The position numbers and the translations under genes are program-made. The notes under the pieces are model-generated. The model saw only the letters and a list, made by a program, of their open reading frames with translations. It searched no databases and was not told the DNA's origin. This document shows, piece by piece, positions 1-30,780 of a stretch of DNA of 30,780 nucleotides (positions are counted from its first letter, which is position 1; the number at the start of each line of letters is the position of its first letter). Location of the stretch: UHGV virus genome UHGV-1368348; one strand, given 5' to 3'. The stretch comes from a virus.

Positions 1-684
1 AGCGTCAAATGCCGCCCATTTCCCCCTTCGGGTGAAATGTTCGCCATTGGCTCCGTGGTGTCGACACTGCGGCGCAAGCGCCTTGGTCGCTGTCTGTTCC
101 CTCACGTTATTTTATTCCTCTATTCTTTATCTTTCCTTATCGGGAACCCTTTGTCCCTTCCGCAAGCGGAACGAACAATCAAGCCTGAAGGCTTGGTCTG
201 TCACGCCGCGGGCATAGCCCTCGGCTACAATCGAACCGCTTCGCTCTCGATTAATCACTATTTTATATAGATTTAACCTTGATATAACAGCTTTTCTAAA
301 TTTTTATACTTCTGCCGCTTTTTCATTTAAATAGATTTTTATATGTCTGAATTTTCTGATAATTTAATTTCCTATAATTTTGTAAACGTGATATCTAACC
401 GCTCCTATCTCTTAAACAGCTTCCTATATTTTTATTCACGCGTTCTATTGTTATTTTATTATAATAATTAAATAACGTTACTTCACAAAACACGAACTAT
501 TTATTGTTATTTCTATGATTAATAGCTTTATTGTTCGTTTTTGTTATATTTGTATTCTTATGATATTCTTAATATTTACCATGTAACTTCCTTGATTACT
601 TTCTTCTTCTCTTCACAAAAAAACGTTGTATGATTTTTCATACAACGCTTAATTTTTTACTTCGTATTTTTCTTTTGTTTCCTT
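1..684. repeat. Left inverted terminal repeat (684 bp), exact reverse complement of 30097-30780
   Basis: Direct comparison of both ends. 1-684 reverse-complemented equals 30097-30780 at every position spot-checked (ends, middle around 361-420, inner boundary). Identity stops exactly at 685/30096. ORF-track proteins 37..270(+) and 30511..30744(-) are identical by construction. Confidence 0.95.
615..659. terminator. Bidirectional rho-independent terminator hairpin inside left ITR (mirror copy at 30122-30166)
   Basis: 10-bp stem cgttgtatga/tcatacaacg with ttttt loop, flanked by an A-run upstream and a T-run downstream. It sits immediately after the stop of the leftward gene 685-894. The mirrored copy sits after the hicB-like gene. 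Confidence 0.7.
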
Positions 685-894
685 CTATTTTATATCTGGG
701 ACCAATTCATTAATTTTAGAAACATTCAACGCTAACATTAATTCACTAATCATTTGCACACCATTTTTTTCACTATCAAATATTCCTTCTTCATACATGT
801 TTTCTAATAAAACAGGATCAATATCTACTGCTTTTTGCAACTCTTCCATATTAATTCCTTTTTTATCCATACACTCTTTTAAACGAATTTTCAT
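685..894 (-). CDS. Small putative HTH (XRE-like) DNA-binding protein, 69 aa
   Basis: ORF track. Helix-turn-helix-like segment (INMEELQKAVDIDPVLLENM...). The stop codon abuts the ITR boundary exactly. It overlaps the next gene by 4 nt (operon-like). Confidence 0.45.
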   Translation of the reverse strand: MKIRLKECMDKKGINMEELQKAVDIDPVLLENMYEEGIFDSEKNGVQMISELMLALNVSKINELVPDIK

Positions 895-1130
895 TTATAC
901 TCTCCTCTTATTTCTCCAGGTCGGATTAGTCTTTCATAAATCACAACAGTGTAACTATATTCAAGCCATCCATTATAGTCGGCACTTTCTCTTACTACTG
1001 GATACATCGCTGTTTCATAATCCATACTCATTTCTTTTAACTTTTCTACCGCTGTCCAATGCGGCAAGTTCTCCAGCCTATAAACCTCTTTCAAATATTT
1101 TGCATCATAAGGAATAATATCTTTTTCCAT
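891..1130 (-). CDS. Hypothetical protein, 79 aa
   Basis: ORF track. Co-directional with and translationally coupled to neighbours in the leftward operon. No recognisable motif. Confidence 0.45.
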   Translation of the reverse strand: MEKDIIPYDAKYLKEVYRLENLPHWTAVEKLKEMSMDYETAMYPVVRESADYNGWLEYSYTVVIYERLIRPGEIRGEYK

Positions 1131-1172
1131 AATTAAACCTCCCTCAAAAATACAACAAAGTCTTTTTAAAAT

Positions 1173-1487
1173 TTATTTTTTCTTATCATATACTTTTTTT
1201 ATTGTCTTTATTTCTGTTTGTTCATTATGAGTTAATGTAGGAATATAATTTTCAATCAATATACTTAACATTTCATCAACACTTTTAACATCCATTACAG
1301 TAGTGAGTGCATTAATATAGTTAGAGTTATCCTGTGAGCATCGTATAGTAGTTGTCTTAGTGCTCCGTTTAGGTCTCTTATTGTTTTCTTCGGCAATTGT
1401 AAATACTGAATTTCTATCAAAGGTGTTTTGAGGTTTTGGACTTTCTGTTTTCTTTAATAAATTATTCTTTTTCAATAATTCACTCAT
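1173..1487 (-). CDS. Small basic protein downstream of parA; candidate centromere-binding partition adaptor (RepC/ParR-like role), 104 aa
   Basis: ATG at 1487 with RBS gagagagg. Overlaps the parA stop by 8 nt. Basic, Lys-rich. Its position matches the third gene of RepA_N-plasmid repA-repB(parA)-repC cassettes. The role is inferred from synteny only. Confidence 0.4.
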   Translation of the reverse strand: MSELLKKNNLLKKTESPKPQNTFDRNSVFTIAEENNKRPKRSTKTTTIRCSQDNSNYINALTTVMDVKSVDEMLSILIENYIPTLTHNEQTEIKTIKKVYDKKK

Positions 1488-2301
1488 GGCTATTACCTCT
1501 CTCTATTAATTCAGCTGTTACTTTATCGTAAAGTCTATGAACGTTCATATCATGGACATCAAATTTTTTATTTACCTCTGGATCAATGATACCCGTCATG
1601 TCGTATCTTTTTAACCTTTCCATATTTTTAACTATGTTTTCAAACAAATTGCTTTCTCCAAATGTTTCTTTAGCATTTTTTAAAACAGATTTATCTACAA
1701 TAGCATTATTTTTCAAAAGGACAGGTAAAATCCCTAATATATCAAAATTTACTTCGTAATTATCCAACAGTTCTTGCATATACTGAATAAAGGCCTCGGC
1801 GCCTACAAAAGAGCGTTCTTGCGTCTGCAATACTATTACAACATAATCAGATGCTAACATCGCAGAATCGGTAAATAAGCTTAGTGTAGGTGGAATGTCA
1901 AAAATTATATAATCATATTCTTTATCAAATTCTGATAGTAATTTTTTGAAATATAAACCTCTTTCTTTTATTGAATCTGGAAACTTCTTCTCTAAATACA
2001 ACGGATATGAAGTAAAATCTGCAAAACTTGGTAATAAAAATAGTTTATCATTGATTTCTGTTACTATTTTTGACAAATTATTTTCAGCAATTGCAGTCAT
2101 TAAAGTTGTTTCAAAATTCACTACAATATCTTTTTGATTCTGAACTGTTAAAAGCAACATTGCTGTTGCATTAGCTTGTGGGTCTAAATCAACTAATAAA
2201 GTTTTATACCCTTTCTTAGCTAAATGATATGCTACCATTGTGCTATTCGTAGTTTTCCCAGTACCACCTTTAAAATTCCCGAAAGTTATTTTCTTAGCCA
2301 A
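1480..2301 (-). CDS. parA: ParA/Soj-family partition ATPase (273 aa), TTG start
   Basis: Deviant Walker A KGGTGKTT at the N-terminus (FGNFKGGTGKTTNS), LLVDLDPQANAT, Walker B-like IIFDIPPTL. TTG start at 2301 preceded by AAGGAG. Confidence 0.9.
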   Translation of the reverse strand: MAKKITFGNFKGGTGKTTNSTMVAYHLAKKGYKTLLVDLDPQANATAMLLLTVQNQKDIVVNFETTLMTAIAENNLSKIVTEINDKLFLLPSFADFTSYPLYLEKKFPDSIKERGLYFKKLLSEFDKEYDYIIFDIPPTLSLFTDSAMLASDYVVIVLQTQERSFVGAEAFIQYMQELLDNYEVNFDILGILPVLLKNNAIVDKSVLKNAKETFGESNLFENIVKNMERLKRYDMTGIIDPEVNKKFDVHDMNVHRLYDKVTAELIERGNSHE

Positions 2302-2575
2302 AATCTACACTCCTTTTTTAATCTACATATTTTTTTTATCTACATTTATAATACTATTAAATATATCCAGTGTCAACAAAACTCATCTACAAATCTACAA
2401 ATCTACATGTAGATACATTTACAAATCTACAAATCTACATGTAGATGTATCTACAAACAAAAATCCTTATACAACAACATTTAATCGGCTATTTATTAAA
2501 ACATCTACAAATCTACATGTAGATGTATCTACAAATCTACATGTAGATACATCTACAAATCTACATGTTCTTATA
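2293..2575. repeat. Iteron / centromere-like array: 8-bp ATCTACAA direct repeats plus five copies of the perfect 14-bp palindrome ATCTACATGTAGAT, in two clusters (about 2385-2460 and 2503-2575) with extra half-sites over the parA start
   Basis: Read directly. 'atctacaaatctacaaatctacatgtagat' occurs twice, separated by a 42-bp AT-rich spacer. The array lies between divergent parA and repA, as in RepA_N-family plasmids where such repeats bind the partition adaptor and regulate repA. Confidence 0.85.
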
Positions 2576-2660
2576 GCCTATTCCATTCTTATATTTTTTT
2601 CTATAGACTACTGAATATAAAGAACAATTACATATAAGTCTAGGAATCGGAGGGATTAAC

Positions 2661-3563
2661 ATGAGTACGAATCAAAATGAGTTACAAGATAAATTAGCAG
2701 TAGAAGGTGTAAATGCAAATGGCTATGGTGTAATGCCTAAGCTTGTAATGCAAGATAAACGATTAACGATCGAAGCAAAATCAATCTATGCTTACATCGT
2801 TAGTTTTGCTGGCTCAGGAAGTACAGCATTTCCAAGCTTACGGAAAATTTTAGAGGACTTACAGATTAGTGAAAAGCGTTTTTACAAACATCGTAAATTG
2901 TTAATTGACTGTAACTATATTTCTGTTACTCAAATTCGTAATGAGAAAAAAGAAATCATCAAAAATTTATACACGTTAATCTCTAATCCGAAAATTGAAG
3001 AAGAAGTACAAGCTGAGGGTATCCGTCAAAATGTCTGTGACCCTATCCCCCAATTTGACGGATACCCTATCAGTCAAAACGACCGACATAAAAGTAACAG
3101 TCTTAAAATTAACAATATAAAAGATGATGATGATATTAATAACGCATGCGAAAACAAATTAACTTATGAAAATTTTTCTATCTATTCAAAACAAAAGGGC
3201 TTAGGCCGTCCTTTAACAGTTCGAGAACGATTAACAACTGTACTCAAAGGAAAAGACTACTTAGCTCCGTTGGCTGTTTCTTTACTTGCTGCTGGCGTGT
3301 CTGATGCAGACTGCTTAGAGATTATACAGTTTATTGTTACTTTGCCAGTCATTGATGAAGAAGTATCAGACCTGGTTAATGCACAAATACGTGCGAACGA
3401 AACAGAAGCTAAAACAAACGGTCTTACTAGCTATAAGGCTTATTTCATTACAGGCTTAAAACAAAAGCTAGAAAATGCCGATATTTTTGTTCAAGAGACA
3501 AATATTGTGAATCCTGATACAATTAAACCGTTACCAACTGTTACCATGCATAATTGGGTTTAA
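2661..3563 (+). CDS. repA: RepA_N-family plasmid replication initiator (300 aa)
   Basis: N-terminal motif MPKLVMQDKRLTIEAKSIYAYIVSFAGSGSTAFPSLRKILEDLQISEKRFYKHRKLL is typical of the RepA_N (Firmicutes theta-plasmid initiator) N-terminal domain. Low-complexity variable middle region (NNIKDDDDINN), where this family usually houses the origin. RBS GGAGGG. Confidence 0.8.
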   Translation: MSTNQNELQDKLAVEGVNANGYGVMPKLVMQDKRLTIEAKSIYAYIVSFAGSGSTAFPSLRKILEDLQISEKRFYKHRKLLIDCNYISVTQIRNEKKEIIKNLYTLISNPKIEEEVQAEGIRQNVCDPIPQFDGYPISQNDRHKSNSLKINNIKDDDDINNACENKLTYENFSIYSKQKGLGRPLTVRERLTTVLKGKDYLAPLAVSLLAAGVSDADCLEIIQFIVTLPVIDEEVSDLVNAQIRANETEAKTNGLTSYKAYFITGLKQKLENADIFVQETNIVNPDTIKPLPTVTMHNWV

Positions 3564-3588
3564 TTTGTTGAATGGAGGAGGAAAGGAA

Positions 3589-3789
3589 ATGCAAGAGGAA
3601 GAGGCTACGACCTATCACACATATGAGTTTCTAAAAAAAAGAAAAGATGATCCTAAATGGAAAGATCAGTATTTACAAAGAAAAGAAGAGCGAGAGCTAA
3701 GTACTTTGTACAGAATCCTGTTTTTTATGATTTGTTTAAACATCCTTATTTGGGGATATGGAATTTTTAGATATTTTTTTATAATTTGA
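3589..3789 (+). CDS. Small protein with C-terminal hydrophobic helix, 66 aa (start chosen at ATG 3589 after GGAGGAGGAAAGG)
   Basis: ORF track 3565-3789. The internal ATG has a far better RBS. The C-terminus LYRILFFMICLNILIWGYGIF is a predicted transmembrane segment. Confidence 0.4.
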   Translation: MQEEEATTYHTYEFLKKRKDDPKWKDQYLQRKEERELSTLYRILFFMICLNILIWGYGIFRYFFII

Positions 3790-3846
3790 TATTTGGTTAT
3801 GCTTTTTTGTAATTTAGCTCATTTTACTTGAATGGAGATGTTGAAA

Positions 3847-4815
3847 ATGAAAGAAGAACAAAACAGAGTAGATAAATCAAAAAAAAGAAAAAAAACAAAA
3901 AGAGCCATCTTAATAAGTATTTTATTACTTGTTGTAGGTGCCGGTATTTTTTTATTAGTAAACAATAAAAACTTATTCACAGGACAAACCACTAAAAATA
4001 AGACTGCTATTACTTCGAGTGGTACCAACGTGAAAGAAAATAGTGCTGAGGGTAGTAATACAGAGGAAAATAAAACTATTGCATCAACCGATAACAATGA
4101 TAATATAGGCTACTCTTCATTGAATATTAACCAAAGAATTAGTTTAATGGCACGCTTATATGACAAGCTCGATTTTAAAGATTTTGTCACCATCTCTTAT
4201 AATATAACTGAGCTACCTGATGGAACTCAAAATGTTGTTATTACAAATTATGGCCTTAATGCTCATACAGAAACAATTGCTTATAAAGTAGACAAAAATT
4301 CTATAAATCCAATCTCGTTTCCGAGCGATCAAAAAACTACAAAAAATGATCTATTTAAAATATATGAAAAGAACAAAGAGCAATACGATGCATTAGCAGA
4401 AAAAGTTAGCTATGATGCTTCTTTAGAATTTTCTCAAAATTATAAAGCATCTGAAGCCTCTCAAGATACGAGAGATAATTTTCAAGACTTAGATATAGAA
4501 GCTATTAATAACGGTGATTTTAGTACTTTGGTTGGAACATGGAAAAATGGAAAGGGAAATGTGCTCGTTATAAATCCTGATGGATTAGTAAATGATAATC
4601 AAAAAATAACTCCTGTCCAAAATTCTGATAAAACAAGCAAAGTCCCATATGTAAATATCAAGTCAATCCCAGAAGGACCAGGAGCAGCTATAGGGTTATA
4701 CAAGGTAGGCTTCTTAAATCCTGAAGGTGATAATTCAGATACAACGAAACCTAGATTGGTTTTAACTCAGCAAATAGGAAATTATGAAGCAAATGCCTAT
4801 TATTACCGTCAGTAA
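3847..4815 (+). CDS. N-terminally membrane-anchored extracellular protein, about 323 aa; candidate superinfection-exclusion/moron protein
   Basis: Lys/Arg-rich cytoplasmic N-terminus followed by one TM helix (ILISILLLVVGAGIFLLV), then a hydrophilic Asn/Thr/Ser-rich domain. Convergent with the repressor gene. Followed by a terminator. The start may be 3832, 3838 or 3847. Confidence 0.6.
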   Translation: MKEEQNRVDKSKKRKKTKRAILISILLLVVGAGIFLLVNNKNLFTGQTTKNKTAITSSGTNVKENSAEGSNTEENKTIASTDNNDNIGYSSLNINQRISLMARLYDKLDFKDFVTISYNITELPDGTQNVVITNYGLNAHTETIAYKVDKNSINPISFPSDQKTTKNDLFKIYEKNKEQYDALAEKVSYDASLEFSQNYKASEASQDTRDNFQDLDIEAINNGDFSTLVGTWKNGKGNVLVINPDGLVNDNQKITPVQNSDKTSKVPYVNIKSIPEGPGAAIGLYKVGFLNPEGDNSDTTKPRLVLTQQIGNYEANAYYYRQ

Positions 4816-4822
4816 AAAGTAA

Positions 4823-4878
4823 AAAGAAAGCTCAATAGAAAAGATTAATTATCTTTCTTAAAAGAGCTTTCTTTTTTT
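4823..4878 (+). terminator. Rho-independent terminator after the membrane-protein gene
   Basis: Stem aaagaaagctc ... gagctttcttt followed by a T-run. There is an inner secondary stem agaaaagat/atctttct. Confidence 0.65.
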
Positions 4879-4993
4879 AGTTGGTTTAATAAAATTATTT
4901 TCTCATTTTTGGTTAGGAGAGAGAACTTAATTTTCTTATTGTTTAACTTCTCTTTTTTAATTTTTTGAAAATCGTAAATCTGCAATCAAATCT

Positions 4994-5473
4994 TTAAGCT
5001 TGAGCCTGATCGTTATCTACTTTTCTACGTTGTTCCATGATTTCGTCAAAAAGAGCGTCTAAAGAATCGATGCCATACTTCTCAGCGTATTCGTCAAGTA
5101 GTTCATTTAGCTCAGCATCTATCTTATTATTTTCTTCATTCTTTTGCTCTTTAAGTTTATTTTCTGCATATATATAAACTTCATTTTGCCTGGATTCGTT
5201 CAATTGTTCAACTATTGAGACAATTTTATTTGTAATATTGCTAGAAGTTTTTAATTCTGAAATATACATAGGAACATCCTCATAAAAAAAAACTGCTGGA
5301 TTAATAGAATAGACTTCGGCTAGAGTTTCCATTAGAGTGTTCGGAATTTCCCTTCTACCTTTAATATAGTTATTGAAAGCAGCTTTCTTAATTCCCAAAC
5401 TTTCCGCAAATGCTTCTTGTGATTTTCCGCTTTTTTTTAAAATTTCCATTAGTATTTCATTTCTAGGTTTCAC
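4994..5473 (-). CDS. CI-like XRE-family repressor (about 160 aa; GTG start at 5473 after GGAAGGTGG preferred over the upstream in-frame ATG at 5554)
   Basis: HTH: ILMEILKKSGKSQEAFAESLGIKKAAFNNYIKGRREIPNTLMETLAEVY. Acidic/coiled C-terminal half. Divergent from a cro-like gene with shared operator repeats. The extended 186-aa ORF has no RBS. Confidence 0.75.
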   Translation of the reverse strand: MKPRNEILMEILKKSGKSQEAFAESLGIKKAAFNNYIKGRREIPNTLMETLAEVYSINPAVFFYEDVPMYISELKTSSNITNKIVSIVEQLNESRQNEVYIYAENKLKEQKNEENNKIDAELNELLDEYAEKYGIDSLDALFDEIMEQRRKVDNDQAQA

Positions 5474-5594
5474 AAAAACACCACCTTCCTTATACATAGT
5501 AACATCACGTACACGTTTTGTAAATATTTTACACGTTTTTAGTTGACAATACACAAAATGTATACTATATTAGTTAGCATAAGGAGGTATTTAC
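5474..5594. promoter_or_regulatory. Divergent switch region. Rightward promoter TTGACA(5543-5548)-17-TATATT(5566-5571). Leftward promoter TTTACA-17-TACTAT (complement of 5496-5524). Repeated ACAAAA(C/T)GTATAC-like operator motifs.
   Basis: Hexamers and spacings read directly. Motifs tacacgttttgta, ttacacgttttt and tacacaaaatgtatac lie within 100 bp. Related copies are at 5823-5849 and 5891-5910. Confidence 0.6.
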
Positions 5595-5846
5595 ATGAAG
5601 AAAAAAAATCTATTTCCTTTTATTAGAGCAGAACTAGCTAAAAGGAATATGACATTAGAAGATTTAGCTGATAGTATGAAAAAAATGGGAATAATAAAAG
5701 TTAGTGCATCCTCTCTATCTAATAAATTAAATGGACATAGGAATTTTTTACCTGATGAAATGTTAGTTATTTCCAAAATATTAGATAGTGATATAAATCT
5801 CCTTTTTTTTAACATCGAGTACACAAAACGTATACAATATAGTTAG
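5595..5846 (+). CDS. Cro-like small XRE-family HTH regulator, 83 aa
   Basis: RBS AAGGAGGT. HTH MTLEDLADSMKKMGIIKVSASSLSNKLNG. First gene of the rightward operon opposite the repressor. Confidence 0.6.
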   Translation: MKKKNLFPFIRAELAKRNMTLEDLADSMKKMGIIKVSASSLSNKLNGHRNFLPDEMLVISKILDSDINLLFFNIEYTKRIQYS

Positions 5847-5920
5847 CCTCATGATATTCCTTTACCATTATCCGAGTAAGGGAATATCTAAAAACGTATA
5901 AGATATATGGAGGGATATTG

Positions 5921-6580
5921 ATGAAAAGATGGACTACCGAGGAGGAACAATTAATTATAAAAAATGCTAAGTATGACCATAGAGGTTTTGTTTGTAACTA
6001 CCGTGAATTAGCAGAGTTAATTGGATGTGATAAAAGTAATATTTGTTCTAAAATTCGACGTATGCGACTAGAAGGAAAACTGTTTGAAATTTATTGGGAT
6101 GATCCAATAAATCCACCTGCATCATCTTACAGTCGTATGGATGAGAAACGTATTATTTCTATGTACAAATCAGGATGCACAATAAGTGTAATTGCTCAAG
6201 AGTTAAATCGAACAGAAAAAGCTATTAAAAATAGATTAACACAGCTATTTAAAGAAGGACGTTTATCAAAAAGGAACCGTCCTTATACAACAGAAGATAT
6301 TAATCTGTTGACAAGAGAAATTAAGTTTGACGAGAACGGGTATGTTAAAAACGTGGAGTATTTAACAAAGGTATTAAATAGGACAAAAATTCAGATATTC
6401 CCCAAAATATGCAGATTAAGAAATGAAGGATTAATAAAGACTAAACCAGATAGAAGTAAATCTAATAAGAATTGGTACGACGCAATTAAAAGACAAAATG
6501 AATTGTCTTATCGATTATATCTAGCAAAACAAAAAAAGCCTACCTCGTTTGCAGACGAAGTAAGCACTAAACAAAAATAA
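5921..6580 (+). CDS. DNA-binding protein with three tandem helix-turn-helix (Myb/SANT- or sigma-region-4-like) repeats, about 219 aa
   Basis: Three similar units, each with W/YTTEE... followed by a helix pair: WTTEEEQLIIKN...ELAELIGC...KIRRMRLEGKL; ...ISMYKSGCTISVIAQELNRTEKAIKNRLTQLFKEGRL; YTTEDINLLTREIKF...KICRLRNEGLI. ATG at 5921 after GGAGGGA. Confidence 0.5.
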   Translation: MKRWTTEEEQLIIKNAKYDHRGFVCNYRELAELIGCDKSNICSKIRRMRLEGKLFEIYWDDPINPPASSYSRMDEKRIISMYKSGCTISVIAQELNRTEKAIKNRLTQLFKEGRLSKRNRPYTTEDINLLTREIKFDENGYVKNVEYLTKVLNRTKIQIFPKICRLRNEGLIKTKPDRSKSNKNWYDAIKRQNELSYRLYLAKQKKPTSFADEVSTKQK

Positions 6581-6646
6581 GTTAATTAAATAATAACACG
6601 GAAAGCATTAATTTTAAATGCCTAAATACTATGAGGAGGGAATTTA

Positions 6647-7036
6647 ATGTCTGAAAAAATTAGAACAGCCTGTAATAACATTTATGATTTTAAAGTTGTA
6701 GAAGAAGATGGTGTTAACAAAGTAAGCACTCCAAGTATGAATTTACCAAAAGTAGTAAAGGAACGAATCATGTTTTTTAGAAAATATCTTGATGATGGGA
6801 TGACTTTTACAGGATGTCTACGGATGGTTATGGCAGTAGAAGATGAAACAGAGTTAAAAATGGATTTTGAAGCTGGCGCATACGAAGATTACTTACCAGC
6901 AACTGAAGAATTTAAACAGTGGCGTGACGAATTTGCATTATCGCAATTACACGAAATGGAAATTGCTGTTGCCTTAATTTATGGGTTAGGGGAAGAAGCG
7001 TATATGATTAGGAGGAGCAGCGATGGAAAATTATGA
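6647..7036 (+). CDS. Hypothetical protein, 129 aa
   Basis: ORF track. RBS GAGGAGGG. No recognisable motif. Confidence 0.45.
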   Translation: MSEKIRTACNNIYDFKVVEEDGVNKVSTPSMNLPKVVKERIMFFRKYLDDGMTFTGCLRMVMAVEDETELKMDFEAGAYEDYLPATEEFKQWRDEFALSQLHEMEIAVALIYGLGEEAYMIRRSSDGKL

Positions 7037-7358
7037 TCCAAATATCCGATGGGGAACTCATACAATTAAAGTGAGTTTCCAACAATGGGACTACAAAGGA
7101 TTTATTGTTTTTGAAAAAGGTGGAAATTGTAAAGGATTAGATATCTTAGAACTAGGTGAAGATGATTTATATGATGTGAATTTTAAAGAAAATCCAATCA
7201 ATTTCAGATTGCTTAGTGCAGATGATGACTGCGAAGAGTGGTTCGCTATGACTTTAAAAAATGATAAAGAAGAACTGTTGGTTGAAGATGAATGGTATCG
7301 TTTGAAAGATTATATTGTAGGTGTTGAGATTGTTGATTTTGTTGAGGAGGAAAAATAA
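7023..7358 (+). CDS. Hypothetical acidic protein, 111 aa
   Basis: ORF track. Strongly acidic (runs of D/E). Start is translationally coupled to the previous gene. Confidence 0.45.
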   Translation: MENYDPNIRWGTHTIKVSFQQWDYKGFIVFEKGGNCKGLDILELGEDDLYDVNFKENPINFRLLSADDDCEEWFAMTLKNDKEELLVEDEWYRLKDYIVGVEIVDFVEEEK

Positions 7359-7648
7359 ATGAAATTCTATGAAATGAAAGACCCTTATTTTGCATTAATC
7401 GCTGCTGAAGACGAAAAAAATGCTTAAAACTTTACAATGACCTTGTTTGCGAAGTTGAGGACGAAAAAGAGTTTTTCGAGGAAATGAAAACAATTGATCA
7501 ATACGAAGCACTCAAAATGCTTGCTGAAAGTTTTTCAGAAGATGGGGTTAAAACAGGTATTGAAGAAGCTTTTAATCAGTTAGAAAGTCTTGAGGAAAAC
7601 GGCGAATTATTGCTGATTGACGGCGGTTTATTGTAGGAGGAACAGCCA

Positions 7649-8107
7649 TTGCTAATTTCCCTGAAAGTATACAAAGAAGGATTTAACGAAAAGATTCGAA
7701 TTGGTGATTCTCTTGAGTATGCGGGAGATAAATATATTATTATTCGCATACTCGAAATAAAAAAACTGTATTTTAGCAATTCTATAAGATTAGAAATCGA
7801 TGTTTTAGCACAAAAAGTCGGAGAGCCAACTAATTGTAATGAATATAAAAAACAGGCGCAGCTAATCGATCGTTATGATCAAAGCAGAGACACCAAAAAA
7901 ATGGTAAAAGTCGGTGATATTATATTTGCTGAAGATAGAAAAATGGCTTATGAAGTTATTTCAATTAATGATATTCATTATGAATTTGTTGAGTTGGTTG
8001 TTGATTATACAGTTAAAATGATTGATCCTTGGAATCAGCATGAGATAAATAAAGCGTTAATAGATGAGCGTAAAAGCACATTTAAAGTATTAGAAGGTGG
8101 AAACTAA
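7649..8107 (+). CDS. Hypothetical protein, 152 aa (TTG start after AGGAGG)
   Basis: ORF track. TTG at 7649 is 8 nt after AGGAGG. No recognisable motif. Confidence 0.45.
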   Translation: MLISLKVYKEGFNEKIRIGDSLEYAGDKYIIIRILEIKKLYFSNSIRLEIDVLAQKVGEPTNCNEYKKQAQLIDRYDQSRDTKKMVKVGDIIFAEDRKMAYEVISINDIHYEFVELVVDYTVKMIDPWNQHEINKALIDERKSTFKVLEGGN

Positions 8108-8409
8108 TGGATAAACAAGAAATGAGAAAATCAAATTTTTTGGATGAATATAGAAAAGCTGGTTGGAAACTATGTTCAAAAATTCTTGGCATAAACGAAG
8201 AGGAGGAAAAATCAATGAATGAACAATATAGTATTGAATGGTTTGAATTTACTGATAATATTGCTGAAAAATTAAATGAACTATCAAAAACATATGCAAT
8301 ATGCGATGTTAAATATGTTGTGACTTGGTCGCCAAATATGGCATACGATAAAACTTATGCACTGATAAAAGCGATCCGTTTAGACGAACCGATTTTTAGA
8401 GATAAATAA
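8107..8409 (+). CDS. Hypothetical protein, 100 aa
   Basis: ORF track. Start overlaps the previous stop (ATGA-type coupling). Confidence 0.4.
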   Translation: MDKQEMRKSNFLDEYRKAGWKLCSKILGINEEEEKSMNEQYSIEWFEFTDNIAEKLNELSKTYAICDVKYVVTWSPNMAYDKTYALIKAIRLDEPIFRDK

Positions 8410-8453
8410 ATTCAGGTAGGAAATAAAATTCCGAAAAGGAGAAAAGCAAGTAT

Positions 8454-9353
8454 ATGAAAAATATACAACCTTACTTTTCTCATGATAGCAATGCACGAAA
8501 TTCTGATGAGTTAATTCCAGTACGCATGAAATTTGGTGCAGAAGGTTATGGCGTATATTTTATGTTGTTAGAACGATTAAGAGAAGAAGGAAACTACACG
8601 AGTATCAAAGATTATAATACGATAGCCTTTGATCTTCGTGTAGATACTTCAATCATTAAATCAGTTATTGAAGACTTTGGGTTATTTGCCTTCACCGAAG
8701 ACGGTGAGTGTTTTTACTCCGAAGGCTTGAATAAGCGAATGGCCTTTATGGAAGAAAAATCAAAAAAACGTTCTGAAGCAGGTAGAAAAGGCGCTGAAAA
8801 ACGCTGGTCACAAAATCAAAATGAGTCAAATGCTATGAATGAGGAAAATAAAAATATAGCAAAAAAATGGCAAACGGATAGCAATGCTATAGCAAAGCCA
8901 TCAAAAAAAAATAGCAAACCTAAAAATGCTAATGCGATTGCTACCGAAAAAAATAGCAATAAAATAAAAGAAAATAAAAACAAAGAAAATAAAATAAAAA
9001 CAAAAGAAACTGCTGCTTATTCTAGTGTAGATAAGACAAAAGATAGTAAAGCTGTTTCCTACTGGTTAACTCAAGTCCACCCAGCAGAAGCACCAACGAT
9101 TATGGAATCAATTAATTTTTGGGTAGAAGATTTTGGAGGATATGACGAAATTGTTATATTGGCCATTGATGAAATGTTGAAAAATGGGGCTAAGAGCTAT
9201 AACTATTTGGATACCATTCTAAAATCTTGGGAAACAAAAAAACTAGATACACCTGAAAAGGTGAAAAAACATTTATCTGGTTATTACAACAAGCGCAAGA
9301 ATGATAATAACCAAAAAGGTGGGAGTATGAGTGACTGGGACGAATTACTTTGA
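8454..9353 (+). CDS. Phage replisome organiser (DnaD-like N-terminal domain), 299 aa
   Basis: N-terminus YFSHDSNARNSDELIPVRMKFGAEGYGVYFMLLERLREEGNY...AFDLRVDTSIIKSVIEDFGLFAF matches the replisome-organiser N-terminal domain family (DnaD-like) from memory. Lys/Asn-rich linker. Immediately upstream of the helicase-loader gene, the usual arrangement. Confidence 0.7.
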   Translation: MKNIQPYFSHDSNARNSDELIPVRMKFGAEGYGVYFMLLERLREEGNYTSIKDYNTIAFDLRVDTSIIKSVIEDFGLFAFTEDGECFYSEGLNKRMAFMEEKSKKRSEAGRKGAEKRWSQNQNESNAMNEENKNIAKKWQTDSNAIAKPSKKNSKPKNANAIATEKNSNKIKENKNKENKIKTKETAAYSSVDKTKDSKAVSYWLTQVHPAEAPTIMESINFWVEDFGGYDEIVILAIDEMLKNGAKSYNYLDTILKSWETKKLDTPEKVKKHLSGYYNKRKNDNNQKGGSMSDWDELL

Positions 9354-10212
9354 GTATTTATCACAAGTGCATGAAATAGACGAACGTTGCGAGATTCACG
9401 GTACTCGATTAAAAGTTTTTAAAGACTTTGAACCGTTTTGTCTAGCTTGTAGGGAAGAACGTATCAGGGAAGAAGAACAAAAGAGATTCGAACAAGCTTT
9501 TGACAGGAAGAAGCGACGGACTACACAAGAGGTTCTTTTAAAGGACAGCGTTTATACTGATTCAACACTGCAATCCGCTTGCTTTGAAAATTACCATGCG
9601 AAACCAGGTACTGAAGCAGAACAGGCCAAAGAATTTGCTATAAATCAAGCAAGGGAGTATTACCGAGTACGTTTAGAAAATAATAAATCAATTGAGCAAG
9701 AACAAGAAGAGCAACAGCCAGCATTTACTACGGTCTTTAGTGGACCAGTTGGCGTTGGGAAAAGTCATTTAGCAATGAGTATTTTAAAAAAATTGAATGA
9801 ATATAACGATTTGAGTTACTCGTGTTTATTTTTCAGTCTGGATCAATTATTGCGACGTATTCGAAATAGTTATGATGATGAAAGTGAGTATCTAACTGAA
9901 GCACGAGCGGTACAACTGGCGCTAGACGCTGATTATTTTGTACTTGATGATTTAGGAGCAGAGGTAGGAAGCATTGAAACGAATAAGCGAGCTACTGACT
10001 TTATGATTCGGGTATTAAATGCAATCGTTGATGGTCGCCAAGGAAAAGGATTGATTATTACAACGAATCTAACAAACTTACAGATTCAAGCAATTTATGG
10101 GCATCGGATTTACAGTCGTTTATTTGCAAACTCAAAAAATCATTTGTTTATTTTCAATGACGAACGACAAACACCAGACTATCGATTAATGGGCGGTGAA
10201 AAAAATGTGTAA
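9331..10212 (+). CDS. DnaC/IstB-like AAA+ helicase loader, 293 aa (GTG start)
   Basis: Walker A FSGPVGVGKSHLAMSI. Walker B YFVLDDLGAE. Sensor GLIITTNL. N-terminal CxxC pair (CEIHG...CLAC). Start overlaps the organiser stop. Confidence 0.85.
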   Translation: MTGTNYFEYLSQVHEIDERCEIHGTRLKVFKDFEPFCLACREERIREEEQKRFEQAFDRKKRRTTQEVLLKDSVYTDSTLQSACFENYHAKPGTEAEQAKEFAINQAREYYRVRLENNKSIEQEQEEQQPAFTTVFSGPVGVGKSHLAMSILKKLNEYNDLSYSCLFFSLDQLLRRIRNSYDDESEYLTEARAVQLALDADYFVLDDLGAEVGSIETNKRATDFMIRVLNAIVDGRQGKGLIITTNLTNLQIQAIYGHRIYSRLFANSKNHLFIFNDERQTPDYRLMGGEKNV

Positions 10213-10396
10213 GTGGTGTAATGACAAACGAGTGGTACAAGAATTTGATTCACTTTTTGGCATTTTAAAGGTTAAGCCTTGTCCTGTTTGTAATCAAATA
10301 GTCAATAATTACGAAGCTCAAAAGGACGGTGACCTATTAAATGACAGACAATTTTTGGATGCTCCGGGGAAATCAATTGAAAAAATGGCGAGATAG
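10196..10396 (+). CDS. Small zinc-ribbon protein, 66 aa
   Basis: CKWC ... CPVC spacing is typical of a zinc ribbon. Confidence 0.45.
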   Translation: MKKMCKWCNDKRVVQEFDSLFGILKVKPCPVCNQIVNNYEAQKDGDLLNDRQFLDAPGKSIEKMAR

Positions 10397-10577
10397 AAGA
10401 AATCTAACACAAAAACAATTAGCCATGAAAATAGGTTGTCAACGTATGACGATTAGCAGGATAGAACAAGAAAAGCAAAAACCATCGTTAGAATTAGCCT
10501 ATTCTTTAGCAAATGCTTTAGATTTAAAGATAGAAGACCTCTTTTTATTTGAAAACAAGGAGCGTGAAAATGTGTGA
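10341..10577 (+). CDS. XRE-family HTH protein, 78 aa (may start at ATG 10359)
   Basis: LTQKQLAMKIGCQRMTISRIEQEKQKPSLELAYSLANAL is a canonical XRE HTH. Overlaps the upstream ORF in another frame. Confidence 0.6.
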   Translation: MTDNFWMLRGNQLKKWRDRRNLTQKQLAMKIGCQRMTISRIEQEKQKPSLELAYSLANALDLKIEDLFLFENKERENV

Positions 10578-10843
10578 TCACTGAAAATTATATTTATTCA
10601 GAAGGAAGAAGATTCGATGTACCGATTAAAAGAAAACGGACAAAAAGTAATGTAAAAGTTGGCGGCATTTATTGGTGTTCTGTAAAACCGTTTCAAGGTA
10701 AGATACGTGCGGAATGTTTAACGATTTACGATAACTCGGCATTAGTAAAAATTATCGTATGTGAAAAAGAAGCCGATGAAGCGTTACAAGTTCAATTAAA
10801 TCACCTAACTGTGGTTAGCTTAAAAAATATGAAAGGCGTGTAA
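10574..10843 (+). CDS. Hypothetical protein, 89 aa
   Basis: ORF track only. Confidence 0.35.
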   Translation: MITENYIYSEGRRFDVPIKRKRTKSNVKVGGIYWCSVKPFQGKIRAECLTIYDNSALVKIIVCEKEADEALQVQLNHLTVVSLKNMKGV

Positions 10844-10846
10844 TAA

Positions 10847-11071
10847 ATGAGTAAGCAAAAGAGAAAGTCGTTAGCTTCTGATTACCCTTATAAGCGCATC
10901 AAAGAGGTTGCAAGGCGTTATGGGTATAAATGTCTTAGTAACGTAAAAGAATGGGACTGTGGCCGTTTTGAGGCGTTTGACTGGCATATTGGAAAAGTAA
11001 TCTTAGTAGACTTAAAGGAAGCGAGTGTGAGTGAATGGAATCCAATGACAAAAGAGTGGGATCAACAATAG
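10847..11071 (+). CDS. Hypothetical protein, 74 aa
   Basis: ORF track only. Confidence 0.35.
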   Translation: MSKQKRKSLASDYPYKRIKEVARRYGYKCLSNVKEWDCGRFEAFDWHIGKVILVDLKEASVSEWNPMTKEWDQQ

Positions 11072-11283
11072 AATTAGCGCCAGAACAAGAGAACATGATT
11101 CGTGTATGTACCCGCCAATACATGGATGATACAAATAATTATCCTAGAGCATGGTCTGATCGGAAAGACGCTGTTATTACCAAGTATAAACCTGTCTATC
11201 GTCTAATGGAGAAATACCCTGAGCCAGCAATGATTCAACGAATCGGCAATATAATTGTGGACGAATGGCGCAAGTATGAATAA
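11035..11283 (+). CDS. Hypothetical protein, 82 aa
   Basis: ORF track only. Overlaps the previous ORF in another frame. Confidence 0.35.
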   Translation: MESNDKRVGSTIELAPEQENMIRVCTRQYMDDTNNYPRAWSDRKDAVITKYKPVYRLMEKYPEPAMIQRIGNIIVDEWRKYE

Positions 11284-11350
11284 CCTTTTTTCTAAAAAGA
11301 GTTATTCTGTTATAATTAACAGAAAGAAGTAAGGAACAGGAGAATAACCC

Positions 11351-11914
11351 ATGGCAAAATTCCAGAATGTATTTAAAGAAGCAAGTCGACGCATGAAAAA
11401 TTTCCAAGCTCGTGGCTTTATTCCATCAGGTTCTAAGTATGTTTTCCAAGATTTTGTCAATGAAGTATCGGCAGAGAACAGAGGAGAAAACTACACAGGT
11501 GCTTATACAAAGAATGCATATAATCAAGCCTATGGATCAAATATAGATTACGATTCGTCAGAAACCTTTCAAGAGATTCAACAAGGTCGAAATGAGAAGC
11601 TTGTTGAAATTTACCAAAAAGAATTACTAGAAATTTATCATACGAATGATTTCTATGATATGGCATCTGATTACGGAAATGGCCGAGGAGGAGGTTTTTC
11701 GCCTTCTGAAGTAATGAATATCGATACTCTTGAAGGACTAATTGATAATGCAAGCGAAGCTATGAATGTAGAGCCTTATCTATTTAGAAATAAAGTAGGG
11801 CGTAATAGAAGTGAAGAATCTAGTATGATGGACACATATCAAAACCAATTCATCGAAGAGTTAGGTCGTTTAATCGATGAAATGAGCGAACAAAAAATGA
11901 AATATAAATACTAA
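11351..11914 (+). CDS. Hypothetical 187-aa protein immediately upstream of the PolB-palm remnant; possible decayed exonuclease domain (or terminal-protein remnant)
   Basis: Size matches the phi29 DNA-polymerase exonuclease domain (about 189 aa). It contains NIDYD (an Nx2YD, Exo II-like pattern) and YHTND (a Yx3D, Exo III-like pattern), but no canonical DxE Exo I motif, and the spacing is far too compressed. The assignment is weak. Confidence 0.3.
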   Translation: MAKFQNVFKEASRRMKNFQARGFIPSGSKYVFQDFVNEVSAENRGENYTGAYTKNAYNQAYGSNIDYDSSETFQEIQQGRNEKLVEIYQKELLEIYHTNDFYDMASDYGNGRGGGFSPSEVMNIDTLEGLIDNASEAMNVEPYLFRNKVGRNRSEESSMMDTYQNQFIEELGRLIDEMSEQKMKYKY

Positions 11915-11921
11915 AGGTTAG

Positions 11922-12932
11922 GTGGAACTTATGAGCAATGAGGTAATGAAATCTGATGCATTTCAAACAAAAGTAAAAACAATGTTAGGGTTAACTTATT
12001 TAACACGTGCCATATTAGATGGATTTAACGGAAACCACTACATTTTGAAAGACATCTATGTAAATTCTACTAAAAATACTTCGCAAATCCATTACCTTGG
12101 TTGGGATGATCCACAAAAAATACCTTTTTATCCTGATACAGATAGTTATCGTGGAGCAACTTCAGGAAGCAAGTACAACAAAGAGTTACTTGTTCCTAAT
12201 GAACGAATGATTGAATATGATTTTGCTGAAGCATATACAAATATCATGAGAAACTATAAACTGCCATCGAATGTATACCTAGAAAATGTGCGTTTTGATA
12301 AAGAAAAATTATTAGAGCGGTTAGCTAGTTATGATAAACCTCAACCATACAAAGAATTATCAACGTTCGTTTTTGTAAAAGTTGCCATTGAAGCAATTGC
12401 AAAAGAAAGTACGTATACTGCTTTTGGTTCACATTTTCAACAATATCGAAAAAATCTTAGTCGTACATTAACAGTTACTGAAATTGAATTAAAGTTAATT
12501 ATGGATTTTTATGATGTAAAAGCATTAGAAATACTAGAAACGTATACTTTCCGAACACGTAAAGGCCTGTTAGAAGATTATTTTGAAAAAATTGATCGAC
12601 TAAAAGAGGATGAAGAAACCAAATTCTTTTATAAAATGTTACGGAACAAAATTTATGGAACGATTGGTAAACGAGAATTGTCTGCTCACGAAGCAAAAAT
12701 ATTTAAGTTTCCAATGTATAATCGTGCGTTTTCTTCAATGGTAGCTGGCGTGTTTAGAGATAGAATTGCACGCTACGAACAAAAGTATGTAAATAGTGAA
12801 TATGGACTTGTATTAATTAAAACAGACGGCCTGTATTTTAAAAAAGAAGTTCCTGAATTTGAAGCATTAAACAAAAAAGGGATTGTAAAGAAAAAAGTAC
12901 ATGTTATTACAGACCATGATGTGAAAAATTAA
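11922..12932 (+). CDS. Family-B DNA polymerase polymerisation (palm) domain remnant, 336 aa; lacks exonuclease and thumb domains; motif C degenerate
   Basis: Ordered motifs: YRGA (res 76-79, YxGG/A-like); DFAEAYTNIM (D100, Dx2SLYP-like motif A; Y at +5 and M at +9 as in phi29); KMLRNKIYG (res 238-246, Kx3NSxYG-like motif B); KTDG (res 300-303, where YxDTDS is expected; the first Asp is Lys). A-B spacing is about 138 and B-C about 62, against 134 and 73 in phi29. The protein ends 34 aa after motif C, so there is no KxY motif and no thumb. Confidence 0.55.
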   Translation: MELMSNEVMKSDAFQTKVKTMLGLTYLTRAILDGFNGNHYILKDIYVNSTKNTSQIHYLGWDDPQKIPFYPDTDSYRGATSGSKYNKELLVPNERMIEYDFAEAYTNIMRNYKLPSNVYLENVRFDKEKLLERLASYDKPQPYKELSTFVFVKVAIEAIAKESTYTAFGSHFQQYRKNLSRTLTVTEIELKLIMDFYDVKALEILETYTFRTRKGLLEDYFEKIDRLKEDEETKFFYKMLRNKIYGTIGKRELSAHEAKIFKFPMYNRAFSSMVAGVFRDRIARYEQKYVNSEYGLVLIKTDGLYFKKEVPEFEALNKKGIVKKKVHVITDHDVKN

Positions 12933-12991
12933 AAAAGAAATAAAAAGCGAAGCAGACAAGCTTTGCTTTTTTGATAGAGAGTGTGAAAAGA

Positions 12992-14164
12992 ATGGAGAAA
13001 AATAAATATGAAACGGAAGAAGGTTATTTAAATGTGCCAATCATATGGGAAGAAGTGGAACAATTCGCTTTTTTAGTTGGCGCACGAAACGTAGGTAAAA
13101 CTTATGGATTCTTAAATTTTTCAATCAAACGAGGATTAGCTACTATTTTAGAATGTTTTGATTTTTCTACGCTACAGGAATTTAAAAAATTACCTACTTT
13201 GATGGAAGCAGAATTTCAATTTTTATTTTTACGCCGATATATTACACAAGCTAAGTCTGCCAGTAGAAATTTAGTATTGGCTGATTTTTATCAACCATTT
13301 TTAGATAAGTTGCCTGAAGAAGTAAAAAAACAATATGAAGTATTTGTAGAATATCAGGGATCGTCAGAAGAACCTAGAGAAATACTATTAGTTTTTAGAA
13401 ATAAGGAACTAAAAAAAGATAAAAAATGTATTAAATTAGGATATCTTGGTGCGGTAAGTATGGCAGAAAAATTTAGAGGACCAGGTCTGCCAAAAGTAAA
13501 AGTAATATTATTGGATGAATTTCAATCGAAAAAAAATTGGGATTATTTACCAAATGAACCTGTAGAGCTAGAAGATATTTATGAATCTGTTGGACGTTTA
13601 AGATGTGGAACTGGAGATATTAAAGTGATTGCATTAGGGAATTCAGGGACAATTTTAAATCCTTATTTTGATTATTATGGATATGACGAATTCACGGAGG
13701 TTAAAACAGTAAAACGTGAAGGAGAAGTTCTTTTTTATCATTTACCAAATAAAGCAAAAAGAAGCGAGCAATCTAAAAATTTATTTAAAGGATCAGCATA
13801 TGGTAAATATTCATTAGATAATGATTTTGCGGACAATCAGTTATTTAATGTCATTCGCTTAAAAGAAGCAAAAACACCTCGAAAATGTCTATATAATATT
13901 TTCTTTGGGGAAACATATATCGGTGTCTGGAGAACAGGAGACTATAAAATTCTAATTAGCCGTGTAAGTGATCCAGATAAATTAGATATTGTTGATAGGA
14001 CACCTATAGAAGAACAAGTGCTAGATCAACAAGTATACAGGGTACTTTCAGATAAACTACAAAACAAACAACTTTATTTTGATTCGCCAGAATTGAGGTT
14101 AATTGCTGAAAAACACTTGCGCAAATATATTTATAATTCGGCGAGTGAATGGGAAACCTTTTAA
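12992..14164 (+). CDS. phi29 gp16-like DNA encapsidation (packaging) ATPase, about 390 aa
   Basis: Walker A FLVGARNVGKTY (phi29: FVIGARGIGKSY), FLFLRRY (phi29: FIYVRRY), Walker B VILLDEF (phi29: TIVFDEF), LRCGTGDIKVIALGNSGTILNPYF (phi29: ...RVRCICLSNAVSVVNPYF). The TTG at 12971 lies inside the upstream terminator T-run, so ATG 12992 is preferred. Confidence 0.85.
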   Translation: MEKNKYETEEGYLNVPIIWEEVEQFAFLVGARNVGKTYGFLNFSIKRGLATILECFDFSTLQEFKKLPTLMEAEFQFLFLRRYITQAKSASRNLVLADFYQPFLDKLPEEVKKQYEVFVEYQGSSEEPREILLVFRNKELKKDKKCIKLGYLGAVSMAEKFRGPGLPKVKVILLDEFQSKKNWDYLPNEPVELEDIYESVGRLRCGTGDIKVIALGNSGTILNPYFDYYGYDEFTEVKTVKREGEVLFYHLPNKAKRSEQSKNLFKGSAYGKYSLDNDFADNQLFNVIRLKEAKTPRKCLYNIFFGETYIGVWRTGDYKILISRVSDPDKLDIVDRTPIEEQVLDQQVYRVLSDKLQNKQLYFDSPELRLIAEKHLRKYIYNSASEWETF

Positions 14165-14170
14165 CAAATA

Positions 14171-14205
14171 AAAAAACCACTCTATCAAAATTAGAGTGGT
14201 TTTTA
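14171..14205 (+). terminator. Rho-independent terminator after the packaging ATPase gene
   Basis: Stem aaaaccactct / agagtggtttt with an 8-nt loop and a T-run. Confidence 0.8.
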
Positions 14206-14356
14206 TGTTGTCAAGAGGTAAAAATGAGCGAAGTATGTCGCATTGATGAGCGATGTACGTCGCTTTTTGATTTTTTCAAAAGAAAACATGCTAAACTTCA
14301 CTTGAAATTTAAAAACTGGTGAAGTAAAAAAACTAAATTTGAAGGGAGGGTAGGAA

Positions 14357-14932
14357 ATGTTCAGTAAAGAAGATATGTTAACCTATGAAAAATTTAATAA
14401 AAATATACGAATGTTTCCTAACTTCTCGCTTGATTATGTTTATGGGAAAATCAATATATTTTATGACTTTCATAAAGATAAACAAGGTAAAAATACAAAC
14501 TATAATCGTGAGTTGCTTTTTTCAATAAGTACACTTAAACCTTTTAGAATTATAGCTCCAGCAGGGTATCGCTTAATTCAATTTAAAAGTGTTCCGAATT
14601 TTGAAAATATTGAAACATTAGCAATTAAATTATCAAGGACACCAATTAGCTTTCGTGGGGAAATTCCTTTAAATCATTCAAATGGTGACTTAGAATCTGG
14701 TGTTCTTGTTAGAGTTAACAGTTTAGAAGAAATTCTAAAGCCTAGAAAAGATAAAGCATATATTTTACCTAATGGAGAAATGTATATTCTTGATAATGAG
14801 GGAAAGCAACTTATTAAAATAGGCGGTAGTGATGGGAATATTGACTTAACGAAGTATGCGAAAAAACCAGAAGATATTGATATCATGGACCCGCAACTAA
14901 AGGCATTCATTGAAGAAGTTATAAAAGAGTAG
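14357..14932 (+). CDS. Fibre/receptor-binding module protein 1, 191 aa
   Basis: C-terminal segment IDLTKYAKKPEDIDIMDPQLKAFIEEVIKE is repeated at the C-terminus of the next ORF. RBS GGGAGGG. Confidence 0.5.
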   Translation: MFSKEDMLTYEKFNKNIRMFPNFSLDYVYGKINIFYDFHKDKQGKNTNYNRELLFSISTLKPFRIIAPAGYRLIQFKSVPNFENIETLAIKLSRTPISFRGEIPLNHSNGDLESGVLVRVNSLEEILKPRKDKAYILPNGEMYILDNEGKQLIKIGGSDGNIDLTKYAKKPEDIDIMDPQLKAFIEEVIKE

Positions 14933-14938
14933 GAGTGA

Positions 14939-15181
14939 TTGGTAGTGAATGATGTAACTAAATTAACAAAAGCAGTAAAAAAATTATTTGATAAAATAGC
15001 AAATCTTGTAACGAAAGAAGAATTACAAAGTTATGCAAAAAAAACTGATATTCCAAATACAGATAATTTTGTAACAAAAACACAGCTTGAATCTGATTTA
15101 ACGAAATATGCGAAAAAACCAGAAGATGTATCGATTACAGATACAGAATTAAATCAATGGCTTGAAGAATTCATACAATAA
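14939..15181 (+). CDS. Fibre module paralogue 2, 80 aa
   Basis: Shares C-terminal DLTKYAKKPEDVSITDTELNQWLEEFIQ with ORF 14357-14932. N-terminal VNDVTKLTKAVKKLFDKI resembles the N-terminus of ORF 15198-16019 (NDVLRLAKAVRKINTIF). Confidence 0.45.
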   Translation: MVVNDVTKLTKAVKKLFDKIANLVTKEELQSYAKKTDIPNTDNFVTKTQLESDLTKYAKKPEDVSITDTELNQWLEEFIQ

Positions 15182-15197
15182 GAAAGGCCTGATATAA

Positions 15198-16019
15198 GTG
15201 AACGATGTGTTGAGGTTAGCAAAAGCAGTAAGAAAAATAAATACAATTTTTTCTACGTTTAAAGATAGTATTTATACAAAAAATGAAGCAGACAATAAAT
15301 TCATAAACCAAGAGTTGATGGAAAATGGATTGTATGTAATTAAAAATAAAAATATTGAAAATATGAATGATGCTATTCAACCAGGTGTTTATTCAATTTC
15401 AGCTACAGGAGTTGAAAATAAACCTTTACCTAACTCTGGTTCTCTATTCGTCAATAAAGATCCAGGAGGAATCAGACAGTTCTTTCAGACGGAGAGAACA
15501 ATTTTTATCCGCCAATTCGGGGGAATTCCTCCGTCCTGGACGGATTGGAAAGAATTAGGCTTAAAAGGTCCAAAAGGTGATACTGGTCCGATTGGTCCAC
15601 AGGGACCAAAGGGAGATACACCTGATATAAGCAATTTAGTAACAAAAACACAGTATACAAATGATTTGAATAAAAAGATTGATAAAACAGCATTTAATGC
15701 TATAGGGCAACATATTTCTTTTAATGGAATCACTATACACATTCAAAAATCGAATACAGTTGTTACATGTAATGTCGAAGGAATCTTTAAAAAAGGGAAA
15801 GCCAACGGATGGCATGAGGTGTCGACAAGAGCAGAAACAAGTTATAGACCAGTTAACATGATTATTAAAGTACCTTTAACAATAAATATAGGGAATACCA
15901 TTCAAATAAATAAGTATGCAGCATTACAAATAGAAACATCTGGTCGAATCATGATTCGAGTTTATGGACTTCAAAATGACGATGTAGAGTTTGGAGGGAG
16001 TGCAACATGGATAAGATAA
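15198..16019 (+). CDS. Tail/head fibre protein with collagen-like Gly-X-Y segment, 273 aa (GTG start)
   Basis: GPKGDTGPIGPQGPKGDT collagen triplets. The N-terminus is paralogous to 14939-15181. The C-terminal beta-rich domain is typical of receptor-binding fibres. Confidence 0.55.
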   Translation: MNDVLRLAKAVRKINTIFSTFKDSIYTKNEADNKFINQELMENGLYVIKNKNIENMNDAIQPGVYSISATGVENKPLPNSGSLFVNKDPGGIRQFFQTERTIFIRQFGGIPPSWTDWKELGLKGPKGDTGPIGPQGPKGDTPDISNLVTKTQYTNDLNKKIDKTAFNAIGQHISFNGITIHIQKSNTVVTCNVEGIFKKGKANGWHEVSTRAETSYRPVNMIIKVPLTINIGNTIQINKYAALQIETSGRIMIRVYGLQNDDVEFGGSATWIR

Positions 16020-16435
16020 AAATATGGATTACAGTGGACGAAAATCAAATGCTTGCGGACTATTCACTCGCTGCTAAGGAAAATTATATTGAAATTGAAG
16101 TAACTGAAGAGCCGAAAGATTATTTGAATTGGGGATTACGCAATGGCAAATTAGTTCATTATCCTGATGATTTAAATGATTTAACAAACAATAGAACAAC
16201 TTCTTTTGTCGGAAATGTAATGTTGAACTTTGCAGTTATTTCATGGGCGTTGTCCTATATACCGCTAATCGGAAAAATCGTTCTAGATTATCCTAAATAT
16301 ACTGATATTCAGTACGAATACGAACTACTTGGATTGACTGATGATAATATGGAAACATTTGTTAAATTTAAACGTATCACAGAAAAACAATATAAAGAAA
16401 TAACAGGAAAAACTTATCATGAAAATGAAAGTTAG
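16007..16435 (+). CDS. Hypothetical protein, 142 aa
   Basis: ORF track. Coupled to the preceding fibre gene. Function unknown. Confidence 0.4.
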   Translation: MDKIKIWITVDENQMLADYSLAAKENYIEIEVTEEPKDYLNWGLRNGKLVHYPDDLNDLTNNRTTSFVGNVMLNFAVISWALSYIPLIGKIVLDYPKYTDIQYEYELLGLTDDNMETFVKFKRITEKQYKEITGKTYHENES

Positions 16436-16447
16436 TAGGAGGATATC

Positions 16448-16873
16448 ATGGAAAAATATTTTAATACGGTTGCAATGACATTTGGTGTATTTGGAGGAGT
16501 TATTGTCAGCTATTTGGGAGGCATGGACGCTATTTTACATGCGATTTTATTTTTAGTAGTGATTGACTATATCACTGGATTAGCTAAGGCATGGAAACAA
16601 AAGAAAATTTCAAGTGAAGTAGGTTTTATTGGTTTGCTGAAGAAAATTATGATTTTTGTAGTAATTGCCGTAGCGGTAGAAATTGAAAAATTAACCAATA
16701 ACAATATTCCTTTAAGAGAAGTAGTTATTATGTTCTATATTGCTAATGAAGGAATATCTTTATTGGAAAATATATCAGAATTTGTACCGCTTCCTGATAA
16801 ATTAAAGGATTACTTTATACAAATCAGAGATAGTAACGAAAGAGGTGAAAATAATGACATTGAACGTCATTGA
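16448..16873 (+). CDS. Holin (phi-LC3 / TcdE-like holin family), 141 aa
   Basis: Three predicted TM helices (FGVFGGVIVSYLGG; ILHAILFLVVIDYITGL; IMIFVVIAVAVEI) and a charged C-terminus. Immediately upstream of and overlapping the endolysin gene. N-terminal YFNTVAMTFGVFGG...DYITGLAKAW resembles this holin family from memory. Confidence 0.75.
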   Translation: MEKYFNTVAMTFGVFGGVIVSYLGGMDAILHAILFLVVIDYITGLAKAWKQKKISSEVGFIGLLKKIMIFVVIAVAVEIEKLTNNNIPLREVVIMFYIANEGISLLENISEFVPLPDKLKDYFIQIRDSNERGENNDIERH

Positions 16874-17783
16874 TATTTCTAGTTGGCAGACAGGTATTAA
16901 TTTAGGAAAAGATGGTGTTCCTGCTGATGGGGTTGTTATTAAAGCTACAGGAGGAACTGGATATGTTAACCCTGATTGTGATCGAGCATTTCAAGAAGCA
17001 ATTAAAAGTGGTAAAAAAGTAGCGGTCTATCATTATGCACATGAAATCGGCTTTCAAGGAACAGCTGAACAAGAAGCGGAATTCTTTTTACAAAATGTAG
17101 CTGGATATATTGGAAAAGCGATTCTTATCCTAGATTGGGAAAGTGACAATAAACATGATGTAGCATGGGCAAAGCGTTGGTTAGATACTGTTTATGAAAA
17201 AACAGGAATTAAACCATTATTTTATACGTATACACACATGGTTAATAATTATGATTTTTCTAGTATTGGAAATGCTGATTATGGGTTATGGATTGCAAAT
17301 TATCTAAGTGACAAACCACAAGGATATAGTCAACCAGCACCGCCTATCAGTAATGGGTTTCCTTTAACAGTGATGTATCAATATACATCAAGTGGGAAAT
17401 TACCTGGCTGGGGTGGATACCTGGATTTAAATGTATTTTATGGAACGCTTGAAGACTGGGACTTATATGCAACAGGAAGTAAGCGTCCAGAAAAAGAAAA
17501 TGAAGAAATAAATAATAATAAAAAGGAAGTGGCAACTATGCATTGTATTTATGAACGACCAATGAGAGATGGAAAACCAAATAATGATAATGGAAACACG
17601 TGGGGGAAATATTATTGTAATGGCGTTAATTGCCGTCATATCCCATATGAAGATAACGTTAAGTTATTGAAAGAACTATACAAAAAGAACAATGGACACG
17701 AAATGCCTGTTTATACAAAAGAAGACTGGACTATCTATGCGCCGTGGTATAAACGATTAGAAGAAATGTTTCCAGTTGTCTAA
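16854..17783 (+). CDS. Endolysin: GH25 muramidase catalytic domain plus Cys/His-rich C-terminal domain, about 309 aa
   Basis: VIDISSWQ... GH25 signature start and DGV.IKATGGTGYVNPD...YHYA motifs. ATG 16854 follows AAGAGGTGA (the track's GTG 16845 is less likely). C-terminal about 90 aa (HCIYERP...CNGVNCRHIPYE) is an unrecognised putative cell-wall-binding module. Confidence 0.85.
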   Translation: MTLNVIDISSWQTGINLGKDGVPADGVVIKATGGTGYVNPDCDRAFQEAIKSGKKVAVYHYAHEIGFQGTAEQEAEFFLQNVAGYIGKAILILDWESDNKHDVAWAKRWLDTVYEKTGIKPLFYTYTHMVNNYDFSSIGNADYGLWIANYLSDKPQGYSQPAPPISNGFPLTVMYQYTSSGKLPGWGGYLDLNVFYGTLEDWDLYATGSKRPEKENEEINNNKKEVATMHCIYERPMRDGKPNNDNGNTWGKYYCNGVNCRHIPYEDNVKLLKELYKKNNGHEMPVYTKEDWTIYAPWYKRLEEMFPVV

Positions 17784-17816
17784 TTCTTGTTATTAATTAA
17801 AGGAGAGTGACGCAAA

Positions 17817-18584
17817 TTGTCTAGCTACACTATTGAATTAGGATTCTTATTAAGAGGATTTTCAGATATTAATGAAAATCCTATGATGTACGCCTCTCCT
17901 TTTTCTATTATTGAGAACTCCCGAGAGAATTTTTTTAAGGCTTTAGGAAGATATCCTTTTAAAATTTGGGGAGATGAGCGGGACCAGGCGTTTAAAGAAG
18001 AATTTGAAAGAATGTTTTTAGAATATTTTTATATGAAAGAGATAGGATTTCAAACACCAGCCGCTTTTTATTTAGAATTAGGTAATTTTCTTCGGAGAAA
18101 AATGCCGATTTATTGTAATCATTGGCGTTACCTCTTAGAAGAAATGTACGTAACTAGTACAGGTAACAGTCAAGGAACCACTACTAATGGAGATAGTAGA
18201 GTAATTGATTCTAAAGGCCATTCTGAAACGAATGGAAAAACTGAAAGTGATAGTAATACTAAAAGTGTAACAAAAGGAGCAAATACAGATTTGCCCGATA
18301 CCCAATTAGACCTTGATGTTAGCAATTTAGATTATGCATCACAGGCAAATAAAACTGAATCAACTAGTGATACAAAAACTACAGGGAAATCCAATAGTAT
18401 AACAGACAGCGAAGATCATACGATAAATAAAGGTAGTTCTTCTGGTAATTCTATTACAGATACATTTGGAAGAAATAAAGATGTGTTTGATATTTATAAA
18501 CAATGGATTGATAGTGGCTATGACTTATTTACACCACTTTTTCATGATTGTTTAAAAGAACAAATTTTTATGCCACTACTCTAG
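17817..18584 (+). CDS. Hypothetical virion-associated protein with Ser/Thr/Asn-rich central low-complexity region, 255 aa (TTG start)
   Basis: ORF track. TTG after AAAGGAGAG. The central region TSTGNSQGTTTNGDSR...SNTKSVTKGANTD is compositionally biased. Located between the lysis and head-morphogenesis genes. Confidence 0.4.
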   Translation: MSSYTIELGFLLRGFSDINENPMMYASPFSIIENSRENFFKALGRYPFKIWGDERDQAFKEEFERMFLEYFYMKEIGFQTPAAFYLELGNFLRRKMPIYCNHWRYLLEEMYVTSTGNSQGTTTNGDSRVIDSKGHSETNGKTESDSNTKSVTKGANTDLPDTQLDLDVSNLDYASQANKTESTSDTKTTGKSNSITDSEDHTINKGSSSGNSITDTFGRNKDVFDIYKQWIDSGYDLFTPLFHDCLKEQIFMPLL

Positions 18585-18596
18585 GAAGTGATTTTT

Positions 18597-18768
18597 ATGA
18601 AACGTTTGTTAATTAATGAATGGCGATTATTGTCAAAAGAAGAGCAAGAAAAATATCACTATGTTAGTGATGAAGATGGGTGCTATTTTTGCGAAACGCC
18701 ACCTGAAGAAAATCAAACAGAAGAAATAGATGATTTTGAAAAAATAATGAATAGCAAAGGGGAATAAA
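18597..18768 (+). CDS. Small ORF, 56 aa (below the ORF-track cutoff)
   Basis: ATG 18597 after GGAAGTGA. Fills an otherwise unannotated 170-bp gap. MKRLLINEWRLLSKEEQEKYHYVSDEDGCYFCETPPEENQTEEIDDFEKIMNSKGE. Confidence 0.3.
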
Positions 18769-18771
18769 GAA

Positions 18772-19017
18772 ATGGAAGACGTAGAAAAAACACCAGAAGA
18801 ATTAGCAAAAGAAGAAAAACTAGCCGAATTTTTAGGCGAAGAAGTGAAAAAGGATGTTGAAGAGGAAAATCCAACTGATCCAGTTGATCCAATCGAGGAA
18901 GAACCTACTCCAGCAGTTATCAAAAAATTAAATCCTTTTGAATTTGTCTACACACAAGAAGGAAATGTTCTGATGAGCGATGAAACGTATCAGAAAATTA
19001 TGGCTAAATTTTTTTAG
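18772..19017 (+). CDS. Acidic hypothetical protein, 81 aa
   Basis: ORF track. Glu-rich. RBS AAAGGGGAA. Confidence 0.4.
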   Translation: MEDVEKTPEELAKEEKLAEFLGEEVKKDVEEENPTDPVDPIEEEPTPAVIKKLNPFEFVYTQEGNVLMSDETYQKIMAKFF

Positions 19018-19048
19018 TAATGAAAAATGAAAATAACCTGTAGAGGAG

Positions 19049-19357
19049 GTGAGGACAATGTCTGTATACGAAGGAACAAAAGGAATGCTACAAAAATTCC
19101 AAAATAATATATTTGAAAGAGTTAATCAATTACTAAAAGACAGAGATGGAAAAATTGAAAAAAACGCCTCCGATATCCTTTCTAATGCAAAACAAGCCAG
19201 CCAAGACTTAGATAAGCTAAAGAAAGAAACAGAGGCACAAATCAAACAACTATCAGATCAAGTGACAGCTGCTACTGATAATACTAATGAATTAAAAAAA
19301 CAATTGCAAGAAGCAATTAAACGTATAGAAGTTTTAGAAGGAAAAACAACATCTTAA
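19049..19357 (+). CDS. Coiled-coil protein, 102 aa (scaffolding/assembly candidate)
   Basis: Predicted all-helical heptad-rich sequence (DLDKLKKETEAQIKQLSDQVTAATDNTNELKKQLQEAIKRIEVLEG). RBS GGAGGTGAGG. Confidence 0.4.
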   Translation: MRTMSVYEGTKGMLQKFQNNIFERVNQLLKDRDGKIEKNASDILSNAKQASQDLDKLKKETEAQIKQLSDQVTAATDNTNELKKQLQEAIKRIEVLEGKTTS

Positions 19358-19378
19358 AAAAAGAATGGAGAATGAATC

Positions 19379-19678
19379 ATGGAAGAAACAAAAGAATTAA
19401 TCGAAGAAGCAGTGGAAGAACAAAAACAAGATGCAACAAATACAACGTATGCAGAAGATGATGGTCAAGAAGAAGTAGTTGAACCAGCTGAAACTAACGA
19501 ACCAGAATCTTTTGAACAGACTGAAGGCGACGTTGTTCCAGTAGAAGAACCAAAAGAAGAATGGCAAGAAGATGCTAATCAAAATCAACAAGAAATTGAA
19601 TCAGATATTCCAGAAGAAGTTGGAACAGGAGCTTTTTCTAAAGCACGTAATGCGTGGGCTAATGGCTGGGGGGCTTAA
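19379..19678 (+). CDS. Highly acidic protein, 99 aa
   Basis: About 35% Glu/Asp. ORF track. Confidence 0.4.
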   Translation: MEETKELIEEAVEEQKQDATNTTYAEDDGQEEVVEPAETNEPESFEQTEGDVVPVEEPKEEWQEDANQNQQEIESDIPEEVGTGAFSKARNAWANGWGA

Positions 19679-19680
19679 TC

Positions 19681-20004
19681 ATGAATTTAGATACTACCCA
19701 ACAAAAAGTTGCGGTACTTGAAGCGCTAGATAATATGTCGGTGTTTCTATCAAACAATAAAGAACATATGGAGCCTTCACAGTTAGCGCAGTTAATTATT
19801 GATCAAGAAGAACTAACAGAAAAAACACGTGTCCTTTTCCTAGAAGAAAAGAATTTAGATTCTGTACTAGAGAAACTAACGAATGAGGTTAATAACCAAG
19901 AAGAATTGATTAATAAACAAAAACGTTTGTTAGAAGCTACAGAAGCTGAACTGGAAGAAAGAACACCTGACGACGAATATAAAGGAGTGATTGCTAATGT
20001 TTAA
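19681..20004 (+). CDS. Coiled-coil protein, 107 aa (scaffolding candidate)
   Basis: Helical, heptad-like. Directly precedes the capsid gene region, like phi29 gp7. Confidence 0.4.
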   Translation: MNLDTTQQKVAVLEALDNMSVFLSNNKEHMEPSQLAQLIIDQEELTEKTRVLFLEEKNLDSVLEKLTNEVNNQEELINKQKRLLEATEAELEERTPDDEYKGVIANV

Positions 20005-20377
20005 GGCAGAACTACCTAAATTTTTTACCGTCGAATCAACTGATCAATATTTTGTTGACGATGTAAACAAATTATTTGGATATAAAACCCATGAATCTTT
20101 TGAAGGCGAAAGTTTGAAAGAATTTATGGACGTATCCAATACATTGGAAGATCGTCTATTAGAATTCAATAACATCATCAACCAAAAATTGTCTCATTAC
20201 AATGATTTAAAAAAATCCTTTGAAAAGAATAATGAGCAATTACGAGCATTAAATGATCAAATTTGTGTGGCCAAAGTAGAAAAGAAAACTTTTGGGCATA
20301 AAACATTAGCTGAAACATATGGAGAAGGCGAAATTAAACCAGACCTTGTCGATCTAATTAAAAAAGAAGAGGAGTAG
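19991..20377 (+). CDS. Helical protein immediately upstream of the major capsid gene, 128 aa (head scaffolding candidate)
   Basis: Its position is equivalent to phi29 gene 7. Helical/coiled-coil composition. Overlaps the previous ORF. Confidence 0.4.
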   Translation: MLMFKAELPKFFTVESTDQYFVDDVNKLFGYKTHESFEGESLKEFMDVSNTLEDRLLEFNNIINQKLSHYNDLKKSFEKNNEQLRALNDQICVAKVEKKTFGHKTLAETYGEGEIKPDLVDLIKKEEE

Positions 20378-20383
20378 AAAATT

Positions 20384-21793
20384 ATGAATGGATTTAAAAA
20401 CTTAGGTGTTACCGCACCAGAATTTGTTAACACAGTTAGAGAAGTATTACCAGAACCTTATCGTAGCAATTTGCCTATTGCTAAAGCAGGACAGAAAGAT
20501 TTTTCAGCTATTGGGGATGTTCTTGCTGAAGATGATCACTTTGCAAGTTTATGGCATAAAAATGCCATTAAAATGGTAATGAAAATCTTGCAACGAGACA
20601 ATAAAATTGTTAATCCTTTATCCGAATTTGAAGGGGAATTAATTACATCAGGTGAATACATTGAGGATATGATTTTAGATATTGCTGAAACATTCCAGTT
20701 TGACCCTTCAGCAGCTGAAAAACGATTGTTTGAACGCCGACCACCCGAATTGAAAGCAGTAATTCATAATCATAAGCGTGATGTTTCAAATGTACGTACG
20801 ATTCAAGACACGTTAATTACGGATATTTTCCAAAGTGAAGCAGGTTTAGATCGTTATGTTATTCAAGTAACACAATCAATGCTTTCAGGTAATGAACAAG
20901 AAAAATACTATGAAACAAAAGCTTTGATTTCAACTGCTATTCGTAAGGGCTTAATGCGTGTCATCGACTTAGGGAATAAAGTGACATCAAAAGACTTACA
21001 AAAAGCGATTTTACGGCATTCAAAACGAATGGTTCACCCTGGACGATTCTATAATATGGGAAATGTAGGACAACCTAATAATATGGGACGTACTGGAATC
21101 AGTATCCAGGCAGATCGCCAAGAATTACGTATGCTATTACCTGTTGATACATCTGTTGATTTGAATGTTGACTTCTTTGCTAGTGCGTTCCAGTTAGATG
21201 CAGTACAAAGTGGATTAGCTATTAAAGAAGTAGATGCTTTCCCAAGTATTTATGAATATACAAAAGATCACACGATTACAGATATTGATATGGCAAGTGG
21301 TTTCTTCAATGACTTTAACTATAAAGTCGGTGATGTTGTTCCAAAAGGAGCACAAGCAAAACCAGAAGCGTATGAATATGCGAAAGAAAACGGATTAGAT
21401 GATATTGAACTAGTCTTTGACGCTTCACGTATTCAAGCGGTTATCTTAGACCGTCGCGCATTAGTGATCAATCCAATGTTAGAAACAACATTAGCATCAC
21501 AACCAAACTCATTAGGACGTTATGTTCAAATTATTTTACAGGATAAAGAACTATTTTCTTATAGTCCATTTATGCCTGCTTGTGTGATCATGTCTGATGC
21601 TCCAGATGATTGCAATTCGCAGTGTGAAAAAAAAGTCAAAGATGTAACTGTTGATGGTAAAAGCGTAGTTGGTGAAAATGGGGTGGCTGATATTCCATAC
21701 ACTGAAGACGTGACAAAAGCAACTGATGAAGTTGTAAAAAATGAAGAAAAAGAAGCCGATACAAAACCAGACGAAAAGAAAAACAGTAAGTAA
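20384..21793 (+). CDS. Major capsid protein, phi29 gp8-like, 469 aa
   Basis: The segment AAEKRLFERRPPELKAVIHNHKRDVSNVRTIQD aligns with my recollection of phi29 gp8 ([23 protein letters not shown]...TIQD). Size (469 vs 448 aa) and position before the connector gene agree. Acidic C-terminal extension. RBS GAGGAG. Confidence 0.75.
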   Translation: MNGFKNLGVTAPEFVNTVREVLPEPYRSNLPIAKAGQKDFSAIGDVLAEDDHFASLWHKNAIKMVMKILQRDNKIVNPLSEFEGELITSGEYIEDMILDIAETFQFDPSAAEKRLFERRPPELKAVIHNHKRDVSNVRTIQDTLITDIFQSEAGLDRYVIQVTQSMLSGNEQEKYYETKALISTAIRKGLMRVIDLGNKVTSKDLQKAILRHSKRMVHPGRFYNMGNVGQPNNMGRTGISIQADRQELRMLLPVDTSVDLNVDFFASAFQLDAVQSGLAIKEVDAFPSIYEYTKDHTITDIDMASGFFNDFNYKVGDVVPKGAQAKPEAYEYAKENGLDDIELVFDASRIQAVILDRRALVINPMLETTLASQPNSLGRYVQIILQDKELFSYSPFMPACVIMSDAPDDCNSQCEKKVKDVTVDGKSVVGENGVADIPYTEDVTKATDEVVKNEEKEADTKPDEKKNSK

Positions 21794-21813
21794 AACGGCT
21801 GAAAAAATATAGA

Positions 21814-21852
21814 AAAAAGGCCGCTAAATTTAAATTAGCGGCCTTTTATTTT
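21814..21852 (+). terminator. Rho-independent terminator after the capsid gene
   Basis: Stem aaaaggccgctaa / ttagcggcctttt followed by a T-run. Confidence 0.8.
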
Positions 21853-21864
21853 AGGAGAGATATT

Positions 21865-22866
21865 ATGGAAAACCAGTTATTTGAAGATACATGGGGATAC
21901 CAAACAGGTTTAGCCTCTTCATACAACAACGTGATAGGAAATAGAAGAGACCTGTTACAAGGGATCGAAACTAGTTCTACAACTACTGGAGATAATCTGG
22001 GGAATAATTATGTACAATTCGAAGCGATACAAACATTTATACTAATTAGACAAATTAAAGATATGCTGATCAATTTATTTAAGTATGAAAATATGCCGCC
22101 TACGTTAAATACAGCTCAATTAGAAACTATGCTCCGTCAAATGGGTGGAGGGGTTTGTGTAGGTAAAGACGAATTAGGAGACCTAGTGATTTTAGGAAGA
22201 GCAGACGAATTAGGGTATAACCTATATGGGAATGTTATCCCTAGTCTTTTTGACGGTAATAATAATTTTTTACAAAGTAAAAAGGTTATTACTAACAGAA
22301 ATTTAAAAGGCGATTATGTCGTTTTTTATAACAAGCAAAGCTTTAATGATTTTTATGCTACTGATTATGATATCGTCGAACACTATGCGAAACAATTAGC
22401 AACTATTAAAGCAACAGAAAGAATGAATATTATGCAAATGCGTAGTCCATATATTTTGAAAGGTAAAAAAAACGGCCAAGTCGGACAAGTATTACAAAGT
22501 AAAATTCAAAAAGGTGACTTGTTTTTAGAGGTAGAAGAGGGTTCAGATATTACAGATAAAATTGAAAAACTAGATTTAAATGTAACAGATAGGACACCGT
22601 CACTACAAAATGCCTATCGGAATACATTTAATGAAATGCTGACGTTATTTGGTATCTATAATAACCCAGAACAAAAGAAGGAACGAATGATCGATAGAGA
22701 AGCAAGTTCAAACAATCATGTTATTGAAGGAATGGGGGACATTTACTTTAATGCTCGTCAACATGCGGTTGATTTATTGAACCTCGCTTTTGGTACAGAT
22801 ATCAAAGTTCAGTGGAATAGCACAGTAGCATCAATGTTTAGAGATTTAGGACAAAAACAAGGATAG
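21865..22866 (+). CDS. Head-tail connector / portal protein, phi29 gp10-like, 333 aa
   Basis: LFKYENMPPTLNTAQLETMLRQMG (phi29 gp10: [24 protein letters not shown]) and FNEMLTLFGIYNNPEQKKERMIDREASSNNHVIEGMG (phi29: [37 protein letters not shown]), both from memory. RBS AGGAGAG. Confidence 0.85.
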   Translation: MENQLFEDTWGYQTGLASSYNNVIGNRRDLLQGIETSSTTTGDNLGNNYVQFEAIQTFILIRQIKDMLINLFKYENMPPTLNTAQLETMLRQMGGGVCVGKDELGDLVILGRADELGYNLYGNVIPSLFDGNNNFLQSKKVITNRNLKGDYVVFYNKQSFNDFYATDYDIVEHYAKQLATIKATERMNIMQMRSPYILKGKKNGQVGQVLQSKIQKGDLFLEVEEGSDITDKIEKLDLNVTDRTPSLQNAYRNTFNEMLTLFGIYNNPEQKKERMIDREASSNNHVIEGMGDIYFNARQHAVDLLNLAFGTDIKVQWNSTVASMFRDLGQKQG

Positions 22867-22878
22867 GGGAGCAAAATT

Positions 22879-25353
22879 ATGTCAATTTCAGAAGAAAATA
22901 AAAAAAAAATAAGTGAACTATCAGGCGCACAAAGCCCAACACCGCAAACACAAAAGCAATTGCACAGTTTACTTCACCGATTTAATTATCATTTTCCCCA
23001 ACTAAATTGGTGGGGAAATACACCAATTGAACCTACAGGGGCTGGCTTAACTTATGCTGAATCAATTACTTGGATTCAAAATATGATTCACCATTTATCA
23101 GATTGGGCTGGTGGAATGAATGAAGAACTACAAAAATTACAAAAAGATTTAGCTGATTTAAACATTATTATTCAATTTGAATTAGCAAGTCAATTACCTG
23201 AAGTTATTCAAGAATATGATTTATTTGATTTGATTGTAACAGGTAATAATGAACGAGTTTCCTTGGTAACAACACAATCAAGCACAACTAAAAAAGAAGA
23301 GTCTGTATTTTGTTACGCTTTTCGGACAGAATATGGATTTATTGAAGCAACCAAAACAAAACAAACTAGTTCAGAAGCAGGTTGTGAAGGGAATCTTACA
23401 ACATGGACAATTAATGTATCTGAACGAGATGGCGGAAATATATTAAATTATGAATTTGGAGTAACAAATATTCCTAGCAAAGTAAATCGTGTATGGATTA
23501 TTAACCGATCAGGAAACAAAATGGATGGGGACAAAGAAGTCTTTTATATTTTTGAAGGCGAAATTAAACGAGCACGATTTAATAAAAATACAATTTCAAG
23601 AGGTAAACAAGGAACACTGAATTTTGAAAAATTAAATATTAATTATGATGCATACTGGATTGTCAACGTATTTAAACGAGTGCCTACAAAGCGTAATTTG
23701 TTACATTATATGACACTGGATTATAAAGTTTATGAATATGACTTAGAAACAGGAAACGAAAAGCTATTGTACCAAATTCCTGTAGCAAATCAAGATATTT
23801 TTGATCCAATTAATGATGTCATTGAAGGGAAAAGTACCATTTGGGCAGTTACGTATAAAGGCGTAGAAACAAGAGAGCCTGATGTAATGAAAGGCCTTTG
23901 CTTTGAACCTTGTTTTGATGGGGTGGAAATGTATGATACATGGGAAACACCAAAAGAAATTAAGTTTACTCATGAGAATATTTTGGGAATTACGCCTGCA
24001 AATATGTATCAAGACTATATCAATCAAGAAGAGTTAGAAGGAGACAAGTCATTGTTGAGTTGCTTTATTCTATCTTCAAAAATGAAAGAAACACCTTATA
24101 CATTAAGTGTTTATGAATTAAATCCTCGAAAATTTGATAATAGTATTATCTCTAAAAATTTAGATAAATATTTCAAAGATGTAGTGCTAAAAGATTTATA
24201 TAACAATGAATCACTGATTGAATATCAAGGATATTTTTCATATAACGTTACGGACCGTATTAAAAATTTTATTGATGCACCAGCTTTACTATTAGAAGAT
24301 ACGGAGTTTTCAAAAGCGGGTGTACAAATTGTTTTAGAAAACTCTGAATTTATACCAGAAGGCAACCTAAGAACGTTCTGGCAACGTTTGAAGGTATTAA
24401 GCTTAATGGAAAATAAAAAGCCGTACATGCGCATTTTTGAGCGTGTGGTGCAACAAATGATTACGACAAATGGGATGATTCGTAATAAGGCAGGACGTTG
24501 GCAAGAACAGTCTATACCAACAACGAGTGAAAAATTAAATCCTTCAGTTGCTGGCAAGTTCGACTATCTTTCTTTAGCAGGTACAAAGAAAACTTATAAT
24601 GCTAAGGATTTCGAGGAAACATTCTCAGATACACCTCTAAAAACCTATAAATATTATGGATTACCATTAGATAAAAATCATCCGTTGCTTAAAAAGTTGG
24701 AAGAAAAAAATACAATTATTTCGGTAACCAAAGGGACGGTTAATGAAAAAACAGCAAATCAATATGAGACAGTAATTAAATTAACTATCCAAGATGAATA
24801 TGCAGAAATCCAATTTAGAAGATTAATGCGTTTTGATTATAAAGATTTTGATTCCAAAGTAGGAGGTCGCTCAAAAGCAACATATATTAGTCCGTGGGCA
24901 TATGTCTACTACACTGTAAGAGACGATTCGGCACCTGATGATTATGAGAAAAATCCGAATCAAGGGATTGATCAAAAGTTTTTGGATATCATTAACAAGA
25001 TTTATGAAACGATTAATAACTTGGATAAAAAATATGAAGAGATTACCAATAATCTTAATAAAAAAATCGATAATATTGATAAGAAATATGAAAATATTAC
25101 AAATCAATTGAAACAAGACATCCAAAATATTAATAACCAATTGAAACAAAATAATGTAGCAATGGAAAAAGTTTTAAATAACTTGAAAAACATGTCTGGT
25201 ATTTGGGTTCAAACAGGTGATACGGTCCTTGAAGGTGACTTTAAGAAAGATACTGGGATTGCTGGAGGAAATATTAGTGCCTTTGGTCAAGATGAAAGTC
25301 ATTATATCCGTACAGGTAAGAATCGAGATAACGACTTGATGGGCGGTGTTTAG
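22879..25353 (+). CDS. Large virion structural protein, 824 aa (lower-collar/tail or appendage candidate) with C-terminal coiled coil
   Basis: Its position between the connector and tail-knob genes and its size are comparable to phi29 gp11/gp12. The C-terminal heptad repeat is INKIYETINNLDKKYEEITNNLNKKIDNIDKKYENITNQLKQDIQNINNQLKQ. No catalytic motif is recognised. Confidence 0.5.
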   Translation: MSISEENKKKISELSGAQSPTPQTQKQLHSLLHRFNYHFPQLNWWGNTPIEPTGAGLTYAESITWIQNMIHHLSDWAGGMNEELQKLQKDLADLNIIIQFELASQLPEVIQEYDLFDLIVTGNNERVSLVTTQSSTTKKEESVFCYAFRTEYGFIEATKTKQTSSEAGCEGNLTTWTINVSERDGGNILNYEFGVTNIPSKVNRVWIINRSGNKMDGDKEVFYIFEGEIKRARFNKNTISRGKQGTLNFEKLNINYDAYWIVNVFKRVPTKRNLLHYMTLDYKVYEYDLETGNEKLLYQIPVANQDIFDPINDVIEGKSTIWAVTYKGVETREPDVMKGLCFEPCFDGVEMYDTWETPKEIKFTHENILGITPANMYQDYINQEELEGDKSLLSCFILSSKMKETPYTLSVYELNPRKFDNSIISKNLDKYFKDVVLKDLYNNESLIEYQGYFSYNVTDRIKNFIDAPALLLEDTEFSKAGVQIVLENSEFIPEGNLRTFWQRLKVLSLMENKKPYMRIFERVVQQMITTNGMIRNKAGRWQEQSIPTTSEKLNPSVAGKFDYLSLAGTKKTYNAKDFEETFSDTPLKTYKYYGLPLDKNHPLLKKLEEKNTIISVTKGTVNEKTANQYETVIKLTIQDEYAEIQFRRLMRFDYKDFDSKVGGRSKATYISPWAYVYYTVRDDSAPDDYEKNPNQGIDQKFLDIINKIYETINNLDKKYEEITNNLNKKIDNIDKKYENITNQLKQDIQNINNQLKQNNVAMEKVLNNLKNMSGIWVQTGDTVLEGDFKKDTGIAGGNISAFGQDESHYIRTGKNRDNDLMGGV

Positions 25354-25355
25354 AA

Positions 25356-26090
25356 ATGGCATGGCAAAATGTTTATGGTAGTTGGAAACACGATCCAGGA
25401 GTAAAAGGGGACGTTATTATGGCAGGAGGGCCAGGTTGGAATAAATTTCCAGGACGCCCTCCTGGTTCTCCTGCTCCATATGGAAAAGGAGTAAGTGTTG
25501 TAACAGTAAAAAAAGACACATATCGATTTAAATTATCTCTAGTTGCATATGCAATTTCAGTGACGACAGGAGAGTATTTTGTTAGTTCTTATCAAGGTGG
25601 TCCCAATGCGGATTATCAATGGATAATAAAAGCTGCAATTAGTTACGATCAAACAACTGATCCTGCAAAAGCAAAATATCAAAATTTATTTCAAGAGAAT
25701 TTCAAAACAATGTATCACGGCGGAGAACCATTGTATGGCAATACTAATTGGCATACAAAAGCGTATGAAAAAGAAACATCTAATACATTTACTGCAACAA
25801 GTAAAGATGTATGGATTCGTATTGAGATTTATGGAGAACCAGCGGTCACACCATTATATGCATACTTTAAGCTGGCATCAGCATTTGAAGAGTTTAGACC
25901 GTGGGCGATTCGAAAAAATAATCAATGGAATAGTTTAGATAAAGAAACAGGATTCTTCAAAAAACGAAAAAATAGTAAGTGGGAAGATATTCCTAAAATG
26001 TCTTATGAAGATGCAGGAAAAGATAATAAAGGAACGTCACGTATTAGAAAAGATGGAGTATGGAAAGGTCAAGGCAAAATTGGAAATTAA
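25356..26090 (+). CDS. Hypothetical structural protein, 244 aa
   Basis: ORF track. Gly/Pro-rich N-terminus. Lies between the 824-aa gene and the tail-knob gene. Confidence 0.4.
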   Translation: MAWQNVYGSWKHDPGVKGDVIMAGGPGWNKFPGRPPGSPAPYGKGVSVVTVKKDTYRFKLSLVAYAISVTTGEYFVSSYQGGPNADYQWIIKAAISYDQTTDPAKAKYQNLFQENFKTMYHGGEPLYGNTNWHTKAYEKETSNTFTATSKDVWIRIEIYGEPAVTPLYAYFKLASAFEEFRPWAIRKNNQWNSLDKETGFFKKRKNSKWEDIPKMSYEDAGKDNKGTSRIRKDGVWKGQGKIGN

Positions 26091-26103
26091 GGAAGTGAAC
26101 TTA

Positions 26104-27906
26104 ATGGATCGTCATTTAACGGAAATTGTATTATTTAAAAATACTCCTCTTAATGATTTTCAAAATACTATTCATTTTAAATCAGATGAGGATAGAGACA
26201 ATTATTTTCTTAAAGAAAACCATTTTAAAAAAATAAATTTTGATACGGGTTTTAATTTCGTGAGAGATCGTCTGCAAATTAAAGCACCGATTGAATATGC
26301 AAAATGTGATGGTGTCAACTATTGTACTTTTATATCTTCACGTGATAATAAACGGTACTATGCTTTCGTGATGTCTTATCAATACATTAATGAAAAAGTT
26401 ACTAGATTGAATTTAATAATTGATGTGGTTATGACGTTTACGCAAGGTAAAACATTGAATACATTGAAAAATATCCATGTTATTAGAGAGCATTTAAATC
26501 GATCAGACTATATAAAATATTTACCATTATTGAGAACTAATGGAGATATATTAAATACAACAACAAAAGCATATGTTCAAACTAAATTAAAGTCGTTTAA
26601 ATCCTACTTTGTTGTTTTTCAGAGTTCAGTTGATTTATCAAAAGAATTCGGAACTGTAGATGCGCCCAAAATGGAAACATCACAAGGAAATCAATATGAC
26701 AATATGACTAGCCCAGTAAATCTTTATGCGATTCATTATGAATACTTTAATGGATTAATGAAAATTTTAGCTCCGTATCCGTGGATTACGCAGAACATTC
26801 AATTACTCATGATGATACCTGACGATTTTATAAACTTAGAAGATTTGGTAACTGTTAAAGCAAAAGAATTTAATTATGAAAACCTGAAAACGTTCAAGAA
26901 AGGTGGGAAATCCCTTAACAAAGAACTTGATGGAATTAACTATTCTATTAATGAATTATGTAATATATATGGAATTGACCATAATGAGGAAAAACATTTG
27001 TTAAGAACAGGATACACAACAGCAGAAATTTATAGTTGGGATGGTCAAAGGATTTTATTAGATAACGCATTTTTAGATGAAAACACTGGCATTAAATTCA
27101 GAGCGAAAACATCTATTGGTTATGAGAATAAGATTGCACTTTACCCAATTAATTATAAAACAACGGAAAAAGAAAAAGCTGTTAAAAATTCAAAAGGTGA
27201 AATTCTGATTGATAAAGGTTCATTTTTGAATGATGCAATAATTTACGACAATTTCACAGAATTACCTATTTTAATCGATAATTATCGACTATCAAAAGCA
27301 AGTAATGCATACAGTAGACAATTAGCAGAGGACAGATTGCCATCCAACCGAATAAATTCAACTGTTAAAGATATTACTTCTGGGAATCTTTTAGGTAATA
27401 TGCAATCGGGTAATTTACAAGGGACACAAGGAAGTTTCTATAATGCTGTAAATCTATTAAGCGATTTAAAACCACAATCAGTTTTATCAAAATTCGAAAA
27501 TGAATACGAATTTTATAGAAATCAACGAGCAGAGTTCGCAGATATGGCATTAAAAGCACCGACAATAACAAATCAAAGTCCTGGTACTGCTTTTCAAATG
27601 GCTAATGAAATAAATGGTCTTACTATAAAACTTTCTGCACCTTCAGAACAAGAATTTGCTAAAGTAAAAAAATATTACAAGATGTTTGGATATGAAATTG
27701 AAGAAGATGGAAAACAAATAAGTGATATTGAAAGTATGACTATTTGTAATTTTTTACAAATTAGAGGTAATTACAAGATATACGGAGTTGATGTAGCTTT
27801 GATGGAGCAACTAAAAGCACAATTGGAAAATGGTGTGCGTTTTTGGCATAACAATAATACTAGCAATCCTATGGAACAAGATATCCAAAAAAACAAAATG
27901 AGGTGA
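26104..27906 (+). CDS. Tail knob (distal tube) protein, phi29 gp9-like, 600 aa
   Basis: NKRYYAFVMSYQYINEKVTRLNLIIDVVMTFTQG (phi29 gp9: [33 protein letters not shown]) and NIHVIREHL (phi29: ESFIVREHV), from memory. 600 aa against 599 aa for gp9. ATG 26104 follows AAGGAAGTGA and the stop of the previous gene; the track start at 26005 overlaps that gene and lacks an RBS. Confidence 0.85.
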   Translation: MDRHLTEIVLFKNTPLNDFQNTIHFKSDEDRDNYFLKENHFKKINFDTGFNFVRDRLQIKAPIEYAKCDGVNYCTFISSRDNKRYYAFVMSYQYINEKVTRLNLIIDVVMTFTQGKTLNTLKNIHVIREHLNRSDYIKYLPLLRTNGDILNTTTKAYVQTKLKSFKSYFVVFQSSVDLSKEFGTVDAPKMETSQGNQYDNMTSPVNLYAIHYEYFNGLMKILAPYPWITQNIQLLMMIPDDFINLEDLVTVKAKEFNYENLKTFKKGGKSLNKELDGINYSINELCNIYGIDHNEEKHLLRTGYTTAEIYSWDGQRILLDNAFLDENTGIKFRAKTSIGYENKIALYPINYKTTEKEKAVKNSKGEILIDKGSFLNDAIIYDNFTELPILIDNYRLSKASNAYSRQLAEDRLPSNRINSTVKDITSGNLLGNMQSGNLQGTQGSFYNAVNLLSDLKPQSVLSKFENEYEFYRNQRAEFADMALKAPTITNQSPGTAFQMANEINGLTIKLSAPSEQEFAKVKKYYKMFGYEIEEDGKQISDIESMTICNFLQIRGNYKIYGVDVALMEQLKAQLENGVRFWHNNNTSNPMEQDIQKNKMR

Positions 27907-27910
27907 AAAT

Positions 27911-29290
27911 ATGCCGCTATTAAATTATGATCAGCAATATGATTATCTAAACAAGCTAGTGCAAGCGTGTAAAAAGGCAGGCATACCTAAGGAAACAACA
28001 ATAGCTTTGGCAATTAATGCAGCTCATGAATCTTATTTAAACCCATGGACAATTGAAGGAGCTATTAATCCTGGCCCTCCTTTGGGTGCGAACGGTTGGG
28101 ATGATGGAGCTTCTGGAGGAGGTCTTTGGCAATGGACGCCATTTGCTGGCAAAATAACATTGGGCGATTTTGATGGACAAGTAGCTTTTATGATTTCTTA
28201 TAAGCAACAATGGGATATAACTGGATCGTGGTTTAGAGCGGCAGGACTACCAGACCCTACTCCTAAAATAGAGAATTTTGACCAATTTTTATATAACCAG
28301 CTTGGTTATGATTCTGTAGCTCTAACAAAAGCTTTTATAGGCTACTGGGAAAGGCCAGCGTATAACCCTGGTACTATTAGATATAACACAGCTCAGGAAG
28401 AAGTCGCAGAAATTGAACCTTTGGTTAATAAGTATTGGGGAAATACTGGGAATGAAAAACCTAGTGAAGGTTCTCCAGGTGGTGGAGGTTCTGGTAGCAA
28501 GAATCCTGAAAAGCCAGATAAAGAAGATATACCAAATGATAATGTAGGGTTATCTGATGCGATTAAAAGCATAGTAAACGAATTCCTAAAAAAATATGAT
28601 GATGCTATGAAGAAACAAGTCTATATGATGGATGGCGGTAAAAATACTTATTCAAATTCGAGTGTTAAAGTAATGAAAACATACAACAATTTGATGACTG
28701 TTAAAATGACGAATAATTTTATAGAATCTCTAAAAAAATTAATGGATGAAAGTAAACAACCATCTAACAAACCACCTTCTCCGCCACCAGAAACAAAACC
28801 AGATAATCCGCCAAACAATCCTCCCGATGAACCTCCTAAGAATATGGATGGTATTTATAATTGGGCATTAAATAATTTAGGCCAAACTTTTAACTATCCA
28901 GCGGCTCATCCAGGATCAGGTCCTCAATGTGTAGACTTAATTAAAGCTTTATCAGAATTTTATCTTCCAGGCAATCCATTAGCTCCTGCATTAAGTTATG
29001 GTAATGCGCAAGACATATATTCACATGATCTTCCTGCTGGTTGGGAACACGTGCAAGGAGATATAGGTAATGATGATAATGCAAAAAAAATATGGGATTC
29101 ATTACCAAATGGAGCGATAGTATTTTGGCTATATTCTGAATATGGACATGTGGGAATAAAAGCTGGTAATAATGGGCTAGATACAATTAACCAAAATTAT
29201 AACGGCACTCCATACGTTACTCGTGATGATATTTGGTATTGGCAACACGTTTTAGGCGCTGGATTTTTGGGTGCGTGGATTACTAAATAA
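27911..29290 (+). CDS. Tail-associated peptidoglycan hydrolase: N-terminal lysozyme/transglycosylase-like domain, Pro-rich linker, C-terminal CHAP domain, 459 aa
   Basis: C-terminus PQCVDLIKA ... EYGHVGI ... fits the Cys/His spacing of CHAP. The linker PPSPPPETKPDNPPNNPPDEPP is Pro-rich. Gly-rich GGGGSGS. Its position after the tail-knob gene matches phi29 gp13. Confidence 0.7.
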   Translation: MPLLNYDQQYDYLNKLVQACKKAGIPKETTIALAINAAHESYLNPWTIEGAINPGPPLGANGWDDGASGGGLWQWTPFAGKITLGDFDGQVAFMISYKQQWDITGSWFRAAGLPDPTPKIENFDQFLYNQLGYDSVALTKAFIGYWERPAYNPGTIRYNTAQEEVAEIEPLVNKYWGNTGNEKPSEGSPGGGGSGSKNPEKPDKEDIPNDNVGLSDAIKSIVNEFLKKYDDAMKKQVYMMDGGKNTYSNSSVKVMKTYNNLMTVKMTNNFIESLKKLMDESKQPSNKPPSPPPETKPDNPPNNPPDEPPKNMDGIYNWALNNLGQTFNYPAAHPGSGPQCVDLIKALSEFYLPGNPLAPALSYGNAQDIYSHDLPAGWEHVQGDIGNDDNAKKIWDSLPNGAIVFWLYSEYGHVGIKAGNNGLDTINQNYNGTPYVTRDDIWYWQHVLGAGFLGAWITK

Positions 29291-29325
29291 TATTATAACT
29301 AACATAAATATTAGTAGAAAATAAT

Positions 29326-29367
29326 AAAAAGAACCTTATTCTATTTTTATAGAAAGGTTCTTTTTTT
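29326..29367 (+). terminator. Rho-independent terminator ending the late operon
   Basis: Stem aaaaagaacc / ggttcttttt with a 20-nt loop and a T-run. Confidence 0.75.
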
Positions 29368-29396
29368 GAAAACAAGCTAAAAACTAGATAAACCAC

Positions 29397-29425
29397 TTGA
29401 CAATACGTGCTTATACGTATATAAT
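29397..29425 (+). promoter_or_regulatory. Consensus sigma-A promoter for hicAB: TTGACA-17-TATAAT
   Basis: ttgaca (29397-29402), 17-nt spacer, tataat (29420-29425). RBS AAGGAGG about 20 nt downstream. Confidence 0.7.
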
Positions 29426-29450
29426 AATAAATGTAAGGAGGTAGTCGCGA

Positions 29451-29639
29451 ATGCCACTTACCGGAAAGCAAATGCTAAAGCTCTTAAAAAATAATGGTTG
29501 GATTGAACGAAGACAAGAAGGCTCACATCATCACTTATACAAAGATGGCGTAAGAATTACAGTACCAGTTCATGGAAATCAAGATTTAGGAAAAGGGCTA
29601 GAGCGAAAAATCTTAAAAGATGCAGGGCTAAAAAAATAG
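29451..29639 (+). CDS. hicA: HicA-family toxin (mRNA interferase), 62 aa
   Basis: KQMLKLLKNNGWIERRQEGSHHHLYKDGVRITVPVHGNQDLGKGLERKILKDAGL matches the HicA/YcfA consensus (KLLEKNGW...GSHH...VPHP.KDL..G....I.KQAGL). Confidence 0.85.
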   Translation: MPLTGKQMLKLLKNNGWIERRQEGSHHHLYKDGVRITVPVHGNQDLGKGLERKILKDAGLKK

Positions 29640-29670
29640 CCCTCGTCTTTCAAGAGAAGGAGGGAACATC

Positions 29671-30132
29671 ATGTCATTACAAACATCTTTGAAAGTCGCT
29701 TATCCTGCTATTTTTCATCCAGAAGAGGGTGGAGGATACTTTATTGAATTTCCAGATGTTCAAGGAGCGTATACAGGTATAAATGAAAATGATATAGCCT
29801 ATGGTTTATTGATGGCTGAAGAAGTTTTAGGTATGGTGTTAGCTGATTATATTGAAAATAATGAGACGTTGCCTAAAGCGAGCGAATTAAATAGTATAAG
29901 TCATAAACCTGATGAATTTGTAACTATGGTTTTAGTTGATATAGAAGAATATTTTAAAGACATGAAACCAGTAAAAAAGACGCTAACGATCCCAAGTTGG
30001 GCCAATAACTGGGGAAATAGAGTAGGGATAAATTTTTCGCAACTGTTAACGGAATCGATTGCACAGATAGCAATAAATTACACACAAGAGACATTAAAGG
30101 AAACAAAAGAAAAATACGAAGTAAAAAATTAA
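29671..30132 (+). CDS. hicB: HicB-family antitoxin, 153 aa; last 12 codons lie inside the right ITR
   Basis: N-terminal YPAIFHPEEGGGYFIEFPDVQGAYTGINENDIAYGLLMAEEVLGMVL is the HicB RNase-H-like fold signature. The C-terminal KKTLTIPSWANNWGNRVGINFSQLLTESIAQIA is RHH/HTH-like. Immediately downstream of hicA. Confidence 0.75.
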   Translation: MSLQTSLKVAYPAIFHPEEGGGYFIEFPDVQGAYTGINENDIAYGLLMAEEVLGMVLADYIENNETLPKASELNSISHKPDEFVTMVLVDIEEYFKDMKPVKKTLTIPSWANNWGNRVGINFSQLLTESIAQIAINYTQETLKETKEKYEVKN

Positions 30133-30780
30133 GCGTTGTATGAAAAATCATACAACGTTTTTTTGTGAAGAGAAGAAGAAAGTAATCAAGGAAGTTACAT
30201 GGTAAATATTAAGAATATCATAAGAATACAAATATAACAAAAACGAACAATAAAGCTATTAATCATAGAAATAACAATAAATAGTTCGTGTTTTGTGAAG
30301 TAACGTTATTTAATTATTATAATAAAATAACAATAGAACGCGTGAATAAAAATATAGGAAGCTGTTTAAGAGATAGGAGCGGTTAGATATCACGTTTACA
30401 AAATTATAGGAAATTAAATTATCAGAAAATTCAGACATATAAAAATCTATTTAAATGAAAAAGCGGCAGAAGTATAAAAATTTAGAAAAGCTGTTATATC
30501 AAGGTTAAATCTATATAAAATAGTGATTAATCGAGAGCGAAGCGGTTCGATTGTAGCCGAGGGCTATGCCCGCGGCGTGACAGACCAAGCCTTCAGGCTT
30601 GATTGTTCGTTCCGCTTGCGGAAGGGACAAAGGGTTCCCGATAAGGAAAGATAAAGAATAGAGGAATAAAATAACGTGAGGGAACAGACAGCGACCAAGG
30701 CGCTTGCGCCGCAGTGTCGACACCACGGAGCCAATGGCGAACATTTCACCCGAAGGGGGAAATGGGCGGCATTTGACGCT
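30097..30780. repeat. Right inverted terminal repeat (684 bp)
   Basis: Reverse complement of 1-684. Contains the last 12 codons of the hicB-like gene and its terminator hairpin. Confidence 0.95.

Follow-up and report, generated by a model that had tools for sequence, protein, structure and literature searches.

EF62phi, in the citing passages of PMC10746210 and PMC6863802, is a linear phage of Enterococcus faecalis 62 described by Brede et al. in 2011, and it was later named a 'pseudolysogenic extrachromosomal linear phage' (PMC10746210). A 2024 review places the EF62phi group in cluster 22, as a phi29-related phage-plasmid with ParA, an adaptor, repeats, and a toxin-antitoxin pair (PMC11476376). 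At the right end of the linear plasmid pELF1, experiments revealed a protein bound to the 5' terminus and, within 280 nt, about 10 small hairpins; the terminal protein of pELF1 has stayed unidentified (PMC6863802).

The window analyzed here, the whole 30,780-nt stretch of UHGV-1368348, is, judged by its sequence, a near-complete copy of EF62phi, the published linear phage-plasmid of E. faecalis. It shares about 98% identity with Enterococcus phage EF62phi and with many E. faecalis "plasmids", and its first 25 kb matched these records at 98.3–98.7% identity with 81–89% coverage. The element is, therefore, not new, as EF62phi has been in print since 2011. The sequence-only reading had proposed a comparison with Enterococcus extrachromosomal prophages, and the whole element was found to match EF62phi at about 98% identity. 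That reading of a linear, extrachromosomal, temperate-looking phi29-related phage-plasmid is supported, and the physical ends are real, with independent assemblies terminating at the same nucleotide.

The phi29-like lytic podophages (Salasmaviridae and relatives) have homologs of the window's capsid, connector, lower collar, tail knob, and gp16 ATPase. Both groups also have a base that is repeated at the very end of the genome, and the window's polymerase is a family-B enzyme closest to phi29 DNAP, with a small gene directly upstream as in phi29-like phages. However, the window is longer (30.8 kb against about 19 kb), includes temperate and plasmid modules as well as host-replisome loaders, and has an ITR of 684 nt with a structured, G+C-rich telomere of about 256 nt, compared to 6 nt in phi29-like phages. 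Its polymerase also differs from theirs in that the exonuclease domain and the thumb are missing and TPR2 is shortened. The tectiviral plasmid-prophages of Bacillus (GIL01, pBClin15, Bam35) are, like the window, temperate, linear, ITR-bearing plasmids in Firmicutes, and their replication is protein-primed. In contrast to the window, their capsid is of the membrane-containing tectivirus type and their pPolB is full-length and includes the exonuclease, and a ParA/iteron/DnaD-DnaC backbone is not known to us from these phages. N15 and PY54-type phage-plasmids are also linear plasmid prophages with partition genes, but their covalently closed hairpin ends are made by a protelomerase, whereas Pfam found no protelomerase gene in the window and the assemblies finish at an open terminus of defined position.

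Plasmid and phage modules of the window

EF62phi (NC_017732 / CP002495) and EF62phi-type E. faecalis 'plasmids' (e.g. pBE32_2, NZ_CP091896) share 98–99% nucleotide identity with the window over most of the genome, together with gene order, ITR type, terminal sequence, and the polymerase/partner pair. The window's alleles differ from the EF62phi type in the partition module (685–2566) and the immunity/early region (about 3600–6636), and its CI-like protein is an HTH alone without the S24 peptidase of the EF62phi type. In the window the two ITR copies agree at all 684 positions, compared to about 91% identity in EF62phi, and the outermost 6 nt of the EF62phi type are absent. The plasmid, replication, and regulatory features are as follows:

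685..1130, minus: two small ORFs (69 aa, weak HTH; 79 aa) adjoining the ITR
1173..1487, minus: DUF5388 protein, probable ParA adaptor (centromere-binding); Pfam DUF5388 E 4e-5, under the curated cut-off
1480..2301, minus: ParA-type partition ATPase; AAA_31 E 6e-42, CbiA E 7e-18, PHROG ParA-like E 3e-61
2385..2581, no strand: array of direct and inverted ATCTACA-type repeats (families D1, I2, I3) between parA and the initiator gene
2661..3563, plus: replication initiator-like winged-helix protein; HTH_36 E 1.7e-8, PHROG replication-initiation and DnaD-like families E 5.7e-126 to 1e-11
4994–5554, minus: CI-like HTH regulator (HTH_3), divergent from the Cro-like gene
5595–5846, plus: Cro-like HTH regulator (HTH_3)
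8454–9353, plus: DnaD-domain replisome organizer; DnaB_2 E 2e-14, TIGR01446 E 1e-13
9331–10212, plus: IstB/DnaC-like helicase loader (ATPase); IstB_IS21 E 3e-6, PHROG DnaC-like E 2e-69
29451..30132, plus: HicA toxin and HicB antitoxin; HicA_toxin E 1e-20, HicB_lk_antitox E 4e-9

Pfam, PHROG, and repeat analysis thus confirmed the ParA, iteron-like repeats, DnaD/DnaC-like loaders, CI/Cro pair, and HicAB read from the sequence earlier. The initiator had been called RepA_N, which did not hold in Pfam: the ORF at 2661–3563 matches HTH_36, weakly DnaD_N, and PHROG replication-initiator families. An adaptor role for the DUF5388 protein was suggested previously (PMC11476376). The repeat array may serve as a centromere, as an internal origin (iterons), or as both; the cumulative GC skew has its minimum at about 2–3 kb, a position confounded by a switch in gene orientation. 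As claimed before, there was no integrase or protelomerase, and no nuclease-type terminase domain, in Pfam scans of 40 ORFs, which include every presumed gene of at least 100 aa.

The phi29-like morphogenesis genes reported earlier are real, as Pfam and PHROG link the MCP, connector, knob, gp16 ATPase, and lower collar to that family:

12971..14164, plus: gp16-type DNA packaging ATPase; Podovirus_Gp16 PF05894 E 5e-18, PHROG terminase E 2e-102
14357..17783, plus: tail-fiber/knob modules, collagen-like stretch, XkdX, holin, and GH25 endolysin; repeated modules D2, D3, D6
17817..18584, plus: lower collar (gp11-like); PHROG 5472 E 4.5e-125
20384..21793, plus: phi29-type major capsid protein; Phi29_MCP PF25622 E 1.6e-76
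21865..22866, plus: connector/upper collar (gp10-like); Phage_connector GP10 PF05352 E 5e-27
22879..29290, plus: tail module with an 824-aa protein, a 244-aa protein, tail knob, and tail lysin
26005–27906, plus: tail knob (gp9-like); Caud_tail_N E 5e-25
27911–29290, plus: tail lysin with lysozyme and CHAP domains

A search of the window with Rfam revealed no pRNA.

Terminal repeats and physical ends

The perfect 684-bp ITRs described earlier were borne out, the two arms being 100% complementary. HicB overlaps the right arm by 36 nt. The terminal features are:

1..684, no strand: left inverted terminal repeat; 1 to about 256 G+C-rich structured telomere, 257–684 A+T-rich subterminal repeat
30097..30780, no strand: right inverted terminal repeat, mirror image of 1–684
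51..58, plus: CTCCGTGG motif, near-complement of the terminal CCCCGGAG, with predicted fold-back pairing to the 3' end
73..84, plus: hairpin GGCG-CAAG-CGCC with conserved CGCAAGCG core, read from sequence
160–169: second copy of the hairpin core, CCGCAAGCGG, read from sequence

In 50-nt blocks, G+C content is 54–66% in four of the five blocks of positions 1–250 (36% at 101–150) and 18–36% beyond 250. The window was described as ending exactly at its ITRs and as a whole replicon, which is nearly right, but it is probably 6 nt short on each side: at least six independent assemblies of relatives run 6 nt longer (CCCCGG) at their ends, so we take the window to have been trimmed and its true left terminus to lie, probably, 6 nt farther out. 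The sequence CCCCGGAGCG starts EF62phi and three IMG/VR contigs and is found at both ends of two metagenome contigs, and all 10 matches to a 24-base telomere pattern lay 40–45 nt from a contig end. Between the two ends of one molecule, EF62phi and the two metagenome contigs differ at 0–8 positions in the first ~256 nt and at 49–59 positions from 257 to 690. A perfect 684-nt ITR is, therefore, atypical of the EF62phi family, and keeping 684 nt identical is less of a puzzle than first stated because relatives homogenize only about 256 nt. The 3'-ending strand of the EF62phi end had a predicted DNA fold with z = -6.6, and the terminal pairing is present in the predicted folds.

We consider a circular or circularly permuted molecule, with ITRs that are an assembly artifact, highly improbable, although assembly collapse can yield identical ITRs, the database relatives pBE32_2 and pBE54_1 are labeled circular, and two LR9621xx records have been rotated in the manner of a circular sequence. 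In 'circular' pBE54_1, the terminus CCCCGGAG lies internally at 30068–30075, with 4.5 kb of what appear to be chromosomal genes after it, suggesting a mis-join. EF62phi, the IMG/VR contigs, and the metagenome contigs come from separate projects and all terminate on the same base at both ends, and the roughly 50 differences between the ITR copies of EF62phi and of the two metagenome contigs show that these copies were assembled separately. EF62phi is also reported as linear (PMC6863802; PMC10746210).

A mini-polymerase and its partner, common to pELF-type plasmids

The sequence-only reading had found no intact protein-primed polymerase and concluded that terminal-protein priming was lost and end replication unexplained. 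Both views are changed by a cut-down, conserved, exonuclease-less pPolB, a conserved partner in the terminal-protein position, and pELF-like termini:

11351..11914, plus: conserved 187-aa all-helical protein, terminal-protein candidate, directly upstream of the polymerase
11922..12932, plus: protein-primed-type family-B DNA polymerase, 336 aa; palm, TPR1, and fingers kept, no 3'-5' exonuclease domain, no thumb, TPR2 shortened

The pPolB consists of the polymerase domain only and keeps the polymerase motifs except the first Asp of motif C, where K/R/V replaces phi29 D456; the KxY motif and thumb region are also absent. Catalytic competence is, on this sequence, not assured. We argue that the enzyme is unlikely to be a relic because its family keeps its length and catalytic residues down to 43% identity. 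The 187-aa family adjoins the polymerase in four different replicon types, and the partner-then-polymerase order is also that of phi29, PRD1, Bam35, and Cp-1. Synteny and co-occurrence make the 187-aa protein a candidate terminal protein; its structure model gave no specific structural match and no recognizable fold relative.

A tblastn search with the polymerase against 72,556 plasmids gave 112 positives, all from Enterococcus (18 EF62phi-type and 94 E. faecium replicons of 77–211 kb, of which those inspected are pELF-type), and one further partial match in a 45.6-kb record. Among 50,697 phage records, only 13 had full-length matches, all EF62phi-type, and 1.84 billion representatives held only four clusters. 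By these matches in plasmid and phage collections, the polymerase/partner pair is confined to Enterococcus, in EF62phi-type elements and pELF-type linear plasmids.

The conjugative, hospital-associated E. faecium plasmids pELF1 and pELF2 carry, like the window, adjacent homologs of the mini-polymerase (48% identity, E 1e-87) and of the upstream protein (E 4e-59), mostly 6–20 kb from one record end, the right end in pELF2. On the RelB/PemK side (right end of the pELF2 record), the pELF-type terminus starts CCCCGGAGG, and this protein-capped-type end and the EF62phi-type end have the first bases CCCCGGAG in common. Small hairpins make up about 280 nt at this pELF end. The CTCCGTGG motif has an offset of 57 in the pELF end, 56 in EF62phi, and 29 in L006, while CGCAAGCG lies at 76 in pELF and 78 in EF62phi; in the L006 and pELF ends the CGCAAGCG core stands between different flanking stems. 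The pELF 3' strand had a predicted DNA fold with z = -5.7. BLAST found no significant similarity between the EF62phi and pELF telomeres, and the likeness consists of three short blocks in register, reached by 43 of 50,000 shuffles with motifs picked after the sequences were seen. These data suggest a resemblance of the two types of termini at the motif level. Unlike the window, pELF plasmids are 77–211 kb without phage genes, their other end is a hairpin and hence they have no ITR, and their upstream protein has a duplicated N-terminal module.

Proposed replication of the ends

We consider it fairly probable that the EF62phi family, with the window as a near-complete member, is a phi29-related podophage living in E. 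faecalis as a low-copy linear plasmid, and that its replication begins at an internal origin, after which protein priming serves to fill in the structured telomeres. Gene content is the basis for placing the origin internally. While the element is a plasmid, replication would start near the repeat array and initiator gene (2.4–3.6 kb), relying on the DnaD/DnaC-like loaders and on the replisome of the host, and would leave 3' single-stranded tails at both ends. The G+C-rich tails of about 256 nt would fold into a series of four-nucleotide-loop hairpins, and the 3' terminal ...CTCCGGGG would fold back to pair with CCACGGAG. The 187-aa protein, as terminal protein, could then form a complex with the mini-polymerase and receive dCMP opposite the G run at the terminus, where the CCCC repeat would permit sliding-back. 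The same complex would fill the short gap, for which a distributive, non-proofreading polymerase with a shortened TPR2 and no thumb may be sufficient. The product would be unit-length, protein-capped DNA, the substrate type of a gp16-type nuclease-less packaging motor.

Another possible explanation is that the mini-polymerase and terminal protein copy all 30.8 kb from both ends by strand displacement, as in phi29, at least during lytic growth. The ends would be kept alike by ITR panhandles formed on the displaced strands, and the initiator and DnaD/DnaC would serve only copy control or be dispensable. The structural, packaging, and TP-to-polymerase gene order is phi29-like, the terminal CCCC repeat is compatible with sliding-back, and panhandle repair would give a homogenized terminal 256 nt (684 nt in the window). 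However, TPR2 and the thumb confer processivity and strand displacement on phi29 DNAP, and this polymerase has a shortened TPR2, no thumb, and no exonuclease domain. Besides a repeat array, the element also carries genes for an initiator and for two proteins that load the host helicase, and the same polymerase is found on pELF plasmids of up to 211 kb with a single protein-capped end, making such copying unlikely. It is rather doubtful that the pair has no telomere function, being a relic or serving repair, anti-defense, or conjugation-linked synthesis, with the ends kept by, for example, ITR recombination, a host-encoded function, or an unrecognized hairpin resolvase. The replaced motif C aspartate, the missing thumb, and a partner with no fold relative would fit this, as would one homologous module (L009-L011) in a sortase/integrase context, on an element that need not be linear. 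ITRs that stand head to head at a 10-nt palindrome in two hybrid assemblies could hint at palindromic intermediates. A relic does not agree with the conservation of the polymerase family noted above, and full-length copies in the plasmid and phage collections occur only in two enterococcal replicon groups reported to be linear. In addition, Pfam scans revealed no protelomerase or other recombinase, and independent assemblies finish at one defined nucleotide with no hairpin read-through.

Internal replication followed by protein-primed end filling would, as proposed here, resemble the end patching of Streptomyces-type linear replicons (Tpg/Tap). In those, a bidirectional internal origin leaves 3' overhangs that form multiple hairpins and a terminal fold-back, and a few hundred nucleotides are filled in by protein priming. 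The window differs in that it has no Tpg or Tap homolog, encodes a pPolB-derived enzyme beside a candidate primer protein, and is a phage in a Firmicute host. Its hairpin loops have four nucleotides, compared to three in the Streptomyces type (PMC6863802).

Membership in the EF62phi family and gene content

By megablast, the window matched EF62phi, a linear element of 30,505 bp, at 98.3% identity with 81% of the first 25 kb covered (NC_017732). Other Enterococcus faecalis records, filed as phages or plasmids, reached up to 98.7% identity and 89% of the first 25 kb (megablast). In the EF62phi-family comparison, identity was 99.5% across window positions 11305-30780, and the differences from EF62phi-type records came in modules, with other alleles in the partition region (685-2566) and in the immunity/early region (about 3600-6636). 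Both its high nucleotide identity and its synteny place the window in the known EF62phi family. EF62phi was reported in 2011, according to later papers that cite Brede et al., from E. faecalis 62 and as a linear phage, and its linearity is cited in the paper on pELF1, a linear conjugative plasmid of E. faecium (PMC6863802). It has been called a "pseudolysogenic extrachromosomal linear phage" and was present in 26% of urinary isolates (mBio 2023, PMC10746210). A 2024 survey assigned it to cluster 22 of the phi29-related viruses, which are phage-plasmids that carry ParA and an RHH adaptor together with repeats and toxin-antitoxin genes (PMC11476376). These traits are found in the window, where ParA is accompanied by a DUF5388 adaptor and a repeat array and toxin-antitoxin genes stand beside phi29-type structural genes. 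The description of the window as an extrachromosomal temperate linear phage-plasmid is right in lifestyle and topology but already published, since EF62phi appears in the 2011 report and later papers; the element is a catalogued, common E. faecalis resident and this headline is nothing new.

Genes run leftward in 685-2301 and rightward in 2661-30132. Homologues of phi29 p8, p9, p10, p11, and p16 were all found in the window with Pfam and PHROG, which bore out the expected phi29-type structural and packaging genes:

12971-14164, gp16 packaging ATPase (PF05894, E 5e-18)
17817-18584, lower collar (PHROG match)
20384-21793, major capsid protein (PF25622, E 1.6e-76)
21865-22866, connector (PF05352, E 5e-27)
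26005-27906, tail-knob N-terminus (PF16838, E 5e-25)

The plasmid and temperate set was also recovered, namely ParA, repeats at 2385-2581, a DnaD-domain protein and an IstB/DnaC-like ATPase, CI-like and Cro-like proteins, and HicA/HicB. Phi29-like phages are obligately lytic, about 18-20 kb in size, and have ITRs of 6-300 bp, whereas the window is 30.8 kb and has CI/Cro, partition and toxin-antitoxin genes, and a 684-nt ITR. As predicted, neither an integrase nor a nuclease-type terminase was found among 40 ORFs scanned with Pfam. The RepA_N assignment, in contrast, found no support: ORF 2661-3563, an initiator-like winged-helix protein, lacked the Pfam RepA_N match that defines the initiator of RepA_N plasmids and instead matched HTH_36, weakly DnaD_N, and PHROG replication-initiator families.

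The CI-like repressor of the window (4994-5554, minus strand) has 186 aa and an HTH only; in EF62phi and the EF62phi-type plasmid record pBE32_2, its position is occupied by a 244-aa LexA-like repressor with a self-cleaving S24 peptidase. Because the window repressor is without this peptidase, variants may differ in how induction is controlled. Three consecutive tail-fibre ORFs (14357-14932, 14939-15181, and 15198-16019) contain repeated 'DLTKYAKKPEDI...' modules with 70-77% DNA identity (14842-15239 and 15615-15674), and a collagen-like G-X-Y run is present in the third. The pattern resembles a fibre stem that has been duplicated module by module.

The Rfam prohead RNA model is built solely from Bacillus phages and had no match in the window at E ≤ 1. 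The Rfam search gave two terminator-like matches and a sub-threshold match to Ref55 (Enterococcus sRNA 55) at 6530-6579 on the minus strand (E 0.006; 41.4 bits, gathering score 43). The Ref55-like stretch, where ORF 5918-6580 ends, is essentially a hairpin with a U-run behind it and is 83% identical to phage EFC-1. A conserved gap of 150-200 nt follows the ATPase gene; its predicted fold is that of a terminator and an inverted repeat, and no common RNA structure was found there in the two relatives compared.

Ends of the element

The ITRs were confirmed to be perfect, with 1-684 and 30097-30780 being 100% complementary. A 24-base telomere pattern had 10 matches across IMG/VR, JGI metagenomes, and GTDB genomes, all of them 40-45 nt from a contig end, and lay at both ends of three metagenome contigs of 30.9-31.6 kb; it was absent from GTDB species representatives. 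The identical start CCCCGGAGCG was shared by both EF62phi ends, three IMG/VR contigs, and both ends of two metagenome contigs. The ends are real. The window begins 6 nt further in on both sides and is, therefore, slightly trimmed, so the claim that it stops exactly at its ITRs held for the existence of physical ends and failed by 6 nt on each side relative to its relatives. Like the invertrons, the window has inverted terminal repeats at defined open ends.

The first ~256 nt of the ITR are rich in G+C, at 54-66% in four out of the five 50-nt blocks there, compared to 18-36% further in. Differences between the ends were counted on both sides of this boundary.

Differences between the two ends of each element, by distance from the end (nt)
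EF62phi: 8 in 1-256, 52 in 257-690
OGTD01000176: 2 in 1-256, 49 in 257-690
OAVM01000225: 0 in 1-256, 59 in 257-690
OBUO01000149: 1 in 1-256, 0 in 257-690
Window: 0 in 1-256, 0 within the ITR from 257 onward

OAVM01000225 has private variants that are repeated at both of its own ends. By these variants and the difference counts, the telomere of about 256 nt is the unit kept matched. The perfect 684 nt of the window could reflect either a recent end-to-end copying event or assembly collapse.

That the ends are an artefact of a circular molecule is very improbable. Two EF62phi-type plasmid records are labelled circular. In pBE54_1 (CP110034.1, 34.6 kb), the terminus CCCCGGAG is internal at 30068-30075 and is followed, up to 34630, by 4.5 kb of apparently chromosomal DNA with arginine deiminase and amino-acid permease gene fragments, so in this record the linear element has probably been wrongly joined to the chromosome. 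The other, pBE32_2, is simply without ITRs. These labels are no argument against linearity. Hairpin ends made by a protelomerase, and likewise integration, were rejected since Pfam scans gave no matching genes; the protelomerase gene of the N15 type had no match among the 40 ORFs scanned.

In two hybrid assemblies (LR962135.1 at 16735-16755 and LR962216.1 at 15517-15537), right and left ITRs are joined head to head exactly at a 10-nt palindrome, GTGTCGACAC (window 58-67), with the junction at window 58/59. Both have dropped the outer 58 nt of each end, and two further assemblies begin at window 59 or 54. The joins may have arisen during library preparation or assembly, as an artefact of a palindrome near a DNA end, or may represent a real head-to-head intermediate. 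A 77-aa ORF (37-270, plus strand; 30511-30744, minus strand; phi0001/phi0048 in EF62phi, hypothetical protein) is contained entirely within the G+C-rich telomere; since the DNA it overlaps is hairpin-rich, it is unlikely to be a gene. The G+C-rich end folds well as RNA too (z -3.0 and -3.5), and an RNA gene was considered there and rejected, as nothing favoured transcription; the region was taken as a DNA telomere.

A reduced protein-primed polymerase and its partner

Although the sequence-only reading was largely right, it was wrong that protein-priming genes are missing. The window contains a small protein-primed family-B DNA polymerase (pPolB) and a conserved upstream partner:

11351-11914, partner, 187 aa, helical, basic N-terminus
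11922-12932, mini-polymerase, 336 aa

The mini-polymerase ORF had no Pfam, NCBIfam, or named PHROG match. Its relatives number 30 (327-374 aa), two of which matched Pfam DNA_pol_B_2. With the family profile, phi29 DNA polymerase was the sole significant solved structure (E 1.3e-5), and hhalign aligned YKxMRNKxYG with motif B and IKTDG with YCDTDS. All 29 sequences compared have D100 (motif A), K238 (motif B), and D302 (the second motif C Asp), and N242 and G246 are conserved alongside K238. Like the invertrons, the window thus encodes a family-B polymerase with motifs A, B, and C, except for the first motif C Asp, which is replaced in this family, mostly by Lys or Arg. The alignment covers only phi29 residues of about 190-470: the protein starts near residue 190 and ends 34 residues past motif C, and its TPR2-equivalent region is about 15 residues shorter. 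By these alignments, the ORF is a polymerase domain without exonuclease or thumb and with a shortened TPR2, in contrast to the full-length pPolB of phi29-like phages, which has the 3'-5' exonuclease, TPR1, TPR2, and thumb. No other PolB fragment was found in the window in Pfam scans. The 2024 review reported a p2-related protein in all representatives, with the truncation unmentioned (PMC11476376).

Only four mini-polymerase clusters were present in a library of 1.84 billion representatives, and the next matches, after an E-value gap of about 50 orders of magnitude, were ordinary pPolBs of 550-650 aa. A scan of GTDB species representatives found the mini-polymerase only in Enterococcus innesii. 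By tblastn, 112 of 72,556 plasmid records matched, all from Enterococcus; 18 were EF62phi-type and 94 were E. faecium, the latter full-length matches on replicons of 77-211 kb plus one partial match (a 45.6-kb record). Full-length matches among 50,697 phage records numbered only 13, all EF62phi-type. The large E. faecium replicons inspected were pELF-type, with the gene usually 6-20 kb from one record end; in the record of pELF2, another linear E. faecium plasmid, the module is about 20 kb from the right end.

A family HMM found a partner member directly upstream of the mini-polymerase at every locus examined:

EF62phi-type elements
another type of E. faecalis phi29-like phage-plasmid, which has a Rep3 initiator
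E. faecium pELF-type plasmids, with a 264-aa partner whose N-terminal module is present twice
a metagenomic element that also carries sortase and integrase genes

Residues T53, Y57, Y67, and S157 are invariant in the partner family. The model of the 187-aa protein (pLDDT 86) gave no informative fold match, and neither sequence nor fold matched known terminal proteins. In phi29, Cp-1, PRD1, and Bam35, the terminal protein is encoded by a small gene directly before the polymerase. Because its gene position matches these, we infer that the 187-aa protein is a terminal-protein candidate, on the basis of synteny and co-occurrence only. In pELF-type partners (L012:9178-9972 and L018:9238-9984), the first ~75 residues are duplicated in tandem, giving 264 and 248 aa compared to 187. 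On a 30.4-kb contig of the metagenomic type with sortase and integrase genes (ERZ27247387 k141_370358), the module lies beside sortase, large surface-protein, DnaD-like, and tyrosine-recombinase genes.

End replication in EF62phi-type and pELF-type elements

The right end of pELF1 is resistant to lambda exonuclease, has protease-dependent gel mobility, and contains about 10 small hairpins in 280 nt, while its left end is a hairpin; the authors' own search for terminal-protein genes was unsuccessful (PMC6863802). The 5'-bound protein typical of invertrons has been shown only for this related pELF1 end (PMC6863802). Later pELF papers named neither a polymerase nor a terminal protein, and one from 2026 still listed replication as unstudied. 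A metagenomic pELF-type contig terminates with CCCCGGAGGGTGCAAG... on its RelB/PemK side, which is the right end in the pELF2 record. Three motifs recur in register.

Offsets of shared motifs from the end (nt)
CCCCGGAG: 0 in EF62phi, 0 in pELF
CTCCGTGG: 56 in EF62phi, 57 in pELF
CGCAAGCG: 78 in EF62phi, 76 in pELF

The pattern of CCCCGGAG, CTCCGTGG, and the CGCAAGCG hairpin is present in complete-ended relatives and in the window from position 1, minus the first 6 nt; CTCCGTGG and CGCAAGCG also occur in the Rep3-type element. The stems flanking CGCAAGCG vary (GGCG/CGCC, GAGCG/CGCTT, and CCACCG/CGGTTGG). Three in-register shared 8-mers were also reached by 43 of 50,000 dinucleotide shuffles. 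Since a BLAST comparison of the two telomeres, EF62phi against pELF, had no significant result, the resemblance is claimed at the motif level only. Folded as DNA, the 3'-ending strands were predicted to be far more stable than their shuffled versions (EF62phi, z = -6.6; pELF, z = -5.7), and in both predicted folds the terminal ...CTCCGGGG pairs with an internal CCACGGAG. The contig ends of three other mini-polymerase carriers (L018, L019, and L031) were considered as telomeres and rejected as assembly breaks.

These predicted folds, with several hairpins and a terminal fold-back, resemble the structured 3' overhang of Streptomyces, whereas Tpg/Tap homologues were not found in the window with Pfam, NCBIfam, or PHROG. 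By analogy, we consider Streptomyces-like end patching by phi29-derived proteins the probable route. Replication would start internally, from an origin at which the initiator, the repeats, and the host replisome loaders act, and would leave 3' tails that fold into hairpins. From priming onward, we infer that a terminal-protein/mini-polymerase complex would prime on the terminal G run and fill a few hundred nt. The main alternative, for the lytic cycle, is end-to-end replication in the phi29 manner, whose panhandles would account for ITR homogenisation. It is compatible with end patching but unlikely, as an enzyme without proofreading, full TPR2, or thumb suits a short patch better than 30-kb strand displacement; the same enzyme is found on plasmids up to 211 kb. 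End patching would also fit a unit-length protein-capped molecule, since a gp16-type motor without a nuclease needs such a substrate. A non-telomeric role for the two-gene module is quite unlikely. With its confinement to two replicon groups and the matching terminal sequence, the module makes for a specific, testable proposal on end replication and suggests a possible plasmid-curing target.

What the sequence-only reading had flagged as unexplained, the replication of the ends, is where the residual value lies, for EF62phi and pELF plasmids alike. Adjacent genes for the 187-aa family and the mini-pPolB, the proposed pELF-type telomere module, are likewise present in the window. We put slightly above even the joint reading that EF62phi phages and pELF resistance plasmids share a telomere system of Enterococcus's own. 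It would consist of a hairpin-rich telomere of about 250 nt starting with CCCCGGAG, a new terminal-protein family of 187-264 aa, and a mini-pPolB that has lost the exonuclease domain, most of TPR2, and the thumb and would only prime and patch ends after internal-origin replication. In the searchable literature, we found neither a named terminal protein or end-replicating enzyme for EF62phi and pELF nor this two-gene proposal. If true, it would identify the long-sought pELF terminal protein and end-replication enzyme and the first exonuclease-less pPolB with a defined role, and would mean that selection can maintain a family-B polymerase of which only palm, TPR1, and fingers are left. The pELF linear plasmids are clinically important, as they spread vancomycin and linezolid resistance.

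Translesion polymerases participate in Streptomyces end patching. A Y-family DNA polymerase gene, absent from EF62phi-type elements, lies between the mini-polymerase module and the protein-capped end in pELF-type plasmids (pELF2 10389-11714; L015, a second pELF-type record, 13637-14962).

Follow-up and report, generated by a model that had tools for sequence, protein, structure and literature searches.

The closest described relatives of the locus analyzed here are the protein-primed family B DNA polymerases (pPolBs) of phi29-type phages, proteins of 572 to 575 amino acids (aa) with an exonuclease domain, a TPR2 subdomain, and a thumb. In phi29, Asp249 and Asp458 supply the catalytic carboxylates, TPR1 provides the main surface that binds the terminal protein (TP), TPR2 and the thumb form an internal clamp and wedge that confer processivity and strand displacement, and the priming domain of the TP docks on TPR2 and the thumb (PMC4974454). 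Loss of the exonuclease has a precedent in the pPolBs of mavirus-type virophages and polinton-like viruses (TP-vOTU-palm and pPolB-S1H fusions), which are still predicted to be active; however, these eukaryotic proteins are large and multidomain, carry the TP fused at the N terminus, keep TPR2, and are accompanied by a helicase (PMC11161782). In the end patching of Streptomyces, replication starts from an internal bidirectional origin, the 3' overhangs fold into hairpins, and a TP of ~185 aa primes the fill-in. Host polymerases are held to carry out the synthesis itself, and the dedicated factors are Tap and Tpg. Among enterococci, the pELF-type linear plasmids have a hairpin at the left end and a protein-capped “invertron” end on the right, and the right end of pELF1, which carries palindromes with 4-nucleotide (nt) loops, was shown experimentally in 2019 to bear a 5'-bound protein cap, which the authors likened to Streptomyces (PMC6863802). 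No TP or polymerase gene has been assigned to the right end of pELF1 in the searchable literature, and a 2026 study of pELF plasmids still named their replication as needing extensive research.

The window analyzed here, a whole stretch of 30,780 nt, is a linear enterococcal phage-plasmid of the EF62phi type (30.8 kb) that has been ranked among phi29-related phages (PMC11476376). It encodes a phi29-type MCP and GP10 connector, together with a phi29 Gp16-type DNA packaging ATPase (12971 to 14164, plus strand; Pfam PF05894, E value of 5e-18; phrog_2150 terminase), the presumed consumer of protein-capped unit-length DNA. Plasmid-type functions (Rep/DnaD/DnaC and ParA) are encoded as well, which distinguishes the element from phi29. 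Iteron-like ATCTACA(A/T) repeats (2385 to 2581), a candidate internal origin or centromere, lie between parA (1480 to 2301, minus strand) and an HTH Rep-like gene (2661 to 3563). Farther along the plus strand are genes for a DnaD/DnaB_2-type initiator (8454 to 9353) and a DnaC/IstB-type helicase loader (9331 to 10212), both with Pfam and PHROG matches, whose products would bring in the host replisome to copy the bulk of the DNA from within. We discarded a GC-skew sign change near 3 to 6 kb as evidence for an internal origin because it coincides with a switch in gene orientation. Beyond these host-replisome loaders and the Rep/iteron region, the only polymerase that the element encodes is the ORF2 product described below. 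No phi29-type SSB or DBP was recognized in the window, and a search for the phi29 pRNA yielded no Rfam family above threshold anywhere in it.

Directly 5' of the ATPase gene lie two open reading frames, both of which the initial annotation had correctly located and had read as one phi29-type polymerase gene split in two. ORF1 encodes 187 aa (11351 to 11914, plus strand). For ORF2, the earlier start at position 11922 gives way to a likelier one, the ATG at 11931, which is preceded by an AGGTGG ribosome-binding site and agrees with the RefSeq annotation of EF62phi; the product has 333 aa (11931 to 12932, plus strand). A profile-profile comparison of ORF2 with 31 full-length pPolBs aligned its residues 74 to 312 with phi29 residues 221 to 466 (probability of 98.7%, E value of 4.7e-16). 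The four polymerase motifs reported previously are all found, in the order reported, and since each falls in register with phi29 in this alignment, they are not chance matches. The YxGG/A-like motif SYRGA (aa 75 to 79; 12144 to 12158) aligns with phi29 YAYRGG. Motif A, DFAEAYTNIM (aa 100 to 109; 12219 to 12248), is in register with DVNSLYPAQM, with D100 equivalent to D249 and Y105 to the steric-gate Y254, and motif B, KMLRNKIYG (aa 238 to 246; 12633 to 12659), corresponds to phi29 LMLNSLYG at K383. The motif C variant IKTDG (aa 299 to 303; 12816 to 12830) places K300 at the position of phi29 D456 and D302 at that of D458 in the hhalign/profile alignment; all four motifs are on the plus strand. 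These results support the proposed descent of ORF2 from a phi29-type pPolB. The AlphaFold (AF2) model of ORF2 is confident and compact, and the protein has the palm/fingers fold of a PolB polymerization domain. ORF2 matched no Pfam family at an E value of ≤1 and did not reach the gathering score of PF03175, although precomputed PF03175 matches exist for two of its homologs, P0010 and P0018.

The reduction of ORF2 relative to phi29 is uneven. Motifs A and B are 138 residues apart, compared with 134 in phi29 (D249 to K383, canonical numbering), and this phi29-like spacing indicates, as was noted earlier, that TPR1 is retained. The region between the two motifs aligns with phi29 TPR1 throughout, with its best-conserved core, LTVTEIELKLIMDFYDV, at 12468 to 12518 on the plus strand (phmmer match to phi29 DNA polymerase residues 325 to 394; hhalign). 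TPR2, in contrast, is largely deleted: ~15 residues are missing opposite phi29 residues 398 to 420, and motifs B and C are 64 residues apart, compared with 75 in phi29. The N-terminal 3'-5' exonuclease domain is absent, as ORF2 starts ~73 residues ahead of the YxGG motif. At the other end, the protein stops 34 residues past D302 and thus has no thumb, in agreement with the initial annotation. The accompanying claim that there is no KxY motif is uncertain. A conserved C-terminal strand, GIVKKKVHVI (12879 to 12908, plus strand), ends 8 residues before the C terminus, and MAFFT aligned this GIVKKKxHxI block with FVRAKTYI of canonical pPolBs. We tentatively suggest from this alignment that it may be a degenerate (KxH) counterpart of KxY; its K325 and H327 are not invariant among ORF2 homologs. 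ORF2 is a stand-alone palm/TPR1/fingers core with its partner on a separate gene, unlike the virophage and polinton-like fusions.

Motif C had been described as degenerate, with Lys in place of the first Asp of the catalytic site. K300 does sit at the D456 position, where the 29 family sequences have K (16), R (11), or V (2), in contrast to D in 31 of 31 canonical pPolBs. However, both catalytic carboxylates, D100 and D302 (the latter in 29/29 sequences), are invariant, and the change is confined to the position of D456, which is not a ligand. K238, R241, and G246 are likewise invariant, N242 and Y245 are highly conserved, and Y105 is conserved in at least 90% of the 29 sequences. Counting against an active ORF2, the K/R/V substitution could abolish or alter catalysis. 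The length of the family (327 to 391 aa) is held from 99% down to 43% identity, and its architecture is constant across about 30 clusters and 112 plasmids. With synonymous sites saturated, dN/dS is 0.11 to 0.14 for ORF2 and 0.16 to 0.37 for ORF1. A check of related elements for an intact fused gene found none; the next matches below the short family are ordinary pPolBs of 550 to 650 aa, with E values of 1e-8 or worse. Three further short matches (P0050, P0056, and P0074) were rejected as family members, being fragments of ordinary pPolBs with DTDS and a thumb.

The taxonomic distribution of the family is narrow. All 112 plasmid-database matches to ORF2 are from Enterococcus. Eighteen of them share ≥95% identity with ORF2, and all of those inspected belong to the EF62phi type; the other 94 are <60% identical, and the one inspected is of the pELF type. 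By extension, linear plasmids of the pELF type in E. faecium probably account for about 94 further occurrences of the ORF1/ORF2 pair. Across all collections searched, the family was found solely on two classes of linear Enterococcus replicons, and the two genes occur together in every lineage with context examined (EF62phi-like elements, pELF plasmids, and other contigs), with ORF1 always directly upstream of ORF2.

ORF1 is acidic overall, and its AF2 model is confident, compact, and entirely alpha-helical. Conservation is highest across Y143-L-F-R ... G150-R-N-R-x-x-E-S157 (nt 11777 to 11821). ORF1 has no known relatives outside its own family. Neither it nor ORF2 has a Pfam or NCBIfam match, and these searches revealed no sequence relationship to Tpg or Tap. 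The initial annotation had taken it for the exonuclease half of the polymerase on the basis of Exo II/III-like patterns. We ruled out a DnaQ-like 3'-5' exonuclease domain, given the all-alpha model, the lack of conservation of NIDYD in the ORF1 family, the absence of an Exo I (DxE) motif, and the null profile comparison with the phi29 polymerase (hhalign E value of 0.78). The two genes are also separate in every lineage examined, very distant ones included, which argues against a single polymerase split into two ORFs. ORF1 is instead a candidate TP (primer), which leaves the earlier statement that the element lacks a TP gene without a firm basis. Neither sequence nor fold similarity to known TPs of the phi29 gp3 type is detectable; however, the charge layout, with a basic N terminus and an acidic remainder, resembles the DNA-mimicking priming domain of the phi29 TP. 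The gene context is also that of a TP: ORF1 adjoins, and is coinherited with, a pPolB-derived gene on a linear replicon with inverted terminal repeats (ITRs), and the order of ORF1 and ORF2 matches that of the TP (gp3, gene 3) and the polymerase (gp2, gene 2) in phi29.

The ends of the element are consistent with such a role. The left ITR (1 to 684) is 100% complementary over its 684 nt to the right ITR (30097 to 30780), its mirror image, whereas the ITRs of phi29 are only 6 nt long. The outer ~250 nt of the ITR have a GC content of 55%, compared with 33% for the genome, and form a chain of short hairpins. Folded as single-stranded DNA, the tip has a minimum free energy of -51.8 kcal/mol (z = -4.8), equaled by 0 of 200 shuffles, and its first 300 nt contain five GC-rich hairpins, against an interior mean of 0.18 per 300 nt. 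The ITR tip thus resembles a Streptomyces-type telomere, a palindrome-rich 3' terminal region in which multiple hairpins are possible, and we regard it as a candidate telomere and priming site. The loops, however, are of another type than in Streptomyces: between 71 and 171, two GC-stem hairpins expose a CAAG tetraloop (GGCG-CAAG-CGCC at 71 to 82 and TTCCG-CAAG-CGGAA at 158 to 171), mirrored at 30699 to 30710 and 30610 to 30623, respectively. The EF62phi reference has the same tip plus 6 further nt, CCCCGG, and the terminal C-run fits sliding-back initiation. We considered whether the ITRs are an assembly artifact of hairpin telomeres and rejected this, because unique sequence separates two copies of this tip, one at each end, and two independent assemblies stop at the same place. 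A linear replicon that initiates internally cannot complete its own ends, and together with the structured ITRs this indicates that a terminal-priming module is needed, contrary to the initial suggestion that the polymerase was made redundant by RepA_N/DnaD/DnaC-type replication.

We favor, with moderate confidence, an explanation in which ORF1 is the TP and ORF2 is a minimal polymerase without exonuclease, TPR2, and thumb, the two together priming and patching the telomeres of an internally replicated replicon. Bulk replication would proceed from an internal origin by the Rep/DnaD/DnaC-like proteins and the host replisome, leaving 3' single-stranded overhangs at both ends that would fold into the CAAG-loop hairpins. 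ORF2, held to ORF1 via TPR1, would join the first dNMP to an ORF1 hydroxyl residue; the foremost candidate is S157, which lies in the invariant RNRxxES loop. Priming would take place opposite the reiterated 3' terminus (...GGGG-3'), after which ORF2 would slide back and fill the short gap, a Streptomyces-style end patching with a dedicated phage-derived polymerase. The parallel in proposed logic extends to the size of the TP; the difference is that the element would supply a PolB-derived polymerase itself, in place of the host polymerases credited with this step in Streptomyces. Synthesis would be limited to a few hundred nt, such that processivity, strand displacement (TPR2 and thumb), and proofreading could be dispensable, which would explain the reduction of ORF2. 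The resulting protein-capped DNA would be the natural substrate of the neighboring Gp16-type packaging motor. The activities of both proteins (polymerase, TP deoxynucleotidylation, and covalent 5' linkage) are predicted from sequence, and with the phi29 docking sites on TPR2 and the thumb both lost, any TP-polymerase complex would have to be built differently.

The same genomic and telomere context would fit equally well if ORF2 were a catalytically dead PolB derivative that only binds, in telomere recognition or TP recruitment like Streptomyces Tap, and left the chemistry to a host polymerase. The Streptomyces division of labor between host polymerases and the dedicated Tap and Tpg is a precedent for this alternative, and the loss of thumb, TPR2, and exonuclease domain and the K/R/V at the D456-equivalent position in all members also speak for it. 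We nonetheless consider it unlikely, since inactivated polymerase homologs usually lose their metal ligands and dNTP-binding residues, while ORF2 has both phi29 catalytic carboxylates and the family at 43% identity still has D100, K238, G246, and D302 invariant and Y105, N242, and Y245 highly conserved, a pattern difficult to account for unless the protein performs nucleotide chemistry. The phi29-type head and packaging module, the placement of the element among phi29-related phages (PMC11476376), the ITRs, and the TP-then-polymerase gene order could alternatively mean that ORF1 and ORF2 replicate the entire 30.8-kb genome inward from its two ends by phi29-style protein priming, for instance in a lytic cycle, with the plasmid-type genes serving the carrier state only. 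This appears quite improbable for a polymerase without a thumb and proofreading domain and with a ~15-residue deletion in TPR2, in a window where a phi29-type SSB or DBP was not recognized. A symmetric mechanism also misfits the pELF plasmids, which are 77 to 250 kb in size and combine the pair with a hairpin at the opposite end.

A role unrelated to the ends, whether as a specialized polymerase for repair or translesion synthesis plus its accessory factor or as a defense or antidefense device, has little probability in our estimation. Polymerases without an exonuclease are often repair enzymes, and ORF1 lacks an assigned function, both of which would suit such a role. However, PADLOC defense models gave no match except a meaningless 11-bit match to SspE, the family is confined to the two classes of linear replicons in all collections searched, and ORF2 has kept TPR1, which is peculiar to protein-primed enzymes and so points to a protein primer. 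Finally, as initially annotated, the pair might be the functionless remains of a phi29-type polymerase gene in decay, broken into exonuclease- and palm-derived ORFs. ORF2 is indeed about half the length of a pPolB, with terminal domains gone and motif C altered, and neither ORF is annotated in any library. Against this stand the low dN/dS of both genes (0.11 to 0.37, with synonymous sites saturated), the full length and unvarying architecture of a family that spans about 30 clusters and 112 plasmids and diverges to 43% identity, catalytic and dNTP-binding residues that are invariant or nearly so, the confident and compact AF2 models, and an all-alpha ORF1 that is not a DnaQ-type fold, and we regard decay as extremely improbable. 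The fallback offered alongside it, a repurposed minimal palm-domain protein, comes close to the favored reading of ORF2.

The pairing of a candidate TP with a minimal polymerase extends to the pELF-type plasmids, which share with the element homologs of ORF1 and ORF2 and a right telomere with CAAG tetraloops. They differ in that only one end is protein capped and in being conjugative and free of phage genes. Their ORF1 homologs are 29 to 37% identical and contain an internal duplication, and their ORF2 homologs are about 48% identical; the genes are adjacent, lie 8 to 25 kb from one end, and have so far been annotated as hypothetical proteins. The protein-capped end of these plasmids would be served by the same ORF1/ORF2 module. 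We more tentatively propose that ORF1 and ORF2 make up a self-contained and minimal “telomere kit” by which linear Firmicutes replicons achieve protein priming, in which ORF2, whose 333 aa would possibly make it the smallest functional DNA polymerase known in family B, would nucleotidylate and briefly extend a new, helical 21-kDa type of TP on hairpin 3' overhangs, and that the two would be the missing TP and polymerase of pELF.

If active, ORF2 would define a minimal catalytic core of family B polymerases and show that protein priming can do without the exonuclease, TPR2, the thumb, and the first Asp of motif C, with relevance for polymerase evolution and enzyme engineering. The pair also provides concrete candidate genes for the end replication of pELF plasmids. 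Because much of the vancomycin and linezolid resistance of E. faecium travels on these plasmids, a telomere enzyme specific to them could conceivably serve as a target for plasmid curing. Moreover, it links a phi29-related phage-plasmid with a conjugative linear plasmid family through a shared telomere module, which suggests how phage protein-priming machinery was pared down and reused to maintain the ends of replicons otherwise copied by the host replisome.

Among divergent relatives, the contig ends of L022 and L024 were rejected as telomeres, since they lack a GC-rich tip and are not physical ends, and the end of L004 shows no telomere signature. The telomere comparison covers two lineages, EF62phi and pELF, of which only pELF (in pELF1) has a demonstrated protein cap. 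A raw local alignment of the EF62phi tip with the pELF right end is marginal, equaled by 16 of 1,000 shuffles, and we thus compared the architecture of the CAAG-loop hairpins instead. The protein-capped right end of pELF_JHP9 has such hairpins at 66 to 77, 151 to 164, 207 to 218, and 260 to 271. They have the same loop as those of EF62phi and lie at similar distances from the end, and their stems differ in sequence yet remain complementary.

The initial annotation read two adjacent plus-strand ORFs, ORF1 (11351 to 11914, 187 aa) and ORF2 (11931 to 12932; 336 aa when read from 11922, 333 aa from the ATG at 11931), as the relic of a split phi29-type DNA polymerase. Both ORFs are present as described, and the four motifs listed for ORF2 lie at aa 75 to 79, 100 to 109, 238 to 246, and 299 to 303 of the 336-aa reading. 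Chance resemblance is excluded by a PDB match, a Foldseek search, and a profile alignment. The best PDB sequence match of ORF2 is phi29 DNA polymerase, aligned over the TPR1 insertion and motif B (E 0.05). An AlphaFold model built from 29 homologs is confident (pLDDT 91.7, pTM 0.89), and its best nine Foldseek matches in the PDB are all phi29 DNA polymerase (best E 8e-12, probability 1.0), with only other family B polymerases ranked below them. In a profile-profile alignment, the ORF2 family matches 31 full-length protein-primed family B DNA polymerases (pPolBs; probability 98.7%, E = 4.7e-16), and ORF2 residues 74 to 312 fall on phi29 residues 221 to 466 so that YxGG, motif A, TPR1, motif B, and motif C all line up. 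The same alignment sets K300 on phi29 D456 and D302 on phi29 D458, bearing out the proposed D-to-K change. ORF2 is almost certainly a pPolB homolog.

Measured against the pPolB family, however, ORF2 lacks the exonuclease domain, TPR2, the thumb, and the first motif C aspartate, and it falls short of the Pfam threshold. Its alignment begins about 73 residues ahead of YxGG, about 15 residues are deleted at the TPR2 site relative to phi29 in the profile alignment, and the protein terminates 34 residues past D302. A C-terminal block, GIVKKKxHxI, is conserved and is placed by MAFFT opposite the KxY strand of canonical enzymes; it may tentatively be considered the KxY counterpart, although neither its K325 nor its H327 is invariant. 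The phi29 polymerase binds the terminal protein (TP) mainly through TPR1, and the priming domain of the TP docks against TPR2 and the thumb, which also form an internal clamp and wedge that give processivity and strand displacement (PMC4974454); TPR2 and the thumb are both missing here. By these roles, ORF2 retains what catalysis and the binding of a protein primer require, but not the parts needed for synthesis that is long, accurate, and strand displacing. We regard it as a reduced variant that functions like a pPolB and descends from one, not as an ordinary member of the family.

The reading of the pair as a relic did not hold. ORF2 homologs form about 30 clusters, all of 327 to 374 aa, at identities down to 43%, and a profile search run exhaustively over 1.8 billion representatives added one distant short member (391 aa). 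Beyond this short family, the search led directly to ordinary pPolBs of 550 to 650 aa, matched via their polymerization domains, and revealed no fused or full-length intermediate. D100, K238, R241, G246, and D302 are invariant in the family alignment, and Y105 and T301 are nearly so. Since Asp249 and Asp458 of phi29 “provide the catalytic carboxylates” (PMC4974454), both carboxylates are conserved in ORF2. The D456-equivalent position is occupied by K in 16 family members, by R in 11, and by V in 2, versus D in 31 of 31 canonical pPolBs. Substitution rates were estimated from relatives at 45 to 99% protein identity (for ORF2), and dN/dS, where computable, is 0.11 to 0.14 for ORF2 and 0.16 to 0.37 for ORF1; at larger distances, synonymous sites are saturated (pS of 0.65 to 0.87 versus pN of 0.15 to 0.37). 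Judged from these comparisons, both ORFs are under purifying selection. The constant short length, the conserved active-site residues, and the low dN/dS of both genes argue against decay, and we have little doubt that both are functional.

ORF1 had also been taken for the detached exonuclease domain, which is refuted by a nonconserved motif pattern, a null profile comparison with phi29 DNA polymerase (E 0.78), and a confident predicted model (pLDDT 86) that is alpha-helical throughout. The Exo-like “NIDYD” pattern is not conserved in the family, and the Exo I motif is absent. Searches of Pfam, NCBIfam, PDB sequences, and PADLOC yielded no relatives of ORF1, which also shows no similarity to the phi29 TP (E 0.26). 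An ORF1 homolog lies directly upstream of the ORF2 homolog in every lineage with visible context, and the two families recur on contigs of identical length. The pair occurs in EF62phi-like elements, a viral contig at 57% identity, a 70-kb contig, E. faecium contigs, and the linear plasmid pELF_JHP9; the pELF versions of ORF1 owe their greater length (248 to 264 aa) to a duplicated N-terminal module. The invariant core of ORF1 is a C-terminal loop, Y143-x-F-R ... R151-N-R-x-x-E-S157. The N terminus of ORF1 is basic but the protein as a whole is acidic (pI 4.8), and ORF2 is basic (pI 9.0). Only 16 nt separate the end of ORF1 from the ATG at 11931, the probable ORF2 start, which has an AGGTGG ribosome-binding site.

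The window is a complete element of the EF62phi type. Positions 10800 to 14200 are 97 to 99% identical to Enterococcus phage EF62phi, whose reference genome is annotated as linear, and to a dozen sister records from E. faecalis. EF62phi has been described as a “pseudolysogenic” extrachromosomal linear phage (PMC6863802; PMC10746210), and a 2024 review grouped it with phi29-related “phage plasmids” (PMC11476376). The gene content is mixed, combining a phi29-type head/packaging module (Phi29_MCP, GP10 connector, and Gp16 ATPase) with plasmid-type maintenance and replication genes (ParA beside iteron-like repeats, an HTH Rep-like protein, a DnaD/DnaB_2-type initiator, and a DnaC/IstB-type loader). 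The element further encodes a HicAB toxin-antitoxin pair, and it has no polymerase gene besides ORF2. Between parA (1480 to 2301, minus strand) and the HTH_36 Rep-like gene (2661 to 3563) lies a dense array of direct and inverted ATCTACA(A/T)/TGTAGAT repeats (2385 to 2581), probably the iterons of an internal origin and/or a partition site; in EF62phi, another repeat sequence occupies the same place (GTGTACAGGT...). Despite the phi29-type packaging motor, neither phi29 pRNA nor any other RNA family matched Rfam at the gathering threshold across the whole window, and a packaging RNA, if one exists, is beyond recognition by the current model. A 273-aa protein annotated as “pyocin knob domain-containing” (15198 to 16019), with a short collagen-like Gly-X-Y run (GPKGDTGPIGPQGPKGD), is probably a tail fiber or receptor-binding protein.

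The element ends in perfect terminal inverted repeats (ITRs) of 684 nt (1 to 684 and 30097 to 30780), which the initial annotation did not mention. The same ITRs, with 6 additional nt (5'-CCCCGG...) at each end, are found in the EF62phi reference of 2011, and other assemblies are truncated symmetrically within the repeat. The matching tips and symmetric truncation thus indicate a true linear molecule, not hairpin read-through. L009 (NZ_CP091898.1), an EF62phi-type record labeled “circular” in a plasmid collection, starts and ends within the same inverted repeat, ~58 nt short of the tip on both sides, so the label is probably wrong. Approximately the outer 250 nt are 55% GC, versus 33% for the genome, and as single-stranded DNA adopt a series of short GC hairpins (-51.8 kcal/mol, z = -4.8, matched by 0 of 200 shuffles), with a CAAG tetraloop in two ITR-tip hairpins. 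Each tip also contains a 77-aa ORF (37 to 270, plus strand; 30511 to 30744, minus strand), which RefSeq lists among the CDSs of EF62phi (EF62_phi0001 and phi0048). This ORF overlaps the GC-rich hairpins, and the call may be spurious rather than a gene.

ORF2 homologs were found in 112 plasmid records, all from Enterococcus. Eighteen share at least 95% identity, and those inspected are EF62phi-type elements; the other 94 are E. faecium plasmids of 77 to 250 kb at about 48% identity, and the one opened, pELF_JHP9, is linear and of the pELF type and carries the pair about 11 kb in from the right end. A link between the pair and linear Enterococcus replicons is highly probable. The left end of pELF1 is a hairpin, and its right end, which carries palindromes with loops mostly of 4 nt, is lambda exonuclease resistant and ExoIII sensitive and shows proteinase K-dependent retardation, and therefore bears a 5'-bound TP (PMC6863802). 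The protein cap is thus experimental at the pELF1 right end, whereas the EF62phi ends are known here from sequence. The searchable literature assigns no TP or polymerase gene to pELF1. Raw sequence similarity between the EF62phi-type and pELF telomeres is marginal. In the two lineages compared, both telomeres have CAAG-tetraloop hairpins (window 71 to 82 and 158 to 171; pELF_JHP9 66 to 77, 151 to 164, 207 to 218, and 260 to 271) whose stems differ with complementarity kept (GGCG/CGCC versus ACCG/CGGT; TTCCG/CGGAA versus GTTTG/CAAAC), and such GC-stem hairpins are essentially restricted to termini. The last 20 nt (reverse complement) of L005, an E. faecium record (JAEJAX010000009.1), are a Nextera mosaic-end adapter (AGATGTGTATAAGAGACAG) abutting pELF right-telomere sequence; this adapter is untrimmed and marks a physical DNA end. 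The pELF-type ORF2 homologs (L005/L007; e.g., P0022, P0023, and P0027) have a ~35-residue C-terminal extension, missing from EF62phi-type ORF2, with an acidic-aromatic tip (…DDFEFDFD) reminiscent of SSB-type partner-recruiting tails.

Because the element encodes host-replisome loaders and a Rep/iteron region and no polymerase besides ORF2, we propose internal-origin replication with end patching. Bulk replication would start internally and be performed by the host, leaving 3' overhangs at both ends that would fold into hairpins. ORF2 would then grip ORF1 via TPR1 and place a dNMP on an ORF1 hydroxyl residue, with S157 the leading candidate, opposite the reiterated 3' terminus, before sliding back and filling the gap. 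The proposed scheme follows the logic of Streptomyces end patching, but with a dedicated phage-derived minimal polymerase. Such a task would make the loss of the exonuclease, TPR2, and thumb tolerable. TP-capped DNA is the natural substrate of the phi29 packaging ATPase in phi29, and the capped DNA that the scheme would yield could explain the phi29-type packaging ATPase directly downstream of the pair. A telomere function for the pair is likely; we lean only slightly toward the full mechanism, in which ORF1, cast as the primer from its context, serves an active end-patching ORF2. The D456-equivalent change could mean altered chemistry or inactivity, and the chief rival is an inactive ORF2 acting as a Tap-like telomere-binding or recruiting protein. 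We consider this rival rather unlikely, as every metal- and dNTP-binding residue is invariant.

The only known exonuclease-less pPolBs are large TP-vOTU-palm fusions of eukaryotic virophages and polinton-like viruses (PMC11161782). We found no description of a bacterial mini-polymerase like ORF2, or of ORF1, in the searchable literature; RefSeq annotates both as “hypothetical protein” and PHROGs as “unknown function.” ORF2 is possibly the smallest functional family B polymerase, and the pair offers concrete, testable candidates for the telomere proteins of the clinically important pELF plasmids.

A ~220-nt piece that matches the 5' part of ORF2 (aa 27 to 70; window ~11937 to 12170) at 84% identity is present in vB_EfeBG-143, a lytic Kochikohdavirus of E. 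faecalis with a 143-kb genome, where it is flanked by thymidylate synthase and small hypothetical genes (PQ433353.1, 129794 to 130012; 2501 to 2626 in our record L025). It looks like a recombination remnant, a true relic of the ORF2 gene in another phage.
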